Source: Candidatus Thorarchaeota archaeon (lineage in GTDB: Archaea > Asgardarchaeota > Thorarchaeia > Thorarchaeales > Thorarchaeaceae). Taken from it: a stretch of DNA of 64,000 nucleotides. How positions within the stretch are numbered: the stretch's first letter is position 1; every line of letters begins with the position of its first letter. The stretch is taken from assembly GCA_011364985.1 (NCBI GenBank), contig RDOC01000002.1:160001-224000 (forward strand), written 5' to 3'. Made by a program: the position numbers and the translations under genes. Under the pieces are notes generated by a model that was given only the letters and a program-made list of their open reading frames with translations, did not search any database and was not told where the DNA came from. This document shows, in pieces, positions 1-64,000 of this stretch.

Positions 1-129
1 ACCGGGCAATTCCTTATGCTTCCAATGATAGTGAATACAGTCACAACAATAGCCTTGTCTGGAACATCCTGGATATGTACAGCCACATCGGTCCTTATTT
101 CTTTGAACATTACAAATTCGGCCTGTCAT
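1..129 (-). CDS. Small Cys-rich protein (DUF6485-like), 3'-truncated by window edge
   Basis: Manual translation, not in ORF track: MTGRICNVQRNKDRCGCTYPGCSRQGYCCDCIHYHWKHKELPG; CxCTYPGCxRxGxCCxC pattern. Confidence 0.75.
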   Translation of the reverse strand, partial: MTGRICNVQRNKDRCGCTYPGCSRQGYCCDCIHYHWKHKELPG

Positions 130-221
130 CGCAATCTCAAGATGTGTTTCAAGTATTACGATAAAACCTGTTTGGTCTGGTCGATAGCCTAATAGACCCC
201 GAAGGGCAATCAGCAAACATC

Positions 222-1004
222 ATGAATCTCCTAAATGGATTCAGTATTGACCTAACTGGTATTGATAGTAAGAAGCTAAAGGATTCTCGTTTTGCCACAT
301 TTCAATCATTAATGAGAAACGCCTGCGGCCTGGACGTCGAAATAGAATCCATTGTTCGGTTGAGGAGCAAGAAAAACCTCGTACTTCACATCATCTATAC
401 TTCTGCAACAAAACCCGAAACATCCAGTTTAATAGCAAAGCTATTCGTTGCAGATACTTTTCAGAACGAGCTTGATCGCCTATCCTCAAGCATAGAGAAC
501 CGTCTCACAGTACCGAAAGTAATCGCAGCTCAAGGCGGAGTAATCCTAATGGAATTCATCCAAGGAGAACCCCTGGTCGATAGAATAAACCGGACCTTTG
601 AACCTACAATCGTAGAAACACTAGCCGAATGGTATTATAATTATCATCAAATACATAATCACATCAAGGGTGACCCTCGTCTCAGGAATTTCATATGGAA
701 TGATGGAATGATTTTTGGTCTTGACTTTGAGGAGTCAAGAGAAGAGCACTGGATACTTGACATCGCAGGGGTTGCAGCAAGCATACTTGATACGGATCCA
801 ATATTTGATGCCAAGAAACGTGCTTTAGCCTGGATTCTCTTGGACCATTATCTCGGTCTTAGACACATGGAACGGACGTCCAAGGTAGAAAAACTGTTTC
901 TTGAAACAATGGTCGATACGCTTGCCCAGACTGCTGAATGGAGAAACGACGATAGAATAATGCAAGTCTCGAATCAAATCAGGCAAGAGGGTCTTGATGT
1001 CTGA
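222..1004 (+). CDS. Atypical protein-kinase-like phosphotransferase (RIO/Bud32-like fold)
   Basis: IAKLF, ILMEFIQG, KGDPRLRNF catalytic loop, GLDFEE (DFG-like). Confidence 0.7.
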   Translation: MNLLNGFSIDLTGIDSKKLKDSRFATFQSLMRNACGLDVEIESIVRLRSKKNLVLHIIYTSATKPETSSLIAKLFVADTFQNELDRLSSSIENRLTVPKVIAAQGGVILMEFIQGEPLVDRINRTFEPTIVETLAEWYYNYHQIHNHIKGDPRLRNFIWNDGMIFGLDFEESREEHWILDIAGVAASILDTDPIFDAKKRALAWILLDHYLGLRHMERTSKVEKLFLETMVDTLAQTAEWRNDDRIMQVSNQIRQEGLDV

Positions 1005-1083
1005 TTGGAGCAGAAAACAAAGCCTTCATATTTACGAATGGAACGCATCAACACAACGCAAATTCGGAGAGCATTCATAGAAC

Positions 1084-2361
1084 ATGCAGCAAAGACGGAT
1101 AGCTATCGGAGTGGCAGTTCTCCTAGTTACTGGATTTGCTGTTCTTGGCATCTCTTACTTCTATCTGGGTTCGGAGAGAGATTCCATTCTAAACTTCTAT
1201 GTCTTTGGTGATTCTCAAGGTTATCAGGATGGAATTCATCAAATTGCAGCCATTTCTGCAATCTATAATCCCGATTTTGTCTTCCACTGCGGAGATCTCA
1301 CCCCCTTTGGCCAAGAAAGCCAATATAATGCAGTTATTGACGCACTTGCAGAATTCACCATACCAGTATACACTACTCCAGGGAATCACGATGTCCGACT
1401 GGACGGCGGTACAAGATACCTTGAACACTTCGGACCAGCACTATATTCCTTTGACCTTGGATCAGCTCACTTTGCAGTATTCAACAGCACAACAGGAGAT
1501 ATTCCCGAAGCTGACATTTCTTGGCTTTCGTCAGATTTGGAAGCCTCAGATGCAGAGTTCAAGTTTGTATTTTCCCACATTCCACCCTTTGACCCTCGAC
1601 CAGAGCAAGATCATACGTTTTCCAACTTAACGACAGCATCAAGGTTGATGACCATATTTCAGGAAACGAATGTGACCACAGTCTTTTCAGGACATGTTCA
1701 TATCTTTAACGAGAGCGTTGTTCAAGGTGTCCGTTATGTAATAACAGGCGGGGCAGGTGCAAGCCTCTATGCGAGCCCAGAAAATGGCGGCTATTACCAC
1801 TTCGTAAATGTGACCTTGACAGAGTCCGAATTGCTTATCGAACCTGTGCTGTTAGATGCTCCTTCTCTCCAGCGCAATATGGTTGAAATCAGAAACCAAG
1901 ACGAGAGCTTAACGCTCACGTTAGATGATCTATTAGTGCTTTCAGACTTGGAAGGCTTCTCATCCTTCCAAAATCAATTCGACAATTGGCGAGGGCAAGG
2001 AACATACCGTGGAGTTCTGATTGCAGACCTTCTCAAGTTCGTGGGTGGAATGCAGGAAACTGATATACTACGAGTCACCGCAAATGATGGATATCAATAC
2101 GAATTCTGCTATTCTAATGTCTATCCAAACAGCTCATGGCATGACATTCAGGGTGATATGATACTTGCATATTCCTTCAACGAGACACTTGTTCCCGATT
2201 GGACTGACGGAATGCGATTGGTAATGCTTGTCCCAGACGGAGGCTATAGCAATGAAGACCTGCGGCTCACATCTGCCCCTGGAATGGGCTATTACATCTA
2301 TGAATCTGCAGGCGCAAGCTGGGTTCGTTATGTTTCAAATATCGAGGTGATTCAGCAGTGA
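1084..2361 (+). CDS. Membrane-anchored metallophosphoesterase with C-terminal molybdopterin-oxidoreductase-like domain
   Basis: N-terminal TM helix; GDSQ, GDLT, PGNHD, SHIPP, SGHVH motifs; C-terminal YRGVLIADLL..ANDGY..WVRYVSNIEV. Confidence 0.8.
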   Translation: MQQRRIAIGVAVLLVTGFAVLGISYFYLGSERDSILNFYVFGDSQGYQDGIHQIAAISAIYNPDFVFHCGDLTPFGQESQYNAVIDALAEFTIPVYTTPGNHDVRLDGGTRYLEHFGPALYSFDLGSAHFAVFNSTTGDIPEADISWLSSDLEASDAEFKFVFSHIPPFDPRPEQDHTFSNLTTASRLMTIFQETNVTTVFSGHVHIFNESVVQGVRYVITGGAGASLYASPENGGYYHFVNVTLTESELLIEPVLLDAPSLQRNMVEIRNQDESLTLTLDDLLVLSDLEGFSSFQNQFDNWRGQGTYRGVLIADLLKFVGGMQETDILRVTANDGYQYEFCYSNVYPNSSWHDIQGDMILAYSFNETLVPDWTDGMRLVMLVPDGGYSNEDLRLTSAPGMGYYIYESAGASWVRYVSNIEVIQQ

Positions 2362-3422
2362 ATGCATCAAATAACACTGCAATCACAACCCGCGATATTG
2401 TCACAATCGCAATGCTGAGTTCTTTGGGCGGCGCACTTAGCACATTCGTAGGCTACCTTGGCAATCTCATCAACTTGTCCTTGGGAATCCCCTTTGGAGC
2501 CGGTCAATTCATGGCTGGTCTTCACGTGTTTTGGATTGTACTTATGAGAGTCCTAGTTCCGAAGACCGGTGTTGGATTAGCAGGTGGTGCACTGAAGGGT
2601 CTTGTGGAGCTATTTACTGGGAGCACTCACGGAATTGTCATAGTACTGGTTTCACTTATTCAAGGACTAATCATTGATGTGGGGGCTTCAAGTTTTAGGG
2701 AGTTGAATGGAGTCTCAGTTTCATCTCAAATCGTATGGTGGGTGACTGCAGGGTTCTCTTCTGCCTCAAATGTCCTAGTATTTCAAGCCCTTTACTTCAC
2801 CGGCGCTCCAATAGTGTACATAGCCGTCATGACAATCTTGGCTTTTTGCTCAGGAGTAATATTTGCAGGCTACTTTGCTTGGGAAACATTGGAATTTCTG
2901 AACGAAATCGAAATAATTCCAGCTAATATCAGTAGCAGAGAACCTTCTGCAACGCCTAGAAGAAAGTTGATAGTGCGAAACTTTCCAGCGGTAGCATTTC
3001 TTACATTTATCATTGTAGGCTCTGTCTACTTCACAGTATTCGTTGCAGTAATGCAGACTGACCCATATTCTTGCGAAGTCACTGGACTTGTTGAGAACCC
3101 CTATACCTATCATCAATCAAACTTTGTGGGACAGGAAGTGACAATAGAAGCAGAACTCATTGGCGCATATACCCATCTCGACCCAGCTAATTACACAGGA
3201 ATCCTTCTAGGTACAATCCTGAATTATGCCAATCCAAATTCAGGAGCCACAACGCTCAGGGTGAGTGCCCGGGATGGCTACACCGTCTTGTTTGACTTTG
3301 ACTCAGTGGTGTGTGATAATAGAATGCTTCTGACCGAGAGCGAAGATGGGCTCTGGCTAATTGCAGGTGACTATGATGGAGCATTATGGGTGAGATGGGT
3401 TACCGTTCTAGAAGTATTCTAG
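2358..3422 (+). CDS. ECF transporter S component fused to molybdopterin-oxidoreductase-like domain
   Basis: Hydrophobic N-terminal ~230 aa (TTRDIVTIAML, YkoE-like); C-terminal YTGILLGTIL..ARDGY..WVRWVTVLEV; upstream of ECF A and T genes. Confidence 0.7.
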   Translation: MNASNNTAITTRDIVTIAMLSSLGGALSTFVGYLGNLINLSLGIPFGAGQFMAGLHVFWIVLMRVLVPKTGVGLAGGALKGLVELFTGSTHGIVIVLVSLIQGLIIDVGASSFRELNGVSVSSQIVWWVTAGFSSASNVLVFQALYFTGAPIVYIAVMTILAFCSGVIFAGYFAWETLEFLNEIEIIPANISSREPSATPRRKLIVRNFPAVAFLTFIIVGSVYFTVFVAVMQTDPYSCEVTGLVENPYTYHQSNFVGQEVTIEAELIGAYTHLDPANYTGILLGTILNYANPNSGATTLRVSARDGYTVLFDFDSVVCDNRMLLTESEDGLWLIAGDYDGALWVRWVTVLEVF

Positions 3423-3431
3423 GTGTGATAG

Positions 3432-4895
3432 ATGTTAGAAGCTCGTGACTTAGTATTCTCATACGAAGGTACTCAGCCTATCCTTGAAAAAGTCACCATG
3501 CAGCTTCATCCTAGAGAAATTGTGCTCCTAACTGGCCCCACTGGGTCTGGCAAATCAACACTAGCCAAATGTTTGTCAGGTTTCATACCCCGTATGATTA
3601 AAGGGGATTATTCTGGGTCTGTTTTCATCGAGAACAAAGATGTTTCAGATCTTCTGCTATCCGAATACGCAGAGAAGGTTGCATTGGTACAACAGGATCC
3701 CGATGGGCAAATCTGTACTCTAAATGTAGGTGATGAAGTAGCATTTGGTCCCGAGAACTACTGCAAAGATACCAAAGAGATAGAGCGACTTGTAGAATCT
3801 TCTTTGTCATCAGTCAGTTCTTGGCATTTACGAAACCGTTCCACGCATAAGCTATCCGGTGGCGAAAAGCAGAGAATTATCATTGCTGCCATGCTCGCAT
3901 CTGAGCCAGACTATTTGATTCTTGATGAATCTTCGTCAAGTCTGGATCCCAAAGGCACTCTTGAGCTTAGAGATGTTCTTGTTGCTATGAAAGAGAACAA
4001 CTTGGGAATTCTTTGCATAGAACACCAACTGTCTGCATTCTTGCCAATAGCTGACCGGATTTTGCAGATTTCTGAAGGAAAAGTAATTGAAACTCCCCAA
4101 AACAAGACATTTTCTGCAGATATTCCACAGAAATCTTCGGGTATGATCAGGATCGAAAACCCAGAGGAAGTTATTCGAATAGAGAACACAACCTTCTCCT
4201 ATGGAAAACAAATAGCTGTGAATCAGGTTTCACTGATCCTTAATCGAGGAGATTTCGTCGCTCTTATGGGCGATAACGGATCCGGAAAGACTACTCTATT
4301 ATCCATGATAGCTGGTCTGCTTGAGCCAAGCATCGGAAAAGTTTTTCTGAACAGAAAATCCATATCATCATTTGCAAAAAGAGAGATCGCAAAGAGGATC
4401 GGAGTTGTTTTTCAGAATCCTAATCACCAAATTTTCGAGAGAACTGTATGGAAGGAACAAGTCCTTGGTTTGGAAGTTCTTGAATATGATATGGAAGAAA
4501 ATCTGGATAATGCCAAGAACGTTCTCGATGCAATGGGACTTTCTCCTTATAGTGAAAGAAATCCTTTCTCACTGAGTCATGGTCAGAAACGACGCTTGAA
4601 TGTTTCTTCTGTAACTCTCCATGAACCAGAAGTATACCTCTTCGATGAACCTTTCATTGGGCAAGATGCTGATGGGAGGAGAATTATCGCAGAAAAGATG
4701 ACCCGCCGGGTTGAAACAGGGGGCATCTGTGTAGTTGTGACTCATGATCCCACCTTTGCAAGAGAATTCTGTAATCGGATCCTGTTCATGGAAAACGGTT
4801 CAATACTGCTCGATGGGAGCCCACAAGCGGTTCAAGATCGTTTACAGGAAATTGGAAAGCCAGAATATACAGCTCAAGGGGGACAATCAGAGTGA
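3432..4895 (+). CDS. ECF transporter ATPase, duplicated ABC domains
   Basis: Two Walker A (GPTGSGKS, GDNGSGKT), LSGGEKQR/LSHGQKRR, QDPDGQ/QNPNHQ. Confidence 0.92.
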   Translation: MLEARDLVFSYEGTQPILEKVTMQLHPREIVLLTGPTGSGKSTLAKCLSGFIPRMIKGDYSGSVFIENKDVSDLLLSEYAEKVALVQQDPDGQICTLNVGDEVAFGPENYCKDTKEIERLVESSLSSVSSWHLRNRSTHKLSGGEKQRIIIAAMLASEPDYLILDESSSSLDPKGTLELRDVLVAMKENNLGILCIEHQLSAFLPIADRILQISEGKVIETPQNKTFSADIPQKSSGMIRIENPEEVIRIENTTFSYGKQIAVNQVSLILNRGDFVALMGDNGSGKTTLLSMIAGLLEPSIGKVFLNRKSISSFAKREIAKRIGVVFQNPNHQIFERTVWKEQVLGLEVLEYDMEENLDNAKNVLDAMGLSPYSERNPFSLSHGQKRRLNVSSVTLHEPEVYLFDEPFIGQDADGRRIIAEKMTRRVETGGICVVVTHDPTFAREFCNRILFMENGSILLDGSPQAVQDRLQEIGKPEYTAQGGQSE

Positions 4896-5710
4896 GTACA
4901 CGCTTTGGTTTTGTCCGCAGAGAAGGTACAATCCACAACCTCAACCCTGCAATGAAGCTTCTTTCTCTAACCTTTCTGATGATTAGTATCCTAGTCTATC
5001 CAAGCTGGGTTCTAAGTGGACTGCTACTTCTTGTCAATCTTGTGTCATTTAGAGCTGCTAGGGTTCCAATACGGATCTCATCAAACCGAGTACGGTTTCT
5101 TGTTATTTTTTCATTGGTTTTACTCCTGTTTCAAATCTTTTTGACTCCTAATGGTACAATTTTGACATATATTGTGCCTAAAATTGGTAACATTGGCCCG
5201 TTTATTCCAATAACAAGCTTTGGACTGGAGCGAGGACTATCCATCTCACTCAGATTTCTTCTAATCGTATTCTCAAGTATGCTCTTTATCTCTGTAACAA
5301 ATCCAACGCTACTTGCCCATGCACTCACCAAGTTCAGAATCCCGTACAGGTATAGCTTTGCTCTAGTTATTGCGCTAAGATTTCTTCCTCTCTTTGATAT
5401 GGAAACAAACTTGGTGAGAATGTCTCAGAAATCACGAGGACTTTCTTCAGAAATTGGAGGGCTCAAGAAGATTATAAGAACAATCAGATACACTTTCTAT
5501 CCACTGCTTGTTTCGGCACTATCACGAGTCGAAACTCTCTCGCTATCTATGGATGGGCGGGGATTTGGTTATAGACCAGAACGATCTTACTTGCAGGAGT
5601 CTACATGGTCAAAAACCGATTATCTGGTAATGGCCCTTTCAGTAGGTCTGTTATTCTTCTGCTTTCTCCTAGCACTAGGAATGCTTCCCGAATTGTCTGC
5701 AATTCTATGA
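4892..5710 (+). CDS. ECF transporter T component (CbiQ/EcfT)
   Basis: IHNLNPAMKL, ALRFLP, SQKSRG and SMDGRGF xRx motifs. Confidence 0.9.
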   Translation: MSTRFGFVRREGTIHNLNPAMKLLSLTFLMISILVYPSWVLSGLLLLVNLVSFRAARVPIRISSNRVRFLVIFSLVLLLFQIFLTPNGTILTYIVPKIGNIGPFIPITSFGLERGLSISLRFLLIVFSSMLFISVTNPTLLAHALTKFRIPYRYSFALVIALRFLPLFDMETNLVRMSQKSRGLSSEIGGLKKIIRTIRYTFYPLLVSALSRVETLSLSMDGRGFGYRPERSYLQESTWSKTDYLVMALSVGLLFFCFLLALGMLPELSAIL

Positions 5711-5716
5711 ATGATT

Positions 5717-7858
5717 CTATCTGTCCTGTTTCACGAGCAAATCTATCGATTCGAGTGCTTCCTCAACGCCGATGTATTCACCATTTTCTATTACTTTCGG
5801 ATAATATTGAGAGTAAAGCTCGAAACACTTTCCCAATGCTATAACATACCTATCAAGGTCGCTCAAGGTCGCTCCGTTTTCCTGTAAATGCCTAACTAGG
5901 TCCTGAGTTGCATCCTTAATGTTACCCTTGACTACTGACCAATTCATTGCCGATCGACGCTTTCTTCTCTTCTTGCAGACAATAACCATATCATAGGCGA
6001 TATTCTTCAAGTCGTGAAGATGCGTTGATGCTCTCATCTCACTTCTGACCGGATATATTGTTGTCACGAAAAGTCCTGAATCCAGAATTGCTTGAAGAAC
6101 GGCAGACCAAGCCTCTTTCTTCTTGTGGTGAAAAGTGAATACAAACACACCATCATCCTTGAGAATTCTATTGCTTTCCGAAAAGACCCGTGTGAGACCG
6201 GCTAGGAAGTCCTCTTTCCCCTTTTTCTGACTACGATTCTCGATGACCTCTTCTTCCCAAGGAACTAGTTTTCCCTTGAACCAAGCATATCTATCCTTCA
6301 ATGCCAATCGAAGCCAAACATAGAAGAAATTTGATAGCTCCGAGTACATAACATTTCCATAGTAAGGGGGGTCTGTGACTACTGCATCTGCTGTTTTATC
6401 TGGTACTTTCATTTGTTCGGATGACCCACAAAGAAGCAAGACTTTCCTTTTGCTGTCAAGCTCAGCATACCTACCAGCCATGGAGGCAACTAATCGTCTT
6501 CCAGAGGGCATCTTGACCATTGATTCGTTTTGAAAGATTCTCTCAAAGGGTGACCTGCAGTACTCCTTTCCTTCAATCACTAAGTTGACAAAGGCCGTAA
6601 ATGCGCCTCTACCTCGCGGCGTGTCATAGCAGTTTGCTTCCACCGGTGACATTGAGGGAGAATATGAGTGAGTTCGAAAGATATCCGTGATGAAACCTCT
6701 TGTCGCATTATATTTGGCGAACTTGTTGTTGTACTTCAGTGAGTTTGAGAAGGCAAGAATAAGAAACTCCTTGACATGCCAATCCTTGAGCGTAAGAATC
6801 CATCTATAGATCTTTCCCAAGTTTAGCAGCTGTCTTTCATTGAACATCTCCCTGAACTTTGTATAGCCATGATTCAGGGCCCGTTTGGTTTCTACACCAT
6901 TGGGAATGGACGTATCTGGAATGGGGAGTTTGACATCTATCTCTCTGAACTCCTTCTTAGCAAGCTCCAATAGTTTAAGGTCTCTTTTGTCCGGGGCTTT
7001 GTAGCCTCTTCCATTCTTCAGATTTGGATTCTTCTTCTTTTCACATTTCTTACAATGGAACTCGATGGCATACATCTTCTCTCTTGGTATGCCATTTTGT
7101 CTGATCCAATCAACAATCTTCTTCGATTTGCATTCTCTGGTATGACAGTAGTAGTCCCGACCAGAAGTGTAGCTTGTTTCTGCAGGGATGAACACATGAT
7201 TACATTTGGGGCACTTCGTTTCGTTTCTTCTGCTAACAGCTTCAAAGATGTTCCAACAATGCTGACAAACGACAATATCTGAATCATTTACTAACGACTT
7301 TGCAAGGAAGAAATTGCGCATTAACGGAATCTCTTTCGCGCAATCTGGACAGGAGAGCTCTTTGCAGTAAAAATAATAAATCCCGTCCGCAAAGTCGCCG
7401 CACTCAGGACATTTTGTCCTGTAGTACTTTCTCAATTCCAGTCCAAGTTCGTTGTCGATCTGAACTAAGGCATCTCTGAGTAAATCAGGATCAATGTCTT
7501 CGATTTGTTTCTTTGTAATAAACCATGAAACAGGGTTCAAATCCCCGGCGACTACCGTGCAGCCAAGCTTCAGGGCCTCAACTACCGTGGTCCCACCGCC
7601 CATCATTGGGTCGAGAACGATCTTGTCTGAGAGATCAATCCCCTTTGGATACCGCTTCCAGAGGTCCTGAATACTTTCGGTTTCAGCTAGTGAGTAGAGA
7701 AGAATGGTACGGAATATGGACCCAAGTCTCCGAGCCCACCATTTATGCATGACGTAAACTGGTCTATAATGCCGTCTTCCAAATCCTGTCGATTCTCTCT
7801 CTGCAATCCTGTTTAATTCTACTATTGGAAATCCAAGCTCAATTGGCCGCTTTGGCAG
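5717..7858 (-). CDS. DUF1156-type adenine-specific DNA methyltransferase with Zn ribbons; probable CTG start
   Basis: HKWWARR, LDPMMGGG (motif I), TDPPY (motif IV), several CxxC; frame stays open 36 codons above 7750 to a CTG preceded by GGAGG. Confidence 0.85.
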   Translation of the reverse strand: MPKRPIELGFPIVELNRIAERESTGFGRRHYRPVYVMHKWWARRLGSIFRTILLYSLAETESIQDLWKRYPKGIDLSDKIVLDPMMGGGTTVVEALKLGCTVVAGDLNPVSWFITKKQIEDIDPDLLRDALVQIDNELGLELRKYYRTKCPECGDFADGIYYFYCKELSCPDCAKEIPLMRNFFLAKSLVNDSDIVVCQHCWNIFEAVSRRNETKCPKCNHVFIPAETSYTSGRDYYCHTRECKSKKIVDWIRQNGIPREKMYAIEFHCKKCEKKKNPNLKNGRGYKAPDKRDLKLLELAKKEFREIDVKLPIPDTSIPNGVETKRALNHGYTKFREMFNERQLLNLGKIYRWILTLKDWHVKEFLILAFSNSLKYNNKFAKYNATRGFITDIFRTHSYSPSMSPVEANCYDTPRGRGAFTAFVNLVIEGKEYCRSPFERIFQNESMVKMPSGRRLVASMAGRYAELDSKRKVLLLCGSSEQMKVPDKTADAVVTDPPYYGNVMYSELSNFFYVWLRLALKDRYAWFKGKLVPWEEEVIENRSQKKGKEDFLAGLTRVFSESNRILKDDGVFVFTFHHKKKEAWSAVLQAILDSGLFVTTIYPVRSEMRASTHLHDLKNIAYDMVIVCKKRRKRRSAMNWSVVKGNIKDATQDLVRHLQENGATLSDLDRYVIALGKCFELYSQYYPKVIENGEYIGVEEALESIDLLVKQDR

Positions 7859-7923
7859 GACAGAGCCTCCTCTTTTAAGTACTCATGATGAGTACTACGA
7901 GGCCTTTCAACCTTGCGAGTAGT

Positions 7924-8694
7924 CTACTTCACCTTTCCAACGGGAGCAAGATAGACGGTCATCTCTTCCTCCCCGTCAACGCCTATCAGTTCATCCATAA
8001 GCTTCTGATTATAGGCAGCTATGGCACAGGTTCCAGCTTCTATTGCCTCACAGGCAAGATAGAGATTTTGGCAAATATGACCTGCTTGAATGAGAATGTC
8101 CTTGTAACTCATGATGCTGTAACGCCATTCGGTCTTGTACGGTATAGCAGCCCATACAAAGATTACAGGGGCCTTTCCAATGAATGCTTGATACCAAGCA
8201 TACTCCTCCAGTTCGGCTTCATCGGGAATCTCCTTTGGTACGTGAAGCAATTTATGCTCGATTGGAAGATAGCGATACAATCCTCTCCCCAGGCTCTCAA
8301 CACGATTCACGATCAGGTAGGTTTCGAAGGGTTGACGGCTGCCTCCAGATGGCACAGCACGTTTTGTCCACACCTTATTCGGGTCAATCTCACGAACGCC
8401 CTGTGTCGTCCAGAGCAGAAAGGATAATTCCTCCAAGGAAAGCGCGTCATCAGTGAATGTTCGTCGGCTTTCGCGACTTGCAAGGGCGTCAAACAATGAT
8501 ACCCTGCTCATGTTAAAGTTCTTTGACTCAACTAGATCAATCAAGATGGCACTGGCATCAAAGGGCTTTTCCAACGGCGGAGCATCAAACCCCTTTCTTT
8601 GATCAGGAAGCCACCAGCCCTCGGGTGGAATGGCTTCGTAGTCGTGAGCCTTCAGGAGTTCTCTTCTCTGCTTGATTATCTCATCGTACTTCAT
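7924..8694 (-). CDS. SagB/ThcOx-family nitroreductase-fold dehydrogenase
   Basis: RESRRTF, RAVPSGGSRQPFETY, QAGHICQNLYLACEAIEAGTCAIAAY. Confidence 0.9.
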   Translation of the reverse strand: MKYDEIIKQRRELLKAHDYEAIPPEGWWLPDQRKGFDAPPLEKPFDASAILIDLVESKNFNMSRVSLFDALASRESRRTFTDDALSLEELSFLLWTTQGVREIDPNKVWTKRAVPSGGSRQPFETYLIVNRVESLGRGLYRYLPIEHKLLHVPKEIPDEAELEEYAWYQAFIGKAPVIFVWAAIPYKTEWRYSIMSYKDILIQAGHICQNLYLACEAIEAGTCAIAAYNQKLMDELIGVDGEEEMTVYLAPVGKVK

Positions 8695-9401
8695 CTAGCT
8701 GCATCTTCCTTGATGAATATCAGGAACATCGGCAGGACAACTATCAGATAAGCGTCCTTGTTCACACTTTCAAGGCTACTGAGTTATCATTCTACTGCCA
8801 CTAGAGATGCAACGTAGCTCTATCTAGCAGCATTCGTACTATTTTGCATCTTGTGCATGGTGCTGATGATTGTACAAACTCAACCTTTCTGCCAATTCAC
8901 TGAGGATACAGCCGCCATCACCATTCTCCAGCAGCTTAGCACTTACCAAACTGACTATCTATATAGTACCCCGACCGAATATATAAAGCATAATTAATTA
9001 ATCAATTAACTTATTTATTACTGCGGCGATGCAAAGAGGATTACTTGAATATCGTGTTTATCATATTCATCTTAGTTCATCCAGCAAAACCTGAAACTCT
9101 AGCAAAAACTCATTTTCATTTACAATATTGTAGTCTGATAAATCTCCCTCTTCAAGCTGGTGATATAAGTATTCCAGAAGAGATTCATGAAATCTTTCTG
9201 TTGACAGTTACATCGGATGGAGAAAGGGTGGAATACAGAAGTTACATGCAGTTGAATTCGCTCAACATTGGAGTGATGTAACAGGTCCGCAATGGACTGT
9301 AGGGGATGTCAATATCAATACGCATAACTCGAAATGAATTGGAGCTAGGGAGGTCAAGCAGCAATCCTTTTAACATCATGAACTAGCACAAAATGCGGAA
9401 T

Positions 9402-9598
9402 CGGAGCGTAGCTCAATCTGGCAGTCTTGTGCACATCAGTGTACTCGGCCATTAGCAATGGACTGTAGAGAGCGGCCATCGTGACAGCTGTTCGCAGCTA
9501 TCCATCGGTTGCCGGTTCGGCACGATTACCTGCGAATTGTGCGCCGAAAAAATCGCATGTGAATTCCACAAGTGATGGCAATCCGGCCGCTCCGACCA
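9402..9598 (+). tRNA. tRNA-Tyr(GTA) with introns 9425-9453, 9469-9499 and probably 9519-9548 and 9552-9581
   Basis: Acceptor CGGAGCG/CGCTCCG (C1:G72), A73, encoded CCA; ATGGA-CT-GTA-GA-TCCAT; GCCGG/CCGGC T stem; splices to a 77-nt cloverleaf. Confidence 0.93.
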
Positions 9599-9632
9599 TC
9601 CTTTCTTATCCCTACCTTAACCGAGAAGCCAT

Positions 9633-10290
9633 CTACTTCTTCTGCCCAATTGTGATGCCACGGCTAACAATCTCCTGTTCGTGGATATGAGAGAGTTGTT
9701 CTTCAGTCGCATCTTCAAGCATACGGAAGTAATCAAAGAGAACCTGAAAGACTTCCTTGATTTTGGAGGGTTCTATCCCTAATTCAAGGAGGGTTTTTGT
9801 GGTGTTCGGTTGTTGTTTTTCAAACAGCTCTCGTCTTCTTCGTATCCACGCCTTTCGTTCCATGAAGTCGAATCTTGTGTCAGAGAGTGTGAATACCGAG
9901 TACCAACCGTGGCATCTGATATTCGCTAAACCGACCTTTTCGAAGAAATCCGGGTAGGAATAGTAAAAGGGGTTCTCCTGTTTGAGGTTGTCAAAGGCTT
10001 CTGTTCTTCTTAGAGACATGATGACATTGTATTGACAGAGTGTGTCAAATGCTTCTTCCACAGACTTATCGGGTACGAAATGTCGAGAATCAAGAGCGGG
10101 CTCGATGCAGACGACATATCTCCCCTTTCGAACTGCTCGCTTCATTCGTTCAATTGCAATCAATGGCCTTGGGAGATTGTGGATAACAATATGTGAAACG
10201 GTGATATCAAATTCATCATATAGGCTGAGTTCTTCTAGGGGAACCTAGAAGAACTGAAAGGGTATGTAGACAAATTGACATCTCCCTATC
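9633..10290 (-). pseudogene. Class I SAM-dependent methyltransferase remnant
   Basis: EFDITVSHIVIHNLPRPLIAIERMKRAVRKGRYVVCIEP motif; upstream in-frame TAG inside an inverted duplication; N-terminus degraded. Confidence 0.65.
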
Positions 10291-10478
10291 GATAGTTCAT
10301 TATTTTAGCAATAAGTACTCTTCCTAGAAATGCTGTTGATTTGCATACAAGTTGGGACAAATCCGGTTCTTCTCAAATACCCTTGATTACTTTCGGATGA
10401 ATTTACAGCATTCCAATTTTTTTCCCCCAAATAGAGTGACTTATCTATTCCAGAATAGAAAGAGAACCTGATAATTCT

Positions 10479-11390
10479 ATGAGAATCACACTGAAAGCAT
10501 GCCTTCCATTCTCCCTCTATTCCACCGTAAGATCTCATGGCTGGCACCAGATGGCTCCATTCTCATTCAATACTGAACCTCTAGTTCTTGAGTATGTTCT
10601 TCAGCTGGAATCTGGTACGATTGCACAGTTAGAAATCAGCGAAACAGCAGATGGAGTTAGAGCTAGGACAGAAGAGAGTATCACCTCCGAAGAGAAGAAG
10701 GAACTGAAACAAAAAGTCACATGGATGTTGGGTCTGGATCGAGATTTTTCGTCGTTTTACAGGTTGGCACATGATGAACCTAAACTGGCCCGGATGGAAG
10801 CGAAGGCTCAAGGGCGAGTTCTTCGGTCAGCTACATTCTTTGAAGATGTGATCAAGACAATACTCACAACAAACACGCTCTGGGCTGCTACCAAACGAAT
10901 GAATCAGAATCTAGTTGAACAATTTGGGACTCCAGTTAAGAAAGGCTCATCACAGAAGGCATTTCCTACACCAACACGACTGGCAAGGACCAGTGAAGAT
11001 GTCTTGCGAAAGGAAACAAGGCTTGGTTATCGGGCACCATATGTGCTGGAACTAGCAGAGTCTATCAAGAAAGATGATATAAACTTGGAATCTTTTAAGA
11101 ATTCAGACCTCCCTACAGAACAACTTCGCAAGAAGCTTCTTACAATCAAGGGCGTGGGTGATTATGCAGCTGCCAATTTACTGAATATTCTTGGCCGCTA
11201 TGATTATCTTCCAATCGACTCTTGGGCATTGAAAGTCGTTTCATTTGAATGGTACAACGGGGCTTCTATTGGAAAAAAAGAGGTTGAAACTGCTTTCGAA
11301 CACTGGGGCGATTGGAGAGGTTTGGCTTTCTGGTTCTGGGACTGGTCATATTATAAGAAAAGTGAAAAGGAGTCTGATGTAGAAATGTAG
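10479..11390 (+). CDS. HhH-GPD DNA glycosylase (AlkA/OGG1-like)
   Basis: FPTP, LGYRAPY, LLTIKGVGDYAA (HhH), LPID. Confidence 0.88.
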   Translation: MRITLKACLPFSLYSTVRSHGWHQMAPFSFNTEPLVLEYVLQLESGTIAQLEISETADGVRARTEESITSEEKKELKQKVTWMLGLDRDFSSFYRLAHDEPKLARMEAKAQGRVLRSATFFEDVIKTILTTNTLWAATKRMNQNLVEQFGTPVKKGSSQKAFPTPTRLARTSEDVLRKETRLGYRAPYVLELAESIKKDDINLESFKNSDLPTEQLRKKLLTIKGVGDYAAANLLNILGRYDYLPIDSWALKVVSFEWYNGASIGKKEVETAFEHWGDWRGLAFWFWDWSYYKKSEKESDVEM

Positions 11391-11494
11391 GTCTGTGGAT
11401 GGCATGGTTTTCTTTTCTCATTGTGTACGACATCTTTTCTTCGTAGAGGCTAACAAGGATGGATACTTGTATTGACAGATGCATTCCTTCTCAT

Positions 11495-13501
11495 TCAGTC
11501 ATCATTATCAGGATAGGGGAGCCTGATCTGGCTCAGCATGGCTGAAACATCGTCATTCCAAGTGTCGTCTTCGTTGAGTATTCGTTGGTAGAATCTCCAT
11601 GAATAACTTCTGTAGGATACGACACGGTAACAAGACAAAGCCAAATCTTGTTCTGCAGCCTTCCCTGGCAATTCTATCATTATTTGGCGAGCAATTGAGG
11701 GTGGAACTCGGGCCATTATCAATGACCATCTTCCCCCTCTTGCTACAAAGACTGTAGCTGAAGGTGAATGTTTCAAAAACCCTTGGACAAATGAACAAAT
11801 CTGACCAGATCGACCCTGTGCAATCAATGCAATTGTCATATGATTTCGAAATACAGGTGTATAAGATATATCAACGACAGTCTTCTTTTTCATTTCCATA
11901 ATGGCATCAAGTAGCTCTTCTCTTGTAAGGCCAAGTTTCTGCAGGTATTCCAGTTGTTCAAACGATGCCAAATATCCAAGATTTGCTGTTGCATCAAGGC
12001 ATTTGACCCATTTTCGCTTTGGCTGATATGGTTTTTGTCCTATCCATGTACCAAATTCACTTTCGAGTTTCTTTAGAGTTTGATTTCCAAGCAATGAGTT
12101 TTGTATTCGCTTGAAAGAAACTCTCCAGCTATTTTCATGGAAGTCATAGAGATTTGCATTAGTAATGCTTGCAGACCAATCTAATGTTATGACATTGGGT
12201 CTAATTTTCTTTACCCGATCCACAGCCAAAGGTGGCATTTCCATTATCTGGATATGGGGTTCTCTGTAACTCTGTGCTGCAATACTTGCTGACCATTTCA
12301 TATGCTTGTGGGGCCATTGATGTGCTCTTGTAACATCTATCAAACCAACAAGCCCTAAAGCCTGTGGTCTTAAGTGAGTTCTAATTCTTAGACCAGACGC
12401 CAATAGAAGAAATCTGTTTTTCCAATTCTCCTGAGATTCACTAGCTTCTTTTCGGGTGATTGGTAAACTAACAACAATCTTCTTTGTTCTGTTAAGCTCA
12501 GCTGTACATTCTATTGCTTTTCGGAAAACACTTGGTGTTGTTTCTACTATTCTGAACAATGCAGGTGTCCAAGGATTCCATTCTTCGTCACGTATTGCAC
12601 TTGATGGCAAAGCCAATTGATGTCGAGAACTTCTCTGGATTATTCTAACATATGATGGAATATCCATGTCACTAAATTTTCGTATTACATATCCTAGCAA
12701 GAGTGTGTTAAGAACATCTAATGGATAGATTCTGTTGAAATAGTCCACAGGATCTTCTCGTGGAATATCCCATCTTGACACCAGTGTGAAAAATGCCATT
12801 ATCTGTTCTCTGACTATGTCTTCATAGGCTTCAGGAATCAGCTGCTGCATTGTATTTCTGGCATCTTTCCCCAAGCGCAGGTTTGGAATATGCACATCAT
12901 GAATCAGTTTGGTCAGTTGCTCCCAAGTTGGCGATTCACTTACCAAAACACTATTCATCCATTTCTTGGCTTTGATCAAGGATTTCTTAGAAGCAAAGAA
13001 CGATGAATACTCCTCAAACTCTTCTTCAAACTCAAGTGCTCCAACCTCAAAAGGGAAAATTGGATGCGCTTCAAGGACTCTAAAATCCGATTTACTCAGG
13101 ATAACAAGCCAAAGTCTGAAATCATCCACGATTCGGTGAACAAAAACAATAACATTCAATCCAGTTCTATCTATCCTGCTAAACCACCCTTTCGTTGATG
13201 GAGGGTACAATGGTTCTGGTCTATTTCCATCTACTGAATATTGTTTCTCGGTTTTGAGTATAGGATTCAATTTGATATTCAATAGCTGACTTCTCAGAAC
13301 TCTTACCGATTTACTCCCTTTGTCGATAAGAACGTCGCATTCGATTCTGAATACTTTCTCAATGTTAGCATCAATCTTCTTTTCCAGTAGAATCTGTGGA
13401 CCCGTAGTATCATAGGAAAGAAGGGCTCTTTCTGGTCTCCCCTCCACCAATACCTGTACTGGCAGACAGCTGACTTGGTGACCCAAATATCTTCTCTCCA
13501 T
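11495..13501 (-). CDS. Hypothetical protein, 668 aa; possible C-terminal HTH/AsnC-like region
   Basis: Long uninterrupted ORF; no confident family motif. Confidence 0.7.
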   Translation of the reverse strand: MERRYLGHQVSCLPVQVLVEGRPERALLSYDTTGPQILLEKKIDANIEKVFRIECDVLIDKGSKSVRVLRSQLLNIKLNPILKTEKQYSVDGNRPEPLYPPSTKGWFSRIDRTGLNVIVFVHRIVDDFRLWLVILSKSDFRVLEAHPIFPFEVGALEFEEEFEEYSSFFASKKSLIKAKKWMNSVLVSESPTWEQLTKLIHDVHIPNLRLGKDARNTMQQLIPEAYEDIVREQIMAFFTLVSRWDIPREDPVDYFNRIYPLDVLNTLLLGYVIRKFSDMDIPSYVRIIQRSSRHQLALPSSAIRDEEWNPWTPALFRIVETTPSVFRKAIECTAELNRTKKIVVSLPITRKEASESQENWKNRFLLLASGLRIRTHLRPQALGLVGLIDVTRAHQWPHKHMKWSASIAAQSYREPHIQIMEMPPLAVDRVKKIRPNVITLDWSASITNANLYDFHENSWRVSFKRIQNSLLGNQTLKKLESEFGTWIGQKPYQPKRKWVKCLDATANLGYLASFEQLEYLQKLGLTREELLDAIMEMKKKTVVDISYTPVFRNHMTIALIAQGRSGQICSFVQGFLKHSPSATVFVARGGRWSLIMARVPPSIARQIMIELPGKAAEQDLALSCYRVVSYRSYSWRFYQRILNEDDTWNDDVSAMLSQIRLPYPDNDD

Positions 13502-13665
13502 CTGCAGAGAAATGCCTCAATGCAAATTTATCATTTCCTAATAGAAAGAGAATTGAAATCTCTCAGATGAGAAAAAAAAAGAATGAGGCGGACGTAACAG
13601 AACTCACAATTATCTTGGTATGAATACACCAAGAGCTTCAGAGTGTCTGATACGTCCTACATAGA

Positions 13666-13785
13666 TTAGAAGGTCCAAGGTTCGGGATGAGGGATCTCTC
13701 CCGGATTCAGACCAAAGGTCCAAGGTTCGGGATGAGGGATCTCTCCCGGATTGCTATGACTAAACCTATCTTTGCCAATTGTCAT
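13666..13785 (-). CDS. 39-aa peptide with duplicated Pro-rich core
   Basis: MTIGKDRFSHS-NPGEIPHPEPWTF-GL-NPGEIPHPEPWTF-stop; repeat period is a multiple of 3; T-tract downstream (A run near 13572-13580). Confidence 0.5.
   Translation of the reverse strand: MTIGKDRFSHSNPGEIPHPEPWTFGLNPGEIPHPEPWTF
13670..13752. repeat. Direct repeat, 2 x 38 bp identical, 45-bp period
   Basis: aaggtccaaggttcgggatgagggatctctcccggatt at 13670-13707 and 13715-13752. Confidence 0.97.
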
Positions 13786-14119
13786 TATTCATCAAGAATC
13801 AATGCCCTAATTCCATGCAGAAACACATTCTACAGCTTTTGTTCACAAATCAGTGGTCAAACTTCAAAATATCGCAACATAACATAAGCTGACAAGACGT
13901 TTATGAATACGAGTTAATATACTCGCATAAGAACTTAGAGTATTTGAAGACCTCTGCCCTAGTTTAAAAACGTGATATCTCTATTGCAATGGCAAATCAA
14001 TACAGAGTTATTTCCTCTTTGGTAACTGTTACATATAATAGGTTAGGAACACTCAAAACAAGGTGTTTTACAATAGTTAAGGCACACAGTATACAACTCG
14101 AACAAAAGTAGTAGCTTAT

Positions 14120-14529
14120 CCTATTTCTTCTGAGATGGCTAAGTATGTCAACCTTCGAAGCCAATTCCATTGGTTCTTTGGTACTCCTTGTGATTGGAAT
14201 GTACCAAGCATGCAGATTCGTTGGTCTGGATCAGATTATTAGCTCTAGGATAGAACACAGTCAGAATGAGTTGTAGAATGCTCTTCCGTAGCTAGCATAT
14301 GCTACTAGCACAGTACCAATCTTAGCAAGATGGAAAGCCAAGTAATATATCAGACACCTCTTGGTTTTGTCTCTGAGTACAGCAAACCTCTACTGCTGTC
14401 CATTCATGGCACTTAAAACAGAGATTGCAGCCTTAATGCACTCTCTGACCAAGTTCTCTGGTACAATATCAAGTCTGTATTGCCTGATACTTCTCTCTCC
14501 CTGAATCCCTCATCAATGATCATTGCCAT
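14120..14529 (-). pseudogene. Nitroreductase pseudogene
   Basis: RERSIRQY..VPENLVRECIKAAISVLSAMNGQQ*RFAVL (TAG at the conserved Trp); downstream degraded; 3' end approximate. Confidence 0.7.
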
Positions 14530-14548
14530 AATGGGGGGAGATAAGTGT

Positions 14549-15547
14549 CTATCCTTCGACTTTCTCAATCACGTTTCTTGGAAGCTGAATGGCAAATGTA
14601 CACTCCATATCACCCTTGAGTACTGACTTTATCATCTCCACATCAAGCGGCTGGTCAAGTGCCATCTCCCAGGGCTGGACAGTAAACCCGCCACTACAAT
14701 TGCAAAACGTAGCTGGAATCTCTAATTCATTATTCATGATGGTTTCTCGTGCCCATGCGCAATGACAGGCATAGTATCTCTTCTTCTTCTCATCCTTTTC
14801 ATCTAGATACTCTTTTGCCATGTAGGGAATCTTTGTATGAATTATCTTGTCGCCATTTCGCATTCCAGTCATAACGTCTGGACGATTCTTTACATACTCG
14901 ATAACATCATCGGTAATCATCTGGTTGAAGAACAACCTACCCTCATCTCTATGCTTCTCTAAGTTAGCAATGATCTCAGCTCTCTTGTTAGCAAGGTACT
15001 CGTCAATATCCTTGGCCTTTAGGAACTTCTCTCGCTCCTCTTTGTACCATTCTTTGGGTATGCCATGAGCAGTATCCACAAGGGCCTTTCTACAATCCTC
15101 AGGTGTCAATAGCTTTTCCATCTGGTCTAGTACTGCCTTTGCAACCTTCGGCTTTTCTGTAGATGGCAATCCCAAGGGATTATCAATATCCTTGAAAATC
15201 TCATCACTCTTTCCTTTTCCAGCAACTTCCCCTATCCGTTCGCGAAGTACATCCAATACCTCCGCACCATCGAGTAGTTCCAAGACCGCAAGGTAGAGGT
15301 CGAAGTTCTGAATGAAATATCCATACCTTGAGAGTGCTAGGTAATTGTCATAGGTATTTGTTTCCTCTTCAATTAGCATTTTTGAAAAGTTCCTAACGTC
15401 CATCGAGGTCGCGGACTCAAGAGTTCTCCCAACCTTTTCAACGAATTTTTCAAATCTCTCAATCATTGAGATTGCAGGTACTATCTTCTCCTCGGGAATT
15501 GGTTTCTCCCTATCGGTCAGGTATATTCGATAGCCTTCTTTATCCAT
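14549..15547 (-). CDS. DUF6144-like protein with Cys-rich C-terminal domain
   Basis: YYACHCAW, FCNCSGGF, SVLKGDMECTFAI. Confidence 0.65.
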   Translation of the reverse strand: MDKEGYRIYLTDREKPIPEEKIVPAISMIERFEKFVEKVGRTLESATSMDVRNFSKMLIEEETNTYDNYLALSRYGYFIQNFDLYLAVLELLDGAEVLDVLRERIGEVAGKGKSDEIFKDIDNPLGLPSTEKPKVAKAVLDQMEKLLTPEDCRKALVDTAHGIPKEWYKEEREKFLKAKDIDEYLANKRAEIIANLEKHRDEGRLFFNQMITDDVIEYVKNRPDVMTGMRNGDKIIHTKIPYMAKEYLDEKDEKKKRYYACHCAWARETIMNNELEIPATFCNCSGGFTVQPWEMALDQPLDVEMIKSVLKGDMECTFAIQLPRNVIEKVEG

Positions 15548-15800
15548 TCGTCACACCTCAGGTTTGTATTTCGGCGCTTTGTCTTTGTTTCTTAATGAAA
15601 CACATGCTCGACGCAACCGAGTCAAAACCAGTCTAGCAATAATTGACAGCCAACTCCAATTCGATGTGCCTCTCGAAATGGCGCCAAACCAAGTAATATC
15701 AGAGATAAGTAGTAGACTCGGAATACTGCAAATCCTACAATTTCGTAGATAATATCTCTTGAAGAATGCCAGAAAATGTGTTAGATTTTCACTTATTCGA

Positions 15801-16200
15801 TTAAAAATCATGAATTTCTGCACCTTCTTCTTCAAGCGTATCTTCTATCTCTTTCAATATCTCATTCCTATTCTCAGAACTTATCTTGCGCCCTATCAGA
15901 TTGAATCTAACCTCGTTCTCAATGTCTTCTGAGGATAAGATTTGGGTCTTAACCTCCTCAGAGGGTAAAGATAGTAATGTCAATTCCACAAAGTCTGTTT
16001 CATTCTCCACATTGCACAAATGGACGATGACATCTAGCCTTCTTCTACGCCTACCTTCCTCAAGACGAACACCGACAAATCGCAGTTCAGGGATCTCTTC
16101 TGGAACTACCTCTTCACCCTCCATTTGAATCCAATCAGACTCTGCTGACTCTAGCTTCTCGATAATGCCCCATTATGGCACTCTGAATCCTGGAATACTC
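15801..16200 (-). pseudogene. C-terminal remnant of the TnpB-associated partner protein
   Basis: VHLCNVENETDFVELTLLSLPSEEVK matches VHLCNVEDDTDFTELVLLSLSSELVK in 24597-25034; 5' limit approximate. Confidence 0.7.
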
Positions 16201-16310
16201 AAATAGAATGTGTACCAATCGCAGGCTCACAAGAGATTCTGCGTCGATGTTAACATCTTATCTCCGGTTGGATTCAATATCCACAAGCTGGCTACACTCT
16301 GCTAAGAGCT

Positions 16311-16979
16311 CTCTATGTTGCAATTGGTCGTTTGAAGAACATCAGAAATACAGCGCACAAGGGTAATTTCAAGGGAAGAAAGTTCAGGGGCATGATACAC
16401 TCATGGGCCTTTGCTAGGATTACTGAAAGCCTTAGGCATGGGCTTACTCAGCTTGGGTGGAAGGCTGATGGAAAAAACTCTCGTTTTCGAGTTGTGCCTG
16501 AAATTTAGACTTCTATCATGTACTGGAAGTGTGGAGCTAAGGGAATACGACCCAAACAGAGCTACTTCAGATGCCTTTCGTGTGGTCGCCAGACAAATGC
16601 TGATAGGAATGGAGCCATCAATATCGCCGGACGCCTTATTACGCTTACAAAGTCATTGCACTCTGTGAGAGGACTAGGTAAGTGGGCCGACTCTGTCCAG
16701 AGGACAGGGAAGCGTTCACGACTGAAAGCCCGAAAGAAGAAGCCTTCTCAAGGGAAGTCCTTACTCTCAAGAATGGAACAATCATCAAGTTCCAGAGAGT
16801 CCGCGGCTGTTCACTTTGTTCAATCGGACCTTACCAGTTTCAGCGATGACACTGAAAAGAGTGATCATGACCCCGCCATGGAAAGAACTGTGGAAAAGCT
16901 CTCTGTTGCTGGAAGTGATGCAGCCAGAATTCGACAGGAGAAAGAAGTCAGGTCTTCAGGAGGGATCCCATCCCAATGA
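16311..16979 (+). pseudogene. tnpB: TnpB pseudogene, C-terminal half
   Basis: LYVAIGRLKNIR..HSWAFARIT..VPEI*TSIMYWKC..NADRNGAINIA; collinear with 27029-28705; internal TAG. Confidence 0.88.
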
Positions 16980-17130
16980 AGGTTGACAATGCTCTTGCTA
17001 ATTCTTGTATTTCAAATGAAATACGAAGAGGTGGTGACACTGGCAGGAGAAGGGCGGAACACAGAGGTTTCTTACAGTTGTGTTCACTCACAAGAAATTG
17101 TAAGAAATAGGTTGTAATACAGGTGCTTTA
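16980..17130 (+). ncRNA. Putative TnpB omega/re-RNA 3' scaffold plus guide, copy 1 (RNA probably begins inside the ORF)
   Basis: Conserved blocks ggttgacaatgctcttgctaat, ggcggaacacagaggtttc, gttcactcacaa; terminal hairpin tttcttacagtt/aattgtaagaaa. Confidence 0.65.
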
Positions 17131-17169
17131 GTACCCTAGTACGAAACAACACCGTGGTGGATTGTTACG

Positions 17170-17457
17170 ATGGAGGCAATAGAAGCCAAGATAAAGCATG
17201 GTCTTGAAGATAAGGGAATAAAATGCCAATCAGTGTATAGAATCCCTGATCCTGATGACCCAAGACTACTACTATCATTTCATTCACATGATTCCCAGAA
17301 GATTACAACGATGCGAATCCAGCATGTCCTGAACTCTCTTGGAGTTGGTGAGTTCAATGTTCCCAAGGAATTTCAGCGTCTGAGTGCTGCTTTTCTCCAT
17401 CTAGAAGTATCAATGGGAGCTAAGACAGAGAAGAAAATCGCTCCTCGTGCCACATAG
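17170..17457 (+). CDS. Hypothetical protein, 95 aa
   Basis: ATG with GGTGG upstream; plausible composition. Confidence 0.65.
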   Translation: MEAIEAKIKHGLEDKGIKCQSVYRIPDPDDPRLLLSFHSHDSQKITTMRIQHVLNSLGVGEFNVPKEFQRLSAAFLHLEVSMGAKTEKKIAPRAT

Positions 17458-17517
17458 TTCGTTTTGATGAACACAGCAGCCGTCTTTCTTATGTACTATC
17501 TCGCATAATACCATCCC

Positions 17518-18273
17518 ATGGATCTCAAACTGAATAAACGAGTCTATTTGGTGACGGCAGCCTCACGCGGTCTTGGCTTTGGAGTTGCTGAAGCACTGGT
17601 TCGCGAAGGTGCTAATGTAGTAATCTGTGGTCGTACTGAAGAATCCTTGAAGAAAGCTGCAGCCAAGCTTGGTAAACAGGCCAAGCATTTAATGGCAGAT
17701 GTTTCAAAGGAGAGAGATATCGATTCACTAGTCGAATTCGTAGATGAGAACTTCAAGAAACTGGACGGTCTCTTTGTCAATGCAGGCGGTCCTCCTCCAG
17801 GAAAGTTCTCTGACATCTCTGACTCCGACTGGGAGAAGGCATTCCATCTCACATTGATGAGCGCAGTCTGGCTCACTAGGAAGTCGCTACCTCTACTAGA
17901 GAAATCGGACGCTCCTTCAGTACTCTATAGCACATCAATCTCAGTGAAGCAACCAATTGACAATCTCCTCTTATCAAATGCTCTTAGACCTGGAGTCATC
18001 GGACTGATGAGAAGCATCTCTCCAGAGCTTGGGCCAAAGGGCGTTCGGATCAATGCCATCTGCCCGGGCTACATCTACACTGCCCGTGTTGAAGAACTAA
18101 TGTCTAGCAACGAGTCTGCAAAAGATGCAATAGAGTCCCGAATTCCTCTAGGGCGAATGGGGACTCCAAGCGAGTTCGGTACAACCTGTGCATTCCTGCT
18201 AAGCCCCGTGGCCAGCTATATACACGGAGCATTGCTTCTGATAGATGGTGGACTCTATCAGGGAATGATGTAA
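17518..18273 (+). CDS. SDR-family oxidoreductase
   Basis: TAASRGLG, VNAGGPPPG, RINAICPGYIYT, IPLGRMG, IDGG. Confidence 0.92.
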   Translation: MDLKLNKRVYLVTAASRGLGFGVAEALVREGANVVICGRTEESLKKAAAKLGKQAKHLMADVSKERDIDSLVEFVDENFKKLDGLFVNAGGPPPGKFSDISDSDWEKAFHLTLMSAVWLTRKSLPLLEKSDAPSVLYSTSISVKQPIDNLLLSNALRPGVIGLMRSISPELGPKGVRINAICPGYIYTARVEELMSSNESAKDAIESRIPLGRMGTPSEFGTTCAFLLSPVASYIHGALLLIDGGLYQGMM

Positions 18274-18280
18274 GCCATAC

Positions 18281-19258
18281 CTAGAGTTTGAAGTCAGAAG
18301 GGTCGACCTCACCCAATCTCAGGAGTGCCATCTTAGCATAATCGCGGGTTTGCTCATCGGGGTCGTTTACCAGAGTCCTGAGCGTGCCGGCAGCTGGCGG
18401 ATAGGATGCAACTCCCATCGCCCATGCAGCCACTCGTTTCACATCCAAGTCTTCTGATGTCAGCAGTTCAGCAATCGCTCTAAGGATAATCTCCGAGCGT
18501 TTCTCAATCACTAGACGAATCATTCGAACCTGCTCGTTTGGCTCAACTCGTGCGATTGTATCAGCTAGCCCCTGCAGGGCCCTAGCATTATCCATATCAC
18601 GAAGTGCACGAATTGACCAATCCCTGACCTCTTCATCGGGGTCCTCAAGAGCTGCAAGAAGACAGTGAACAGACTCAGGAGAGCTTATGCTACTCAGTGC
18701 CCATGCTCCGGACCGCCGTAGCTCGACCAAAGGGTCGCCCAGCAAGGCACAGAGTGCTCCAATCGTTTCATCATCTGTTACCTTGGTGAGGGCATAGACC
18801 GCTTCCTTACGAACTCTGATATCCTCTTCTCGATTTTTCGCAAGTCTTCGAAGTGTCTGGCCATAGTTCCTTGGATCACTACTCCCGAGAATATGAACCG
18901 CCCATTTTCTGGCTTCAAACTCCTCCTCAGTATCAGTGAGAATGCGTGTCACATCTTCATTAAGAGAGTCGACTCTGGTTCTGTAGACCGCCTGGAGTCC
19001 CCGAACCCGAGTGGTGTTATCCTTGTCCGCAATAGCTTTCTCAAGGACGGGTATAGCAATCTTGCTGGGGAGCAAATCAATCAACCCCAAAAGGCGGTAT
19101 TTTAGGTTGATAATGTTCTTCTCTTCGGACAGCTCGAAGATCCTTGACACTGCTACCTTGAATTCTTCTGGATTATTGATAACATACTCTGCAAGCTCTC
19201 TGCGATGTTCAGCGTCTTCCACTCCTGCCAGCTTTTCGAGAATGAAATTCACAGACAA
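18281..19258 (-). CDS. HEAT-repeat protein
   Basis: Repeated L..D....VR..A..AL units. Confidence 0.85.
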   Translation of the reverse strand: MSVNFILEKLAGVEDAEHRRELAEYVINNPEEFKVAVSRIFELSEEKNIINLKYRLLGLIDLLPSKIAIPVLEKAIADKDNTTRVRGLQAVYRTRVDSLNEDVTRILTDTEEEFEARKWAVHILGSSDPRNYGQTLRRLAKNREEDIRVRKEAVYALTKVTDDETIGALCALLGDPLVELRRSGAWALSSISSPESVHCLLAALEDPDEEVRDWSIRALRDMDNARALQGLADTIARVEPNEQVRMIRLVIEKRSEIILRAIAELLTSEDLDVKRVAAWAMGVASYPPAAGTLRTLVNDPDEQTRDYAKMALLRLGEVDPSDFKL

Positions 19259-19273
19259 TTCCTCATGACGACT

Positions 19274-20278
19274 CTAGTAAATCTTGAAGGCATCAACGTT
19301 CGGTTTTCGCCATCCTTCCTTATGACTATCATGCTTGAGAACATTGTAGTATGCTGCCATCTGTAGTGCAATCGAGTTGGATATTGCTTGTCCAAGGCTG
19401 GTCCGAAGACCGATTTCTTCTGGTGTGAATAGATGATAGCTACGCATCTTTAGAGTATCCAGAAGGGCATGCAAATACCTTCGATCATCCTCCTTTGGAG
19501 GCGAGTCAGTGATTAGCACAGCTCCATCATCTTTATTGATAGTTAACACGTAATGATGTCGGAAGTCCTCCCAGAGAGCGGTCGTGCTTTGCAATACCCC
19601 ATACTCGTTAAACTTCATCATGCCAACTTGTGCAGCTGTATAATTCGCCCCCTCTGATATCATGAAAAGGGGTTTTCCAAGAATGGGAACTTCTGCAATC
19701 TGTTTTCCAATTTTCTCCGCCCAGTCAACAATTTTCTTTCCGCCGCTCTTGAGCAGATTAACATCACTGGAAATCTTGGTTTGTTGAGCTTCCTGATTTT
19801 CAACAGATAGTCTAAGGAGGTAGGCCATGGCTGCGGTGGTTATTGATGAGGGACTGATATTGTACGATGTAGCCCCTGATTTGGTTGTCCAAGTATAATC
19901 TGCATACCCAACAGTATCCCTGTCTTCTTTGTCAGTCAATAGAACCGTTGCTGCCTTTGATTCTTGAGCGAGTTTCAAGGCATCAACTGTTGCCAAGCTT
20001 CTTCCTGAAGCGCTTACACCAATAACAACACAGTCCTTGTCAAGGTGAACCTGTGTGAGTTCCGAGGGGGACAGGGTAACTGCGTTCATTCCCTGCCTTA
20101 GAAAGGCCCATTTTCCATAATCTGCTGCGGCAAGGGAGTCGCCACATCCGGTCAATATAATCAATCGTTTATCATGCAGAATGGTGGCATCTTGAGTATT
20201 TACAGCAGCAAGGGTGTTGGCAATTGAGGTTTCCTGTTTTCTAATTGCAACATAACAAGCATCCAAGAACTCGGTCAT
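19274..20278 (-). CDS. SIS-domain protein (GlmS isomerase-like, two SIS domains)
   Basis: LTGCGDS, GVSASGRS, MMKFNE, EDFRH. Confidence 0.85.
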   Translation of the reverse strand: MTEFLDACYVAIRKQETSIANTLAAVNTQDATILHDKRLIILTGCGDSLAAADYGKWAFLRQGMNAVTLSPSELTQVHLDKDCVVIGVSASGRSLATVDALKLAQESKAATVLLTDKEDRDTVGYADYTWTTKSGATSYNISPSSITTAAMAYLLRLSVENQEAQQTKISSDVNLLKSGGKKIVDWAEKIGKQIAEVPILGKPLFMISEGANYTAAQVGMMKFNEYGVLQSTTALWEDFRHHYVLTINKDDGAVLITDSPPKEDDRRYLHALLDTLKMRSYHLFTPEEIGLRTSLGQAISNSIALQMAAYYNVLKHDSHKEGWRKPNVDAFKIY

Positions 20279-20294
20279 TTGATTCTATCTCCTT

Positions 20295-20669
20295 TCACAG
20301 CATGTTGACATCAGGTGGTTCATATCCTAATTGCCTAATCAGTCCAACTATCAGTCCATGGTGATGGATTTCATCAGTGGCTAGGTGCACTAAGACCTTT
20401 TTCACTGTGAAGCTCACAGTCTGGTTGCCCATCGTACACTCTTCACATGGTGTAGTGTGTCAGAGTGAAGATTTCAAAGTATTCCCTAGTTCTTGTTTCC
20501 GATTCTTTCATGGCAACAGAAATACTGTTGAAACCGTCCGAATATTCTTTCTCAGGCAATTGATGCTCTTCTTCTTGAGCTTGTCATCTGACAACTTCTG
20601 AAGAACATCTAGAATGGGTTCTCTAACAGCATAGTTGTGCTCCAGCAGCATCTCTATACAGGACATCAT
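20295..20669 (-). pseudogene. DinB-family pseudogene
   Basis: MLLEHNYAVRE N-terminus and VLVHLATDEIHHHGLIVGLIRQLGYEPPDVNML C-terminus, with stops between. Confidence 0.7.
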
Positions 20670-20723
20670 AGATGAAAAACCATCTAATCGTGTTTATCAG
20701 ATTCACGTTTGGATGCTATTCTA

Positions 20724-21005
20724 TCACAGTTTCCTGTATTTTGGAACAATCTCTTTGATTATCTTTTCAAAGCTAGGTATCTGACCAGGAGCGAAGAATG
20801 GATAATAGAATATGAGTCCATTGATTCCAATCGCTGTATATCTATTCACAACTTCTGCAAAGTGCATTTCCGAGGCAAAGGCGATGTTTGCTTCCGAACC
20901 AAATACTAGCAGCGAACGCCTAACTGATACCAGGTCCCTTGAGTCTGGAATGCCAGATCGAACAGATTCCTATTTGACAGGTAGAGTCAAGTATTTCTTC
21001 TGCAA
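20724..21005 (-). pseudogene. Remnant of an LLM-class (luciferase-like) oxidoreductase C-terminus
   Basis: FAEVVNRYTAIGINGLIFYYPFFAPGQIPSFEKIIKEIVPKYRKL; upstream stop. Confidence 0.5.
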
Positions 21006-21080
21006 CTACAAGTGAGAAACAAATGTGAATGCCATTTATTCCGGTTTCAAATAAAGGGATACCATAAATTTACTAATGTC

Positions 21081-22094
21081 ATGAGAAGTATATCCGAGTC
21101 AACTGATTTGAATAGCATCTTTAGAAATATGACACTTGGATACTGGTTGAGGGCTTCGTTTCAAATAGCTATTCTGCTCGTATTGCCCTATGGGATTGAC
21201 TTCTGGAATATCAACACGTTGGATTGTCTGTACTATCATTCAATCGCTTTTCATCTGATGTTCTCTGGATACTATGCAGAATTGGATGTGGAGTTCGCTA
21301 ATTTCCTTACATTTCTTTTTGCAATTATTCTTTGTATCCCAGCTATTCTCTTCGATACGCTTCTCTTTAGGGCAGAAAAAGGCAAGCCAATTCGGATTCC
21401 AGGAATAGTAGTTATTCTTACCACAGTTCTTCTTGTCATCCTGCTCGGTCAGGAACTACCTAATCTGGCTTTTCCAGGATTTCAAGTTCTTCTAACTGGG
21501 AACCTTCTCCGTTTTACAAACCTTGTTCTAGTAGTGCTTGTATTCCTTCCTATTCTCAGCAGAGAAACTTCACTACTTCTTTTCGACAGAGCTAAAGCAG
21601 AAGAGAACAATGATGAAGAGAAGCCGGATATGCAACTCAGAAACCAGTTTCTTGGTGTCACATTGGGGCTGCTGATTCTTGTGATGCCCTACGTTCTTCT
21701 TGTTGATATCCATACATCTTTCCGACTTGATTTTCATCTGTTTGCAAGTGTTGCCTACTTTATGATTGAGTGCGACGTACGTTATAACTACACAGCAATC
21801 AGCTTCTCTGCTGTCAGTATATACAATCTAGTTTTGTATCTTCTAGTTGCAAGTCTTCAGGTGATGTATTCCTATGGTGTTCTAAGATACCTTAGGGGTC
21901 TAGAAAGTCGAAATCAAACTTTAATCTGTGGTGTACTTGGTCTACTGCTCCCCCTTGCTGTCTTCTCGATAGTATCACCTTTCTATGTCCGCGGCCAGCT
22001 TTCATATCCGGCTCCCTTTCCAGTTGTTTTCTTGCTCGGCATTGCTGTCCTATGGTCTGTGAAACCTCTAGGGATACGTGTGATTGAAGCCTGA
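21081..22094 (+). CDS. Multi-pass membrane hypothetical protein
   Basis: About 8 hydrophobic segments in two similar halves; start uncertain (21012-21129). Confidence 0.65.
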   Translation: MRSISESTDLNSIFRNMTLGYWLRASFQIAILLVLPYGIDFWNINTLDCLYYHSIAFHLMFSGYYAELDVEFANFLTFLFAIILCIPAILFDTLLFRAEKGKPIRIPGIVVILTTVLLVILLGQELPNLAFPGFQVLLTGNLLRFTNLVLVVLVFLPILSRETSLLLFDRAKAEENNDEEKPDMQLRNQFLGVTLGLLILVMPYVLLVDIHTSFRLDFHLFASVAYFMIECDVRYNYTAISFSAVSIYNLVLYLLVASLQVMYSYGVLRYLRGLESRNQTLICGVLGLLLPLAVFSIVSPFYVRGQLSYPAPFPVVFLLGIAVLWSVKPLGIRVIEA

Positions 22095-22141
22095 ATCTCA
22101 CATGATCTTGAAGGAAAAACTGTATGTTCAGCCAAAAGAAT

Positions 22142-22172
22142 TGGCGCTCCCGCCGGAACTTAAACCCGGGTC
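22142..22172 (-). repeat. Degenerate tRNA-Asp-like 3' end (att-like relic)
   Basis: Minus strand GACCCGGGTTTAAGTTCCGGCGGGAGCGCCA vs GACCCGGGTTCGAATCCCGGCGGGGGCGCCA (24548-24578): 26/31 identical. Confidence 0.8.
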
Positions 22173-23310
22173 AATGCCCTCGTTCAATCAGTGTGTTCAC
22201 TTGTTTCTGCGTTAGCATCGAGAAATCAGTAAGTCTAGATTGCACGAGATTGCCAAATTCCTCCTTACTAATTGGTGTAATAAGCTCAGTTAGCTGTTTT
22301 ATCAGTCCAAATGACACATTAAGTGCAGGTCCACTTGATTTTCTTGCTTTTGACGCTTTGCCTTTCTTACCCCCTAGTCCTTTTACCCAATCAGTCATCG
22401 CTTTATAGACTTCATCCTTGCTTTTACCATCAACTACTCCATGCGTTTTGCTATAAATTTGCCAAAGTTCATCAAATTTCCCTTGAGTAATATTCTCTAG
22501 CGGACTATATCCTCTAATTCCATCAGGATACACCCAAATGAATGCATATGCATCACTGTATCTTGGAAGTTGAGGAGTGTTGTAAGGAAGAAGCAACATT
22601 TTCAAACCATTTTCATGGAATCCAAATCTGCTGGATGAAATCTTGACCAAAATGCCTCTGAATGACTCCTGAAGTTTCTTGAATGCTCTTTCAAATGATT
22701 CGGAAACCATAGTCTGAACACGCAAGCAAGGTTTCTCGTTGCCATACTCTTCTAGGATTTCTCTACAAAAGTCATCATACTCAGCCCCAAGAATCATTTG
22801 TTCGACTTTGGAACGTGTTTCCATTTTTGTTTCGTCAATCGGTTCCAAAGATTCATAGAACTCATCTATTGCATCAGGTCGAATTTCCCATATCACGCCT
22901 TCAGTTGCAACATCATCCGTTGCCTGTCTAATATCAGCTGGAAGAAATGGTCTGAATGCACCTGTTCTGGCTCTGATTACATGTTTTGCAACTCCAATTA
23001 GCGACTCATCGTCTAGTTGTTTCGATTTGATTTCTTCGTCACTCACAAAGACAGTTAGCTTTCTTCCACCATATCTACGGAATTGTTTCTCTTCTTCCTT
23101 TTCTCTAATTACCACTTCTGGGGTAGCAGTTAGAAGGGCCTTGGAAAATACCGTTTCCGTGTTTTTGTTTATTTTCTCAAGGATAGGATTCCAACCCTCT
23201 CCCATAAACTTCCTTTTTCTCCACCAATGTCTTGGCTTGGAAAGCTGCCTGCGTATCCAATTTCCTATATCCTTAAGTAACGTGTATGCAAAGGATACAT
23301 CTACCCCCAC
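22171..23310 (-). CDS. Hypothetical protein, 379 aa
   Basis: Long ORF; its stop overlaps the tRNA relic. Confidence 0.7.
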   Translation of the reverse strand: MGVDVSFAYTLLKDIGNWIRRQLSKPRHWWRKRKFMGEGWNPILEKINKNTETVFSKALLTATPEVVIREKEEEKQFRRYGGRKLTVFVSDEEIKSKQLDDESLIGVAKHVIRARTGAFRPFLPADIRQATDDVATEGVIWEIRPDAIDEFYESLEPIDETKMETRSKVEQMILGAEYDDFCREILEEYGNEKPCLRVQTMVSESFERAFKKLQESFRGILVKISSSRFGFHENGLKMLLLPYNTPQLPRYSDAYAFIWVYPDGIRGYSPLENITQGKFDELWQIYSKTHGVVDGKSKDEVYKAMTDWVKGLGGKKGKASKARKSSGPALNVSFGLIKQLTELITPISKEEFGNLVQSRLTDFSMLTQKQVNTLIERGH

Positions 23311-23335
23311 TACTTATTGCCCTCCCTTAAGTTAA

Positions 23336-23677
23336 TCAAGATGCGTCTTCTTCGCAATCCCACATCTTTTCTTCGAGTTGCCTCATATATAATTCCAAGC
23401 ATGATGGGTTCTTGCATACAAATTCAATTTCGCCATTCATCTCATCTTCTGCAAGAGTTCCTAGGTTTTGAAATGATATCGCATTTCCACATGCAGCACA
23501 AGTCATTCTCCCCAATTCGAAATCTTTCCAGACTTTCCGTTTTCGGAGTATATACTCTACCTCAAAGGCGTCAACTGGATCCATTTGCAGCCTTGACCTA
23601 ACATATCCTATCCCCTTAGCTGTAGATATAGTTGCAATGAAGAAACCTACTACAATGATTAGTTCAAATGGCCACAT
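23336..23677 (-). CDS. Small membrane-anchored Zn-finger protein
   Basis: N-terminal TM; CAACG and CKNPSC. Confidence 0.65.
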   Translation of the reverse strand: MWPFELIIVVGFFIATISTAKGIGYVRSRLQMDPVDAFEVEYILRKRKVWKDFELGRMTCAACGNAISFQNLGTLAEDEMNGEIEFVCKNPSCLELYMRQLEEKMWDCEEDAS

Positions 23678-24470
23678 ACCACCACTTCACGGTCCATTTC
23701 TTTTGCACAAACTCAATCTCATCTCGGAATCGGTGAGATTTAACTTTTGGGTCAATGCATCTCTTTGCTAAGTAGACATGGATTTGAATATTTATCGTAT
23801 TAAGAAACTCAAATTCGAAGAATAATTCAGGAAGATTCACGAACTTCTTCGTAATCGATTTTCAGAACTGGCACCCCTTGTTTCTTTACAACAGTCATAA
23901 GACCTTCATCATCCAGAGTATAGCCTCTTTCACTTAGGAAATTAAAACCTTCGCATTCCCCTCCATTAGAATATAGTATTCATTGAACCATTCCATGAAA
24001 TCTTGACGAAACAGTACGGTAAAGAGCTTGACACGTTCCCTGAAGATCTTCGCCCTCACTCCACCTTCAAGTATAGCAATGAAGAAGGCAAGCAGACTTG
24101 AAGTAAGAAATCCTGTTATTAAATTCCCAATAACGCCTACAAAGTAGTTCATTTTCGGATGGATACTGCATGAACCAAATCAAAGCCATTATACTTGCAC
24201 ACAATACAAAACTCGTTGTTTTGTGAACTCGATGACCAAATCACGTTCATGAGTTGTGAATTCAAACCCCTCTGGTATTTCGGGACCATTTTCTTTATTC
24301 ATTTTCAAATCATGCCCAAGTAGTGAAACCTTCTAGTGTCACATTGTCATGAGAACTGATAAACCTGCACTCAGATAGAGTGACCTTCAAGAAACACTGT
24401 GAAACCGATTTTGCCATTGTTCAAGAACGACAACTTTAATAGAAAACCAAAAGTGGAGCAGTCGAACCAT

Positions 24471-24578
24471 GCCCCTGTAGTGTAGTACGGTCAGTACTCC
24501 AGATGACCTGAAGTATCCGGAATAGCATTCAAGACTGTCACTCTTGAGACCCGGGTTCGAATCCCGGCGGGGGCGCCA
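24471..24578 (+). tRNA. tRNA-Asp(GTC) with 30-nt D-loop intron (24493-24522)
   Basis: GCCCCTG/CGGGGGC, G73, CCA; CAAGA-CT-GTC-AC-TCTTG; relaxed BHB ACGG-TCA / CCGG-AAT restores CGGTCTAGCAT. Confidence 0.95.
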
Positions 24579-24596
24579 TCTCCTTTTCGGGAAGAA

Positions 24597-26769
24597 TCAG
24601 GAATAGTCTATTCTTACTCCCCTCTTCTCAAGTGCATCCATGATCTCCTTCAAAATCTCATCATTTTCATCAGAAGTCACCCTACGACCCCTTAGATTGC
24701 ATCGGACTTCTCGTTCAATGTAATCAGCCGATATTGATTGAATCTTCACAAGCTCAGACGAGAGCGATAACAGAACCAATTCCGTAAAGTCAGTATCATC
24801 CTCCACATTGCACAAGTGAACGACAACATTCAACATTCTTCCACGGATAGATTCTTCAATGCGGGCACTGACAGAAAGCGTGGTAGCTTCCAACTCAACA
24901 AGATGGTTCAGCAGATGCCAGTTCTTGGCAAGCCAAGCTGCGCTTCTTCCAGAGGAAGTGGGAGAGGGTACAGAAATGTATTGCGTGAAGTGGACTTTGT
25001 CTTCTATTCGCTCATTCATCAAATGGATTTTCAAAACGTATTGATTCCGAAGGAACGATTTTCTTCAAAATATGCTTAGGACCTTTAGCTGGAACCATCG
25101 TGATTGCAATTCTGGGCACTGCTTTGCTAGAATCTGTGTTTTCAAATGTCAGCGTCGCCCATTTTTCATAGAATTCGCCCATCACTAGCGAATCAGCAAG
25201 TTGACTAACGAGTTGATCAAAGACCTTCTTTGTGATTTCATAATCTTGAGATATATCAAGTGTCACAACGCCCTTCCAGAGGGTTTTCAGTTCTAGAACA
25301 TCACCAGCAAGTGCATTGTATTCCGCAAGTATCGATTGTTCATATGCATCTAATTGGCCAAGATGAGAATGCGGAGGAATAGAATCCAGCATTGCTTTCC
25401 ATTCAGCTTCTGTAAGACTTTCTTTCCATGAATAGAATTCAGGAGCATAAACATTCGATTCTTTGGTTCGAGGTTTCCTACCGTAGAGGTTGAAACGAAA
25501 CCCTGCTTTTGTCTTCACCTCAAGTATCATAATTGGGGTCCAGATGTACTGATTCGCAGCTTTCTTGTTACGAACAAAGAGAACAAGATCAATCCTACCA
25601 GCTCCTTGAGGTCCAGTAACAGGGACTTCTGCAAGATACTGCATTCCAGACGGCTCCTGTAGAAGGTCGTCACCAGCAAAGACGGCTGCTTTCAGAGAAC
25701 TAGGATGTGAAAATCCTGAGAGCAGAACTCTATGCCAGTCGTTTCCTTCTCGTTGTGTCTTTTTGCTAACTTCTTCAATGAAATTGGAAATATCGGCATC
25801 TCCAACTATATCATTCTCAATATGAGCAAGGATAACCTGTCCTCTTTTCCCAGTGGAGTCATCCTTTTCCATCTCAGCTTTTGCCTTGCCCATGAGAAAA
25901 TCAACCCCTGGATTCTCAGTTGGACCCTCTATCTGCTCACTGATTCTCTTGGCACTGCCAATTCTTTGACTAAACCGAGTTCTAATCTCAAGCACAAGTC
26001 TACGAAGCTCTTGGTCTGCATCCGGATAGAAGTTTTTTCGACCAATCCTTCCTCCCGTGTAAATCCAATCAAGGAAAGGAATCAATCTATGAGTCAAAAG
26101 TCGAATGTATCTCTGACTCTCCTTTCGTGGAACACCATGGATGAAGCATTGACGACACAACTCAACTAGATGAGCACGAATCATATCACCGAAATCAAGA
26201 GCGGGAAGCGTGGGATGGGTGAGTAGTATCCGAGGTTTCTTGGAGTTGCCTGGATATCCAGCTTTTAGATGAACCTTGGCATCTTCTAAGGTTGACAATT
26301 CATCAGCTACACGCTTTGGGATAACCTTCGTGCGGCCGTCTGAGAATTGCCTAATTTCATAGAGTTGTGGGTTTGGAAAGGGATATCTAGTGACCAGCAG
26401 ATCACGTAGCGTAGAGCCTGCAGAATTGAGTAGGGCATTAAGGGGACCGACAGTCCCCTCTCTCCAGCTGTATACCCGTTTGAACTCCTTGTTACCATAT
26501 CTTGCGGTACTATACCAAAGCATTTTGAGATATAATCTTCTCAATACTGGTTCTATACCTTGTACTGAAGAGAAGTCATGAGAGCCCTTAGCTTTGGATG
26601 ATTTCCACTCCTTGCGTGCGATTTTCCAGTTCTTGCTAATCTGCTGATAGAACCTGTACGTCTTTGCATTCTTCCGTTTTGATGCCAATCTTACAAGGGC
26701 TGACAATCCAGCATAAATCGCATCTGCCAAGACCACATTTGGTCTGAATTCCTGAATTTTCCGCCCCAA
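24597..26769 (-). pseudogene. Large PD-(D/E)XK-domain protein, frameshifted (ORFs 25012-26769 and 24597-25034) and probably internally deleted
   Basis: AGRIDLVLF..ILEVKTK motif; 4-bp duplication tcat-tcat at 25012-25019 whose removal joins ENPFDE to RIEDKVHF. Confidence 0.7.
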
Positions 26770-27028
26770 ATAGACTCCTCGATACTTAGAATCCCTTTTT
26801 ATTTATAAGTAATTCTTCCCTATTTGGAAATCTCCATTACTAATTTAAAGGTCGCATATGGCTTCTTTAAAAGAATAAAGGCCTATTAGATTATTTTGTT
26901 TAATAAGTTTATATTGTTTGTCACAGAAATATGTACGAGTTCAAAGGCTCTACTCTTGACAATAAAGGGAGTGAACTCAACTGACTCAGAAATGGGTCAG
27001 AAGTTTATATTGTATTGGGCGAAAATCA

Positions 27029-28705
27029 ATGGCTCGGTTTCAAGGAACTACAATCAGCGTCAAGGTCCCGATAAACTGGGAAGCAATGACGATGAAATCT
27101 AAGCAGAGGCTTAGACAGATTGTAGGAAGGGACACGAGGGTGATTCGTGCATTTCTCGGGATAATCGAACAACATGAAAACGACTTGCTTGCTGGTCGCA
27201 ATAAGCATCGAATTCATGACGGGAAGCTAGACAAGCTTACCATGACCGCACTCAGAGTCAAGGCTGGCTATGCTCAAAGAGCCAGTGTTCCTCATGACTT
27301 CAAGGCTCGCTTCCCACGCATCTCCCAAAACGAGATAACCGAGTGTCGACAGACTGCTGTTGCTCTCTACAAGAGCTACCTGAAACTTAGAGCTAAAAGA
27401 GGCTTGAATGTTTCACGACCAGCGTCAATCAATCAAAGCCGACGGATACCAAGATGGGTCTTTTCGCAGAGATTCAAACTTCTTGAGAGAAGTACTGCTG
27501 CTTCACGATGGTGGCTTGATATTAGGGACTCTCTTGACTCAGTACAAGAGGGACGAACATTTCATGACCGACTGAATATTCCCCTAAAGATGTCACCTTT
27601 CCACTTCAACCAGATTAAACGAGGCGATGTGAAGGCAGTTCAAATCTTTACTGACCGCTTTGGGAAGTGGTGGGCAACCATTGCGGTTAGGATTTTTACA
27701 GACCTACCTCCCAAAGAGGATCTTCCGATAGGAATCCTTGGAATTGACTTGGGTATTGAAAAGGCAGCCTGCTCGACACTGATTACACCGAAGAAAACAA
27801 GAGAAACAAGGTACTTTGTCCAGCGGCAGAAAGTCAAGGTCATCAAGAAGTACGACAGACTTGTTGCTGACCTTCAGAGGACGATGCAGAATCACAAAAG
27901 TAACGGACTTCCATATGACAAGATGGCGAAAAAGCTCCGGCAGATGAAAGCCAAGAGAGAGAATGTTGCTAAAGAGTACGACCGTGTTCTTCTTCGCCAG
28001 ATTCTCGACTACATCTTAGATCTATCGGAGAAGTATACACTCTATGTTGCCATTGGTCGCCTGAAGAATATACGACTACGTGCTAAACGAGGAAACTACA
28101 AGGGGCGAAGGTTCAGAGCAATGATTCATTCATGGGCCTTTGCTCGAATAACAGATGGCCTCAAACATGGCCTCGCTCAGCAGGGGTGGAAGGTCGATGG
28201 AAAGGATACCTGCTTTAGAGCTGTTCCAGAGGCATGGACTTCTATCATGTGCTGGAAATGCGGGAGCAAGGGAACACGTCCCAAACAGAATTACTTCCAT
28301 TGTACCTCCTGTGGACACAAGACCAATGCTGACAGAAATGGTAGTATCAACATTGCAGCACGTATGCTCATGCTCACAAAGTCACTGCACTCTGTGAGAG
28401 GACTAGGTATGTGGACTAGGGCTGTAGATAGGGCTCGACGTGCGCGACCGAAAGCCCGAAAGAAGAAGTCTTCTCAAGGGAAGTCCTTACTCTCCTCTAA
28501 GGATTCAACATCAAATCTTGGAGAGTCCGCGGCTGTTCACTTTGTCCAGTCGGACTTTGCTGGCTTCAGTGATGAAACAAGCGAGAGTGATGATGACCCC
28601 GTCGTGGCAAATACTGTGAAAGCTCTCTCTGTCATTGAGGGTGATGACTCAATAGCAATACAGGAGAAAGAAGCCAGGTCTTCAGGAGGGATTCCATCCC
28701 GATGA
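27029..28705 (+). CDS. tnpB: TnpB-family RNA-guided endonuclease with rearranged RuvC-II
   Basis: LGIDLG (RuvC-I), VAIGRL (Gly at canonical Glu), VPEAWTSIMCWKCG, CTSCG Zn finger, NADRNGSINIA (RuvC-III). Confidence 0.92.
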   Translation: MARFQGTTISVKVPINWEAMTMKSKQRLRQIVGRDTRVIRAFLGIIEQHENDLLAGRNKHRIHDGKLDKLTMTALRVKAGYAQRASVPHDFKARFPRISQNEITECRQTAVALYKSYLKLRAKRGLNVSRPASINQSRRIPRWVFSQRFKLLERSTAASRWWLDIRDSLDSVQEGRTFHDRLNIPLKMSPFHFNQIKRGDVKAVQIFTDRFGKWWATIAVRIFTDLPPKEDLPIGILGIDLGIEKAACSTLITPKKTRETRYFVQRQKVKVIKKYDRLVADLQRTMQNHKSNGLPYDKMAKKLRQMKAKRENVAKEYDRVLLRQILDYILDLSEKYTLYVAIGRLKNIRLRAKRGNYKGRRFRAMIHSWAFARITDGLKHGLAQQGWKVDGKDTCFRAVPEAWTSIMCWKCGSKGTRPKQNYFHCTSCGHKTNADRNGSINIAARMLMLTKSLHSVRGLGMWTRAVDRARRARPKARKKKSSQGKSLLSSKDSTSNLGESAAVHFVQSDFAGFSDETSESDDDPVVANTVKALSVIEGDDSIAIQEKEARSSGGIPSR

Positions 28706-28850
28706 TGGTTGACAATGCTCTTGCTAATCTAGGAATCCATTGGATTCCAAGAGGTGGCGACACTGGCAAGAGAGGGGCGGAACACAGAGGTTTCATGCAG
28801 TTGTGGTTCACTCACAATTTTAAAAGCAGGTCATACACTACAGGGGCTCG
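28706..28850 (+). ncRNA. Putative TnpB omega/re-RNA 3' scaffold plus guide, copy 2
   Basis: Same conserved blocks as 16980-17111; the variable hairpin differs in sequence but still pairs (ggaatcca-t-tggattcc vs gtatttca-aa-tgaaatac). Confidence 0.7.
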
Positions 28851-29207
28851 GATTGCTCGGCCTCCAGCATTTCTCCGAACTTGTAGCACCAGCCCTAGTT
28901 TCACAACCGGTTTTGTAGAAACTGAAGATTTTTCTCGATACAGAACTGCTTCCTGTCAGTCTGTTAGCCAACTAGCGCAATGCTTTTTACCGAAGAAGCT
29001 AGTATGTACACTGGTTCACCCAAACCTGCCTAGATGATATTCTATCTTTCGTTTTATGGAAAGGTTTTTATCAAGACAATTTGCCGTCCGAATAGCCCAG
29101 GCAGAACTGCTTCCCACTCTAGCATGGCCAAGCGTTACATTCCATAGAAGCCATTATACTACATGACTATATGTCTGGCATGTCACGGTGGCCTGTGATG
29201 ACGATAG

Positions 29208-29284
29208 GGGCTCGTGGCGCAGCTAGGTAGCGCAGCAGGCTTTTAACCTGATGGCCGCGGGTTCGAATCCCGCCGAGCCCGCCA
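29208..29284 (+). tRNA. tRNA-Lys(TTT), intronless
   Basis: GGGCTCG/CGAGCCC, CAGG-CT-TTT-AA-CCTG, GGTTCGAATCC, CCA. Confidence 0.95.
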
Positions 29285-29448
29285 TATCCCTATCGCCGAG
29301 TGGTGCCAATCGGTTTCTGTTCAGGCTAAAACATACGGGGCGGCTATTGCAGCAGATGGGTGAGCTCGGATTTCTCTGGGTTCCATGCGTTGGGAAGCGT
29401 GTATGTTTGCAGTAGTTCCCCCGTCCTTCAAGATCATGGTGTTGCGAT

Positions 29449-32400
29449 ATGGCAGCTGGCACAGAAGAAAGGGGCAAGTATTGGACGGTCATTGAGTCCT
29501 TCTTCGATCAGTTTGGCCTAGTAGGTCAGCATCTGGACTCGTTCAACCGATTCCTTAGCGAAGAGCTTCAGCAAGTGGTTGATAGTGTTGCACGGCTTAA
29601 TCCAAAGGTCGAAGGGTACCATGTAGAGCTGGGCAATATTATCGTCGAGGCCCCCTCAGTTAGAGAAGCTGATGGAAGTGAGCATCCTCTGTTTCCCAAT
29701 GAAGCAAGGATTAGAAACCTGACCTATGCAAGTAAGCTCTACTTGGATATGACCCCTGTCCGCAAGGAGGGGTCAATCTCAACCAGAATGGAAACGATGA
29801 GAATCTACATTGGCGATATTCCTATTATGCTCAGGAGCGAGAAATGCCTTCTCCATGGTATGTCCAACGAAGAGCTAATCCAGAAAGGTGAAGACCCGAA
29901 GGATCCAGGCGGCTACTTCATAATCAACGGGTCCGAACGTGTTCTTGTCACACAGGAGGACCTTGCACCTAATCGGATTCTAATCGAAGAGGCAAGCAAG
30001 AGCTCGAGTTACACACACATTGGCAAGGTGTTCTCCACCTCCCGTGGATTCCGAGCCCCAGTTACAATTGAGAGAAAGCGGAATGGAGAGCTTCGTGTAT
30101 CATTCCCCTCTGTGCCAGGAAAGATTCCCCTTGCTATTCTCCTCAAGTCCCTTGGTCTAGAGTCAGATAGAGAAATTGTAGATGTCATCTCCGATGATGA
30201 TGAAATCCGAAACGAACTCATTGTCACAATCGAACAGTCAGCTCCCATCAATGCAACTCGCGAAGATGAGGAGAGCACAACAAGAGAGAATGCCCTTGAC
30301 TTCATTGGAAAGCGTGTAGCTGTCGGACAGACAAAGGAGTATCGTCTTGCCCGAGCAGAAAAGGTTCTTGACCGTTATCTTCTCCCGCATATTGGAACTG
30401 AAGAGGAGCATCGTTTGCAGAAGGCCTACTATCTTGGACAAATGGTGGAACGTCTTCTTGAACTAGTTCTATCCAAGCGGCAGCCCGATGATAAGGACCA
30501 CTATGCCAACAAGAGACTGAAGCTATCTGGGGATTTGCTGATGTCTCTCTTCAGAGTGGCATTGTACTCCTTGACTCGTGATATCAAGTATCAACTTGAG
30601 AGAACAGCAGTACGAGGTCGAAAACCAAACATCCGTACTGCAGTCAGAGCTGATGTAATCACTCAGCGTCTAAAGCACGCTTTGGCAACAGGCAACTGGG
30701 TCGGCGGCAAGGCTGGTGTTTCACAGCTACTAGATCGTACAAATTACATCTCATCCCTCTCACACCTTCGACGAGTGGTATCCCCCCTCTCGCGGTCACA
30801 ACCACATTTCGAAGCACGAGACCTTCACTCAACCCACTGGGGAAAGATATGTCCAAACGAAACTCCTGAAGGTCCAAACTGTGGTCTTGTCAAGAATATT
30901 GCAATGATGGCCTATATCTCGGTAGGCACTGACGAAATTGCCGTGGAAAAGGCTCTTTTGAAGGCCGAGGTGGAGAGTATTGAGAAGATACGTGGAAAAC
31001 GTGGTACAAAGTGGGCCGACGTGTTTCTAAACGGTCGACTTGTAGGTATCCATCCTGCACCACAGGTCTTGGTAAAGACTATCCGACAGAAACGGCGTGC
31101 TGGCGAAATCGACCATGAGGTCAATATCGCATACTACGAAAATACGCACGAAGTACAGGTCAACTGTGATGCAGGCCGAGTAAGAAGGCCTCTCATAGTT
31201 GTTGAGAATGGAAAGAGCAGACTAACTGACGAGCATCTACGAATGGTCCAAGATGGTGAATGGACTTTCAACGACCTAATGAGAAATGGAATAGTCGAGT
31301 TCTTGGATGCAGAAGAAGAGGAGAATACACTAATTGCAATGTATCCAAACGAACTTGGTCCAGATACAACCCATCTCGAAATTGAACCCTCGACAATTCT
31401 AGGTATTTCTGCAGCACTCATTCCGTTTCCAGAACGAAATCAGTCACCTCGTAACGTCTACATGGCAGGAATGGCAAAGCAGTCTGTTGGAGTGCCGGCA
31501 TCGAACTTCAAGTATCGTGCTGACACACGTTCGCACTTCTTCCATTATCCACAGATACCACTAGTCAAGACTCGTGCAATGGACTCAATAGGATACGAGG
31601 AGCGACCTGCAGGGCAGAACTTCATCGTTGCAATTCTCTCCTTTGAGGGTTACAACATTGAAGATGCTCTGATTATGAACAAAGCATCTATTGAGAGAGG
31701 TCTAGGTAGGAGCACTTTTGCCCGAGTCTACGAGAGCGAAGAGCGAAAGTATCCTGGCGGTCAGGAAGACAAGTTTGAGATTCCCGATCGCAGTGTTCGT
31801 GGATACAGGGCTTCCGAATCTTACCGTAATCTGGGCGAGGATGGTATCATTGAAACCGAGGTGGAAGTACAAGGCGGTGATGTGCTTATTGGTAGAACTT
31901 CCCCACCAAGGTTCCTAGAAGAATACTCCGAGTTCGAGATGGCTTCGCCAAATCGACGTGAAACTTCTGTTGCTGTACGTCACGGAGAGTCAGGCGTTGT
32001 CGATAGCGTTATTCTTACAGAAACAATAGACGGCAATCGTCTTGTGAAGGTAAAGGTACGAGACCTTCGAGTTCCTGAACTTGGCGACAAATATGCATCA
32101 CGTCATGGTCAGAAGGGCGTAATCGGCTATATAGTACCTCAAGAGGATGTGCCTTTCACCGAAGACGGTGTTGTTCCTGACTTGATAATCAATCCACATG
32201 CCATCCCCAGCCGAATGACAATAGGCCAGATTCTTGAGATGATTGCTGGAAAAGCTGCTTGCATGGAAGGTAGACAGCAAGATGCAACACCTTTCTCAGG
32301 CGTGAGTGAAGATGAGCTCTTTGATATCTTGAAGAAGCATGGTCTTCAACACACTGGCCGCGAAGTAATGTACTCTGGCATCACTGGCCAGAAGCTCGTT

Positions 32401-32820
32401 TCCGACATTTTCATTGGTGTTATCTATTACCAGAAGCTTCACCATATGGTTGCTGACAAAATCCATGCACGCGCTCGAGGTCCAGTACAGATTCTTACAC
32501 GTCAACCAACCGAAGGGCGCGCTCGAGAAGGTGGTCTTAGATTCGGTGAGATGGAACGAGATGTGCTAATTGGTCATGGCGCTGCAATCCTACTGAAAGG
32601 TCGACTTCTTGATGAGTCAGACAAGAGCAACATGCTGGTCTGCGAGGACTGTGGGCTCATCGGAGTCTACGACAGGAACAAGGACCAATACTACTGCCCA
32701 ATATGTGGCCCCAACGCGAAGATTAGTAGCGTTGTTGTATCTTATGCTTTCAAACTTCTCATACAAGAAATGATGTCCCTTGGCTTGGCTGCCAGACTGC
32801 GACTAAAGGAGATGGTCTAA
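29449..32820 (+). CDS. rpoB: RNA polymerase subunit B (unsplit Rpo2)
   Basis: [48 protein letters not shown]. Confidence 0.99.
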
Positions 32821-35478
32821 ATGATTAGTGGACTTACGACCAAGAAGATTGACTCAATCGAGTTTGGCCTTCTTAGCCCTGAGGACATTCGAAAAATGTC
32901 CGTCGCTCAGATTGTCGTTGCAGATACTTATGATGAGGATGGGTACCCTATCGAATCTGGGATTATGGATCCCCGATTGGGCGTCATCGATCCTGGCCAG
33001 CGTTGTAGGACCTGCGGCAATCGGGTAGGCAACTGCCCAGGTCATTTTGGACACATTGAACTCGCTCGTCCCATAATGCATGCGGGTTATGCGAAAGTCA
33101 TTCACAAGGTGCTTCGTAGCATCTGCCGGGAATGCAATAGAATCTTGCTGACAGACGAAGAGATTGATTACTATAACAGGATGTTCAAACGGTATCCTGA
33201 GATTGGCCAGAAGACTGCGAACTTATCGAAGGACATTCTCAAGCGCGCCGCAAAGGCAAAGACATGTCCACATTGCGAGGAGGAGCAACTGAAGCTCAAG
33301 CTGGAGAAGCCTACTTCAATCTTCGAAGTAGGTGATGCCGGCTCAGTACGACTCACAGCCATTGACATTCGTGCAAGGCTAGAGAACATCTCTGATGATG
33401 ATTATAGGCTTCTGGGAATCAATCCTGATGCAGCTCGGCTTGAGTGGGCCATCATGACTGTACTTCCAGTGCCACCAGTCACCGTAAGACCGTCCATCAC
33501 GCTTGAATCTGGCGTGCGTTCTGAGGACGATCTGAGCCACAAATGCATCGACATTATCAGAATCAATCAGAGATTACGAGAGAACTTGGATGCTGGAGCC
33601 CCTCAGTTGATTGTTGAGGATCTCTGGGAGCTTCTGCAGTATCACGTAACAACCTATATGGACAATGGTGTTTCTGGCATTCCACCAGCAAGGCATAGGT
33701 CTGGACGTGCCCTCAGGACGCTGGCTCAGAGACTAAAGGGCAAAGAAGGGCGGTTTAGGTCAAATCTCTCAGGTAAACGTGTTGACTTCTCTGCTCGTAC
33801 TGTAATCTCCCCAGATCCCAATCTAAGTATGAATGAGGTTGGTGTACCTGAGGAGATAGCACGAATTCTCACTATTCCACAACGTGTCACAGAATGGAAC
33901 ATCGAAGAGATGAAAGAACTTGTTCTTCGAGGTCCAGATACTCATCCCGGCGCAAACTACCTTATTCGAACGGATGGTCGGCGAGTGGACCTTCGTTTTG
34001 TTAAGGACCGGACAATAATCTCCGATACAATCGAACCAGGCTTCATTGTGGAGAGACATCTCGACTCTGGTGATATTGTGTTATTCAATCGCCAGCCTTC
34101 TCTCCACAGGATGTCAATAATGGCTCATGAGGTTAGGGTGATGCCCTACCGGACATTTAGACTAAGTCTCTATGTATGTCCTCCCTACAACGCTGATTTC
34201 GATGGGGACGAAATGAACTTGCATGTGCCGCAATCCGAAGAGGCTCGTGCAGAGGCTAGGGTTCTCATGCGCGTGCAGGAACAAATCCTCTCCCCACGAT
34301 ATGGGGGGCCAATCATCGGAGCACTTCAGGACTATATATCTGCAGCCTTCCTATTGACTCGAAAGTCCAGTCTGTATACCGAGAATCAAGTCAACCAACT
34401 CCTTGCAACGGGCAGATTCACAGGGACTCTACCGGATCCGTCAATTATCGCACCTGTGAAGCTATGGACAGGCAAGCAGATCTTCAGCATGTTCATTCCC
34501 GAAGGAATCAATATCTCCTTCAAGGCCAATGTCTGCAGGAAATGCAACGTGTGCACCAAGGAGGACTGCCCCTATGACTCCTATGTGGTCATTCGCGACG
34601 GTGAACTCCTGTTCGGAGTCGTCGACGAGAAGGCCTTTGGTGCAGGAGAACCGGACTCACTCTTCCACCGAATAATCAAAGAAAAAGGCACTACTGCAGC
34701 TCGTGTATTCATGGACTCTGTGGGTCGACTTCTGATTCGTCTCATCACTGATAGAGGCTTTTCATTGGGTCTAAACGATGTGACACTTCCTAGAGAGGCA
34801 CAACAACGAATCAAAATAATCCTGCAAGAGGCTGACCATAAGGTCAACCAGCTCATTGAAACTTACAAACGGGGTGAACTCGACCCCAATCCGGGTCAGA
34901 CACTCCTCGAAACTCTCGAACAGCGAATCATGGCTACGCTTGCAGAGGCAAGAGACTCTGCAGGTGCAGTTGCAGGAGAACATCTGGGTCTTGAAAATTC
35001 AGCTGTCATAATGGCACAGACTGGAGCTCGTGGTTCACGGCTGAACCTTTCACAGATGGCTGCTGTCGTTGGACAGCAGGCTGTACGTGGTGAACGTATT
35101 AGTAGAGGCTACATAGGACGCACATTGCCTCACTTCGAGCGTGGCAATCTTGGTGCAAGAGCACGAGGATTTGTGACATCTAGTTACAAGAGTGGTCTTG
35201 ACCCAATTGAGTATTGGTTCCATGCTGCTGGCGGCCGAGAAGGACTTGTTGATACAGCTGTCCGAACCTCGACCTCTGGATATATGCAACGGCGTCTAAT
35301 GACTGCGCTGCAGGATTTGAAGGTGGAAACTGATGGTACTGTTCGTACTGCTCCTGGACGTATTGTCCAGTTCAAGTTCGGTGATGACGGCGTAGACCCC
35401 AGCAAATCCGATCATGGCCGTTCCGTGAATATTGACATTGCAATTGAAAAGGTACTTGGAAAGAGAATAAAGGAGTAG
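32821..35478 (+). CDS. rpoA1: RNA polymerase subunit A' (Rpo1N)
   Basis: CPGHFGHIEL, YNADFDGDEMN. Confidence 0.99.
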   Translation: MISGLTTKKIDSIEFGLLSPEDIRKMSVAQIVVADTYDEDGYPIESGIMDPRLGVIDPGQRCRTCGNRVGNCPGHFGHIELARPIMHAGYAKVIHKVLRSICRECNRILLTDEEIDYYNRMFKRYPEIGQKTANLSKDILKRAAKAKTCPHCEEEQLKLKLEKPTSIFEVGDAGSVRLTAIDIRARLENISDDDYRLLGINPDAARLEWAIMTVLPVPPVTVRPSITLESGVRSEDDLSHKCIDIIRINQRLRENLDAGAPQLIVEDLWELLQYHVTTYMDNGVSGIPPARHRSGRALRTLAQRLKGKEGRFRSNLSGKRVDFSARTVISPDPNLSMNEVGVPEEIARILTIPQRVTEWNIEEMKELVLRGPDTHPGANYLIRTDGRRVDLRFVKDRTIISDTIEPGFIVERHLDSGDIVLFNRQPSLHRMSIMAHEVRVMPYRTFRLSLYVCPPYNADFDGDEMNLHVPQSEEARAEARVLMRVQEQILSPRYGGPIIGALQDYISAAFLLTRKSSLYTENQVNQLLATGRFTGTLPDPSIIAPVKLWTGKQIFSMFIPEGINISFKANVCRKCNVCTKEDCPYDSYVVIRDGELLFGVVDEKAFGAGEPDSLFHRIIKEKGTTAARVFMDSVGRLLIRLITDRGFSLGLNDVTLPREAQQRIKIILQEADHKVNQLIETYKRGELDPNPGQTLLETLEQRIMATLAEARDSAGAVAGEHLGLENSAVIMAQTGARGSRLNLSQMAAVVGQQAVRGERISRGYIGRTLPHFERGNLGARARGFVTSSYKSGLDPIEYWFHAAGGREGLVDTAVRTSTSGYMQRRLMTALQDLKVETDGTVRTAPGRIVQFKFGDDGVDPSKSDHGRSVNIDIAIEKVLGKRIKE

Positions 35479-35492
35479 AGGAGATCGAATAG

Positions 35493-36803
<1,311 letters not shown>

Positions 36804-36904
36804 TATCGCTTCCATGGCGGAAATGTTAAAACAGGACACCATATGTCGCAGATAGTTCAGCAAATGACGTCAAAAATACAAGAAAGACAACGAGGTCATG
36901 AGAA

Positions 36905-37198
36905 TTGAGCTTAAACCAACCAATTGCAAGCGCTGTGAGCACTGGAAAGTGCAAGATTGGCGCTAAATCATCAATTGACTCCTTGAAGACCGGAGTGGCA
37001 AAGGTAGTAGTTGTTGCAGCCAATTGTCCCAAAGAAGAGCACGAAGACATTGAGAGATACGCTCAGCTCTCTGGCATAAAGATTCTAAAGTTCGAGGGCA
37101 CTTCTTGGGACTTGGGCGAGGTGGTCGGTAAACCCTTCATGGTTTCTGCAATTACCGTTATCGAACCTGGCGATTCAAAGATACTCAAGATGATTTGA
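36905..37198 (+). CDS. rpl30e: 50S ribosomal protein L30e
   Basis: TGKCKIG, AANCP, LGEVVGKPF, PGDSKIL. Confidence 0.95.
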   Translation: MSLNQPIASAVSTGKCKIGAKSSIDSLKTGVAKVVVVAANCPKEEHEDIERYAQLSGIKILKFEGTSWDLGEVVGKPFMVSAITVIEPGDSKILKMI

Positions 37199-37209
37199 GG
37201 CGAGTTTTC

Positions 37210-37638
37210 TTGGTCAAGCTTTCAATGGAAGACATGTCCCTTATTGCCACCTTCGAACGTATTACCGGTGCAGCTGCAGTAGATGTAGTTCTCGATGATG
37301 AAAGTGAACGTATCATCTTCGTAGTTCGCGAGAAGCAACTAGGGAAGGCAATCGGGAAGGGAGGGTCAAATGTCAAGGCAGCCGCTGAGGCTCTTGGCCG
37401 TGTCATAGATGTTGTCGAAATTGCTGACACTCCTGAAGAATTTGTAAGGAGTGCACTTGCTCCTGCTCGAGTTGAAGAGGTCAAAATCATAGTCCATAGA
37501 GATGGGAATCGAGTCGCATCGGTCACTGTAAAGAGTGAAGACAGGGGCATTGCCATAGGAAAGGACGGGCGTAATGTTGCTCGTGCAAGGATTCTTGCTC
37601 GTCGTCACTTCGATCTCAACAATGTCGTTATTGCCTAA
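37210..37638 (+). CDS. nusA: Archaeal NusA (KH domains)
   Basis: KAIGKGGSNV and AIGKDGRNV; TTG start inferred. Confidence 0.95.
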   Translation: MVKLSMEDMSLIATFERITGAAAVDVVLDDESERIIFVVREKQLGKAIGKGGSNVKAAAEALGRVIDVVEIADTPEEFVRSALAPARVEEVKIIVHRDGNRVASVTVKSEDRGIAIGKDGRNVARARILARRHFDLNNVVIA

Positions 37639-38229
37639 GTACAGTTCAATTGTCCTGGAAGAGGTATGTATCGAATCCAAAGGAGTCAGTTATTCCCAGA
37701 CTTAATTGCAGTGTATAGTTAGTTGAAAACCATCATCAAAACACAGCTTGAACAACATGGGAGTTAGACTACTGGCAAATCTTCCACGAAACGATTTGAT
37801 AAAAGCTGCAGAAATGGATTTGAAGAAGAAACAAGCTTTCTCCTCAGCATCTTGAAGCTCTTGCATCGTATCTTCTCCTCTCTTCAATCCTTGACGAGAA
37901 AGATGACTATACTAGGGCAGAGGAAACTCTAAGAAGAGCTATAACGCATTTTCCCACTTCTAGTATGGTCTAGTTCTTGCTTGGCTCTAATCCTGCAGGC
38001 CAAGGCAGAAAAGAAGAGACACAGGAGGAATGGATGAGGCTTCTAGATTGAACCCCAATCACCTCAATGAGCTTGATGAAATGAAGTCTAAATATCGTGG
38101 ATAGCGGGTTCAGATGCCAGATGGAGAGCAACATTTGATAATCCTTTTAAGGAAACATGAAGCGGAAGCCGTGGCCACCAACAGATTACACCATATATGT
38201 TGGTCTCATCATCAAAGAGGTAAGATGCA

Positions 38230-38673
38230 TTGTCACGTGGAAAGAGTCCACTCGGTGAATTCGCAGCGCGACCCCTCTCGCGGAAACGCAAGAAGTTCCG
38301 CTGGAAGAAGACCGATTACAAGAGCAGAGTGCTCAAGCTCAAAAAGAAGACCGACCCTCTTGAGGGCGCATGTCAAGCTCGTGGGATAGTGCTTGAGAAA
38401 CAAGGAATTGAGTCGAAGCAGCCGAACTCAGCAATCAGGAAATGCGTACGAATTCAGCTTTCGAAGAATGGTAAGCAAATAACGGCATTCATTCCAGGTG
38501 ATGGTGGTCTCAAATACATAGATGAACACGATCAAGTCCATGTCGAGGGTATTGGTGGCGCAATGGGTGGTGCAATGGGAGATCTCCCGGGTGTTCGTTT
38601 CAAGGTAGTCAAAGTGAACGGTGTTTCTCTAGAGTCTCTTATCTACGGCAAGAAGGAGAAGCCGATACGTTAG
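38230..38673 (+). CDS. rps12: 30S ribosomal protein S12 (uS12)
   Basis: [25 protein letters not shown]. Confidence 0.98.
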
Positions 38674-38679
38674 GTGATC

Positions 38680-39342
38680 ATGATGGCTGAAGAAGAAAAG
38701 ACTGAGGTTGCTGAGGAGATTCCTGAGCCTGAAGAGCCACATGTCGCACCTGATCTTTTATTGTTTGGAAAGTGGGACTCAACAAATGTCGAGATTACCG
38801 ATGTTGGTCTAGCTCGATATATCTCACTTAAGCCAATCCTTATCCCGCATACTTCTGGGCGGCATGCACACAAGAGATTCCATAAGAGCCAAGTTCCAAT
38901 CGTTGAGAGATTTGTCAACAAGCTGCTGAATGCTGGTCGAAGAAAGGAAAAGAAGACCCGAACTGGCAGGAATGCAGGTAAGAAGACCCAAGCAATTGGC
39001 ATGCTTCGGCGAGTCTTTGAGATGATTGACTATCGAACAGGGCTTAATCCAATCCAAGTTCTTGTCACAGCTATTGAGAAGGCTGCACCTGCGGAGGAAA
39101 CTACCCGTATTTCTTACGGTGGAATGGCCTACCCCCGTTCAGTAGATGTAGCTCCACAGCGCAGAATTGATCTAGCTCTTCGGTATTTGGCTGTGGGAGC
39201 AGTGCGTTCTGCGTACAAGAATGCAAAATCACTTGAGGAATGCTTGGTGGATGAATTGCTTCTAGCCTATAAGGGCGATGCTGCTAGCTTTGCCGTAGCA
39301 AGGAAGGAAGAACGTGAGCGAGTTGCTCGTTCCGCAAGGTAA
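38680..39342 (+). CDS. rps7: 30S ribosomal protein S7 (uS7)
   Basis: PHTSGRH, NPIQVLV, VDVAPQRR. Confidence 0.98.
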   Translation: MMAEEEKTEVAEEIPEPEEPHVAPDLLLFGKWDSTNVEITDVGLARYISLKPILIPHTSGRHAHKRFHKSQVPIVERFVNKLLNAGRRKEKKTRTGRNAGKKTQAIGMLRRVFEMIDYRTGLNPIQVLVTAIEKAAPAEETTRISYGGMAYPRSVDVAPQRRIDLALRYLAVGAVRSAYKNAKSLEECLVDELLLAYKGDAASFAVARKEERERVARSAR

Positions 39343-39395
39343 GTTTCTGACAACGAGTAATCAGGGTCTCTAGTCTAAAGGCAGGCCATCTAGGA

Positions 39396-40331
39396 ATGTC
39401 ACGCGAAGGTTTCGCTTGGCTTGCAATTCTCTTCATCACGGTAATCTGGGCATCATCACTCATAATGGCAAAGATAGTGTTTGCTGAGAATATGACTCCC
39501 ATTGTCTTTGTAGCACTAAGATACACTGTTGCATGTCCATTCCTTGCTCTTCCTGCTCTAATTGCAAGGAGACGTACCAAAGCACAGCACGATCCGGAGC
39601 TCAATTGGTGTCTCTTGCTTCTCGTGGGACTCAGCGGACCGTTTATCTCTCAAACTCTGCAGTATCTTGGCCTTAATATCACGATCGCCAGTGATGCTCT
39701 TCTTTTGCTGAACCTAAGTCCAGTATTCGCTGTCCTTCTAGCTTTGCCTATTTTGAGCGAACAAATCACGGGAGACAAAGCAGTAGGTCTCCTTCTTGCT
39801 ACTCTTGGGGCAATACTCATTGTAATGACGCCAGTCCCAGTCGAGTGGTTGCCTGATACAACAAGAATTCTGGGCGATCTGGTTGTAATTCTTTCCACTT
39901 TCTTCTTTGCTATTAATGGCATCATAGGGAAAATTGCTGTAAAGACCATGAACTCAATCACTGTGACATTTTATAGCACATTCTTTTCAATACCTTTCAT
40001 TTGGCTTTCTGCAGCAATTTTCGAAGATGTAACAGTCATCTTTCGACTAAGTCTTCTCTCTTGGGTTGTTGTACTATGGGTAGGTATAGTCAATACTGCA
40101 TTGACTTTCATATTATACTATGAATCAATGCGTTATATCGAGGCTTCTAAGGTGCAGATTACACTCAATCTCATCGCTGTATGGGGTGTCATGATGTCAA
40201 TTCTCTTTCTGCACGAAGCAATCTTTCCTCTTCAGATACTCGGCGGAATCATAGCCATTCTTGGTGTTATTATTACTCAGAAATCAAGAAATCCTGAGTC
40301 AGGCATCAAGCCTCTAGGAGAAACATCATAG
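39396..40331 (+). CDS. EamA/DMT-family transporter
   Basis: About 10 TM; IWAS, ALRY, NLSPVF, LSEQI, LHEAI..QILGG. Confidence 0.9.
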   Translation: MSREGFAWLAILFITVIWASSLIMAKIVFAENMTPIVFVALRYTVACPFLALPALIARRRTKAQHDPELNWCLLLLVGLSGPFISQTLQYLGLNITIASDALLLLNLSPVFAVLLALPILSEQITGDKAVGLLLATLGAILIVMTPVPVEWLPDTTRILGDLVVILSTFFFAINGIIGKIAVKTMNSITVTFYSTFFSIPFIWLSAAIFEDVTVIFRLSLLSWVVVLWVGIVNTALTFILYYESMRYIEASKVQITLNLIAVWGVMMSILFLHEAIFPLQILGGIIAILGVIITQKSRNPESGIKPLGETS

Positions 40332-40568
40332 CTTACAGTTAGCAACAGCTTGAGGAATGATTACATCCGGGTTTTTCCTTGTAGTAATATTCTATGAACT
40401 CCAAGGAGTCTACTGGTCGTTCAGGCTGGCACAGACATCAAAATATGTTCATGCGGAGGTAGAACTGAACGACCCACAGCTCTAGTAAAATCATCCGCGG
40501 ATTAGTGGAAATGACTGTGCCAAAGAGAATACAGAAAAACAAGAGCCATGATTTGACATCTCATGCAG

Positions 40569-40922
40569 CTACTCATGCTGCCATTTCTCTTTCTCAATCT
40601 CTTCTCTCCTGAGAATTGGAATCACGTAAGTGTATAGGCTTCCGCTTGCAGGATCGTGGGTCACTCTCTTGAGAAGAACATCCAATCGTTTTTCTAGGGG
40701 CTGCATGTCAAAAGACCTTGTTATTAACGCCAAATTGGCGTCTTTGTCGGTAATGAATAGACTGACCATCATCAAAGTATGAGAGGAATTGAGACCCCTT
40801 ATTCCATTCATCACCCCGTTCGCCAAATCTATTGCCTGCTGACGAACATCATCGTTTCTAGGTACAGTTCTTCTATCATGGATGATAAATCCATCTGACT
40901 CAAAATCAAATTGTAGTCCCAT
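40569..40922 (-). CDS. Hypothetical protein, 117 aa
   Basis: GGAGGT SD before ATG; TTTATAT box upstream. Confidence 0.7.
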   Translation of the reverse strand: MGLQFDFESDGFIIHDRRTVPRNDDVRQQAIDLANGVMNGIRGLNSSHTLMMVSLFITDKDANLALITRSFDMQPLEKRLDVLLKRVTHDPASGSLYTYVIPILRREEIEKEKWQHE

Positions 40923-41963
40923 AGACCTCCGTATTTATCCAAGGCATATAAACACCGAATCACATTTGCATTGCAGATATCTCTGGATAAGAAATCCTGA
41001 CGAAAGGATTATCATGGAATCGCATTCATATTAGGATGGTGGGGTTTCAATCATGAGAGGAAGAATCATGCTATCTCGGTTACTTGCTGTTGCCTCTGCA
41101 ATCGGAATCGTAGTATCCGCAACACTCACTATGATTGCTTGGGGACTATGGAGTTCTGCTGTTCGTTCAACATTCAACACCCTCATGCAATTCTTTGTTA
41201 TCATCTTCTTCATTTCATTACCTCTTGGGATGTCCTAGAGGTCATCGAGAACCAACATGCTGAGGATGAGGGGCAAGGTCTAGAACTGGCATGATACGCT
41301 ACAGCAAATGCGGATGAATATTACTCCTACGTATTTGGGCGCCTTTTTAGCCCGTATTTTGACCTTGATCAAGCGGCCTTTTATAGTTGCATAGTACATC
41401 TTTCCTGTTTTGTGGCCAATTAAAGGAAGTTCACTCTTCCGAATCCGAAACAAAGCCAGGTTCAACAATACCATTAGAGACAGCATTCTCAATACGCTTT
41501 CTGTTTGATGCCGCTATTAGTAGAACTTGAATCAATATGCAATCAAAAAGGAGAAACACATTGAAGCCCACAATGATTGCCGATAGCAGGGATACAATCT
41601 CGGGTAATACAAGGATGAAAAGTGCCCTTGAAAGGACAACCTGAAGACCGAGTATAGAATCCAACTTCTTTCTGTATCTTACACCCTCAATACAGTCGAA
41701 CAAATCTGTACCTATGCTGAATTAACAGGCGTTAGTCATGCTCATCAGGCTTGAGTTCATTTTTTCAAACAAGTATAAGAATTTTTTAGATTCAAATTTG
41801 AGCTTCTCAAATGCATATTCTTCTCTCAGAAAAATCACAGTTATGGATGGCTAACATTGCTTAACGGAAAACTCTAAAAGCGACTCCCAAACCTTCAGGC
41901 TAGTTTCCATCAGATGACTTGCTCATCTAAAGGTGGAAATCATGAGACGTGGTGTTTCAAATA

Positions 41964-43292
41964 ATGAGTAAAGAAAAGGAGCACCTCAATCTAGTAGTAA
42001 TCGGCCACGTCGACCACGGCAAGAGTACGATGACCGGCCGATTGCTCTACGAGACAGGTGCTGTTGACGAACGAACCTTCCAGCAGCACAAAGCTGAGGC
42101 TGAGAAGCTAGGAAGGCCTTCCTGGGCCTGGGCTTTCGCGCTGGACAGGCTGAAGGAAGAGAGAGAACGCGGTCTCACGATTGACATTGCATTCTTCAAG
42201 TTCCTAACTAACAAATACTACTACACCATTATCGATGCCCCTGGTCATAAAGACTTCATTAGCGCTGCGTGATTTCCACTCAGCGGTGGAAAAAACATGA
42301 TCACGGGGGCCTCACAGGCTGATGTTGGTTTATTGGTAGTCAGCGCAAAGCGTGGTGAGTTTGAGGCTGGTGTTGGTCCTGGTGGACAGACAAAGGAGCA
42401 TGCTTATCTTGCTATGACCCTTGGCGTGCCAAGCCTTATTGTCTGTATCAACAAGATGGATGATGACAGTGTCAAATTCAGTGAAGACCGTTACAAAGAG
42501 GTCAAGGAAGAAGTCGAAGGTTTCTTGAAGAGCATTGGCTACAAAACTGAGAAGATTCCTTTCATCCCCACTGCTGCTGTTGATGCATGCAACCTGAAGG
42601 TGAAAACTCCTGAGAAGACCCCATGGTACAATGGTCCCTGCTTGCTGGAGGCTCTTGATGAGGTAGAGCTTCCACCGAAGCCAACCGACAAGCCATTGCG
42701 CTTGCCACTGAATGATGTCTACTCAATCAAGGGGGTTGGCACTGTGCCTGTTGGTCGTGTTGAAACCGGTATCATGAAAGTTGGCCAAAAGGTCATATTC
42801 ATGCCTCCAAATAAGACTGGTGAAGTCAAGTCCATCGAGATGCATCATGAACAACTCAAAGAGGCAGTTCCCGGAGACAACATTGGATTCAATGTCCGAG
42901 GTGTCGAAAGGAAGGACTTAGGTCGCGGTGACGTTGCTGGACCTGATAGCGATCCACCAACAGTAGCTGCTGATTACACTGGCCAAATAATGGTCATTCA
43001 ACATCCAACAGCTATTACTGTCGGTTACACTCCAGTCATTCATGCTCATACTGCTCAAGTTGCCTGTAGATTCGACCAGATTTTGCAAAAGCTTGATCAA
43101 CGCAGCGGACAGGTCATTGAAGAGAACCCAGACTTCGTTAAGAAAGGGGAGTCTATGATTGCCAAGCTAGTGCCTCTCAAGCCGATGTGCATTGAAACCT
43201 ACAAGGACTTCCCACAGCTCGGCAGATTTGCTGTTCGTGATATGGGCATGACCGTTGCGGTTGGTGTCGTGACCAAGCTCACAAAGAAGTAG
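41964..43292 (+). CDS. tuf: Elongation factor 1-alpha, join(41964..42261,42292..43292), 432 aa
   Basis: [35 protein letters not shown]; interrupted by a 30-nt BHB intron. Confidence 0.96.
42262..42291 (+). other. 30-nt BHB intron in EF-1alpha mRNA
   Basis: Helix TCAT/GTGG, bulges TA^G and AA^A, intron stem CGCTG/CAGCG; contains in-frame TGA. Confidence 0.9.
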
Positions 43293-43310
43293 TTCAACAT
43301 ACAACCAGAA

Positions 43311-43350
43311 GAACCGGGTCGCAAGACCCGTGTTCATTTCTCTTTCTTTA
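43311..43350 (+). terminator. Hairpin plus pyrimidine tract after EF-1alpha
   Basis: gaac-cgggtc-gcaa-gacccg-t-gttc then tttctctttcttt. Confidence 0.7.
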
Positions 43351-43443
43351 TAGAACCATTCTCGGACAATGGGTTCGAGGCAAAAGGTGATTAGATGCCA
43401 ATCTCATCATTAGCTTAGGTTCAGCAACACGGAGAAATACCTG

Positions 43444-43869
43444 ATGATGGAAGATGACTCCTATTTCTATCCCAATAATCAACAAGGACCTTCAAGTAAT
43501 ACTGGCAGATGGATAGTATTCGCCACCGTTACAGCGCTTGCAATCATTCTGACACTAGCCATGCTTTCTATCACAACAGCTGAGAACTACCTCTACGCCA
43601 TTTTTGGGATTCTTCCTATGATAGCCTTTCTCCTATATGCGGCATACAAATGGGCTCAGGGGCGCTCAATCGCACCTACAGATATTCAAGAAGATGACAA
43701 AATCTTCAATCACATGAGACGCCATGCTCTACCAGCAGAACACGTTGGAGATCTGGATATGTATCGCTGTCCTGACTGTGGTCTTTCTTTCGAGTTGAGC
43801 AATGCAGTAGTCGTTGATGACAAAGTTGTGAATTGCCCCTTTTGCAATACAAGATTGTACATCGAATGA
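43444..43869 (+). CDS. Two-TM membrane protein with C-terminal Zn ribbon
   Basis: CPDCG..CPFCN. Confidence 0.75.
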   Translation: MMEDDSYFYPNNQQGPSSNTGRWIVFATVTALAIILTLAMLSITTAENYLYAIFGILPMIAFLLYAAYKWAQGRSIAPTDIQEDDKIFNHMRRHALPAEHVGDLDMYRCPDCGLSFELSNAVVVDDKVVNCPFCNTRLYIE

Positions 43870-43908
43870 TGTCCTATATCATGACCTACGTTTTGGCATT
43901 ACTTCCAT

Positions 43909-43963
43909 AGTCACAAATTGTGACTCCAGCTTGTGACCCCACATTGTGGCTTCGCTATATATA
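43909..43963 (+). promoter_or_regulatory. Candidate operator repeats plus TATA box
   Basis: Palindrome agtcacaa-a-ttgtgact; TTGTGRC at 43918, 43931, 43945; TATATATA 43956-43963. Confidence 0.6.
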
Positions 43964-43995
43964 CTGATTCTGAGCAGTATTTCTTGTGAACTATT

Positions 43996-44097
43996 ATGGC
44001 TCTAGCAGCTAATACCCGGATTTCATTCGTGAAGAAGAACACTACCAAGGTCGCCTCGACCGATGCCCTCTACCAGGCGTACCTGTATCGGAGGTAA
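43996..44097 (+). CDS. Small peptide 1 (33 aa)
   Basis: MALAANTRISFVKKNTTKVASTDALYQAYLYRR; paralogous to the next ORF. Confidence 0.7.
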   Translation: MALAANTRISFVKKNTTKVASTDALYQAYLYRR

Positions 44098-44103
44098 ATC
44101 ATC

Positions 44104-44199
44104 ATGGCACTGGTTAAGAACACCAAGGACGCTAAGCGCAAGTATCTTGCAGCGAAGATCTCCACTGACGCTATCACTCATGTCTACTTCATGAGGTAA
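44104..44199 (+). CDS. Small peptide 2 (31 aa)
   Basis: MALVKNTKDAKRKYLAAKISTDAITHVYFMR; GGAGGT SD upstream. Confidence 0.75.
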   Translation: MALVKNTKDAKRKYLAAKISTDAITHVYFMR

Positions 44200-44212
44200 T
44201 GAGGCGGCACCC

Positions 44213-45556
44213 TTGCTATCATCTAGCTCAAATGAAAGCGGTTCCTTCAGACATGTTCTGAGGAACCATGATTATGCACGCCTATGGACTGGGCAGCTAG
44301 TTTCTAACATTGGAGCGGCCATTAGTTCATTAGCACTTCTATTCTATGTTTATCAATTGACCCAGTCTCCCATGGCAATGGCCATATTGGCAATTGTTGA
44401 AACAGCACCAGTTGTGATGTTCGCCGGATTTATAGGCGTCTACATCGATCGTTGGGATAGAAAGACAATCATGATTGTTTCCGACGTTGTTCGTGCAGTT
44501 CTGATTCTTCTTATCCCACTCGCTGGATTTCTTTCCCAAATCATGCCCGCAATCTACTGGGTCTACCTATTCACCTTCCTTTATGCAATAGCAAATGCTT
44601 GGTTCTATCCCGCACGAAATGCTTCAATCCCTAATCTAGTGGAATCAGAGGAGTTGGTCACTGCAAATTCTCTCTCACAGATGACATTTCAAGTGGTCCA
44701 GCTGGCAGTTCCACCTATTGGAGGTGTTCTCGTAGCCCTTCTAGCCCCCAATTATTTTCTTGCATTCGCCATCAATTCCTTGACCTACATCATCTCTGCG
44801 ATAGCATTGCTGAACATTCGTACCTCCCTCTTTCCAGAGGGCATTCCTTCAGAGGAGGAATCTGTTAGCAGGCAAGTTTTGGAGGGTGCCAAATTCGTTT
44901 CTGGTAATATTATTCTTCTCTATCTCTTCGTATTTGCAATCTTATTAGCTTCCTCCTCAGGTATTCTTAATGCTCTATTACTCCCTCATCTTGAGAGTCA
45001 GGTCGGAGTCACCGAAATGGAGTTTGGAATAGTTCTAAGCGCTGGGGCGGCATCCGGTACATTGGTCGCCTTTCTTCTAGGTAAGAAAAAGCGTTTACCA
45101 TACCCTCTCTATATTGTCGCAAGTTCTGGGTTCGTCGCGGGAATAGCCGTGTTCGGGCTTGCTTCAGCGCAGACTTTCTGCGCCATCATTTTTTCTTGGG
45201 CGCTAATTGGCTCCGTAGATGTGATGATTAACATTCCACTTGGAACGTTGATGCAAGAATTAGTTCCGGACAATTATAGAGGACGAATATTCGCTCTTCT
45301 CAATGTCGTCTTCACGGCAATTCAGGTTCTTGGCATGGCAATTGGCGGTGTGTGGGCCGAAGCAATTGGCTCAACCGTGCAACCACTTTTCGCTGCTGCG
45401 ATCGCACTTGTCTTGGTTTCATTGTTAGGCATTTTCGCTGTAGCCAAAGCCAGACTTCATATCACATTAGATATCATGCTGCAAGACCCGGAATCAGAAA
45501 AAGTTGCTAGAGATGAAATCGAGTCTTCAGAGGTCCTGCTTGAAGTGAAAGGTTAA
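44213..45556 (+). CDS. MFS transporter (DHA3/macrolide-efflux-like)
   Basis: LWTGQLVSNIG, GVYIDRWDRKTIMIVSDVVR, VPDNYRGRIF. Confidence 0.9.
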   Translation: MLSSSSNESGSFRHVLRNHDYARLWTGQLVSNIGAAISSLALLFYVYQLTQSPMAMAILAIVETAPVVMFAGFIGVYIDRWDRKTIMIVSDVVRAVLILLIPLAGFLSQIMPAIYWVYLFTFLYAIANAWFYPARNASIPNLVESEELVTANSLSQMTFQVVQLAVPPIGGVLVALLAPNYFLAFAINSLTYIISAIALLNIRTSLFPEGIPSEEESVSRQVLEGAKFVSGNIILLYLFVFAILLASSSGILNALLLPHLESQVGVTEMEFGIVLSAGAASGTLVAFLLGKKKRLPYPLYIVASSGFVAGIAVFGLASAQTFCAIIFSWALIGSVDVMINIPLGTLMQELVPDNYRGRIFALLNVVFTAIQVLGMAIGGVWAEAIGSTVQPLFAAAIALVLVSLLGIFAVAKARLHITLDIMLQDPESEKVARDEIESSEVLLEVKG

Positions 45557-45566
45557 AGCTGGACCC

Positions 45567-45603
45567 GGGCGAGAAGGTCAAAGTCAATCTTCTCGCCCAT
45601 TTA
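45567..45603 (+). terminator. Hairpin after the MFS gene
   Basis: gggcgagaag/cttctcgccc 10-bp stem then attt. Confidence 0.55.
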
Positions 45604-45714
45604 ATTCCAGTAGTATAGTTTCCAGTCTTTCTGGACTGAAGAATCTTTAAGTAAGCCTCCTCGAAAAGGCCCAGTCATTCTTCACATTGATACCCAAGAA
45701 GGCGCATTAATCCA

Positions 45715-47514
45715 ATGCCAAGGACGGGAATTCTTAACGAACGCTTGATGCTTTACATTCTTGCTGGAGTTGTTGGTCTTGCTTCAGGCCTGACAGCAGT
45801 ATTGTTCAGGTGGCTCGTTTTGGGTGTAGGTACATTATTTGCTACAATTCCTGTGTTATTTGGTCCGATTGGGTGGATTATTGCACCTATTGTTGGAGGA
45901 TTTGTTGTTGCAATAATTGTAGTCAAGTACGCGCCGGAAGCCAAAGGTCACGGAGTTCCTGAGGTCATGGTTTCTTACTCAACGCAAGGCGGCAAAATGC
46001 GTGTACGTGTCCCTCTTCTGAAGAGCATTGCTTCTGCATTCAGCATTGGATCCGGAGGATCTTGTGGCCGTGAGGGTCCTATTGCTCAAATCGGAGCAGG
46101 ACTAGGTTCTACAATTGCTGGCATGGCAAATATGAATCGAAGGCAAACAAAGACACTGCTTGTTTGTGGACTAGCATCTGGAGTGTCGGCCACATTCAAT
46201 GCCCCTCTTGGAGGTATGATATTCGGAATAGAGGTAATTGCAGGCGGTATTATCGGTTTTTCAATTATACCCGTTATTCTTTCTTGTGTAGTAGCTACTG
46301 CTGTTTCATTGTCAATTCTTGGTGCAGAAGTTTCCTTTCAGGCACCCTATTTTTCTTTGCAGACTCCCCTTGAGCTTGTGTTTTACCTAATACTTGGTCT
46401 TTTACTTGGCATTGGTAGTGTCCTATGGGCTCGTGGGTTCTATAAGATAGAAGACGTACTTGATAAACTCCCGGTTTCCAAGTATTTGCTACCTGCAATT
46501 GGCGGCTTTCTCACCGGAGTTCTTCTTCTTCTCACCATCTATCTTGAAAGCGTCTTTGACTATAGCGGTCTATTCCGACCTGAAGAACCATACTTCCCAG
46601 CAATAGGAGGCATAGGATATGCTTTTACCGATGCAGTTCTTATTGGAACTGTCACTCTTGTTGCTCTTCTCGCTTTTGGCTTTCTTAAAGCCTTGGCCAC
46701 ATCATTTACACTTGGCTCGGGTGGATCAGGTGGCATCTTTGCACCGACTCTATCCATTGGCGCTGCCTTCGGTGGTGCTTTTGGTCTAGTCTTTTCGTTC
46801 CTTTTTCCATGGGCTATCACTCAACCTATGGCTTTCGCTCTTGTAGGAATGGCTGCGCTCTTTGCAGGTTCTGGCAGAGCTCCTATTACTTGCATTGTCA
46901 TTATCATGGAGATGACCAATGATTATTCCCTTATCCTCCCGCTTATGATTTCCGTTTCAGCTTCCTTTCTTGTCGCCTCTCTCCTTGATGAAGAGAGCAT
47001 ATACACACTAAAGCTCACTCGAAGAGGTATAATCATCCGGCAGGGGACTCATGTTGGAACTCTCAAAGCTATTGGAGTCGAAGAAGTAATGACTAAGAAC
47101 CCAACAATTCTACGACCTTCAATGTCTAAGCAGGATGTTCTGAACATTATCGACAAGACTCAGCACACCAAATACCCCGTTGTTGATATGGATGGAAATG
47201 TAATTGGAACACTAATTACTGAAGATTTGTATCACGAGGTAGAAGAAAGCACCGAACAAACCGTGCAACAATTGATGAATCCGAACTTTCTGCATCTTGC
47301 ACCGTCTTCTACTATGGACAGTGCCTTGAGTGCAATGATGGAAAGAAATGAGGGCCATGCTGTGATAGTCAATCCAAGTGCCCCAGCAAAAATGCTCGGT
47401 TTTGTTACCAAGGCAGACGTTCTTCGCGCCTATGAATTGGCAATCTTTAGACTTCAGCAACAAGGTTATGACATAGATGAAATTGGACCCGCTGAGATTA
47501 TTGATGTGGCATAA
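45715..47514 (+). CDS. CLC chloride channel/antiporter with CBS pair
   Basis: GHGVPE, GREGP, GGIFAP, EMT, IY; C-terminal CBS. Confidence 0.95.
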   Translation: MPRTGILNERLMLYILAGVVGLASGLTAVLFRWLVLGVGTLFATIPVLFGPIGWIIAPIVGGFVVAIIVVKYAPEAKGHGVPEVMVSYSTQGGKMRVRVPLLKSIASAFSIGSGGSCGREGPIAQIGAGLGSTIAGMANMNRRQTKTLLVCGLASGVSATFNAPLGGMIFGIEVIAGGIIGFSIIPVILSCVVATAVSLSILGAEVSFQAPYFSLQTPLELVFYLILGLLLGIGSVLWARGFYKIEDVLDKLPVSKYLLPAIGGFLTGVLLLLTIYLESVFDYSGLFRPEEPYFPAIGGIGYAFTDAVLIGTVTLVALLAFGFLKALATSFTLGSGGSGGIFAPTLSIGAAFGGAFGLVFSFLFPWAITQPMAFALVGMAALFAGSGRAPITCIVIIMEMTNDYSLILPLMISVSASFLVASLLDEESIYTLKLTRRGIIIRQGTHVGTLKAIGVEEVMTKNPTILRPSMSKQDVLNIIDKTQHTKYPVVDMDGNVIGTLITEDLYHEVEESTEQTVQQLMNPNFLHLAPSSTMDSALSAMMERNEGHAVIVNPSAPAKMLGFVTKADVLRAYELAIFRLQQQGYDIDEIGPAEIIDVA

Positions 47515-47887
47515 TCGGTAGAACAAACACATCTCAAAAGAAGACCAAGCCTTAGCGTTCTTACATGAAATGTGAATTGAATCTGACACAGTCTTCATGA
47601 GAAAGACCCCTCGCAATTCAACGATTCATGCTGGTTTGTTCTTAGCCTTCTTGATGTCCTGCTCTTTCGATGTAAACTTTGCTAGATTTCTGATGAACTT
47701 TCAAGCCATCTTTGGGATCATGGTAACGATTTCTTTTTCTTTGGTAAAGCGTTTGATACTTCAATTTTGAGTCCATTATCTCGATAATTTACCAAGTCTC
47801 AATTCACTAAATGTTTCAAGCAATTCTCTGCGAGGATTCCATTTCTTACGACCCCATTCTGGTATATTATTATCTTCAAGTGAAAAA

Positions 47888-48118
47888 CGGTCTAAGACCT
47901 TTTTCCACAGGGGAAATTCCAAATCGGGTTGTAGAGAGTCCATCGTTGGTCATACTGCTCAGACGAGTCTTCTCAGTTTCAGTGATAAATCTGGAATGAG
48001 TGGTAATGACCCAATCGTGGAAAGAACTATGGAAAAACTCTTTGTGACTGAGAGTGATGCCTCAGCAGCAGTATAGGAGAAGGAAGCCGGATTTGCAGGA
48101 GGGATTGCATCCCGATGA
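47888..48118 (+). pseudogene. tnpB: Extreme C-terminal remnant of a third tnpB copy
   Basis: RESIVGHTAQTSLLSFSDKSGMSGNDPIVERTMEKL..*EKEAGFAGGIASR aligns to the tails of both other copies. Confidence 0.75.
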
Positions 48119-48258
48119 GTGTGGACAATGCCTTCGCCATTTCTCAGATAATACTGGGTGTTGCGTTGACGCTCGTCTAAGGAAGGGGAGGACACAGAAG
48201 TTTCGATAGTCGGAGTTCACTCGACTTGTAGAAACAGGCCAGGTCTTGGTAAGAAATC
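48119..48258 (+). ncRNA. Putative omega/re-RNA scaffold plus guide, copy 3 (orphan)
   Basis: gacaatgc, acacaga, gtttc..gttcactc..gaaacagg blocks as in copies 1 and 2. Confidence 0.55.
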
Positions 48259-48307
48259 AATGAGAGAATTCAGTTGAACTACTGACTGTATATTGACAGA
48301 AGGAAAA

Positions 48308-48450
48308 TGGCGCTGAGGGAGAGATTTTCAATTCTCGTAGAAACCATGAGAATCTTTGAACTCTCGAGTGCATAGCACACTGGATGTTTGCTGAACTGCT
48401 ACAAGCAATCAATAGCAATCCAGCGCCATACCAGGCTTGGCTACCTCAGC
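48308..48450 (-). tRNA. tRNA-Ser(GCT) with introns at 37/38 (48386-48412) and 59/60 (48325-48354)
   Basis: GCTGAGG/CCTCAGC, G73, CCA, long variable arm; BHBs TTGC/GCAA and TTCA/TGAA. Confidence 0.95.
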
Positions 48451-48666
48451 ATAGATAATCTGTTGGAGAACTCATTTCTCTCATAAAGATTGTGACCAAG
48501 TATCTGGAGGTTCTAGGCCCCTCTCAAGTGGAGTTCATCCTCTTCAGGGATTAAACATATCAAATTCGAACTGGACGATCCAGTTGATCGGGGTCTTTAT
48601 CTACATTGCTTTAGATAGACTTATTCTAGCACCAAGTTAAAGAAAGAGGTGCATTAATGACGACCA

Positions 48667-50469
48667 TCACATGATATCTATCGTTTCAAGAGGATCGATT
48701 GCTTCTACTGGTTCTCCCGCTTCCTGCAATCTGACAATAGCAATTTGATAAGCTCTAAGTACGTCGGCCTTGGTGACAAAGCCAAGCATCACATTAGGAA
48801 CTCGTGGATCCACAACTACTGCATGCCCTTCGTTTCTTTCAAGCATTCCACGTAGAACACTGTCCATCGTGCAGTCAGGACCAATATGGAGAAAATCGGT
48901 ACTCATCAAGTCCTTGACTTGGTACTGCTTGTTCTCGTCTTCATTCTCTGGAAACAGATCTTCTGTTATGAGGCAACCTACAACAACCCCTGTCTTATCT
49001 ACAACAGGGAATTTTGTATGCTGCGTCTTATCTACAATTTTCAGAACCTCTGCTGTGGTCATATCAGGTGATAAAACGGTGGGGTTCTTAGTCATTACCT
49101 GATCCACTCTTATTTCTCGTAGGGCACTGATATAATGCCCTCTTCTTACATTAATGCCTCTACGGGATAGTTTCAACGTGTACAGACTCTCTCTTTCAAT
49201 AAGAGAGGATACAAGAAAGGAGGCTGAAACCGCTATCATGAGGGGAAGAATCAGAGAGTAGTCGTTGGTCATCTCCATGATAATGACAATGCAAGTAATA
49301 GGAGCTCTGCCAGAACCTGCAAAGAGCGCAGCCATTCCTACCAATGTATATGCCATTGGCTCAGGAACTACGGTGGGAAAGAAGGTGTAGAAAAGGAGCC
49401 CGAAAGAGCCTCCTAACGATGCACCGATAAATAATGTAGGTGCAAAGACCCCACCTGATCCACCTGAACCAAGCGTAGCTGATGTCGCAAAGGCCTTTGC
49501 AATCCCGAATGCAGCCAATGCTACTAGTGACACAGTTCCTAGGAGACTTGCGTCTATGAATGCATATCCGACCCCCATTATTGCAGGGAAGTACGGTTCT
49601 CCAGGCTTAAACGCACCAACATATCCAACGGAATTCTCAATCATCAGGATGATTACTGCAAGTATTCCTACAACGAAGCCACCAATTGCTGGAATGGCAA
49701 GCCTAGGTCCTCTTAGCTTCTCAAACAAGTCCTCAACCTTGTAGAATCCGCGAGTCCAGATCACGCTGGCGACTCCAAGAAGTAATCCTAACATGAAGTA
49801 GAGAACCAATTCTAAGTAATTACTCATGACGAAGAGAGGTGCTTGGAACGAGGGCTGTGAGCCAAGAATGGTATCAACCACTGCAGTGGAAATAACCGAT
49901 GATATAATCACTGGGATGATGGAGAAACCTACAAGTCCACCAGCTATCACTTCGATGCCAAACAAGGTACCTCCAAGTGGAGTGTTGAACGTGGCCGCAA
50001 TACCCGATGAAACTCCACAAACCACAAGAGTTTTTGTTGTTCTAGTGTCACTCTTCAGTTTCATTGCAATGAAAGAGCCAACTCCGCCGCCAATTTGGGC
50101 GATCGGTCCTTCTCGTCCGCAGGATCCTCCAGATCCGATACAAATAGCAGAAGCAAGGCTCTTTAGGAGGGGAACCCTAAACCGAATTCTTCCTCCCCGT
50201 CGAGCATAGGCATCCATAATCTCTGGCACGCCATGCCCCCTTGCTTCTGGGGCATAGTTCACCACTATGAAGGCAACCAAGATGCCACCGAATGCTGGTA
50301 TCAGAAGCCATCCAAGCAAACCAATCGTTTGAGGCACAATTGCGAACAGAATACTGATTCCTAGAATTAACATTCTGAATCCGATTGCTACAAAACCAGA
50401 AACAACCCCAACGATTGCTCCCAAAATATAGACCTTCGACTGATAGCTAGTTATTGACCTCTGCTGCAT
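48667..50469 (-). CDS. CLC chloride channel/antiporter with CBS pair (paralog of 45715-47514)
   Basis: GHGVPE, GREGP, GGVFAP; long identical peptide stretches with the paralog. Confidence 0.95.
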   Translation of the reverse strand: MQQRSITSYQSKVYILGAIVGVVSGFVAIGFRMLILGISILFAIVPQTIGLLGWLLIPAFGGILVAFIVVNYAPEARGHGVPEIMDAYARRGGRIRFRVPLLKSLASAICIGSGGSCGREGPIAQIGGGVGSFIAMKLKSDTRTTKTLVVCGVSSGIAATFNTPLGGTLFGIEVIAGGLVGFSIIPVIISSVISTAVVDTILGSQPSFQAPLFVMSNYLELVLYFMLGLLLGVASVIWTRGFYKVEDLFEKLRGPRLAIPAIGGFVVGILAVIILMIENSVGYVGAFKPGEPYFPAIMGVGYAFIDASLLGTVSLVALAAFGIAKAFATSATLGSGGSGGVFAPTLFIGASLGGSFGLLFYTFFPTVVPEPMAYTLVGMAALFAGSGRAPITCIVIIMEMTNDYSLILPLMIAVSASFLVSSLIERESLYTLKLSRRGINVRRGHYISALREIRVDQVMTKNPTVLSPDMTTAEVLKIVDKTQHTKFPVVDKTGVVVGCLITEDLFPENEDENKQYQVKDLMSTDFLHIGPDCTMDSVLRGMLERNEGHAVVVDPRVPNVMLGFVTKADVLRAYQIAIVRLQEAGEPVEAIDPLETIDIM

Positions 50470-50846
50470 TGAATAACCATCCTTCTATTTAATAAGAACT
50501 GAATCTATAAGACAATCATTATACTATTCGTTGCGTTTCAGAAAATTGTCTCTTTAAGTGTTTCCGGAACGATTGAGTATCTAAGAAGCCTGCAGCAGTC
50601 TAAAGCATCTCAGTATAGAAACAGAAGCCGAATTAGTATGGGAACTTCTCAATAACAATGTGCAATTCTACGGCAAAGAAAGTGGACGCATTGAGAAGTG
50701 ATCCTCTCATATACATTGCATCATGTTGCCAAAACTAAGAATCTCTGGAGAAGACTGTGAAGCAACACATCCCTTGCTTGTCTATCATCTTCATTAATTT
50801 CGGTCATCTGTCCAACTTTTATATTGTTACTAGCACATCAGTTCCC

Positions 50847-51206
50847 ATGAACGATACTATCAGAGCTTATTGTGGACTCTGGTGTTCATCATGTCCTGCA
50901 TATCTTGCTTACATCAACGATGATGACAAGATTCGACAAGAAACTGCAGAGAAGTGGAATAGCCCTGACTTTCCAGTTTCTCCAGAAACCTTGGATTGTG
51001 CTGGATGCAAATCAGATGGACCACACTTCGCATTTGTTTCTAATTGCCCAGTCCATCAATGTGCCCACCAACATGGTGTGGAAACCTGTGCGCACTGTGA
51101 AGACTATGGATGCGATATCCTACAAGAATGGTTCGCAAAGGCTGGGGACGAGCACAGAAAGAACCTAGAGCGATATAGGGCATCTCTCGGTTTCCAGACA
51201 CCATAA
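50847..51206 (+). CDS. DUF3795-like Cys-rich protein
   Basis: AYCGLWCSSCPAY, CAGCK, CPVHQCA, TCAHCEDYGC. Confidence 0.85.
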   Translation: MNDTIRAYCGLWCSSCPAYLAYINDDDKIRQETAEKWNSPDFPVSPETLDCAGCKSDGPHFAFVSNCPVHQCAHQHGVETCAHCEDYGCDILQEWFAKAGDEHRKNLERYRASLGFQTP

Positions 51207-51309
51207 CATGCAAAACGGATTGAACATCACACCACGTTATGCTGAAATGTATTTGCTTTGGCTGTCTCTTTGTTTCACACAGCTTAAGCATAATACTCAA
51301 AACTGTCCA

Positions 51310-51667
51310 AGGAACCTCGCTAGTAAAGAGGGTGCAGCGGCCCACGATGTATCGTCTGTCCTTTCTCCAACAGGCATAATCGAAGCGTTTCTCGAAGCGG
51401 CACCCTCTGAGGCTCCACCACTCATCCTTAGAGCTGTTCCCGCCAGGGCCTGACTCGATTCGGATGTCTAAGGTGATCACAACAAACCTACGAATGTTGC
51501 TTCGCCCGTGACAGACTTCAGAGACCACTCGTCAACGTCCCGCAACGAAACCTGCTAGGGTCGGGGTTCAGCCTCCACGGTGTTACTGGCGCCACTATTG
51601 CCATGTGGTCGCAGCCGCGGCAAACGACCCGCCCTGCCCGCTGCGTTTTGCACTTTCCACGGTTCCC
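51310..51667 (-). ncRNA. ffs: Signal recognition particle RNA (7S)
   Basis: Terminal helix ggaacc/ggttcc; Alu hairpins with complementary loops TTGCC/GGCAA; helix-8-like TCAGGCCC-TGGC-GGGAACAGC. Confidence 0.85.
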
Positions 51668-51720
51668 CCTAAAAACGTTGTCAATTGTTTCTCTGATGGG
51701 AAAAGCCAATAGCCTAAAGC

Positions 51721-53517
51721 CTAGATGAAAGCCCCAGCTTCACGCCTAATCTGTGTGATTTCCTCTAAGACTTCTCTCTCGGGCGGTGTAATGTCTTCTA
51801 GGAACCTCTTCCTTATTGCCAGAATATGCTTGTCTGGAATATCCACATAAAGCATATCATCACTTTTTACTTGCCGACCTATAGTTGGGCCTCTGATAGA
51901 TACCGCTACTTCCATACCATCTGTGGCTTCTTCTATCACAACGTTCCTGTCTTGAATTTGGAGAATTGTACCAACGCGCTTTCCGTCCGCATTTATGACA
52001 CCAGTTCTTGGTTTGATGAGACCATGAACTTTAACGCCCACAATGGCTGGATTCTTCTGTCTGAATACATAATCTGGCATAAGCTCAAGCTTTCCTGGAC
52101 GAATAATAGAGCTCAACGAGTCTGCCTTTGCCTGTTCACGTTTTACAATTACCCAAGCGTTGTATTCATCATATAATCGGTAAATGACCTGATTGAGAAA
52201 GACCTCTACTCCATACTCAGCAGCCAAATCCTCAATATCAGGAGCAAACTTCACATTGAAACCGAGCACCACAGCATTTAGAGGGTCCTCGCCACCTGCC
52301 GCGCTTGCCTCAACTATATCCCGTTTTACGATTGGTCCAACATCAGCCACACGTACTGGTACTTTCCTATCTTGTAGAAATATGGTGACAGCCTCAAGAG
52401 AACCCAACGTATCCGTCTTCACAACGATACCTGAGGAGTCGCGCTGAATACGAATTGCATCGACTTCATCTTTCACTTTTTGTTTGATTGTTTCAAGCTG
52501 GTCCAAGTCTTGAACTGCATAGACCGGCGCACCTGCAACTGCTCCTTCTATATCTGGGGCTACTATCTTGACTCCCGCTGCAGCATGAACAACATCTACG
52601 GGAATGAATTTCTCCTTAGGGTCTCGAATTTCATCAAGTGCTCTTGGCTGGAGTAAAGCCCTAATCTTCGCAACAATAGTGTCGTCTAGCCCCCCTACAA
52701 CAATGGTGTCTGTTTTTCTTAGAATACCGTCATAGATGATCGTGTCTAGAGTTATTCCAAGACCAGTTTCTTCACGTACCTCCAAAATTGCTCCTTTTGC
52801 GGGCCCTTGGGAAACTGCTAATCTGTCTTTCATGTATTGCTGTGTCAGTCCCGATAACACCATCAGCAGTTCGGGTATACCTTCTCCAGTCTTTGCGCTG
52901 GTGGGTACTATCGCAACAGACTTCCTGAAATCCTTGACTCTATCGAAGCGTTCTGACTCATAACCATTGGCAGATAATGATCCTACAATTTCATAAATTC
53001 GTCTGTCTACTTCATTCTGAGTCGATGTTCCCTGTGATTTTATTGCCTGTATGAGTCCTACTCCCTGTTTCGTTCTCCAACCTGGTACCTTATCGAGCTT
53101 GTTTGCAGCTACGAGAAAAGGGGTTCGGCCTGATTGCAGTATCTTGAGCGATTCATAGGTCTGCGTGAGAGCTCCCTCATTCAAATCTACAACCAAAATT
53201 GCTATGTCTGCAATAGCTCCTCCACGTCGACGAAGGTTGAGATACGCCTCATGACCAGGTGTATCGATAAAGAGAAGTCCATCAATCGTCAATTCCGTTT
53301 TCACAGCTTTAAGCAAGTCGCCACAGATAGACTGGATTGTTTCGGTCGGAAAAAAGGAGGCGCCAATGTGCTGGGTTATTCCAGCAGCTTCTCTATCTTG
53401 AACTGCAGTACCTCGCATTTTGTCCAGAAGTGAGGTTTTACCATGATCAATATGCCCAAGCACAGTGACAATAGGAGAACGAAGTTTCAAGTCTTTCTTT
53501 GTTTCCATTTTGGACAT
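51721..53517 (-). CDS. infB: Translation initiation factor aIF5B (IF-2)
   Basis: LRSPIVTVLGHIDHGKT, GITQHIGA, DTPGH, NKLD. Confidence 0.98.
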   Translation of the reverse strand: MSKMETKKDLKLRSPIVTVLGHIDHGKTSLLDKMRGTAVQDREAAGITQHIGASFFPTETIQSICGDLLKAVKTELTIDGLLFIDTPGHEAYLNLRRRGGAIADIAILVVDLNEGALTQTYESLKILQSGRTPFLVAANKLDKVPGWRTKQGVGLIQAIKSQGTSTQNEVDRRIYEIVGSLSANGYESERFDRVKDFRKSVAIVPTSAKTGEGIPELLMVLSGLTQQYMKDRLAVSQGPAKGAILEVREETGLGITLDTIIYDGILRKTDTIVVGGLDDTIVAKIRALLQPRALDEIRDPKEKFIPVDVVHAAAGVKIVAPDIEGAVAGAPVYAVQDLDQLETIKQKVKDEVDAIRIQRDSSGIVVKTDTLGSLEAVTIFLQDRKVPVRVADVGPIVKRDIVEASAAGGEDPLNAVVLGFNVKFAPDIEDLAAEYGVEVFLNQVIYRLYDEYNAWVIVKREQAKADSLSSIIRPGKLELMPDYVFRQKNPAIVGVKVHGLIKPRTGVINADGKRVGTILQIQDRNVVIEEATDGMEVAVSIRGPTIGRQVKSDDMLYVDIPDKHILAIRKRFLEDITPPEREVLEEITQIRREAGAFI

Positions 53518-53683
53518 TTAGAGCACCTCACAAGTAGACTTATTCTCCGCCATCTAACCTATGTTTATCAAAGTGTCGCTAGTAGCTTCAGAATGTCGTG
53601 CAAAACTGACGGCATAAGTCACAAGGCTAAAATACTCAAGACATTCGGTCGCCGTCAAACAAGGACAATGACGTGGTGAAGCA

Positions 53684-54346
53684 ATGGAACAATCTCTTGT
53701 TATAATCAAACCAGATGGAACAATTAGAAGAGCAGTAGGCGCTCGAGTTCTAAAGGCGTTAATGGAAAGGGGATATCATGTTCAGGCCTTCAAAGAGATG
53801 AACGTATCTGATGAACTTGCCAAGAAGCATTATGCAATACACTCTGAGAAGTCATTTTTCCCTTGGCTTGTTCAGTTCATTACTTCAGCTAGAGTCTTGG
53901 CAATGGTGCTTGAAGCTGATTCTGTCATTGATGGCGTAAGAGAGGCGCTTGGCGCTACTTTCGTACAAAAAGCTTCTCCGGAATCACTTAGAGGAAAATA
54001 TGGTACTTGGGCCGGTGTCAATATTGCACACGCTTCTGATTCTCCTGAAACAGCTGTCACGGAAATTGAACTGTGGAAGACTGAAGGCGGTCTTCAAATA
54101 TCCAATCAGGCCGAAGCAGAGGCAAAGCAGTACATCAATAGATACTCTTCGAATGACTTCAATAATACTCTAGAAATTCGAGAAACCGTCAAAAAGGCAA
54201 TTGAGGAAGGCAATACTTCCCAGAATGTTCTGCTGACTCTTCAGAAACTATATGGGATGGACGCTGAAGGAGTTCCTGAGTCGGAGGTCGCCGCCCTTGC
54301 AAAGGCGGTATTCGACTTCATTATTGAAGAGGTTGAAAAGAAATAG
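53684..54346 (+). CDS. ndk: Nucleoside diphosphate kinase with C-terminal extension
   Basis: LVIIKPDG, SLRGKYG, NIAHASDS. Confidence 0.92.
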   Translation: MEQSLVIIKPDGTIRRAVGARVLKALMERGYHVQAFKEMNVSDELAKKHYAIHSEKSFFPWLVQFITSARVLAMVLEADSVIDGVREALGATFVQKASPESLRGKYGTWAGVNIAHASDSPETAVTEIELWKTEGGLQISNQAEAEAKQYINRYSSNDFNNTLEIRETVKKAIEEGNTSQNVLLTLQKLYGMDAEGVPESEVAALAKAVFDFIIEEVEKK

Positions 54347-54353
54347 AATGAAT

Positions 54354-54373
54354 GGTGGCAGGCCGGTGCCACC
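54354..54373. terminator. Hairpin between convergent ndk and rpl24e
   Basis: ggtggca-ggccgg-tgccacc followed by tttt. Confidence 0.55.
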
Positions 54374-54402
54374 TTTTCATCAGTCCTTCAACTTCTGTAG
54401 TA

Positions 54403-54603
54403 CTAACGCTTAGTCTTTCCACCTTTTTCGAAGCCTGTAGTCCACTTCGTGTCCCTTGGCTTCATTCGGCGCTTCAGCCTAGCAGTTTTGCACTTGTTAG
54501 AGCAGAACCATAGGACTGCTCCATCCTTGGTCTGCACGTAGGCTAATCCTGTTCCCGGCTCAATGTCCTTTCCACAGAACACGCATTTCTGAGTACCCAC
54601 CAA
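54403..54603 (-). CDS. rpl24e: 50S ribosomal protein L24e
   Basis: CVFCGKDIEPGTG, FCSNKC, KWT. Confidence 0.96.
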   Translation of the reverse strand: MVGTQKCVFCGKDIEPGTGLAYVQTKDGAVLWFCSNKCKTARLKRRMKPRDTKWTTGFEKGGKTKR

Positions 54604-54607
54604 TAGA

Positions 54608-54838
54608 CTATCGCCTCCTCATTTTGCGTGCTTCGCGTTCAGTTTCTCTGAGAATCAGAATATCCCCCATTCTAACTGGTCCTTTTACATTGCGCGTTAA
54701 GACACGGCCCTTATCCCTGCCATCAAGTATTTTGACACGCACTTGAGTGATTTCTCCTGTGACGCCAGTACGTCCTAGAAGCTGAATCACCTCGGCAGGA
54801 ATTGATGGGGTTTCAACTTCATCTTCTTTCTTACTCAT
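54608..54838 (-). CDS. rps28e: 30S ribosomal protein S28e
   Basis: [23 protein letters not shown]. Confidence 0.97.
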
Positions 54839-54860
54839 TAGAAGCCATCACCTGAGAGTA

Positions 54861-55232
54861 TTACTTCCGCAGGGCATTGACCTTGCTAACAATATCATCA
54901 ACAAGATCCTTTGCTTTCCCCTCAACAATGATTGCAACCGCTGCAGTCGGTCTTTCGATACCAGCAGCTGCTCCAAGGTTCTTCTTGCTAGACACAAAGA
55001 TGTATGGGGCTTTCCTATCATCACATAGCCCTGGAAGGTACATTATTACCTCTTGAGGCTCTACGTCTTCAGCGATAATCACAAGACGAGCAATTCCACG
55101 TTCAATGCTCTTTGTGGTTTCGTTAATTCCTTTCTTGATACGACCTGTATCTTTTGCTACCTCTAATGCTTCAAGAGACTTCTTCTGAAGCTCCTCGGTA
55201 GGTTCCCATTCGATAAATGAAGGCTTTGGCAT
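54861..55232 (-). CDS. rpl7ae: 50S ribosomal protein L7Ae
   Basis: IKKGINETTKSIERG, IAEDVEP, LGAAAGI. Confidence 0.97.
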   Translation of the reverse strand: MPKPSFIEWEPTEELQKKSLEALEVAKDTGRIKKGINETTKSIERGIARLVIIAEDVEPQEVIMYLPGLCDDRKAPYIFVSSKKNLGAAAGIERPTAAVAIIVEGKAKDLVDDIVSKVNALRK

Positions 55233-55239
55233 AAATAAC

Positions 55240-55263
55240 ACCTCAGTTATTCACATCATTGGT
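55240..55263 (-). promoter_or_regulatory. K-turn/K-loop in the rpl7ae 5' UTR overlapping the SD
   Basis: ACC-AAT-GAT-GTGAATAA-CTGA-GGT: C/D-like boxes closed by an ACC/GGT stem; includes GAGGT. Confidence 0.7.
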
Positions 55264-55365
55264 ATGAAATTTCTAACCATTACACACAGACACATGTGTT
55301 TCTTGCGCCCAATCTCCTATTTCTTTTAAAATTGTCGAAGTGTCAATGGATATGGAAATTATAAG

Positions 55366-56358
55366 CTAGTATCCAAGATCATCCAAGGCCTTGATGAGCT
55401 CAATATCTTCTATTCCCAAATAATCTAGAACCGAGTATCGGTCTCTATTTCGCATAATGTCTAGTCCATGATGGATGTGTTGAATGAATTGGTTCTGAGG
55501 CATTTCCAGATCCTTCAGGCTATGTGGCATTTGCCTGTCAACAAGGAATTGATGGATTGTTCTCGCATCATGGTCGCTATAACCTGCCTTGGTCAGAAAA
55601 TACAGACACAGAGGCGTGGTAAAGGCAACTTGCAGACCATGGAGTTCATTGCAATCTCGGTCCATTGCATGTGATATCGCATGCTCTGTACCGGAACACG
55701 GCCGTGAGCTGCCAAATACGCTCATGGCTCTTCCTGCATCAATAAGTGCTCTAATGAGTGTTTGGAGGCTCTGTTCTTTTAGTACAGACTCTAATGCAGA
55801 TCTAACAAGGCTGTAGGCTCTTCTGTCAAAGGGTTCCTCATGTTCCTTATGAGCAAGTTCCCACTCAGCCAGACTAGATGCTTTGCAAACAATGTCTCCA
55901 AGTCCTGCAAGCCTAAGTCTTGGCGGAGCTTTCTCTATTATGGAAAGGTCAGCGATAATTCCGACAGGACTCTTGCATCTCTCAGAATATCGATATTCAT
56001 TATGACTCACAGAAGCCACGTTGCTGGCAATTCCGTCATGAGATGCCGCTGTTGGAACTGCAATCCAATCAAGTCCTGTGTCTCTAGCCAAGAGCTTTGC
56101 AGTGTCCAAGCTTCGACCTCCACCGAACCCCAGAATGATGTCTTTTCCTGTCATCTTGGACATCTTCCCCGCTTCATATTCTGAAACGAGTAGCCAAGTC
56201 TGTTCTGATCCTACGAGAAGCTCCACCGTTGACTGATACTCGTGTAGAAGCGTTTTGTCTGTGACAAAGACAGGCTGTCTGTAATCTTCCAAAAAGTCAT
56301 CTACTTTGCTTAGTGCTCCTTTTGTTATTACAATGAATCGGGGGTCTGCATTTGACAT
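55366..56358 (-). CDS. egsA: sn-glycerol-1-phosphate dehydrogenase
   Basis: GFGGGRSLDTAK, PTAASHDGIAS, SSRPCSGTEHAISHA, LHGLQV. Confidence 0.92.
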   Translation of the reverse strand: MSNADPRFIVITKGALSKVDDFLEDYRQPVFVTDKTLLHEYQSTVELLVGSEQTWLLVSEYEAGKMSKMTGKDIILGFGGGRSLDTAKLLARDTGLDWIAVPTAASHDGIASNVASVSHNEYRYSERCKSPVGIIADLSIIEKAPPRLRLAGLGDIVCKASSLAEWELAHKEHEEPFDRRAYSLVRSALESVLKEQSLQTLIRALIDAGRAMSVFGSSRPCSGTEHAISHAMDRDCNELHGLQVAFTTPLCLYFLTKAGYSDHDARTIHQFLVDRQMPHSLKDLEMPQNQFIQHIHHGLDIMRNRDRYSVLDYLGIEDIELIKALDDLGY

Positions 56359-56582
56359 TTGACAAGCTCCTCGGTTTCGAAGGGTCACTTAAGCGGTATG
56401 CTTTGCCATCACAGATGACTGTTAAGCTCTTCTATGACGCGCCTTTCAGGTGTTTTTCTCAGCAACCTTAAGTATAGGACGGGACGGCTTTTGCGATTAT
56501 CAGTCAGTGTTACGTGGAAAACACATTAGCTATTATGTTTCTCATCCAGCACGAATATGACGAACCATTTGAGGTTCAAAAC

Positions 56583-57080
56583 ATGACTCGATACTTGAAG
56601 GTCGCCCTCATGGGCTCAGGATATGCGGGCAAGTCCACGTTGATTAGGTTGCTGACTGATAAGACTGAGAAACTACAGGTGAATTATCAGCCCACTGCCG
56701 GAATGGACTGTGGTACAATCACTCTTGATGGATCCACCAAAGTGTCGCTAGTAGAAATGGGCGGCCAATCCCATTTCGAGTTCATGTGGGCAGACCTGAT
56801 GAAGGGTAGTAGGATGGTCGTTGTTGTTACCGAGAGCAATCCCAAGGCAGTCCTAAAGACACGTCAGCTATTACAAAAATACAAGAAAGATATTGATGGC
56901 ATACAGATAATTGCAATTGCCAACAAACAGGATCTTCCTGGTTCAATGAAGCCTGAGAGCGTTCAAGACCTATTGGGGGTCCCAACCTACGGCATGGTCG
57001 CTATTGATCCAAAACAGCGATTGAATGGATATAAGCTCATTCTAAACGGTCTCAAGGACTTGATTCAAGTAGCAGCATAG
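56583..57080 (+). CDS. Small Arf-like GTPase
   Basis: GSGYAGKS, PTAG, EMGGQ, ANKQDL. Confidence 0.88.
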   Translation: MTRYLKVALMGSGYAGKSTLIRLLTDKTEKLQVNYQPTAGMDCGTITLDGSTKVSLVEMGGQSHFEFMWADLMKGSRMVVVVTESNPKAVLKTRQLLQKYKKDIDGIQIIAIANKQDLPGSMKPESVQDLLGVPTYGMVAIDPKQRLNGYKLILNGLKDLIQVAA

Positions 57081-57252
57081 ATGAATCTTGCAATTGAATT
57101 TTTTCGGTATAAAAGACAACGCTTTTATACAGACATACTTTTGAGCAAGTTGCCCAGGGCACGGGCGACTGAGCCACACGACATACTTGTTCTGTAGCGA
57201 GTCCGTCCGGGATAATGTGTTTTGGGTGAATACCCCACGGTCAGGTGAGCCA

Positions 57253-58053
57253 ATGGAGATCACTATTATTCACAGGCAGGATGATGTTATTCACTTTCTA
57301 GCTGAAGGCATCAATGTCTCATTTGCCAATGCTCTTCGCAGGACTATGCTTACGAGAGTTCCTGCAATGGCAATTGATGAGGTACTGGTTCTTGAGAATA
57401 CAAGTGTAATGTATGATGAAATTCTTGCCCATAGAATGGGGCTAGTGCCTCTGGTTACTGACCTAGAGAGCTACAATCTTCCTCAAGATTGCGATTGTGA
57501 AGGGAAAGGGTGTAGTCTTTGTCAATGCACACTTACCTTGGAGAAAGAAGCTGGCAGTGAGGAAGTGGTGGTTTATTCTGGTGATCTTACATCCCAAGAT
57601 CCGAAAGTCACAGTTGCATCAGACAAGATACCGTTGGTGAAACTTGCTCAGAATCAGCGACTAATCATTGAAGCCTATGCTCGCTTGGGCACTGGCCTTG
57701 AAAACGCCAAGTTTCAGCCAGTATCTACGGTCTCGTATAAGTACGTCCCAATTGTTGAAGTTGAGGAATCCAAGTGCACCAAATGCGAAGCCTGTGTAGA
57801 GGTATGTCCAAAGAAGATCTTCAAAATCAATGGTGATGTTATAACAACCCAGAGTACTCTTGATTGTAGTATGTGTGAAATATGCGTTCAGGAGTGTGAG
57901 CCTGGCGCCATAACAATCGGGTCAAAGAATGATGCTTTTCTCTTTAAGGTCGAGTCTACAGGGGCTTTGAGCCCTGAAACAATCGTTGAGAAGGCAAGCG
58001 AGATTCTGAAGGAAAGAGTCCGTGTGGCCCTTGACTTTGCAGGTACATTGTGA
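57253..58053 (+). CDS. rpoD: RNA polymerase subunit D with ferredoxin-like insert
   Basis: ANALRR, DEILAHRMGLVP, CTKCEACVEVCP, CSMCEICVQEC. Confidence 0.97.
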   Translation: MEITIIHRQDDVIHFLAEGINVSFANALRRTMLTRVPAMAIDEVLVLENTSVMYDEILAHRMGLVPLVTDLESYNLPQDCDCEGKGCSLCQCTLTLEKEAGSEEVVVYSGDLTSQDPKVTVASDKIPLVKLAQNQRLIIEAYARLGTGLENAKFQPVSTVSYKYVPIVEVEESKCTKCEACVEVCPKKIFKINGDVITTQSTLDCSMCEICVQECEPGAITIGSKNDAFLFKVESTGALSPETIVEKASEILKERVRVALDFAGTL

Positions 58054-58064
58054 GGTGAGCTGAG

Positions 58065-58427
58065 ATGATAAAAACGGGGAGTACTGATCCCAACACACGC
58101 GCACTGATTAATGCACTTCATAGAACATCGATAAAGCACGATGCGAGTATTTGGAAGAGAGTTGCGGAACTAGTTGCTAGACCCGCAAAGAAACGCTGTA
58201 TAGTAAATGTTGGGAAAATCGAACGCCATACGCGTCCTGGTGACATAGTTGTCATTCCCGGGAAGGTATTGGGTTCTGGAAGTCTTTCTCACAAAGTGAC
58301 AGTTGCTGCTCTGAACGCTTCAACCTCTGCACGTTCGGTAATAGTTGATGCTGGCGGATCGCTAATCACGATTCCTGAGTTATTAAAGCAGAGCCCAAAG
58401 GGCAAAGGAGTCACAATAATAATATAG
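58065..58427 (+). CDS. rpl18e: 50S ribosomal protein L18e
   Basis: IWKRVAE, VNVGKI, PGKVLGSG. Confidence 0.96.
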   Translation: MIKTGSTDPNTRALINALHRTSIKHDASIWKRVAELVARPAKKRCIVNVGKIERHTRPGDIVVIPGKVLGSGSLSHKVTVAALNASTSARSVIVDAGGSLITIPELLKQSPKGKGVTIII

Positions 58428-58436
58428 GTGATATCA

Positions 58437-58889
58437 ATGGGCGATCAAGAAATCAAGGTTTACGATGCTGAGAACATAGTCCTTGGACGATTGGCTTCTA
58501 AGGTCGCTAAAGCTGCTCTGCTTGGCGAATATATTGTGATTGTCAATGTCGAAAAGGCAATCATTACTGGGGACAAACATACTGTAATCAAAGCCTTCAA
58601 ACAGAAGCACAACATTCGCACCTCATACAATCCTCGAAAAGGACCTTTTCATGAGCGCCGACCGGACAAAATGGTCCGCAAAATGATAAGAGGGATGCTG
58701 CCTTGGCCAAAGCCTCGAGGAAAGGAGGCATATAAACGCATTCAGGTCTTCATTGGAGTTCCCACCAAGTTCACGGATTCAGAGAAGATTGTACTCGAAG
58801 CTTCGAAGTATCATAGTCTTAAACAAAAGTACATCACCATCCAAGACTTGAGTCACGAGCTTGGATGGAGAAACCCGGAGGTTGCATAA
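58437..58889 (+). CDS. rpl13: 50S ribosomal protein L13
   Basis: LGRLASKVAK, GPFHERRP, RGMLP. Confidence 0.97.
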   Translation: MGDQEIKVYDAENIVLGRLASKVAKAALLGEYIVIVNVEKAIITGDKHTVIKAFKQKHNIRTSYNPRKGPFHERRPDKMVRKMIRGMLPWPKPRGKEAYKRIQVFIGVPTKFTDSEKIVLEASKYHSLKQKYITIQDLSHELGWRNPEVA

Positions 58890-58890
58890 A

Positions 58891-59295
58891 GTGGCTGTAA
58901 AAGTAGTTGTTACCACTGGAAAGCGAAAGACCTCTTTAGCAAAGGCCACAATAAAAAATGGCAGTGGCAGAATTCGTATCAATGGTCGTCCTCTTGAGGT
59001 CTATCAGCCGGAGATTGCCAAGATGCGCATAATGGAACCCCTTATCATCTTCGGTGATGATTGGAAGAGATATGACATCAAAGTACGTGTCAGCGGAGGC
59101 GGATTCATGAGCCAAGCTGATGCTGTGAGAATGTCCATAGCAACGAGTCTATTTCGCATAAGCCAAGACTTCGAAGCGCGTTCTAGGATGCTGGAGCATG
59201 ACCGTACCATGCTTGTGGGCGACCCGCGACGTACTGAGCCAAAGAAATTCGGAGGGCCATCAGCACGTTCTCGCTACCAGAAATCATACAGGTGA
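58891..59295 (+). CDS. rps9: 30S ribosomal protein S9
   Basis: GKRKTS, GGGFMSQA, KKFGGPSARSRYQKSYR; GTG start inferred. Confidence 0.97.
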   Translation: MAVKVVVTTGKRKTSLAKATIKNGSGRIRINGRPLEVYQPEIAKMRIMEPLIIFGDDWKRYDIKVRVSGGGFMSQADAVRMSIATSLFRISQDFEARSRMLEHDRTMLVGDPRRTEPKKFGGPSARSRYQKSYR

Positions 59296-59304
59296 TGCAA
59301 TGAA

Positions 59305-59523
59305 ATGATAATTCCAGTACGCTGTTTCACATGCGGAAAAGTAGTTGCCGACAAATTCGAGCAATTCAAGCGACAAGTACGTCAACAGGAGGATCCAGCA
59401 GAGGTTCTAGATAATCTTGGATTAGACCGGTATTGCTGCAGGAGGATGCTCTTGGCACATATCGACATTATTGACAGCTTTATGGCCTTTGCCACGACGG
59501 AAGTTGCGGAGGGTACTCAATGA
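59305..59523 (+). CDS. rpoN: RNA polymerase subunit N
   Basis: [21 protein letters not shown]. Confidence 0.98.
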
Positions 59524-60164
59524 TGAGCGAGACAGAGATTCCAGAAACAGAACCAGAACTGCTAATTGCAATGGACAAGTATCTTGCTGCTGGATGTCAT
59601 ATCGGAACCCAAGTCAAAACTCAAGATATGGACCCCTTTGTCTACCGACAACGTCCAATTGGTCTTTATGTCCTAGACGTCCGAAAGACTGATGAGAGAA
59701 TTCGTGCGGCTGCAAAATTCATTGCAAGATTCGAGTCGTCAAAGATAGCAATTGTTTCTGGGCGTGTTTATGGAAAGCGTCCCGTAGAAACCTTCAGTCA
59801 CTACATTGGTGCAACCCCCTTCACAGAACGCTTTGTGCCTGGAACTTTTACAAATCCAAACATTGCTGGGCCAAGAACCTATGTTGAGCCAGACTTGGTA
59901 CTCCTAACAGACCCGCGTACTGACCAGCAGGCACTTGCCGAAGCGGCTAGAATTGGCATTCCAGTCATCGCCTTGTGTGACACTGACAATCAGACCACAA
60001 ACGTGGACTTCGTAATTCCATCAAACAATCGTGGCCGAAAGGCTCTCGCACTTATTTACTTCCTACTTACGAGGCAAGTCCTGAGGGAGCGAGGAGCAAT
60101 TCCGGAAGATGCGGAACCGGTCTTCACACCAGAGGACTTCGAACCCCAGATTCAGCGGTTCTGA
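59520..60164 (+). CDS. rps2: 30S ribosomal protein S2
   Basis: [31 protein letters not shown]. Confidence 0.97.
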
Positions 60165-60191
60165 GGGCAAACCCCCTCAGACTCATCTGAA

Positions 60192-60587
60192 CTACTTCTC
60201 AACCATAATTATGCCACGGTCCGCATCGACCTTGACTTTCCGTCCTGCTTCTATCTTATCGATATCGATTTTGTCAACGGTAGGTATCTCAGAAATAATA
60301 CTTCCTACTGCTATTACAGGGTCTGTTTCCTTGTTTATTATGGCAATTGGTGCTTTGTCAGCTTTTTTCAAGGCATAAAGGACGTAGGATCCCACTGTGG
60401 AGCCTTTTCCGCTAGGCATCACCAATACCTTACCGGAAACCGATTTTCCCTCTAGCGGATGGTCTTTCTCCACAACTTCACCAGTTTCCGGATCAACACC
60501 CCCATAGAAACTGATATCCACTCGTGTGACCAGAGTTTCTCCCTCTGCCATGCCCTTGTAGATTCTTCGTCCCTGCAGTTCTATCAT
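60192..60587 (-). CDS. Phosphomevalonate dehydratase small subunit (aconitase X swivel, DUF126)
   Basis: ISFYGGVDPETG, GKGSTVGSYVLY. Confidence 0.9.
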   Translation of the reverse strand: MIELQGRRIYKGMAEGETLVTRVDISFYGGVDPETGEVVEKDHPLEGKSVSGKVLVMPSGKGSTVGSYVLYALKKADKAPIAIINKETDPVIAVGSIISEIPTVDKIDIDKIEAGRKVKVDADRGIIMVEK

Positions 60588-61771
60588 TCCAATGCCTCCT
60601 TAATACACTCCTCCACATTGCGGATTTTAATGTCAAATTTGTTCTTTCCCCGTGCATAATAACATGCCTTTGCGGAATCTGTCATCAGGCCTTTGAATCG
60701 TCCTTCCAATGGTGCTACCGCACAACATGCATCACTCACAAGAAAGGCACCTGCCTTCTCTATCTTATCATAATACCCCATCTTGATTGCAACATCTTTG
60801 GTGGGTTTTGCTGTTGTAATCCAGACAGTCTTCCCCTCAGCTACTCTCTGTCCATCAAGCATCTCAGCAACTTTGGCAATATCAGCGATACTTGCGTGGG
60901 GGCATCCAATGCTGATAAAATCAATCTCCGCTCCTTTATCATCAAGCTCTGCACGTGCCTTTTCCAAGTCGTCCTTGCCAATTATTTCAGTCTTCTCAGG
61001 AATACTTGTTCGATTCGGTGTTATCCCCTCCATATGGAAAAGGGCGATTCCGCCATAGGTGGCTATCGACGCACAAAGAGACCTAAGCTGATCTGTTGTA
61101 GCATTCTTTATTTCTCTGATATAGGGAATTTGCTTACCTGTCCGGTCGCCAATCACTTTTCCCAACAGACCAAAATCATCTGTTGTCTGGAGTTCTATTT
61201 CAACATCATATACTACTTGTGCAATTCGATTTTTCTCAAGATGAAAACCATATTCAGCCGTTCTTCCGGTCAGAGATGAGGCCAATGCACTTGGTCCTCC
61301 CTCTCGATTCGTGAGAGCACCAATCACAGAATTTGCGAAACAGACTGCAGATGATTCAGCCCATGCAATATGCTCTCCAAAATGTGGAAGATTCCCAATG
61401 AGATAGGGTGTACATGTACAGGTTGTCACAACTCCCATCTTTTCAAATGCATCTACTACCCTCTGCTGATTTTTCGCAAAGTCTTCACTTATCCCATGTT
61501 TCTTCCACTCAGTCATGTCCATACCGGCGGGATTCAGTGTCGTCAAGACCCGTATCTGGCCATCCTCAGCAATCTCCGAGAGGTACTCAAGTCCGGCTTC
61601 ACCAAGATTGTGGTACGAAACCCCAGCGATTTGCACACTAGATACAGGAATAAGCCGTTCTGCACCGTAAATCTCCCCAAGTGTAGTTATAATTTCCATG
61701 GCCTTTCTTGTGGCCTTTCCATGCCTTCCCTCAAGCATCTCAGTTTCTTCTTTCGTCAGTTCAAGTCCCAT
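60584..61771 (-). CDS. Phosphomevalonate dehydratase large subunit (aconitase X, DUF521)
   Basis: TCTCTPY, AWAESSA, TNREGGP, IGCPH, TDSAK. Confidence 0.9.
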   Translation of the reverse strand: MGLELTKEETEMLEGRHGKATRKAMEIITTLGEIYGAERLIPVSSVQIAGVSYHNLGEAGLEYLSEIAEDGQIRVLTTLNPAGMDMTEWKKHGISEDFAKNQQRVVDAFEKMGVVTTCTCTPYLIGNLPHFGEHIAWAESSAVCFANSVIGALTNREGGPSALASSLTGRTAEYGFHLEKNRIAQVVYDVEIELQTTDDFGLLGKVIGDRTGKQIPYIREIKNATTDQLRSLCASIATYGGIALFHMEGITPNRTSIPEKTEIIGKDDLEKARAELDDKGAEIDFISIGCPHASIADIAKVAEMLDGQRVAEGKTVWITTAKPTKDVAIKMGYYDKIEKAGAFLVSDACCAVAPLEGRFKGLMTDSAKACYYARGKNKFDIKIRNVEECIKEALE

Positions 61772-61772
61772 A

Positions 61773-63080
61773 CTACTCACCCAAGAACTTCTTCAGGTCA
61801 ACTTCTGGAAAGCGAGCCTTGTCAAAGCTCTTTCCTTTCGTTTCAAGTACTTTTGTGCAGTCAAAACCAATTTTCGTGGTCATTTTTGTACCTGGTTCAG
61901 CACTCGGATCCAGAGAACTACCCGGTTCTCTGTTCTTAATTAGTAAGTTCGCATCACCTTGGAATCTAGTAGCCATGGCCCATTCTCGTTCTTGCTCATT
62001 GTAAATGTCGATGTCATCATCATAGACCCAGACATGCTTGGCACTTTTATGACCTGCAAAGGCCCTCTCTATTGCTTTCAAACCATCATCATCATTTGCC
62101 TTTTCAATCTGTATCGCGACATGAAGCCAACTTGCTCCTCCTGGTGTAATGTTCACATCCAAGACATTCACTCCTTGCTCCTGTATGCTTCTGTAAACAG
62201 TAGGCTCCCTTGGCATCCCCATGAGTATTTTGTGCTCCGATCTACCTGGAAGAAGACCCTGCCAGATTGCTGTCTTCCTATGGGTTATCTTCTTCACCTC
62301 GAAAATGGGTTCTTCTCGAATCACATCTACAGTTTCAGTAAGGTCGATGAATGGTCCTTCGTCATGACGCTCATCCAAGAACACACGCCCTTCTAACACA
62401 AACTCGCAATCAGCCGGAATCATAAGATCAACTGTCTTGGCCATTGTGACATTAATTGGTGTCAATGCATTTGCAATTTCAAGTTCGTCCACCCCAGTTT
62501 CCACCGAAGTGGCCGCTGCAATTAGAACTTCGGGCGTATTCCCAATGCAGTAGGCTACGTCCACCTCCCCATTTCGTTTCAGGAACTTATGAAAATCTCT
62601 GCCGCTCACTACTCTGGTAGCCATTCGGTCCTTGGCAATTTGCATTGCACGGTGAAAATCAAGATTCTGTCCATATTCTGGATCAGACGAAACTACTACT
62701 CCTGATGAAATATAGGGGCCACCATCAATCTTGTTGTGCAATAGAATGGGAAGCTTCTCAAGGTCCACTTCACCCTCTACAATTTCCTGACATGATGCTG
62801 CATCTGTTTCTTCTGGCTTGCTCCTTTTCTCTATCGCTCCTGAAAGAGTGGGAATAATATCTCTAATCTCAATTCCGAAATAGGCTGCTATCTGCTCTTT
62901 TGTGCAGAATAGATTCCCTGCAACTCTATAGTCAGATTCTTTCACATTCTCAAAGAATACTGGTGTTGGTTCCAGTGCCTTCAAAACACCTGCAATTTCC
63001 AAGTTCTTCGAAATCGGCTTCTTTACTTGTTCAATCTTATCACTGTTAACGAGCTGCTCTATATACTTCTCTAGAATCAT
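61773..63080 (-). CDS. UbiD-family decarboxylase, probably anhydromevalonate phosphate decarboxylase
   Basis: DGGPYI, EGPFID, SSLDPS; adjacent to mevalonate kinase and AcnX genes. Confidence 0.88.
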   Translation of the reverse strand: MILEKYIEQLVNSDKIEQVKKPISKNLEIAGVLKALEPTPVFFENVKESDYRVAGNLFCTKEQIAAYFGIEIRDIIPTLSGAIEKRSKPEETDAASCQEIVEGEVDLEKLPILLHNKIDGGPYISSGVVVSSDPEYGQNLDFHRAMQIAKDRMATRVVSGRDFHKFLKRNGEVDVAYCIGNTPEVLIAAATSVETGVDELEIANALTPINVTMAKTVDLMIPADCEFVLEGRVFLDERHDEGPFIDLTETVDVIREEPIFEVKKITHRKTAIWQGLLPGRSEHKILMGMPREPTVYRSIQEQGVNVLDVNITPGGASWLHVAIQIEKANDDDGLKAIERAFAGHKSAKHVWVYDDDIDIYNEQEREWAMATRFQGDANLLIKNREPGSSLDPSAEPGTKMTTKIGFDCTKVLETKGKSFDKARFPEVDLKKFLGE

Positions 63081-63089
63081 ATACTCACC

Positions 63090-64000
63090 TCAAAGTCCGA
63101 ATGTAGTATTGTACACTAATGGAGAGCCACCTTTTTCAAGTGCCCCAGCAATTCTTGATTGTGTTTCTTTATCTGGAGCAAGAGCAATCATATTCCCTCC
63201 GCGTCCTGTTCCTGTTAGCTTGGCCCCGATGGCACCATTTTCTCTTGCCATAAGAATCAAATCATCCAATTCCTTACAAGAAACAGTCAGCTCTTGCAGT
63301 AGTTCATGATTTCTATTCATGAGTCTTCCAGCATGCTTGATGTCAAACTTGAGAAGAGCATTTCGTGCATCCTGAACAAGTTTGTCGTACTCCTCTGCTA
63401 TACCCTGAAACCATCTTGGGTCAGCTGCTTTCTTTCTTCTCACATCACTAACAACCTCTGTTGTGCTTGCTGTGATGCCTGTAGATGCAACAGTCAGATG
63501 GACTGAATTCTTCAGCTTGAGCTTTTCAAAAGTTGGTGGGCCTCCATTAAGGTCACGCACGTACCACACCAAGCCACCGAAGGTAGACGCGGTATTATCA
63601 ACGCCAGAAGGCGTACCATGATAGCCCTTTTCGCCTTCAAATCCAATTTGATTAATCCTCTCATCATCATAACCTAGTTCGAATTCCTCATTCAGTGCAC
63701 GTGCCAAAGAAACACAGCTTGCAGCACTTGCTCCAAAGCCAGAGGCACAGACCAAGTCTCCTTCCAATTTGATATGAATACCTTCTTCAGAAACGTCAAG
63801 CCCAGCGGCTTGAATCACCAACTCAACTGACTTCTTTTGTTCTTTCATCTTCTTGGCTTTATAACCAAGAACTTCGGGTCTTCTATCATCCAAGGTCCAG
63901 CCTGCCTTATTGCTACGATTCACGACAGCCATTGTCCTAGAGGCTATTCCGGCTGCCAGAGCTGGCAGCCCATAAACTACGAAATGTTCTCCATAGAGAA
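63090..64000 (-). CDS. mvk: Mevalonate kinase, 5'-truncated by window edge
   Basis: LYGEHFVVYG at the edge, SGFGASAA, HGTPSGVD, AKLTGTGRGG. Confidence 0.93.
   Translation of the reverse strand, partial: LYGEHFVVYGLPALAAGIASRTMAVVNRSNKAGWTLDDRRPEVLGYKAKKMKEQKKSVELVIQAAGLDVSEEGIHIKLEGDLVCASGFGASAASCVSLARALNEEFELGYDDERINQIGFEGEKGYHGTPSGVDNTASTFGGLVWYVRDLNGGPPTFEKLKLKNSVHLTVASTGITASTTEVVSDVRRKKAADPRWFQGIAEEYDKLVQDARNALLKFDIKHAGRLMNRNHELLQELTVSCKELDDLILMARENGAIGAKLTGTGRGGNMIALAPDKETQSRIAGALEKGGSPLVYNTTFGL

Follow-up and report, generated by a model that had tools for sequence, protein, structure and literature searches.

Families of transposed tRNA introns are known from the Thermoproteales (Fujishima et al. 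2010, reviewed in PMC4090602; re-measured in 10.64898/2026.10.13.758758). They resemble the introns reported here in that short BHB introns occupy many non-canonical tRNA positions and have relatives in different tRNAs. The present introns differ in that they are from an Asgard lineage and their relatives reach mRNA and 16S rRNA, whereas the Thermoproteales families are tRNA intron families. Pairs of more than 80% identity are few here, as against 28% of the Thermoproteales introns, and a conserved loop and size unite arms that are otherwise unrelated. The tRNA genes of Freyarchaeia, Jordarchaeia and Atabeyarchaeia (PMC11291895; 10.64898/2026.10.13.758758) likewise contain multiple introns with BHB boundaries, gained repeatedly and missed by annotators. 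The main text of that work is without Thorarchaeia, mRNA and a loop motif, and no general arrival route was found; for the 2026 preprint (10.64898/2026.10.13.758758), how Asgard tRNA introns arrive is the main question still to be answered. In the literature searched, archaeal mRNA splicing is documented for one coding sequence, cbf5 of Crenarchaeota (Watanabe 2002, PMC2738675), and one 5' UTR, that of HVO_1309 of Haloferax (PMC7714728). These introns and those reported here are alike EndA-type BHB introns of tRNA-intron size that disrupt a conserved motif in an mRNA. The former are each known from one site in one gene, with an internal region called highly variable and an unclear origin, whereas the latter interrupt at least four genes in one genome, are patchily distributed, and have common flanking tracts and a tRNA-borne relative. 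Splicing has been shown for the former, whereas we infer it for the latter from restored frames and exon-intron covariation.

The 16S rRNA genes of Thermoproteales contain short hairpin (HP) and homing-endonuclease introns (PMC4496867), which share with the present ones BHB introns of less than 50 nt, conserved 16S positions and co-conversion; in both cases one site, at about E. coli position 908 by an estimated mapping, also holds LAGLIDADG introns. The introns of different loci were too unlike to compare in that study, whereas those of eight loci agree in size and loop here. Homing-endonuclease BHB introns encode LAGLIDADG proteins, whereas the 29-32-nt introns of the family do not; in relatives, the long introns at 16S-874 are the only ones that do. 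Group I and II introns have a ribozyme core, whereas the family introns, at 30 nt, have neither such a core nor an ORF. The cox1 group I intron of flowering plants (PMC8393795, citing Sanchez-Puerta 2011) is also patchily distributed, with a co-conversion tract that marks lateral gain, but that intron is a ribozyme, has an endonuclease of its own and has its tract downstream, whereas the present introns are 30 nt long, have no ORF and are accompanied by an upstream tract.

The window, the stretch of 64,000 nucleotides of a Thorarchaeia genome (G000) that was analysed, contains the following features.

9402..9598, + strand: tRNA-Tyr(GTA) gene, four BHB introns; 77-nt cloverleaf once these are removed
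9425..9453, + strand: Tyr D-arm intron, 29 nt; helix 4/4
9469..9499, + strand: Tyr canonical 37/38 intron, 31 nt; without the family loop
9519..9548, + strand: Tyr 56/57 intron, 30 nt; loop CCTGC
9552..9581, + strand: Tyr 59/60 intron, 30 nt; loop AATTC, helix 3/4
24471..24578, + strand: tRNA-Asp(GTC) gene, one D-loop intron
24493..24522, + strand: Asp D-loop intron, 30 nt; loop ATGAC
41964..43292, + strand: EF-1alpha coding sequence, exons 41964-42261 and 42292-43292; 432 aa when joined
42214..42261, + strand: upstream exon tract of EF-1alpha, common to G000 and G030; pairs in part with the 3' exon
42262..42291, + strand: EF-1alpha mRNA intron, 30 nt, with an in-frame TGA; loop ATTTC, helix TCAT/GTGG
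48308..48450, - strand: tRNA-Ser(GCT) gene, two BHB introns; the G003 ortholog is intron-free
48325..48354, - strand: Ser 59/60 intron, 30 nt; loop GTTTC, helix 4/4
48386..48412, - strand: Ser canonical 37/38 intron, 27 nt; without the family loop

The eight introns and their lengths are those proposed in an earlier note made from the sequence alone, and their excision in silico yields full cloverleafs and the 432-aa EF-1alpha. ARAGORN and Rfam both fail to detect the tRNA-Tyr(GTA) gene, and every Rfam match in the window is a tRNA; neither ARAGORN at relaxed settings nor a permissive tRNA finder added information. The BHB of the Tyr 59/60 intron forms once the 56/57 intron is gone.

All five 30-mers fold as one nucleotide, a hairpin, a 4-nt helix strand and AA, as the earlier note described, but this layout is forced by any BHB intron, and only the constant arm of 9 bp and loop of 5 nt are informative. 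The family design is 1 nt, a 9-bp arm, a 5-nt loop (A-N-U-N-C), the other side of the arm, a 4-nt helix strand and 2 nt. Across Thorarchaeaceae, introns of this design and of 29-32 nt are found at about 50 non-canonical tRNA sites, eight 16S rRNA sites and five EF-1alpha or hutU sites; 48 of 53 non-canonical tRNA introns are of this length, and 21 of 31 16S genes contain family introns. The tRNA set leaves out six genes and four introns whose automatic parse was doubtful, and the 16S set leaves out inserts near position 1489, which have weak boundaries. The loop is conserved in tRNA introns (A11 in 21/29, T13 in 26/29, C15 in 20/29; p<1e-4) and in 16S introns (A11 in 23/33, T13 in 29/33, C15 in 30/33), and some canonical 37/38 30-mers carry it as well. 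Agreement is 0.45, 0.77 and 0.58 at loop positions 11, 13 and 15, as against 0.23-0.39 at arm positions, and the arms of non-orthologous introns are identical at a mean of 4.7 of 18 positions, which is background. Because the loop outlasts the arms, selection would be maintaining it, probably for a part in recognition or folding during splicing or mobility. Most pairs have no common arm sequence, which counts against assuming that all members descend from one ancestor.

When a pair-aware score, written in Python in place of an Infernal model, was trained on tRNA introns alone, the EF-1alpha intron ranked 6th in G000 with 24.5 bits, and nothing reached 22 bits in the shuffled genome. This blind recovery agrees with the proposal that tRNAs and an mRNA share one family of about 30 nt, which extends to rRNA; the search of the genome and its relatives, coding sequences and rRNA included, shows that it is bigger than first described. 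A score match at 61186 on the minus strand lies inside an intact conserved ORF and was rejected. The 16S sites map, by estimate, mostly near E. coli 1340-1390 and 1499. Site 874 holds introns of 740-900 nt (one with a LAGLIDADG ORF), forms of 41-47 nt and 30-mers.

Both halves of the EF-1alpha gene match PRK12317/TIGR00483 (profile positions 1-99 and 102-423). No second full copy was found, so that the interrupted gene is the sole full copy seen. Its intron site is also occupied in G024, G030 and G066, which brings the occupied site to four genera, and is empty in most relatives. Across Thorarchaeaceae, EF-1alpha has three intron sites and hutU two. In hutU, a synonymous TAC/TAT exon change is mirrored by CCGT/CCAT in the intron. 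A motif-free protein census of 732 kb of G000 recovered EF-1alpha and hutU; as ahcY and porA escaped it, its count is a lower bound. A genome-wide scan for BHB shape and frame rescue gave 622 candidates and was discarded as too noisy. The RNA runs X16 and X21 contain distant homologs only, and no RNA contig of the host organism across the EF-1alpha site.

Cutting after the second bulge base gives back the mature RNA. In a BHB, an exon-intron helix of 4 bp lies between two bulges of 3 nt each; 3-4 pairs of this helix are formed by 49 of 51 non-canonical tRNA introns, all 37 rRNA introns and 17 of 19 mRNA introns. The helix strands match their own local exons, as had been proposed: at 13 rRNA and mRNA sites they form 49 of 52 pairs, as against 25 when reassigned (p<1e-4). 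G000 has two EndA genes (PF01974), one of which aligns to the catalytic subunit of A. pernix EndA (PMC12397907) through the CSL (K-P-K) with the catalytic residues present, and it has an RtcB gene. The host enzymes, EndA with CSL and RtcB, are predicted from their sequences to be able to cut non-canonical sites and rejoin the exons.

The closest relative of the EF-1alpha intron is an intron in the variable arm of tRNA-Leu(CAG), outside the window. Their arms are identical at 15 of 18 positions with one-sided changes (p=0.0012 within the genome; p=0.03 for the best tRNA-mRNA match by itself when all genomes are pooled). A tRNA-Gly intron and a 16S intron form a second cross-class pair, also at 15/18. 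When introns retrieved by the subfamily pattern are excluded, two cross-class pairs of at least 15/18 are observed against 0.11 expected (p=0.008); 16 pairs of at least 12/18 are observed against 7.2 expected (p=0.005). The pattern made from the EF-1alpha/Leu(CAG) pair finds, in 86 genomes and as against two chance matches, three further tRNA introns: those of tRNA-Leu(GAG) in G082 and G094 and of the initiator tRNA in G065 (T-loop, 57/58). It has no match in viral contigs or in 224 other Asgard genomes outside Thorarchaeaceae. Three of its 28 metagenome matches are the G030-type EF-1alpha intron; the other 25, without EF-1alpha or tRNA context, were taken as chance. The Leu(CAG) and Leu(TAG) introns of G030 have arms alike at 16/18. 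Introns at least 80% alike thus exist in different RNA types (Leu/Leu, EF-1alpha/Leu(CAG), Gly/16S), but they are a handful among 71 sites and do not amount to large-scale, recent transposition.

The note had singled out the EF-1alpha, Tyr 59/60 and Ser 59/60 introns as sharing a core. Their 11-mers at positions 8-18 are more similar than expected by chance (EF-1alpha and Tyr 59/60 agree at 10/11, with p=0.001 when loops are shuffled and p=0.015 when they are sampled from those of the family), but their arms agree at only 5-7/18, and the likeness is confined to the loop and closing pairs. Mobility as such gains from occupied and empty alleles, polyphyletic carriers and the tRNA relative of the EF-1alpha intron, but the reading of this trio as close relatives is not supported.

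Occupied and empty alleles, which the note had suggested comparing, were both found among genomes, and the carriers are polyphyletic on gene trees. The carriers have a common upstream exon tract of 30-48 nt. In the EF-1alpha tract, synonymous codons of G000 and G030 are identical at 14/16, as against 0.49 gene-wide. For hutU, carriers of different genera mostly show upstream synonymous identity of 6/8-8/8, as against about 0.39, and sister non-carriers show 1/7, as against 0.70-0.78. These tracts strongly suggest that introns spread laterally at a given site by recombination, together with the exon tract; this is the best-documented movement. Because the tract also forms the exon-exon helix, selection accounts for part of its conservation and one-sidedness. 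Jumps between RNA classes would be rare, along a route that we infer.

Several other explanations were weighed against this one. That the mRNA inserts are assembly errors or unspliced, pseudogenising insertions is hardly credible. The genomes are metagenome assemblies and the case for splicing comes from DNA, but one and the same site can hold the insert in as many as eight genomes, with compensatory changes, the exons are intact and conserved in what is, for EF-1alpha, the only full copy found, and an independent assembly of a DNA run has a contig that spans the EF-1alpha insert unchanged. Ancient, vertically inherited introns with many losses, and flanks conserved only by exon-helix selection, are very unlikely. 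Orthologous introns have diverged strongly (arms 4-18/18 at hutU 610) and the tract pairs with amino-acid-fixed partners, as this reading expects, but dozens of precise losses would be required. At hutU, G014 differs from its sister G001 at 6/7 synonymous codons of the tract, as against a gene-wide identity of 0.78, and G001 resembles its intron-free clade there; the EF-1alpha introns of G000 and G030 have identical arms (18/18) in genes that are only 78% identical. For hutU 610 and the G000-G030 pair, this reading is already largely refuted. Separate origin at each site, with the splicing machinery selecting size and loop and nothing passing between RNA classes, is unlikely, although the background-level arms, the far greater likeness of loop than of arm positions, the loop in canonical 37/38 30-mers and the near absence of cross-tRNA families from other Asgard classes (10.64898/2026.10.13.758758) all favour it. 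It is opposed by the EF-1alpha/Leu(CAG) likeness within one genome, the second pair and the excess of cross-class pairs, and the further introns found by the pair-derived pattern.

The model of the earlier note, in which TTCA guides an intron out of tRNA T-loops and into EF-1alpha mRNA by direct reverse splicing, is improbable. In its favour are the common loop, the abundance of the target RNAs, the subfamily member in the initiator-tRNA T-loop and the tRNA-Gly intron, whose helix strand forms 4/4 pairs at the 16S site of its relative. However, the trio arms are at background, and TTCA, which is the helix (-6..-3) at the two T-loop sites, is shifted to -7..-4 in EF-1alpha, where the helix is TCAT. 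TTCA is invariant T-loop sequence and is present at 0/8 rRNA and 1/5 mRNA sites. Reverse splicing of a whole intron directly from one of those tRNA sites into EF-1alpha, or the other way, is made less likely by helix strands that form only 1-2/4 pairs with each other's exon; the same holds for the Leu, iMet and EF-1alpha relatives at one another's sites. The PF00078 reverse transcriptase was found in only one of five incomplete genomes searched (two matches in G066; none in G000, which is 74% complete, G030, G024 and G017). The direction from T-loop to mRNA is unsupported, the closest relative lying in a variable arm, and because the EF-1alpha site is occupied in four genera, EF-1alpha could equally be the donor. 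A possible alternative is that all movement is at the DNA level, micro-introns being remnants or passengers of homing-endonuclease introns that home in trans with co-conversion, and hairpins being swapped by ectopic gene conversion. The mixture of forms at 16S site 874, the Pyrobaculum hairpin intron co-converted by a neighbour's endonuclease (PMC4496867) and the insertion sites within conserved motifs fit this reading, and a hairpin-only swap would explain common arms with differing helix strands. Against it, no long or endonuclease-bearing form is present at any EF-1alpha, hutU or tRNA site examined, the ends of the long 874 introns lack the family loop layout, and the flanks of tRNA-Leu and EF-1alpha show little homology.

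The preferred explanation, which we consider likely, is that ORF-less BHB introns of one fixed design occupy tRNA, rRNA and a few protein genes of Thorarchaeia and spread laterally, with rare jumps between classes. A CSL-type (alpha-beta)2 splicing endonuclease would excise them and RtcB would rejoin the exons. At a given site, DNA recombination would carry the intron and its upstream tract, which also provides the exon-exon helix, between lineages. Rarely, an intron would reach a new site in another RNA class, as the two unbiased cross-class pairs suggest, and its helix strand would then come to fit the new exon. The favoured route for such jumps, though given somewhat less than an even chance, is at the RNA level: ligation may place an excised intron in an abundant transcript, from which it is copied back to DNA, probably via unsampled intermediate sites. 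More speculatively, the intron may be a protein-free mobile element of 30 nt that borrows EndA and RtcB, enters abundant tRNA, rRNA or mRNA, is copied to DNA and homes between lineages, the loop being a handle for a host or mobility factor.

In practical terms, the inserts cause annotations to show EF-1alpha and other genes in pieces and to overlook tRNAs, and they break conserved 16S positions of Thorarchaeia. A single design extends over tRNA, rRNA and mRNA, a tRNA relative of an mRNA intron is identifiable, and sites in protein genes bear recombination footprints; intron gain therefore becomes testable with 30-nt substrates and two known enzymes. If the mobile-element reading is true, it would document how protein genes gain introns in the archaeal relatives of eukaryotes.

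The window (G000:C15:160001-224000) belongs to a 1.70-Mb, 74% complete assembly, G000, whose EF-1alpha shares 81-88% identity with records labelled Candidatus Thorarchaeota, which places the genome in the Thorarchaeia (Asgard archaea). Of the tRNAs in the window, ARAGORN and Rfam detect only tRNA-Lys and a portion of tRNA-Asp. When segments bounded by bulge-helix-bulge (BHB) motifs are cut out and the remaining cloverleaf is scored, genes for tRNA-Tyr, tRNA-Asp and tRNA-Ser are recovered, with four, one and two introns respectively, and the intron lengths match exactly those claimed in the earlier note. Folds confirm the layout of stem, apical element and helix strand (four intron nucleotides pairing with the exon) that it assigned to five 30-mers. 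Without 42262-42291, the EF-1alpha halves, which cover profile positions 1-99 and 102-423, join to encode 432 aa, and the in-frame TGA disappears; this insert is unchanged in a spanning contig from a DNA run, probably of the source sample. These introns are very probably removed by splicing; the RNA runs searched contain no transcripts from this organism. G000 contains an RtcB gene and two EndA genes, one of which can be aligned with the catalytic subunit from Aeropyrum across the Crenarchaea-specific loop, which is tied to broad substrate range (PMC12397907). A gene for a 558-aa TnpB/Cas12f-like RNA-guided nuclease (window 27029-28705, plus strand; NF040570 match below the cut-off) is located 500 nt upstream of tRNA-Lys.

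To describe the class, 81 tRNA introns were curated, drawn from G000 and from portions of three relatives (G003, G024 and G030). The non-canonical introns are mostly 29-32 nt long (48 of 53; 29 exactly 30 nt), and the canonical 37/38 introns are 14-34 nt long. Among the 30-mers, pairing between positions 2-10 and 16-24 occurs in 23-29 of 29 at each position, with 4-6 types of pair per position, and the loop has A11 (21/29), T13 (26/29) and C15 (20/29; p<1e-4). A search of the genome, coding sequences included, with a family model had been proposed, and a pair-aware score trained exclusively on these tRNA introns picks out the EF-1alpha intron, 6th in G000 (24.5 bits) and 2nd over 400 kb of G024. 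The best 14 matches in G000 are all tRNA or tRNA-like introns or EF-1alpha, and a block-shuffled genome gives no match of at least 22 bits. On G000:C16, a degenerate tRNA-Val(GAC)-like sequence (~26930-27060, plus strand) retains a family intron with loop ATTTC, and tRNA-Asn (~187250-187550, minus strand) and tRNA-Ala (~11600-11790, plus strand), both missed by the BHB/cloverleaf finder, carry several further introns. The tRNA-Ser(GGA) 51/52 intron (G000:C11:406279-406308, plus strand) includes a sequence nearly identical to the spliced T-arm junction, as a local duplication would produce.

A motif-free comparison with proteins of relatives, covering 732 kb of G000, gives one more insert: urocanate hydratase (hutU) is interrupted by 29 nt, and cutting these out regains NYGQMTAGGW. 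Among 86 Thorarchaeaceae genomes, two hutU sites are interrupted, in 8 and 5 genomes, and three EF-1alpha sites, in 4, 1 and 1. All these inserts are 29-32 nt long and interrupt the protein by a stop or frameshift, and four of the five share the loop ATTTC by site. A hutU exon with TAT in place of TAC is accompanied by an intron helix strand with CCAT in place of CCGT. The ahcY and porA genes of G000 contain 32-nt inserts whose removal regains conserved motifs; in porA, the loop departs from the family motif. Both G017:C2 and G032:C30 bear a partial second copy of EF-1alpha within a few kb of the complete gene. Small frameshifting indels without an insert, in EF-1alpha of G076 (L308) and hutU of G073 (L301), are probably assembly errors.

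The 16S rRNA genes contain 37 family introns at eight sites in 21 of 31 genes examined, that of G000 included. Thirty-three are exactly 30 nt long, with A11 in 23, T13 in 29 and C15 in 30. Site 874 is occupied, depending on the genome, by 740-900-nt introns (a LAGLIDADG ORF is present in one), 41-47-nt forms or 30-mers (loci L345, L349, L350, L338, L352 and L353). Over 13 sites in rRNA and mRNA, 49 of 52 helix-strand positions pair with the intron's own exon, versus 25 on reassignment. Other rRNA inserts are 30-33-nt hairpins with ill-defined boundaries near 16S position 1489, close to the 3' end (L334, L340, L343, L346, L348 and L349), an insert of 616 nt at 16S site 940 of G014 (L333) that contains a 183-aa ORF and fits the BHB motif poorly, and a 32-nt BHB-like insert in 5S rRNA (G000:C15:39957-39988, minus strand). 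The 23S rRNA matches range from ~3080 to ~3870 nt, which suggests additional introns.

The earlier note proposed that a mobile intron moved from tRNA T-loops into mRNA, on the basis of a core shared by the EF-1alpha, Tyr 59/60 and Ser 59/60 introns. The EF-1alpha and Tyr cores are identical at 10 of 11 positions, a match that is improbable against shuffled loops (p=0.001) and less so against loops sampled from the family pool (p=0.015). The arms of the three introns agree at only 5-7 of 18 positions versus a non-orthologous background of 4.7. TTCA, regarded as their common exon context, forms the helix strand in the two T-loops, lies one base out of register in EF-1alpha and shows no enrichment at sites in rRNA or mRNA. 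The resemblance thus reflects a class motif rather than close kinship. The closest match of the EF-1alpha intron is in a variable arm, and the pattern from this pair retrieves three further tRNA introns in the 86 genomes:

G000:C17:130580-130609, minus strand, tRNA-Leu(CAG) variable-arm intron, closest match of the EF-1alpha intron
G082 and G094, tRNA-Leu(GAG) introns, found by the pattern
G065, initiator tRNA T-loop intron, found by the pattern

The pair agrees at 15/18 arm and 19/23 core positions (p=0.0012 as best within the genome, 0.03 with all genomes pooled), p values for kinship being guides because kin are not independent and the null model, base pairs permuted and flipped, is simple. 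The pattern also retrieves two EF-1alpha introns, in G030 and in G066, and gives two chance matches in 86 genomes (control, two). In the subfamily alignment, the hairpin is retained and the helix covaries with the respective exon. With pattern-selected members excluded, two cross-class site pairs reach at least 15/18 versus 0.11 expected (p=0.008, again as a guide); the second joins tRNA-Gly 48/49 of G000 and a 16S site of G084.

A family of introns is shared between tRNA and mRNA, as proposed, and introns are probably transferred occasionally between RNA classes, with neither direction favoured. An RNA-level route for this transfer is plausible, though somewhat less likely than not. In its favour, the hosts are generally abundant kinds of RNA, the introns are always in sense orientation, and the tRNA-Gly helix strand pairs 4/4 at the 16S site. 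In EF-1alpha, the helix strands of the intron's relatives fit at only 1-2 of 4 positions, which argues against a direct jump, so that intermediates or hairpin-only exchange would be needed. PF00078 reverse transcriptase is not found in G000 (74% complete), G030, G024 or G017.

Every single ingredient of this class has precedent: Thermoproteales possess transposed introns in tRNAs and hairpin introns in 16S rRNA (PMC4090602, PMC4496867), mRNA introns are known from cbf5 and HVO_1309 (PMC2738675, PMC7714728), and Asgard tRNAs can be intron-rich (PMC11291895; 10.64898/2026.10.13.758758). The literature covered, which includes few subscription papers, describes neither a single size-and-loop class spanning tRNA, rRNA and mRNA, nor an mRNA intron with a relative in a tRNA, nor any mRNA intron in Thorarchaeia.

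Both occupied and empty alleles, whose comparison had been suggested, exist. In the hutU and EF-1alpha trees, carriers are scattered and often sister to non-carriers at full support. The EF-1alpha intron cores of G000 and G030 are identical, with genes 78% identical; 14 of 16 upstream synonymous codons are identical versus 0.49 gene-wide, with no excess downstream of the intron. Between hutU carriers that belong to different genera, 6/8 to 8/8 of the synonymous codons upstream are in most cases identical (gene-wide ~0.39; G023 weaker), and a carrier and its sister non-carrier share 1/7 (gene-wide 0.78 and 0.70). At each site the upstream excess exceeds that of every other window of the gene. 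Judged from sequence comparison, the shared tract reads as the footprint of lateral gain with co-conversion. It is probably kept by selection, which may also account for its one-sidedness, because it pairs with the 3' exon. These introns very likely spread laterally, in a homing-like manner, at fixed sites.

Follow-up and report, generated by a model that had tools for sequence, protein, structure and literature searches.

A tRNA-Tyr gene in the window (the whole 64,000-nt stretch analyzed, from contig RDOC01000002.1 of a Candidatus Thorarchaeota archaeon, genome G000) carries 60 extra nucleotides in its T-loop, which raises the questions of how many introns interrupt the gene and in what order they would have to leave the precursor. 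The locus, window positions 9402-9598 on the forward strand, encodes tRNA-Tyr(GUA) and is interrupted by four BHB-type introns, with one exon of 3 nt. Exon 1 (9402-9424, 23 nt) holds tRNA nucleotides 1-22 including 17a, exon 2 (9454-9468, 15 nt) nucleotides 23-37 with the anticodon GTA at 9465-9467, exon 3 (9500-9518, 19 nt) nucleotides 38-56, exon 4 (9549-9551, 3 nt) the AAA of nucleotides 57-59, and exon 5 (9582-9598, 17 nt) nucleotides 60-76 with A73 and an encoded CCA; exon 4 has an equal layout in G002, a distant Thorarchaeote. The spliced tRNA is a complete cloverleaf of 77 nt with 7/4/5/5 stem pairs. The pair C1-G72 and the base A73 are identity elements of archaeal tRNA-Tyr, and both are present. 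A near-identical spliced product was called tRNA-Tyr by ARAGORN (with intron 1 placed one base off), and the unspliced gene was missed by both ARAGORN and Rfam. A T-rich motif at 9367-9373 (forward strand), found at a comparable position in many relatives, is likely to act as the archaeal TATA box, and we infer transcription of the gene and its cut sites in vivo. Three metatranscriptome contig sets from the same study gave no match at the locus and are uninformative on expression. No second tRNA-Tyr gene was found in the assembly; since the genome is only 74% complete, another copy could be missing.

The introns, all on the forward strand, were assessed against a BHB definition of a 4-bp central helix, 3-nt bulges, and a cut after the second bulge base. 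Intron 1 (9425-9453, 29 nt) interrupts site 22/23 with the central helix TGGC/GCCA (4/4 pairs) and one exon-side outer pair, and intron 3 (9519-9548, 30 nt) interrupts site 56/57 with CGGT/GCCG (4/4 pairs), an 8-bp stem, and no exon-side helix; both motifs are therefore relaxed. Intron 2 (9469-9499, 31 nt) lies at the canonical site 37/38 with CTGT/GCAG (4/4 pairs) and is the only one of the four to form the full hBHBh'. Intron 4 (9552-9581, 30 nt) lies at site 59/60 and, once intron 3 is removed, forms the central helix TTCA/TGGC with 3/4 pairs and U54 mismatched, which places it in the relaxed class. When BHB-like introns of 25-65 nt were stripped in any order by an automated search and the product was scored, the four-intron parse ranked first (94.0 vs 69.2 for the runner-up). 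The preliminary description of this locus had named a tRNA-Tyr with four introns and a 3-nt micro-exon, and clear BHBs at 22/23 and 37/38; its coordinates and pairings were verified, and the relatives agree with it.

The sequence by itself permits two mature T-loops, TTCGAAT after removal of one 60-nt intron or TTCAAAT after removal of two 30-nt introns. The latter division, around the AAA exon, had been proposed beforehand and is borne out by G020 and G106, genomes of two other genera, in which the first 30 nt have a homologue that stands alone at 56/57 and is followed directly by AAAT. Among the four carriers of intron 3 (G000, G002, G020, and G106), helix and stem are paired in 48/48 cells, and two stem pairs are changed on both sides, in a set of only four related sequences. 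The first base of the intron is G, A, A, or T across these carriers, so it behaves as an unpaired bulge base and not as the conserved purine 57. Unrelated introns occur alone at each site: at 59/60 in G011 and G100, with a 30-nt layout like that of intron 4, and at 56/57 in G025, also of 30 nt. A homologue of intron 4 alone was found in no relative. In one comparison of parsed tRNA-Tyr genes, all others except that of G005 give the mature loop TTCAAAT. Collectively, two T-loop introns instead of a single 60-nt intron are well supported by these sequence comparisons. The same T-loop insert is also held by a genome of the same genus. A search of 400 Asgard genomes for introns at both 56/57 and 59/60, by a pattern covering only GG-ending T-stems with encoded CCA, gave 33 matches, of which by inspection only those in G000 and G002 were tRNAs. 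Scanning all genomes with a loose pattern returned chance matches only, and the exact junction pattern had no match in metagenomes. Placement of intron 4 at 57/58 or 58/59, with a 2- or 1-nt exon, would leave the mature sequence unchanged, and was rejected by inspection because no helix or no intron stem results.

Two EndA genes and RtcB are encoded in the genome. The EndA alpha subunit resembles Aeropyrum EndA most closely and retains an aligned lysine in the specificity loop, and an Aeropyrum-like EndA with this lysine has been reported for Asgard archaea (PMC5829648). The two-subunit EndA of this genome is, as judged from its sequence, a predicted broad-specificity enzyme. We propose that this endonuclease would do the cutting and RtcB the joining. 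The motifs of the D-loop and anticodon introns would be present from the start. The central helix of intron 3 uses nucleotides 51-54 and consequently competes with the T-stem, which must be open for the helix to form. With the T-stem open, intron 3 would pair with these nucleotides and be excised first, after which the T-stem would re-form and hold the ends during ligation of C56 to A57. The central helix of intron 4 spans the 56/57 junction, with the T-stem as its outer helix. In silico, it has 2/4 central pairs before removal of intron 3, and 3/4 central pairs plus a 5/5 outer helix afterwards, in keeping with the earlier suggestion that TTCA/TGGC needs intron 3 to be gone. Only after ligation would U55, C56, and A57 be aligned with the end of intron 4 to give the relaxed motif at 59/60. 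The route would therefore run from cutting of intron 3 to ligation, then to cutting of intron 4 and a second ligation, and the three-base exon would never be free. On this model, removal at 56/57 first and at 59/60 afterwards is the likely order. Two further 59/60 introns of the genome, those of the elongator tRNA-Met and of tRNA-Asn, likewise mispair at position 54, so the mismatch appears to be tolerated. Taking these parts together, we give a probability of roughly 85% to the reading that the gene is a functional Thorarchaeota tRNA-Tyr(GUA) gene whose four BHB introns are spliced by the two-subunit EndA and RtcB, intron 3 before intron 4.

Folding with ViennaRNA does not favor the T-arm motifs: the helix probability was 0.00-0.33 for intron 3 and about 0 for intron 4, and the intron-4 BHB has a free energy of -14.6 kcal/mol vs -19.0 kcal/mol for an open internal loop. 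Minimum-free-energy folding was given little weight because it misses most BHBs, the canonical one included. In the isolated T-arm, a competing 4/4 helix between the end of intron 3 (9543-9546) and the end of intron 4 (9576-9579) is favorable; in the model, such a helix could misdirect cutting and cause loss of the exon.

These data bear on several other readings of the gene. If the T-loop insert were one 60-nt intron at 57/58 (9520-9579), the gene would have three introns and a mature TTCGAAT loop; such splicing also yields a valid cloverleaf, its central helix would have 3/4 pairs, and G57 is present in G005, whose acceptor-stem type matches that of the window gene. However, on the intron side only 1 of the first 10 positions would pair, so that no stem forms; this intron is absent from the top parses though 60-nt introns were allowed, and its first half is a stand-alone 30-nt intron in two genomes. 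On the comparative data this arrangement is unlikely, and we give it the least credence of all. A gene that is poorly spliced or dead, with the alternative intron-end helix causing loss of the AAA exon and another tRNA-Tyr gene doing the work, would suit the stability of that 4/4 helix in the isolated arm (-27.3 vs -20.3 kcal/mol) and the incomplete assembly. It is nevertheless very improbable: the exons are intact with C1-G72, A73, and CCA, every intron stem is kept, the only tRNA-Tyr gene detected in G002 contains the same T-loop cassette, an exon-side helix is missing from the alternative motif, whose loop is 6 nt, and the search of the genome yielded no other tRNA-Tyr gene that could substitute.

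More credible, though still unlikely, is a gene with four introns and no strict order of removal, in which a broad-specificity EndA would cut intron 4 through its relaxed 3' bulge regardless of intron 3. Two-subunit enzymes do cut relaxed substrates (PMC3239211), loss of intron 4 first would leave the arrangement seen in the G020 and G106 genes, still a productive precursor, and the helix of intron 4 after splicing is weak in any case. Against this, the intron has only half of its central pairs while intron 3 is present, and the three-base exon would be set free if both introns were cut ahead of ligation.

The history of the gene was examined among its relatives. Of 67 parsed tRNA-Tyr genes, 26 are intron-less and 41 bear introns. 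Introns at 22/23 similar to intron 1 were found in G035, G022, G012, G023, G005, and G011. G002 has the same T-loop intron pair around the same AAA exon; its tRNA-Tyr gene, like that of G011, also has four introns, and the intron sets differ. The 63-nt T-loop cassettes of G000 and G002 are identical at 60/63 positions, and identity at fourfold sites near EndA is only 29% between the two genomes, the EndA region having been used as the measure of divergence because RtcB had no match in G002. Elsewhere the two tRNA-Tyr genes differ in the acceptor stem, the D-loop intron, and the anticodon intron, and over its 5' part the window gene is similar to that of G035, from another genus. With a near-identical cassette, a divergent remainder, and a G035-like 5' part, the gene looks like a recombinant mosaic. 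The cassette identity suggests horizontal exchange between lineages; strong selection on the intron sequence is a possible alternative. Intron 3 may have come first; an allele that already had it may then have acquired intron 4, and both may have moved together between lineages by recombination.

About 100 nt upstream of the tRNA-Tyr gene lies an orphan right end of a TnpB cassette, an omega-RNA-like conserved element at 9187-9288 (forward strand; profile match E 1e-17), and directly after its end, in the guide position, 9289-9302 (forward strand) is a 14-nt exact copy of tRNA-Tyr nucleotides 24-37, within exon 2. No TnpB ORF was matched by tblastn at this locus, which holds the cassette end only. 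In G002 the same element follows a 588-aa TnpB ORF and precedes a guide, and elsewhere in G000 it likewise stands after a TnpB ORF and before a guide. With one fixed profile search, the element was detected in the fetched flank of 18/41 intron-bearing and 1/26 intron-less tRNA-Tyr genes (Fisher p 2.6e-4, which is overstated because kin are not independent); the single intron-less case is a weak match with no guide match. The guide-position sequences match differing parts and strands of the intron-free tRNA-Tyr consensus. In 16/16 resolved cases, counted without a null expectation and with G087, G088, and G091 left out since their element ends were not located by pattern, the host allele departs from the consensus, through substitutions or an intron, within the 13-nt target or the 5 nt on its 5' side. 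The guide of G020 spans the 56/57 junction, the site of its intron-3 homologue, and the guide of G011 spans its 59/60 intron. No single TAM was derived for all guide types, which have different sequences on the 5' side of their predicted targets.

One tentative explanation, to which we give somewhat less than even odds, is that the introns accumulated as shields in RNA-guided homing by TnpB cassettes beside tRNA-Tyr. Cassettes would settle by the gene carrying guides that target its intron-free form. An allele would escape cutting if an intron, or recoded bases, lay in the target or immediately 5' of it, and such alleles would spread by recombination together with the cassette. At 22/23, the intron would protect against the neighboring guide; those at 56/57 and 59/60 would protect against T-arm guides of the kind found next to the G020 and G011 genes, whose matches cover precisely these two junctions. 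Repeated cycles could build the four-intron mosaic together with its forced splicing order. Speaking against homing, no single TAM emerged, the cassette at the tRNA-Tyr locus is a remnant, and an open-frame TnpB in the window has a guide that matches the tRNA-Asp gene of its own genome perfectly, with no intron at the flank. It is possible, instead, that the guide-like copies are leftover insertion sites. Collaborative homing (Bonocora and Shub 2009; Zeng 2009; reviewed in PMC13565253), in which a free-standing endonuclease works together with an intron that shields, likewise places a nuclease module beside a conserved gene and aims it at the intron-free allele. The system predicted from sequence here differs in its RNA-guided TnpB, a putative nuclease, in its protein-spliced tRNA intron, and in a tRNA-Tyr locus that keeps the cassette end alone. 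Homing of this kind, if true, would be a specific and testable route for the spread of archaeal tRNA introns: guide-bearing TnpB ends are found next to alleles with introns and hardly ever next to those without, and one pair of introns shows almost no divergence between genomes with saturated synonymous sites.

Several features of the TnpB cassettes and tRNA-Tyr loci were observed in passing. In L003, L005, L007, L250, L256, and L271, the adjacent guide fits the common acceptor-stem allele, and the tRNA-Tyr acceptor stem of the same genome is recoded and still paired, which looks, from the sequences, like escape by substitution. In L003, L017, L022, L024, and L050, the 3' half of tRNA-Tyr, starting near nucleotide 31, is copied 1-5 kb from the gene, as is typical of mobile-element integration sites. 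In the TnpB of G002 (L054:1657-3423, reverse strand), the usual RuvC-II glutamate is apparently absent and one lies downstream, before the zinc finger, an arrangement that presumably resembles that of rearranged-site TnpB and Fanzor proteins.

The preliminary description had taken three introns as the most known per tRNA, a ceiling also stated in PMC3239211 (Fujishima 2011) and since passed. Supplementary Data 4 of PMC11291895 (Valentin-Alvarado 2024) lists four-intron tRNAs, namely Trp in Atabeyarchaeia-2 and Arg-TCT, Ile2, and Leu-GAG in Freyarchaeia, and up to five introns per tRNA are reported in bioRxiv 10.64898/2026.10.13.758758 (Goswami 2026). Like the window gene, these Asgard multi-intron genes carry several short non-canonical BHB introns each, missed by standard finders. 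Both studies center on Atabeyarchaeia and Jordarchaeia, and 'Thor' is absent from the main text of the preprint, which offers no route of intron arrival, reports no mobile elements nearby in its panel, and states the question of arrival to be open. Internal exons of the listed four-intron genes, computed for genes with coordinates, are at least 7 nt, whereas that of the window gene is 3 nt. In the ARMAN-2 pre-tRNA-Pro(GGG) (PMC3239211), two introns also share one T-loop, at 53/54 and 59/60; its intervening exon is 6 nt, its motifs are strict, and its enzyme is of the epsilon2 type, unlike the window gene with its 3-nt exon and a second central helix that spans the first splice junction. An ordered motif is also described for nested crenarchaeal pre-tRNAs (Sugahara 2007; Tocchini-Valentini 2009; cited in PMC3728597 and PMC3978253), in which the last BHB forms only after another intron is spliced and the EndA is likewise of the two-subunit type; in those accounts they have at most three introns, against four here. 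Among the papers compared here, none describes 56/57 plus 59/60 introns with a 3-nt exon. The novelty is modest, as many-intron Asgard tRNAs, double T-loop introns, and ordered splicing were already known; new here are the 60/63 cassette identity with a distant Thorarchaeote and the association of TnpB ends with intron-bearing tRNA-Tyr genes. The gene offers a compact substrate on which ordered tRNA splicing could be tested: only three bases separate its two 30-nt T-loop introns, and ligation would be needed between two cutting steps, or else the exon is lost. It also extends heavy tRNA interruption to Thorarchaeota genes invisible to standard finders.

Other TnpB copies and interrupted tRNA genes are present in this genome. 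In the window, a 558-aa TnpB ORF is followed by the same element (27029-28847), and the 14 nt after this element are antisense to nucleotides 1-14 of a tRNA-Asp gene (24471-24578) 4.3 kb upstream. That tRNA gene contains an intron of 30 nt in its D-loop, at 20a/20b, which falls outside both the guide target and its 5-nt flank. At about 16316-17094, a broken TnpB with an internal stop is followed by an element copy with no tRNA match after it, and at 48157-48450 an element copy adjoins a reverse-strand tRNA-Ser(GCT) gene with anticodon-region and 59/60 introns. Outside the window, the tRNA-Asn(GTT) gene at C16:187305-187529 (reverse strand) gives a clean cloverleaf minus five introns (22/23, 28/29, 37/38, 43/44, and 59/60), and its CCA is not encoded. 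A tRNA-Met gene (C15:147347-147515) and a tRNA-Thr(TGT) gene (C15:149799-149953, reverse strand) hold inserts of 50-62 nt that are best parsed as an intron within an intron, although these parses are not unique. The tRNA-Phe gene at C16:18494-18600 has a lone 56/57 intron; the gene shares its T-stem with tRNA-Tyr, and the intron has the six 3' bases of tRNA-Tyr intron 3 and a different stem.

Follow-up and report, generated by a model that had tools for sequence, protein, structure and literature searches.

Sequence and predicted fold point strongly to an aCas1-TnpB mobile element beside a tRNA-Asp gene of Candidatus Thorarchaeota

The window analyzed here, a stretch of 64,000 nt (RDOC01000002.1, positions 160,001-224,000 of the forward strand, Candidatus Thorarchaeota archaeon GCA_011364985.1), very probably carries, judged by sequence and fold, an aCas1-TnpB mobile element of Thorarchaeota. 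The element is assigned to this family because 93 of 103 homologs of its large partner protein have a divergently oriented TnpB next to them, and because the GTTCACTCA signature known from publication occurs here. The family is already catalogued computationally as aCas1-TnpB (Altae-Tran et al. 2023, PMC10691335), and the module is not an undescribed one, as the earlier note had supposed. In the portion of that paper available, Asgard aCas1-TnpB loci with a downstream GTTCACTCA are reported as a probable transposon family, designated Cas1H-Asgard-1 and -2, with aCas1 proposed as the transposase. For the family as a whole, an element that uses aCas1 as integrase and TnpB for homing is the explanation we favor, at somewhat better than even confidence.

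Two insertions and a Cas1-type partner

The earlier note described one arrangement occurring twice, and it is present at 24597-28850 (copy 1) and, centrally deleted, at 15801-17115 (copy 2). In copy 1 the partner occupies the minus strand at 24597-26769 as a 585-aa ORF and a 145-aa ORF in a different frame, and 259 nt separate it from the divergent, intact 558-aa TnpB (27029-28705). The copies are homologous at both ends, as had been claimed, with 75% nucleotide identity over 787 nt of the TnpB C-terminus and scaffold (E 2e-149) and 69% over 258 nt of the partner C-terminus (E 1e-20). Features of copy 2 and of the copy 1 partner are:

15801-16308, minus strand: copy 2 aCas1 C-terminal remnant, residues ~1527-1693, one stop
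16311-16979, plus strand: copy 2 TnpB remnant (residues 338-558), which has lost a zinc-finger Cys and contains an in-frame stop
16980-17115, plus strand: copy 2 scaffold, 3' part, and right end
17082-17090, plus strand: copy 2 GTTCACTCA motif
17116-17135, plus strand: copy 2 predicted guide, host sequence upstream of ORF 17170 (from empty sites in nine relatives)
24597-26769, minus strand: aCas1 partner gene, residues ~631-1605 deleted, junction ~24872-24888
24889-25011, minus strand: first ~45 residues of a RecA/RadA-like domain with a Walker A-like loop, the remainder deleted
25075-25767, minus strand: Cas4/RecB-like PD-(D/E)XK nuclease domain (E, D, ExK, QxxxY), residues ~335-565 (from motifs)
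25990-26769, minus strand: Cas1 catalytic (helical) domain, residues 1-260, with E73, R77, H185, D192, D195 and R198

The left junction of copy 2 lies near 15700. The empty sites of nine relatives read straight through this point, and copy 2 fits exactly between the 5' flank and its own guide in these nine alleles. Spacing of 9 kb and a shared orientation would suit a single local duplication, or genes that are neighbors by chance, but this explanation is refuted: identity is 69-75%, the guides and the empty sites differ, and the pairing recurs across the whole family. Copies 1 and 2 are therefore independent insertions.

The partner is an Asgard Cas1 (aCas1), combining a Cas1 catalytic fold with a Cas4-like PD-(D/E)XK nuclease and a RecA-like domain; aCas1 reportedly originates from Makarova et al. 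2020, cited by Altae-Tran 2023. Searches of Pfam, NCBIfam and PDB sequences with the partner gave no match, nor did an Atlas search with residues 870-1700. Foldseek returned no Cas1 hit below E 0.001, only weak Cas1 rows, and the fold was resolved by a wide VIA search, in which 12 Cas1 or casposase chains scored Z 9.2-12.7 (the top 12 were all of these two kinds) and the next match 6.1. The score to casposase 6opm was Z 11.0, and the AF2 model of the Cas1 domain has a pLDDT of 86.5. The six catalytic residues are 98-99% conserved across 87 homologs, while the N-terminal beta domain of Cas1 is absent from aCas1. That the partner supplies mobility, as first suggested, is probable given this integrase fold. 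The PD-(D/E)XK assignment made earlier also stands, as a Cas4-like domain: in the model of homolog P0089 the nuclease part had, among the matches listed, only the Cas4 domain of 7mi4 (Z 8.3). The RecA-like domain of an intact homolog matched RAD51/RadA with Foldseek E 6e-6 and VIA Z 12.4; its Walker A lysine is poorly conserved among homologs. The earlier note mentions neither the Cas1 and RecA-like domains nor the large deletion, and it has no word on the guide or on the splitting of the host tRNA.

Homologs of aCas1 are usually 1,400-1,960 aa long, and the main lesion of copy 1 is the deletion of residues ~631-1605 (about 975 aa), which took most of the RecA-like domain and most of the C-terminal half. 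The earlier note suggested that a frameshift may have made this copy inactive; the copy is indeed probably non-autonomous, yet the frameshift at 25012 is probably an assembly error. Four extra bases there (a duplication, 25012-25019) are missing from an independent assembly, probably of the same sample as the window genome, at a depth of 30.8 of 30.8, and without them the partner frame stays open for 723 codons. The contigs of the independent assembly end at 24872/24873, right at the deletion junction, and none of the pieces listed bridges it, so misassembly or a mixed population may be involved there.

TnpB, the predicted guide and the tRNA-Asp site

On both sides of the partner of copy 1 the following features were recognized:

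22134-22172, minus strand: decayed fragment, putatively the 3' end of the host's original tRNA-Asp, oriented as in the ancestor and probably marking the outer left side of the insertion
22173-24417, minus strand: four ORFs without homologs (379, 113, 58 and 72 aa), cargo or a separate island
24418-24470, plus strand: promoter and leader of the replacement tRNA-Asp (by inspection)
24435-24446, plus strand: TATA-like TTTAATAGAAAA of this promoter (by inspection)
24471-24578, plus strand: intact tRNA-Asp(GTC), replacement copy, with a ~30-nt D-loop intron (~24493-24522)
26770-27028, no strand: AT-rich spacer for predicted divergent transcription (median gap 225 nt in 93 loci)
27029-28705, plus strand: TnpB, 558 aa, rearranged RuvC and C4 zinc finger, C-terminal tail overlapping the RNA scaffold
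28443-28834, plus strand: predicted omega-RNA scaffold, 5' limit approximate (from conservation and arm pairing)
28806-28814, plus strand: GTTCACTCA in the terminal-hairpin loop of the scaffold
28827-28834, plus strand: element right end CAGGTCAT
28835-28854, plus strand: predicted guide, its first 13 nt antisense to the 5' end of tRNA-Asp
29208-29284, plus strand: host tRNA-Lys upstream of rpoB, a site landmark

The RuvC triad and zinc finger required of TnpB-omega RNA systems are present, with D240, G343 in the canonical Glu position, an alternative relocated E401, and D435. Downstream of tnpB, most loci whose TnpB is of the 550-630-aa type contain a hypervariable stretch followed by GTTCACTCA, and the scaffolds of both TnpB types finish in a similar GGTY motif. 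Folding of the scaffold as a whole was not significant (z -0.98). PMC10691335, in its available portion, puts forward the hypervariable stretch as a possible guide. In the present analysis that candidate was ruled out, as the stretch pairs with its own 3' arm, 3' of the motif (-7.6 vs -5.4 kcal/mol, p 3e-5, from sequences that are not independent and with a weak hairpin in the window itself), and the guide is placed after the GGTY end.

The predicted guide 3' of the GTTCACTCA hairpin would be host sequence at the insertion point; in copies 1 and 2 it equals the host flank at the right end, as TnpB-omega RNA systems require. The sole genome match of at least 13 nt to the window guide is the adjacent tRNA-Asp, in which 13 nt match without spanning the intron, a point that weighs against self-protection of this copy. 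The same guide occurs in L043, L044, L149 and L188, and in L188 its sequence runs on into the tRNA promoter. Across the family, first guides match their own left flank over at least 10 nt in 6 of 43 loci, with 0.38 expected from the flanks of other loci; most guides had no target in the DNA searched. The candidate TAM is loosely defined (GAAT, GGAT, TACT, NGTT). No repeat-spacer array was recognized: copy 1 has one guide, and the repeats of relatives are only 7 nt. Our literature searches brought up no paper that deals with the guides or targets of the aCas1-TnpB family, nor a description of the guide 3' of GTTCACTCA as host sequence at the insertion point.

That the fuller copy adjoins tRNA-Asp was noted from the outset, and 18 nt lie between this gene and the partner stop. 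The gene is inverted with respect to element-free relatives, from whose empty sites the ancestral orientation was read, and the guide sits at the ancestral tRNA-Asp position. The element appears to have split the host tRNA-Asp, with its 3' piece at 22134-22172 and 13 nt of its 5' end now serving as guide, and the inverted tRNA-Asp at the other end would be a replacement. The 22134-22172 fragment is a 79% inverted match to 24548-24586. Similar tRNA fragments are also present at loci without an element, so we only infer its assignment. L043 retains a longer 3' piece that ends 3 nt before the guide junction, and homology with L043 and L044 begins at 24418, the left edge of the common block. Escape of the replacement gene through a TAM change from GACT to TACT was considered and dropped, since the split host fragment of L043 also has T; TACT may simply be the TAM of the window TnpB. 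The tRNA-Asp site has been hit repeatedly, with differing guides. A split tRNA with a replacement copy, protection by introns and rows of several guides were not found in the literature searched, as far as its available text goes.

Relatives, mechanism and rival explanations

The linkage counts, together with three further intact copies of the partner and TnpB unit in the source genome, bear out the proposal that the two genes travel together. Reverse linkage was 22 of 28, with two more linked at 1.2 kb. Named homologs are nearly all from Thorarchaeota, and profile matches were obtained in 49 of 85 genomes of the family versus 3 of 314 others in the phylum. TnpB is either of the rearranged 550-630-aa type or of a canonical ~720-aa type. 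Transposases and arrays had been described as absent nearby. A search of the genome, which is 74% complete, turned up neither a Y1 transposase nor a tyrosine integrase, and no CRISPR array was found at the locus, but a Cas1 integrase fold is present in the partner, and seven related loci of the ~720-aa type carry a convergent IS607-type serine TnpA at the partner 3' end. One intact copy of this TnpA-bearing type is in the source genome.

Several relatives carry guides that would target the sites where introns sit. In L111, L140, L141 and L144 the guide spans the D-arm junction of an intron-less tRNA-Asp and their own allele bears an intron; in L086 the target spans the intron site of a linked 16S gene. 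Introns were scored against an element or remnant as 8:1 against 1:11 (Fisher p 4e-4, among kin that are not independent). The tRNA-His of the source genome shows a split tRNA and an inverted replacement with a recoded anticodon stem. Published loci of the family are often flanked by repeats; at the window locus the only ones are inverted and tRNA-derived, and L001, L039 and L040 have direct repeats of tRNA-Gly. Several results weigh against the favored reading: unlike in casposons, terminal inverted repeats, a conserved left end and a consistent target duplication were not found, no near-identical copies were seen at different sites, and the partner and TnpB trees agree weakly (rho 0.21).

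Integration, guide capture and homing form a mechanism that we read from sequence and hold at about even odds. In it, aCas1 would act as integrase and join the right end between a short T-ending motif (the TAM) and the target, so that the adjoining host sequence would become the TnpB guide. TnpB and omega RNA would then cut element-free alleles, and repair would copy or retain the element. Frequent targets would be conserved tRNA or 16S sequences. Insertion into a tRNA would be tolerated thanks to another copy of that tRNA beside the element, usually in inverted orientation, and element-linked alleles would often be protected by an intron or by recoding within the guide seed. Since TnpB and guide of the window copy look intact and its aCas1 is internally deleted, this copy might still be capable of homing, but it is probably unable to move on its own.

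An unlikely alternative makes aCas1 a machine for guide acquisition, inserting 35-55-nt pieces of nearby DNA behind the scaffold with duplication of the 7-nt end, as a proto-CRISPR array, while spread of the cassette would depend solely on cutting by TnpB followed by homologous repair. Some relatives do carry arrays of 2-4 guides, each unit opening with the scaffold-end motif, that match four places in the neighboring 16S gene in both orientations, and the domain order resembles that of Cas4-Cas1 adaptation proteins. However, copy 1 has a single guide, at the ancestral tRNA position, copy 2 is consistent with simple insertion, no Cas2 was seen, and some units (in L044, L083 and L149) are scaffold ends of other elements, which serial insertion explains. 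Still less probable is descent from IS607, with movement by a serine TnpA acting in cis or in trans and aCas1 as a passenger or effector inserted between tnpA and tnpB. The seven TnpA-bearing loci, the intact copy in the source genome and a GG within the tRNA-His junction speak for it, but none of the 550-630-aa-type loci has a TnpA adjoining the partner, both window junctions lack a GG core, and the Cas1 catalytic residues are 98-99% conserved. We give marginally less weight again to RNA-guided integration resembling CRISPR-associated transposons, in which TnpB and guide would bring aCas1 to tRNA or rRNA sites for insertion. Guide matches of 13-17 nt to tRNA genes recall the truncated tRNA guides of type V-K, and both the repeated tRNA-Asp hits with different guides and the tight linkage of partner and TnpB would fit. 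Against this, the TnpB catalytic residues are conserved, TnpB types have been swapped between aCas1 clades, and any TnpB element would by default have a guide identical to its flank. Distances from target to partner of 13 to 1,279 nt differ a hundredfold and rule out guided integration at a fixed offset.

Returning to the integrase and homing reading, the element shares with Cas1H-Asgard, in the available account, an Asgard host, a Cas1-fold partner, two TnpB groups and the hypervariable stretch before GTTCACTCA, and differs in its internal deletion. Casposons (PMC9939771) likewise have a Cas1-family integrase fold and use tRNA sites, but the window element lacks terminal inverted repeats and a ~15-bp duplication and has no PolB (no family B polymerase gene was found among its ORFs). 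Its Cas1 domain, without the N-terminal beta domain, is fused to the nuclease and RecA-like domains and accompanied by TnpB. As in IS200/IS605 and IS607, there is overlap between the predicted scaffold and the 3' end of TnpB, flanking host sequence forms the predicted guide, the geometry is TAM, element, target, and RuvC-II is rearranged as in RIIr branches. Those elements are about 2 kb versus 7-8 kb for aCas1-TnpB, which has no Y1 TnpA and serine TnpA only in some 720-aa-type loci, with no adjacent serine TnpA at either window copy. Type V-K CASTs with truncated tRNA guides (10.1101/2021.02.06.429022) share the short matches to tRNA genes; here there is no TnsB, TnsC or TniQ, the nuclease residues are intact and the insertion distance is not fixed. 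Collaborative homing (PMC10448857) also sets a nuclease beside an intron-bearing gene and aims it at the intron insertion site, there with phage group I introns, whereas here the cutting would be RNA-guided and would concern archaeal tRNA and 16S mini-introns. Its target geometry is matched in sequence by the four intron-bearing tRNA-Asp loci and L086, not by the window guide.

The catalogued family can now be tested directly, with the help of the guide position, the candidate targets, the flanks ending in T, the domain map and the intact homologs described here. Should aCas1 prove to integrate a 7-8 kb element, with or without RNA guidance, this would be a second type of Cas1-based transposon and a natural pairing of Cas1 with a Cas12 ancestor without CRISPR. 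A bolder proposal, which we regard as speculative and rather doubtful, sees aCas1-TnpB as an RNA-guided system that programs itself. Either aCas1 would add new guides after the omega RNA, making a proto-CRISPR whose repeat is 7 nt, or TnpB would direct it to insert the element into tRNA and 16S genes, and the resulting cutting pressure would be a main reason that Thorarchaeota gain and spread small tRNA and rRNA introns. The arrival of Asgard tRNA introns is called open in a 2026 preprint (10.64898/2026.10.13.758758), which mentions neither TnpB nor Thorarchaeota. Guides against intron-less tRNA-Asp would offer a selective route for the repeated gains of Asgard tRNA introns, one that bears on their fixation and spread and not on their origin.

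Family membership and state of the two copies

Two groups of Asgard TnpB linked to aCas1, an Asgard Cas1 protein put forward as a transposase, have been described by Altae-Tran et al. 2023 (PMC10691335), together with a family signature (a hypervariable stretch and then GTTCACTCA) and a rearranged RuvC site. In copies 1 and 2 of the window and in most relatives, GTTCACTCA lies ~100 nt past the TnpB stop. Because the aCas1 link, the signature and the rearranged site are already published, the module is a new, damaged member of a catalogued family known from sequence alone, and not the undescribed TnpB element that the earlier note had suspected. The relevant features are as follows.

C15:160001-224000, the window within its genome (completeness 74%)
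24597-26769, minus strand, partner (aCas1) gene of copy 1
27029-28705, TnpB of copy 1, 558 aa
15801-17115, copy 2, homologous to copy 1
24471-24578, tRNA-Asp with a D-loop intron

Copy 2 is 75% identical to copy 1 across 787 nt and 69% across 258 nt. It lacks the spacer as well as partner residues 1-1526 and TnpB residues 1-337, and both of its gene remnants contain stops. Three intact pairs are found elsewhere in the genome, with partners of 1,525, 1,774 and 1,695 aa. Aligned against 1,700-aa homologs, the copy 1 partner retains only residues 1-630 and 1606-1695, so that ~975 aa have been deleted; the window assembly is the sole source for this deletion, since Logan contigs end at its junction. 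The frameshift previously noted in the partner is present as a 4-nt duplication at 25012, yet it is missing from a Logan contig, probably of the same sample, and once it is removed the reading frame stays open through 723 codons. In run X1, a variant contig of low depth (3.3) across 24588-24701 reveals a related strain in which tRNA-Asp and the partner meet at the same junction. A third omega-RNA scaffold remnant, gene-less, with a degenerate GTTCACTC hairpin and end motif, is located at 47915-48250, and more remnants lie on contigs C17 (L004) and C18 (L005).

That the two genes travel together, as had been proposed, was borne out in both directions, in counts that come from related genomes and are hence non-independent: a divergent TnpB is found at 93 of 103 partner loci (within 300 nt at 85), and a partner lies at most 1.5 kb from 22 of 28 close TnpBs, with two more linked at 1.2 kb. 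Two of the ten partner loci without a divergent TnpB end at the partner gene itself. Partner homologs with a named source are nearly all from Thorarchaeota, and aCas1-TnpB is present in 49 of 85 host-family genomes versus 3 of 314 from the rest of the phylum.

None of 107 full-length partner homologs contains a Pfam domain. When residues 1-300 are modelled with AF2 (pLDDT 86.5), the top 12 structure matches are Cas1 or casposase (Z 9.2-12.7; next fold 6.1). Residues E73, H185, D192, D195 and R198 are 98-99% conserved across 87 homologs and all intact in the window partner; from their spacing we take the conserved residues to be equivalent to the Cas1 E/H/D triad. The model of residues 335-860 of an intact homolog, P0089 (pLDDT 91.3), predicts two further domains. 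One is a PD-(D/E)XK domain with QxxxY, for which 7mi4 gives a Cas4-domain match at Z 8.3; the other has a RecA/RadA fold (E 6e-6; Z 12.4) and shows little conservation of its Walker A lysine. For the C-terminal half (residues 870-1700) an Atlas search yielded no match.

TnpB occurs in two types, one of 550-630 aa in which Gly replaces the RuvC-II Glu and the Glu is relocated, to which the window TnpB belongs (D240, G343, E401, D435), and one of about 720 aa with the canonical RuvC triad. Both are spread over the partner tree (rho 0.21, short type), which points to swapping of TnpB modules between partner lineages. At locus L120 a second TnpB gene begins directly after the first scaffold. Elsewhere in the window, a 668-aa ORF (11495-13501) has neither a Pfam match nor a paralog in the genome, and ARAGORN predicts a tRNA-SeC on contig C11 of genome G000 (352835-352925).

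Guides and split tRNA genes

The hypervariable stretch base-pairs (computed pairing) with sequence 3' of GTTCACTCA and thus forms the last hairpin of the scaffold, followed by a GGTY motif, 2 nt and then unconserved sequence. Comparison places the guide here. The copy 2 guide is host DNA, continuous in nine element-free relatives, and by alignment copy 2 has the classic geometry of TAM, element and guide without long duplication. The copy 1 guide corresponds to the tRNA-Asp 5' end in antisense, and its sole genome match of at least 13 nt is the adjacent tRNA-Asp. At 6 of 43 loci the first guide matches the left flank of its own locus, versus 0.38 expected, three of the six being the same tRNA-Asp site. 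Some guide units in the right flanks of L044, L083 and L149 are the ends of scaffolds belonging to other aCas1-TnpB elements. This suggests that the elements insert into or target one another, which could be a source of the hypervariable hairpin.

Relatives without the element encode tRNA-Asp on the minus strand, at ~300 nt upstream from tRNA-Lys and rpoB. In the window its 5' 13 nt are kept at the ancestral place and orientation, now as the guide, and a decayed stretch at 22134-22172 is probably its 3' piece. An intact tRNA-Asp, promoter included, is inverted at the partner's end. The same layout and guide recur at L043, L044 and L011/L149, and at L188 the guide continues into the original promoter. 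In the window's genome, tRNA-His too is split and has an inverted copy, whose anticodon stem is recoded.

Further observations concern these sites. Loci L043, L044, L144, L145, L148 and L154 carry 1-3 additional tRNA-Asp 3'-end fragments with unrelated DNA between them, an arrangement reminiscent of stacked islands; the window's genome, at its 74% completeness, yielded no tyrosine integrase. At L001, L039 and L040 the element is flanked by a degenerate direct repeat, 30-50 nt long, of the 3' half of tRNA-Gly, and these loci and L121 hold, beyond the tRNA, as many as three units that resemble guides against its anticodon loop. L139 contains the end of an unrelated ordinary TnpB insertion sequence in the same hotspot, upstream of tRNA-Lys. 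Also upstream of tRNA-Lys and rpoB, ~230 nt of non-coding sequence (28974-29207), 70-87% conserved across the genus and partly across the family, has no Rfam match and is possibly a promoter or novel RNA; no rpoH-sized ORF precedes rpoB among the ORFs listed.

Introns, proposed homing and mobility

At L111, L140, L141 and L144, elements or remnants at the tRNA-Asp site, guides match the intron-less D-arm over 13-26 nt behind GAAT, and the tRNA-Asp allele at the locus itself is interrupted 4 nt into the guide seed by a ~30-nt intron. The D-loop intron coincides with an element or remnant (8:1 versus 1:11, p 4e-4, kin being non-independent), and both states are present in the genus to which the window belongs. 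A group of elements linked to 16S carries rows of 2-4 guide units that are aimed, in both orientations, at four places in the adjacent 16S gene, and one such unit at L086 spans an intron site. Beside elements with 16S guide rows, L083, L086 and L114 have 16S hairpin introns of 20-30 nt near positions 1390 and 1495.

Guides aimed at intron sites of linked tRNA and 16S genes resemble the collaborative homing of phage endonucleases (PMC10448857). The guide of copy 1 leaves the intron of its tRNA-Asp unspanned and keeps a 13-nt match to that gene, so any protection of this copy is hypothetical. A TAM change as the protection of its tRNA-Asp failed, as the split host fragment of L043 carries the same T.

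We lean somewhat towards a model in which aCas1 would integrate the element, TnpB would cut empty alleles and so drive homing, and replacement tRNAs and introns would give protection. It is held no more firmly because no terminal repeats were found at the element, no conserved left end across the loci compared and no recent identical copies. That aCas1 instead acquires guides appears unlikely. Mobilisation by an IS607 TnpA is less probable again; IS607-type serine TnpA occurs at seven loci (e.g. L003 4807-5427), convergent on aCas1 and with the ~720-aa TnpB type only. Guided integration we consider marginally the least probable. Rather than in the gene pair itself, the value lies in an anatomy that opens both the aCas1-TnpB family and the question of Asgard introns to testing.

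Follow-up and report, generated by a model that had tools for sequence, protein, structure and literature searches.

Casposons duplicate their target on insertion and prefer tRNA genes. In Type V-K CAST, Cas12k is inactive and acts together with TnsB/TnsC/TniQ; insertion occurs at a distance, so that the tRNA stays whole. IS200/IS605 and IS607 elements are not known to make 9-12-bp direct repeats. A rearranged RuvC site, with Gly at RuvC-II and a later Glu, is active in TvTnpB and Fanzors (PMC10530073). In Caldiarchaeum subterraneum, a tRNA-Thr(GGU) gene split by an insertion has been restored with an extra intron, proposed as a measure against invasion (Sugahara et al. 2012, PMC3293823). For the aCas1-TnpB loci, the account of Altae-Tran et al. 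2023 (PMC10691335) suggests as guide the variable stretch before the GTTCACTCA motif. The main text of that paper has no hit for tRNA, and its section on aCas1-TnpB does not describe target duplications, a target motif or spare tRNAs. A literature search for TnpB together with Thorarchaeota, aCas1 or tRNA introns, covering sources outside subscription journals, found neither tRNA-derived guides nor resistant spare copies.

The window, the whole stretch of 64,000 nucleotides analysed here, belongs to an assembly of 1.7 Mb (74% complete), and from its sequence the host is a Thorarchaeota genome. The window harbours a tRNA-Asp 3′ remnant (minus strand), two unknown ORFs, an intact tRNA-Asp (plus strand) and a broken giant gene (minus strand), followed by tnpB, the omega-RNA, a 14-mer complementary to tRNA-Asp, and tRNA-Lys (Table 1). 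The tRNA-Lys(TTT) gene, which precedes the large RNA-polymerase-subunit ORFs, was used as host landmark for locating empty sites in relatives. The tRNA-Asp 3′ remnant may be older than the element, since element-free relatives have such remnants too. No CRISPR array was detected within the window. An intergenic, perfect 38-nt direct repeat with a spacing of 45 nt is present at 13670-13752.

Table 1. Features of the window, with positions counted from its first letter.
Feature	Position	Strand	Remarks
Copy 1, centrally deleted element	15801..17134	+	right flank (17115-17134): host promoter of the following gene
Degenerate tRNA-Asp 3′ remnant, ancestral orientation	22142..22172	-	84% identity over 31 nt
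Intact tRNA-Asp(GTC) with promoter	24435..24578	+	gene 24471-24578; inverted relative to the ancestral gene
Rare A17 of tRNA-Asp(GTC)	24487	+	breaks the target motif
D-loop intron of tRNA-Asp(GTC)	24493-24522	+	30 nt
Broken aCas1-type giant gene	24597..26769	-	Cas1-fold N-terminus and PD-(D/E)XK-like motif retained
tnpB promoter region	26969..27009	+	inverted GTTCACTC box of the scaffold, direct copy of the right-end motif, then TATA box
tnpB, 558 aa	27029..28705	+	rearranged RuvC, C4 zinc finger; Pfam Cas12f1-like_TNB
Conserved 3′ core of omega-RNA scaffold and right end	28700..28833	+	GTTCACTCA motif, terminal RGGTYA
Terminal T of the element and predicted guide	28834..28851	+	nt 14 to 1 of tRNA-Asp in antisense, plus 4 nt of an ancestral leader
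tRNA-Lys(TTT)	29208..29284	+	precedes large RNA-polymerase-subunit ORFs
Copy 3, decayed tnpB tail and scaffold	47923..48261	+	flank without significant tRNA match
tRNA-Ser(GCT), two introns	48308-48450	-	not detected by ARAGORN or Rfam

The giant gene of relatives, with a product of about 1400-1900 aa, is the sole recurrent partner of tnpB (45/69 loci). The window version is 57% identical to the 1697-aa protein of L001 over residues 3-587 and then jumps from residue 630 to 1607, so that about 975 central residues are deleted and the C-terminal 90 aa are retained. A 4-nt frameshift near 25012 corresponds to a 4-nt duplication that is absent in a contig of run X1, and may reflect a mistake in the assembly or an allelic difference. 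The structural model of the first 900 aa of the family protein (pLDDT 85.7) matched many Cas1 entries, with residues 2-253 reaching Z 13.0 and rmsd 4.5 over 195 aligned residues. The model also matches casposase (Z 11.4) and a RecA-like fold, and a PD-(D/E)XK-like motif was read from the sequence between the Cas1-fold and RecA-like parts. Searches with the giant protein returned nothing in Pfam or ESM Atlas, and Foldseek returned the RecA-like part only. A Cas1-fold giant protein, as modelled, together with the GTTCACTCA motif places the element in the catalogued Asgard aCas1-TnpB type (Cas1H-Asgard-1/-2) described by Altae-Tran et al. 2023. The aCas1 protein is predicted to be the integrase that mobilises it. 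In line with the Asgard host, the homolog search recovered TnpB homologs almost exclusively from Thorarchaeota.

Giant-gene paralogs paired with a different TnpB-like protein of 721 aa are present at C21:46806-54828 and C17:130500-139200 of this genome. At the C21 site, an ORF read by eye as similar to IS607-type serine recombinases overlaps the end of the paralog. A divergent subfamily (C16:48803-55581, L035, L061, L064) has a complete tRNA-Gly on one side and the 3′ half of a tRNA-Gly on the other, in an att-like arrangement. In this subfamily the giant-gene stop codon abuts the anticodon loop, and the RGGTYA end is lacking.

The tnpB gene of the window is intact. Its catalytic set comprises D240 at RuvC-I, G343 (replacing E) at RuvC-II, the alternative E401 ahead of the zinc finger and D435 at RuvC-III, all four invariant in 22 homologs, and the structural model of the protein matches Cas12f/TnpB structures. 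A reading of this TnpB as dead, suggested by G343, was dropped because E401 is invariant. By analogy with the rearranged RuvC sites described above, it is probably active as a nuclease. The omega-RNA is predicted to be expressed; in two metatranscriptomes, related copies were found as short contigs only, which speaks neither for nor against expression.

The core of the omega-RNA scaffold was defined by an alignment of 37 copies, covarying stems and the repeats D2-D6, and its conservation reaches upstream into the tnpB tail. The GTTCACTCA motif, at 28808-28816 downstream of tnpB, is conserved in the 37 copies. The stretch before the motif pairs with the stretch after it in a stem with compensatory changes in all six pairs (77.5% paired); none of 500 shuffles scored as high, and the stem beats every slid control. 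Therefore the stretch before GTTCACTCA belongs to the scaffold, and a guide at that position was rejected. Conservation stops at RGGTYA (28828-28833), which corrects the scaffold end that the initial annotation had placed at '..AGG'. In 67 of the 74 distinct guides a T or G follows, and this base behaves as part of the element end, so that the omega-RNA is predicted to end in GGTCA-T (28833/4). The segment beyond is variable among the aligned copies, and the 37-copy alignment rules out that the 14-mer is invariant scaffold. Forty of 45 elements also have a right-end-like motif 31-40 nt before the tnpB start codon, which might be an integrase binding site, serve autoregulation or form the left end of a tnpB-only unit.

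The 14-mer at 28834-28847 had been described as antisense to the 5′ end of tRNA-Asp, and it is the exact reverse complement of nt 1-14 of tRNA-Asp(GTC) (24471-24484). This gene is its sole other occurrence in the 1.7-Mb genome, with a chance expectation of 0.0004 hits in the window and 0.01 in the genome. The reported stop at nt 1 holds for the resident gene; the conserved segment itself, however, comprises 18 nt, not 14. These 18 nt are identical in the window, L001 and L002 and diverge beyond, the TnpBs behind them differ by 23%, and the flanks further out are unrelated. The final 4 nt match the tRNA-Asp leader of G070, a genome of the same genus without the element, which possesses an uninterrupted tRNA-Asp with the motif and 17 of the 18 target bases. 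The match to the resident gene ends at nt 1 because the resident leader differs.

The segment 28834..28851 lies 375 bp before tRNA-Lys, and in element-free relatives the tRNA-Asp 5′ end is found there at 335-385 bp. In element-free Thorarchaeota, tRNA-Asp is encoded on the minus strand, the same orientation as the 14-mer. These comparisons indicate that the predicted guide is the right flank of the element and occupies the position of the ancestral tRNA-Asp 5′ end. Of the two origins considered before, a guide for homing to tRNA genes or a leftover of insertion, both appear to describe one process, in which the DNA flanking the insertion doubles as TnpB guide.

Across the family, host sequence resumes directly after RGGTYA, as in the interrupted ORF of L043. 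In 10 of 64 loci (0.9 expected), at least the first 10 nt of the guide recur as a direct repeat ahead of the element, on the same strand. The repeats, target duplications of 9-12 bp, would fit a Cas1-type integrase. Among the 11 loci with repeats of at least 9 nt, T is found at -1 in nine and a purine at -4 in nine. Before the left copies, position -1 favours T, position -2 favours A or C, and position -4 a purine; because other sites are loose at -2, the motif, derived from about 20 sites, is written R-N-N-T. It represents the insertion preference, and its equation with the TnpB TAM draws on analogy to IS605/IS607. The left junctions have no fixed shared sequence, and an inverted right-end box is internal, before tnpB. 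In the window copy, no target duplication, flanking repeat or matching left half is visible.

Enrichment for tRNA matches among the guides of homologous loci, suggested earlier as a check, was found. When the 74 distinct guides were compared with a library of 83 tRNAs taken from three other genomes, twelve had a match of at least 13 nt, one mismatch being allowed; none of the 696 controls (400 random, 296 shuffled) did. The tRNAs matched include those for Asp, Arg, Tyr, His, Ala and Ser; both strands and many positions are hit, and such guides are scattered over a quick tree of TnpB. About 84% of the guides are not derived from tRNAs; tRNA targeting is a bias, not a rule. One guide family matches the RNase P RNA gene, a gene read by eye. 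An element apparently lies in this gene with an 11-bp duplication (L072:4750-4820 and 11814-12030; L077, L082), and a second copy without the target motif is located 190 bp downstream.

All components of the pattern come together in L098, where the insertion divides tRNA-Arg at its anticodon and is accompanied by a 12-bp duplication; the spare tRNA-Arg there is inverted and has a recoded anticodon stem. A decayed copy in the window's genome (C17:204546-210080) is flanked by the antisense 5′ half of tRNA-Arg(CCG). Its guide type is as in L098, and both nearby tRNA-Arg genes possess a recoded, mismatching anticodon stem.

The initial annotation extended tRNA targeting to all three copies in the window, which fails for copy 1 and finds no support for copy 3. 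The flank of copy 1, proposed as a degenerate Asp guide, is a conserved promoter that eight element-free relatives also have, and its score against tRNAs is no better than chance; its identity as host promoter excludes the proposal. For copy 3, the tRNA-Ser(GCT) gene does exist, but aligning the flank with it requires an indel and draws on scaffold bases, and the score does not rise above chance. Copy 3 and tRNA-Ser lie between two paralogous chloride-channel (CLC-CBS) genes in convergent orientation (45715-50469).

The tRNA-Asp gene at 24471-24578 is the only intact one found in the 74%-complete assembly. If an active nuclease were directed at the sole tRNA-Asp gene, lethality would be expected. 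A17 turns the motif GGACT into GTACT (position -4, G to T), and all other common tRNA-Asp alleles have a purine at -4. All four genomes that carry the window's guide and have the gene assembled show A17, as do 3 of about 55 other genomes, one of these being an inverted cargo copy; G024 and G029 have A17 without the element. Given the shared cargo and a single TnpB clade (support 89), the association of A17 with the guide counts as one or two independent events, not four; a Fisher test of it overstates the association, as related genomes are not independent, and was set aside. The inverted intact tRNA-Asp is cargo in the four g12 genomes G027, G028, G043 and G046, with promoter and leader as in the window. 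Nine guide families have a long match to an intact nearby copy, and in seven of them this copy lacks R-N-N-T, four times through T at -4. On these grounds, the spare tRNA-Asp is predicted to escape cutting, and probably does.

Introns inside the target are present in L092/L132, L109 and L046, where the intron breaks the target after 3-8 nt, and in the Asp-27 loci G056, G059 and G067. The D-loop intron of the window cannot have the protective effect against the window's own guide that had been considered, lying 8 nt outside target and motif. The guide that it does interrupt is another one, against nt 27 to 11, which is present in relatives and retained at the tRNA-Asp locus in G056, G059, G067 and G065. 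Protection against that guide would hold for G056, G059, G067 and G046, and fails for the scaffold-less scar in G065. In L133 and L187, the left remnants break off 11 nt into this nt 27-11 target. Older scars of omega-RNA 3′ ends, carrying the nt 27-11 guide as a second tRNA-Asp guide, are nested behind the current guide at L001:9811-9950 and L002:1874-1990, and form a small array-like stack.

We consider it fairly probable that insertion into tRNA-Asp was followed by TnpB cutting of uninterrupted alleles, while the spare resists. The right end of an aCas1-TnpB element would join directly after R-N-N-T, and the host DNA that follows, which sequence comparison supports as the guide, would direct TnpB. 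The ancestor of the window copy would have entered tRNA-Asp on the antisense strand, between nt 15 and nt 14. As an insertion into an essential gene, it would survive only with a second intact copy, in the window presumably the one now inverted at the other end of the element. TnpB would cut uninterrupted tRNA-Asp alleles with motif and target, so that the element-bearing allele is favoured. The spare would evade through the G to T change at -4 brought by A17, aided by leader mismatches at guide positions 15-16. The D-loop intron would probably be the answer to the older guide against nt 27 to 11, and the spare copies would have been under selection for resistance.

It is unlikely, in our estimate, that the guide is a passive scar consisting of tRNA remains only, with TnpB inert on tRNA genes and A17, introns and recoded stems neutral or directed against other integrating elements. 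Flank DNA at the ancestral position and the broken aCas1 of the window agree with such a scar, as do the frequent introns of the lineage and the nature of tRNA-Asp as a hotspot with many 3′ remnants, in element-free relatives as well. The same holds for the perfect self-target tolerated in L105 (9597-11960), where an intact TnpB faces a 26-nt match in tRNA-Asp with intact motif, together with a duplication of about 95 nt from the 3′ part of the tRNA. This locus clearly contradicts the resistance model, and L056, where the motif is retained too, does so in part. Against a scar stand the 18 nt that are identical next to TnpBs diverged by 23% amid unrelated flanks. Remnants also often end at about 15-19 nt, which is the guide length, tnpB is intact with invariant catalytic residues, and the motif is missing in seven of the nine spare copies, all of which likewise argue against a scar.

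The window's guide is found in 4 other genomes of 86, at the same locus and in two genera, and in L002 and G053 a native tRNA-Asp 5′ remnant is separate from the guide, so the history was more complex than a single insertion. Both observations, the consistent pairing of TnpB with aCas1 and the tolerated L105 target would be accounted for if TnpB bound without lethal cutting and a fixed guide steered the Cas1-type integrase to tRNA-Asp in new hosts, as in CAST. We regard this as quite improbable, as close TnpB relatives carry many unrelated guides that are their own flanks, including interrupted genes and promoters, the duplication begins at the first guide base instead of at a fixed distance from the target, and the catalytic residues are retained. 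Repression of tRNA-Asp transcription by the RNP or the RNA alone, or pairing with the tRNA, in the manner of TldR, would suit the perfect 14-nt complementarity to the 5′ end of the resident gene, but is highly improbable given that TldR-type proteins are nuclease-dead while the window TnpB retains D, E and D, that family guides match both tRNA strands at many positions, and that leader divergence explains the stop at nt 1.

Cutting of uninterrupted alleles could be part of a broader system, which we put forward tentatively and with some doubt. Natural RNA-guided cleave-and-rescue elements, mobilised by Cas1 and with an active TnpB, would act against essential tRNA and RNase P RNA genes and supply resistant replacements (single-base TAM loss, recoded stems, BHB introns within the target), so that one element after another would drive tRNA intron gain and allele turnover. 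This would offer a testable selective cause for a long-standing puzzle, the gain of archaeal tRNA introns at odd positions. If true, the family would provide a natural cleave-and-rescue element and a transposon combining Cas1 and TnpB. The element family itself is already catalogued; the family statistics, the target motif, the hypothesis of one-base escape and the refutation of copy 1 are added here. An uncharacterised Asgard element becomes testable through a guide boundary that differs from the guess published in the account of aCas1-TnpB and through the predicted TAM R-N-N-T, and sensitive and resistant tRNA-Asp alleles that are one base apart are available as a matched pair.

Similar to the aCas1-TnpB loci as described in the relevant section of Altae-Tran et al. 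2023 (PMC10691335), the element has an Asgard host, a TnpB beside a Cas1-fold protein, GTTCACTCA and, family-wide, flanking repeats; the guide proposed there precedes GTTCACTCA, whereas here it follows RGGTYA. No genes for TnsB, TnsC or TniQ recur at the family loci, and no Y1 or serine transposase TnpA was found in the element, the giant protein being the only recurrent partner among 69 loci. Type V-K CAST homing to tRNA genes (10.1101/2021.02.06.429022) also combines a Cas12/TnpB-family protein, a short tRNA guide and a mobile element, but the catalytic residues are retained here. In TldR the RuvC is inactivated, whereas that of the window TnpB is rearranged, not lost. With casposons (PMC5137440) the element shares a Cas1-fold integrase, target duplication and tRNA-gene preference; it differs in its multidomain Cas1 of 1700 aa, its RNA-guided nuclease and insertion at many tRNA positions on either strand, and the elements contain no family B DNA polymerase (PolB) gene and no third recurrent gene. 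The tRNA-Thr(GGU) locus of Caldiarchaeum subterraneum is without an RNA-guided nuclease and supplies a tRNA fragment only, in direct orientation. IS200/IS605, IS607 and TvTnpB (Jiang et al. 2023, PMC10530073) resemble the element in the right-flank guide, the RuvC-II Gly with a later Glu and a 5′ motif by the target, although the Glu lies 58 residues from the Gly in the window TnpB and about 45 in RuvC-II-rearranged TnpBs such as TvTnpB. In contrast to IS200/IS605 and IS607, the family has 9-12-bp direct repeats and an essential target with a spare copy.

Follow-up and report, generated by a model that had tools for sequence, protein, structure and literature searches.

A BHB intron in the pre-mRNA of cbf5 was reportedly described by Watanabe in 2002. 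The cbf5 pre-mRNA carries such an intron in Sulfolobales and Desulfurococcales (Yokobori 2009, PMC2738675), and a survey of the searchable literature returned only two cases of archaeal mRNA BHB introns: that of cbf5, which lies in coding sequence and belongs to Crenarchaeota, and that in the 5′ UTR of HVO_1309 (PMC2738675, PMC7714728, PMC10485636). The Asgard intron papers treat tRNA genes (PMC11291895; bioRxiv 10.64898/2026.10.13.758758), and no mention of protein-coding BHB introns in Asgard archaea was found in the literature searched, outside which many subscription-journal papers lie. Asgard EndA is an (alpha-beta)2 enzyme with an L1 loop, and this loop goes with a broad specificity for relaxed motifs (PMC5829648). 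The second enzyme of interest here, RtcB, is also the ligase that joins the exons of XBP1 (PMC8718801).

The window—the whole stretch of DNA analysed, 64,000 nt in length—comprises positions 160,001–224,000 of the forward strand of contig RDOC01000002.1 from Candidatus Thorarchaeota archaeon GCA_011364985.1. The genome to which it belongs is metagenome-assembled, amounts to 1.7 Mb in 22 contigs, and is 74% complete. By translation, the window holds one EF-1alpha gene, organised as follows:

41964–43292, + strand: EF-1alpha gene, with its ATG at 41964 and its TAG at 43290–43292
41964–42261, + strand: EF-1alpha exon 1, codons 1–99 plus base A of the Lys100 codon; covers positions 1–99 of the NCBIfam EF-1alpha profile
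42292–43292, + strand: EF-1alpha exon 2, from the final two bases of the Lys100 codon to the TAG; the open reading frame from Met102 covers profile positions 102–426

Read in frame, the protein runs to DAPGHKDFI, continues through 10 extra codons (SAA*FPLSGG), and then resumes as a normal EF-1alpha as far as the C terminus. Only a Lys and an Asn are absent between the NCBIfam profile matches at 1–99 and 102–426, and removal of 42262–42291 supplies both. The first-pass annotation had described a 30-nt in-frame insert with a TGA that splits the gene into two otherwise intact halves; sequence and translation agree on the insert, and both halves are indeed intact, with the profile positions covered and no lesion besides the insert itself.

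The same annotation had proposed that cutting after the second base of each bulge of a BHB motif restores the conserved protein. A strict BHB script, which demanded a 4-bp central helix H, bulges of 3 nt with the cut placed behind their second base, and no fewer than 3 bp in the inner stem, bears this out: it returns one solution that restores DFIKNMITG, namely 42262–42291, with an inner stem of 5 bp. The elements of the motif are these:

42262–42291, + strand: putative BHB-type (HBh′) intron of 30 nt, the sole strict-BHB solution restoring DFIKNMITG; scores 48.6 bits with a covariance model
42256–42259, + strand: central helix H, 5′ strand UCAU (exon 1), pairing with GUGG at 42286–42289
42286–42289, + strand: central helix H, 3′ strand GUGG (intron); GUGA in five alleles, changing the outer U-G to U-A
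42260–42262, + strand: bulge 1, UAG, a 3-nt bulge in the minimum-energy fold; the predicted 5′ cut, 42261/42262, is required for the Lys codon
42290–42292, + strand: bulge 2, AAA, placed by the BHB rule; predicted 3′ cut 42291/42292
42263–42285, + strand: intron hairpin h′, with stem CGCUG/CAGCG, apical stem GUG/CAC, and loop AUUUC, from the minimum-energy fold
42270–42272, + strand: in-frame TGA within the intron, common to all seven alleles at this site
42242–42248, + strand: distal exon–exon helix, 5′ strand UGGUCAU (Pro-Gly-His codons), pairing with 42297–42303 in the minimum-energy fold
42297–42303, + strand: distal exon–exon helix, 3′ strand AUGAUCA (Met-Ile-Thr codons), pairing with 42242–42248 over 7 bp

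Folding of 42240–42310 with RNAfold gave −22.1 kcal/mol (z = −2.36), with H, the UAG bulge, the intron hairpin, and the distal 7-bp helix all present. In this fold, H is lengthened to 5 bp (UUCAU/GUGGA) by the pairing of 42290 with U 42255, and 42291–42292, including the 3′ cut site, form part of a 6x6 internal loop and not of a closed 3-nt bulge. Hence the helix, bulges, and stem first read from the DNA (TCAT/GTGG, TAG/AAA, and CGCTG/CAGCG) hold under the strict rule, but the second of those bulges is not closed in the minimum-energy fold. The exon–exon helix that adjoins bulge 2 had been called weak and amounts to 1–2 bp only; the distal helix did not feature in that earlier description. Because the helix next to bulge 2 is so short, the motif falls short of a full canonical hBHBh′ and is classed as a relaxed HBh′, in which the 4-bp H and the 3-nt bulges on opposite strands are present and the second-bulge side is relaxed. 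Given this weak helix and the internal loop at the 3′ cut site, cleavage would depend on an enzyme that accepts relaxed motifs. With the boundaries fixed, and with a 4-bp H and no fewer than 5 bp of inner stem stipulated, 331 of 2,000,000 random 30-nt segments of the window's genome show the geometry by chance (1.7 × 10^-4).

Relatives carry comparable inserts at the same position, here designated site A. The surveys took in 108 archaeal EF-1alpha loci (the first two surveys), then all of the family's 86 genomes, along with genome and metagenome collections scanned for patterns, and a protein search. Among the first 108 loci, the site-A insert was present in the window and in SHMX01000002 (Thorarchaeota isolate BC, retrieved in both surveys) only. 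A look at the EF-1alpha of relatives, which the first-pass annotation had recommended, eventually yielded six other distinct alleles, so that there are seven distinct 30-nt site-A introns: those of the window, of genomes G045, G052, and G024, and of metagenome loci L146, L148, and L151. The G045-type allele turned up repeatedly, in several JGI metagenomes.

On an alignment of these seven alleles, the proposed structure leaves 95% of cells paired, as against 26%–65% in registers slid by 1–3 columns. Helix H is paired in 28 of 28 cells and the distal helix in 98% of cells. Within h′, two pairs show compensatory changes (C-G/U-A in one and U-A/C-G/A-U in the other), with both sides changed in six cells; the covariation score is 0.186 compared with 0.108 for shuffles, and none of 500 shuffles reached the observed value. 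Applied to sites A, B, and C, the strict script found a single solution that restores the conserved motif in 9 of 10 instances. The one missed was L151, in which a C-A mismatch shortens the inner stem; read by eye, the identical cut restores Lys there too, and the BHB cut thus restores Lys100 in all seven site-A alleles.

The exon ahead of the intron is also constrained. All seven intron-bearing alleles read GGT CAT AAA GAY TTC ATH at this point, and GGT CAT AAA occurs in none of approximately 27 distinct intronless Thorarchaeota alleles, which mostly read GGN CAC AAG. In the distal helix, A68 and A65 of AUGAUCA (alignment A2) are the partners of the third bases in GGT and CAT, and the codons nearer the intron (GAY, ATH) are variable, a pattern that fits selection for the distal helix. 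Common ancestry of exon 1 may also contribute to the constraint on GGT CAT AAA.

The window intron is one of a small family of mini-introns of around 30 nt whose conserved apical motif is GAUUUCC or differs from it by one base. Locus L150, which is closest to the window in exon 2 (92% amino-acid identity), lacks a site-A intron and carries a 30-nt intron 14 codons upstream of site A, at DxY/YYT. This intron is identical to the site-A intron of L148 at 23 of 30 positions, and the differences are either compensatory in h′ or located in the H strand, which pairs with a different exon. G045 possesses a second intron, of 31 nt, at PSW/AWA, also with the apical motif GAUUUCC, and G091 has an unrelated 30-nt intron at DKY/YYT with a perfect GUAC/GUAC helix. 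In the window's genome, the covariance model matched the EF-1alpha copy alone; over the 86 family genomes, it matched four EF-1alpha copies and, at 27.5 bits, one further sequence in G095. The G095 match lies between GTGGGTTC and AAATCCCATCCTTCCCACCA, around which a T-arm, an acceptor strand, and a CCA can be read by eye. It is a probable tRNA T-loop intron, on this reading of the flanks; ARAGORN and Rfam called no tRNA around it. A covariance match on contig C7 of G091 was discarded as a false positive, being situated inside an open FEN-1-like frame (GCDFHSGVKGVG), and the four GATTTYC-loop hairpins found in the window's genome include none that is clearly intron-related.

A wider sample of 141 Asgard genomes revealed EF-1alpha introns that follow the BHB rule in three further Asgard families. 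G175 and G187 have a 33-nt intron inside the P-loop (GHxDHG/K/ST), G135 has a 35-nt intron between His95 and Lys96, and G164 has a 31-nt intron in the Asn101 codon together with another interruption upstream in the gene. Two groups of candidates were set aside. Database EF-1alpha entries of approximately 410–422 residues had been considered as possible N-terminal introns, and the single one examined, L153, proved to have a TTG start and to have been called from a downstream ATG; the apparently split EF-1alpha genes of G143, G132, and G162 are all at contig ends.

Outside EF-1alpha, the porA gene of the window's genome contains a 32-nt BHB intron (C11:138556–138587; H = CCUC/GAGG), flanked by POR_N profile positions 1–19 and 21–230 according to the scanner and Pfam. 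The genome-wide scanner sought strict BHB motifs joining two open frames and listed 7,913 candidates before filtering and 154 after it; it recovered EF-1alpha and flagged porA. The earlier suggestion that other interrupted reading frames be scanned for BHB motifs thus produced the porA intron, but the scanner is far too noisy to be usable as a census. For hutU and ahcY, family searches turned up truncated open frames and nothing more.

The window's genome encodes two EndA paralogues and RtcB (594 bits). EndA alpha, of 188 aa and encoded on contig C11, can be aligned along its full length with the catalytic subunit of Aeropyrum pernix, 3P1Z_B (E = 1.7 × 10^-46), and GIRKPKSADFDKP is the part of it that faces the Crenarchaea-specific loop region in 3P1Z_B. 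EndA beta, of 213 aa and encoded on contig C15, has a divergent EndA fold and no residue that matches the catalytic His in the alignment, and for this reason it is read as the structural beta subunit. The host EndA presumably accepts relaxed motifs.

In the mechanism proposed here, EF-1alpha would be transcribed with the 30-nt intron, 42262–42291, in the pre-mRNA. UCAU at the end of exon 1 would pair with intron GUGG as the 4-bp central helix, placing the UA/G bulge ahead of the stable intron hairpin and the AA/A 3′ cut site past the helix on the other strand, and the distal 7-bp exon–exon helix would hold this relaxed HBh′ motif together. A two-subunit EndA—a catalytic alpha with the Crenarchaea-type loop region and a non-catalytic beta—would then cut after the second base of each bulge, and RtcB would join the exons and probably circularise the intron. 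The predicted spliced junction consists of GACTTCATTA joined to AAAACATG, in which A + AA would rebuild the Lys100 codon and so give an mRNA for a normal 433-residue EF-1alpha. Translation of the unspliced mRNA would stop after 102 residues because of the TGA in the intron. Cleavage and ligation, like the mobility considered below, are what we infer from comparison of sequences. On these grounds, the EF-1alpha mRNA must almost certainly be cut and re-joined by tRNA-splicing enzymes, and the intron is very probably a relaxed HBh′ BHB intron, cut by EndA and joined by RtcB, that belongs to the mini-intron family. The BHB-type reading of the first-pass annotation thereby finds support in the geometry, the seven alleles, the covariation, the purifying selection, and the presence of EndA and RtcB genes.

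Four other accounts of the insert deserve consideration. Removal of the intron by a route other than EndA and RtcB, for example by another endonuclease or by a small ribozyme, appears very unlikely. It would sit comfortably with the placement of the 3′ cut site outside a closed 3-nt bulge in the minimum-energy fold, and no cleavage assay of any Asgard EndA was found in the searchable literature. The spacing of bulges and helix and the cuts nevertheless fit the EndA rule exactly at all sites and in all lineages examined, and the intron family extends to a probable tRNA T-loop, which is a substrate classically cut by EndA. A length of 30 nt is, to our knowledge, below the size of known self-splicing introns, and a different route would account for nothing beyond what EndA accounts for.

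The insert could, alternatively, be translated, with the TGA decoded as selenocysteine or read through, to give a 10-residue insertion in switch II. The 30 nt are in frame, the TGA is kept in all seven site-A alleles, and the window's genome has a tRNA-Sec (C11:352835–352925), with an EF-like paralogue, potentially SelB, nearby, so that machinery for UGA recoding may exist. However, the peptides that would result are not conserved (SAA*FPLSGG, NAA*FSRCSG, and NAA*FPLGSE), whereas the RNA pairing is. In G052 and L146, moreover, exon 2 begins with AG: the BHB cut alone gives AAG (Lys), and reading through in frame would change the invariant Lys of DFIKNMITG to Gln. Sister EF-1alpha introns either shift the frame (31 and 35 nt) or contain TAA or TAG. 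In translational GTPases, an insertion of 10 residues amid the switch II helix is expected to disable the protein. Taken with these points, translation of the insert is highly improbable, and splicing by EndA and RtcB is preferred.

The suspicion of a pseudogene, or of an assembly or sequencing artefact, naturally arises when an essential gene in a metagenome-assembled genome that is 74% complete contains an in-frame stop. Against this, site A carries diverged 30-nt inserts in independently assembled genomes of four genera, as well as in a number of metagenome contigs, and the window's gene bears no further lesion. True errors look different: the EF-1alpha breaks of G063 were rejected as introns because they are homopolymer and deletion frameshifts, and a third break in the gene of G045 proved to be an N-filled scaffold gap with a duplicated flank. 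For exon 1, dN/dS is 0.013–0.018 against L126 and L148, no ratio being given against L004 and L007, for which dS is saturated; for exon 2, it is 0.02–0.05 against all four relatives compared, with synonymous sites saturated. Strong purifying selection acts on both EF-1alpha exons. The window's genome, at its 74% completeness, showed no second EF-1alpha, only paralogous GTPases of around 33% identity, and no second copy came to light in the intron-bearing genomes G024, G045, G052, and G091 (92%–97% complete) either. The first-pass annotation had named an intact second copy, with relaxed selection on this one, as the finding that would count against it; no such copy emerged, and dN/dS, where computable, stays within 0.013–0.05 across both exons. 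An artefact or a decayed gene is scarcely credible in this light. Programmed translational bypassing over the 30 nt, of the phage T4 gene 60 type, is of negligible probability, for although a stop codon stands shortly past the break and the gap contains a stable hairpin, bypassing requires matching take-off and landing codons, and here GGA rather than an Ile codon precedes AAA AAC, no identical-codon pair gives DFIKNM, and neither the sister introns that shift the frame nor the exact BHB geometry would find an explanation.

On an EF-1alpha tree from which the codons around site A were left out, the site-A alleles do not form one clade: five changes are needed, at least three of them forced by well-supported branches, and G052 pairs with an intronless allele as its sister, at 99% support. 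The window's gene is itself a mosaic, exon 1 siding with intron-bearing alleles by approximately 2:1 and exon 2 with intronless congeners by approximately 1.5:1; the Fisher p for this pattern ranges from 2 × 10^-4 to 0.056 over 15 non-independent choices of comparator. The corresponding pattern in G052 is stronger (p = 5 × 10^-6). The introns of the window and G045 differ at 1 of 30 bases, though synonymous sites between the two genes are saturated. Scattered alleles, mosaic exons, and near-identical introns together point to recombination as the means by which the intron, along with its flanking exon, has spread or been replaced. The scatter and the mosaic structure suggest mobility.

A more general proposal is that BHB mini-introns of around 30 nt constitute a mobile family that moves between Asgard tRNA genes and mRNAs, has repeatedly entered EF-1alpha within its first 100 codons as well as further highly expressed genes, porA among them, and has spread between lineages by recombination that carries the flanking exon. 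The chances that this proposal is correct seem about even. Were it true, gene expression in the prokaryotes most closely related to eukaryotes would routinely include mRNA splicing by EndA and RtcB, throughout the genome.

If the gene is spliced as proposed, a core and highly expressed Asgard translation factor cannot be made without such splicing, and EF-1alpha has been struck at several positions across Asgard families. The locus thus offers a system for asking how coupled transcription and translation compete with the removal of an intron, by what means small protein-spliced introns spread, and how far the lineage nearest to eukaryotes has tolerated interrupted protein genes. There is also a practical side. 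Database EF-1alpha entries of 331–339 residues are exon-2 fragments, gene callers having split or truncated intron-bearing genes, and marker-gene phylogenies and completeness estimates based on EF-1alpha can be affected by such split calls.

How, then, does the locus compare with the systems already described? The resemblance to HAC1/XBP1 that the first-pass annotation had noted stands as an analogy of mechanism: both are non-spliceosomal, with an endonuclease that cuts paired stem-loop sites and a tRNA ligase (Trl1 or RtcB) that joins the ends. The endonuclease of HAC1/XBP1 is, however, IRE1, the recognition motif is another, and splicing is regulated by stress, a side of the comparison that finds no counterpart here: the EF-1alpha data contain nothing indicative of regulated splicing. 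A 13-bp pairing between the 5′ UTR (41932–41944) and the intron (42268–42280), a complementarity reached by 3 of 300 shuffles in the window's genome, was considered as a conserved splicing switch and rejected, being absent from G045, G052, G024, L148, and L151.

HVO_1309 of Haloferax volcanii is, as EF-1alpha would be here, an mRNA substrate of the archaeal splicing endonuclease (PMC7714728; PMC10485636). Its intron, however, lies in the 5′ UTR, so that the reading frame is independent of its removal, and its enzyme is of the alpha2 type, whereas the EF-1alpha intron breaks the coding sequence. Similar in form are the non-canonical tRNA introns of Asgard archaea and Thermoproteales, which share with the EF-1alpha intron a length of about 30 nt, relaxed HBh′/hBH motifs, the enzymes, and evidence for repeated gains (PMC11291895; bioRxiv 10.64898/2026.10.13.758758; PMC5829648), and the EF-1alpha intron's covariance model also picks up the probable T-loop intron of G095. 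The difference is that the host RNA is a messenger with an in-frame stop, in which translation and folding of the motif must compete.

The intron of cbf5, the classic host of an archaeal mRNA intron, is also a close parallel, being a short intron in coding sequence with a relaxed BHB motif, an (alpha-beta)2 EndA in its host, and a patchiness of occurrence that, as here, suggests gain and loss (PMC2738675; PMC10485636). The cbf5 gene of the window's genome is uninterrupted, with TIGR00425 positions 6–322 in one stop-free frame. Splicing of cbf5 has been demonstrated experimentally, whereas that of EF-1alpha is deduced from sequence. The host gene here is EF-1alpha, a highly expressed core translation factor, and the phylum is Asgard; in further contrast to cbf5, the EF-1alpha intron has a sequence family that occupies several sites of one gene as well as a probable tRNA gene. 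The EF-1alpha case is thus best placed among archaeal coding-sequence BHB introns, where it stands out by its host gene, its lineage, the sites hit, and its signs of mobility.

An apical GAUUUCC motif, exact or with one base changed, is kept in a tRNA-like intron and in the introns of three EF-1alpha sites, and the stems of these introns covary. At site A, the Lys100 codon of EF-1alpha, the in-frame UGA falls within this motif. The introns carrying it are:

L126:460-490, apical-motif intron
L150:223-252, apical-motif intron
Window 42262-42291, apical-motif intron of EF-1alpha
L173:1501-1530, minus strand (G095:C38:36772-36801), 30-nt member of this intron sequence family, UGCUGCUUGAUUUCCAAGUGGCA

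The last of these lies in another genome, G095, apparently within a tRNA T-loop: downstream of it come T-arm and acceptor-strand sequences and a CCA encoded in the DNA. Neither ARAGORN nor Rfam called a tRNA at this locus, and the putative gene therefore probably carries additional introns.

Beyond the window's own family, introns of 31-35 nt that obey the bulge-helix-bulge (BHB) rule interrupt EF-1alpha in three other Asgard families:

L159:240-330 (G175) and L160 (G187), P-loop Lys codon
L161:590-690 (G135), His95/Lys96 boundary
L162 (G164), Asn101 codon

In G164, another interruption was seen upstream of the Asn101-codon intron, near WAxA|F. Seven Asgard assemblies (G055, G072, G143, G132, G161, G162, G167) have contigs that end, with overlapping ends, within the first third of EF-1alpha; such breaks could come from strain-level presence or absence of an intron or from ordinary breaks in the assembly graph. 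In two genomes of one genus, the intact EF-1alpha gene is followed 3-5 kb downstream by a partial second copy of its C-terminal third, which has internal stops and is 85% identical (G017:C2:45160-45567 and G092:C30:10766-11176).

The window intron has GGTGGA at its 3′ end, a Shine-Dalgarno-like sequence about 7 nt upstream of the ATG at 42297 (window 42284-42299). All site-A introns carry GGTGA or GGTGG at this place, because this segment is the 3′ strand of H, the 4-bp central helix of the BHB motif. Judged from sequence, unspliced EF-1alpha mRNA might be translated from Met102 to give a 331-residue fragment, and the open reading frame from Met102 is exactly what gene callers annotate.

A 13-bp pairing with one G-U is possible between GGTGGAAATCATG in the 5′ UTR (window 41932-41944) and CGTGATTTCCACT in the intron (window 42268-42280), and a pairing at least as long arose in 3 of 300 shuffles. 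It is absent from five other intron-bearing EF-1alpha alleles, among them that of G045, whose intron is nearly identical to the window's.

The window's own genome has further features on contig C11:

C11:138556-138587 (L121:1469-1500), 32-nt BHB intron early in a porA-type gene, by BHB geometry and Pfam
C11:352835-352925, outside the window, tRNA-SeC with anticodon TCA (ARAGORN)
C11:355561-356253, outside the window, EF-1alpha-like paralogue, 470-residue open frame, 33-34% identity

The porA intron (H, CCUC/GAGG; bulges AG|A and UA|A) is flanked by positions 1-19 of Pfam POR_N on one side and 21-230 on the other. Genome-wide, ARAGORN called 35 tRNA genes and predicted that 14 of them contain introns, several at non-canonical positions; the window's tRNA-Lys(UUU) (29208-29284) has none. 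Our BHB scanner also picked out a 36-nt BHB-like candidate (C11:356348-356383) inside or just upstream of the EF-1alpha-like paralogue. This paralogue lies about 3 kb from tRNA-SeC and may be SelB.
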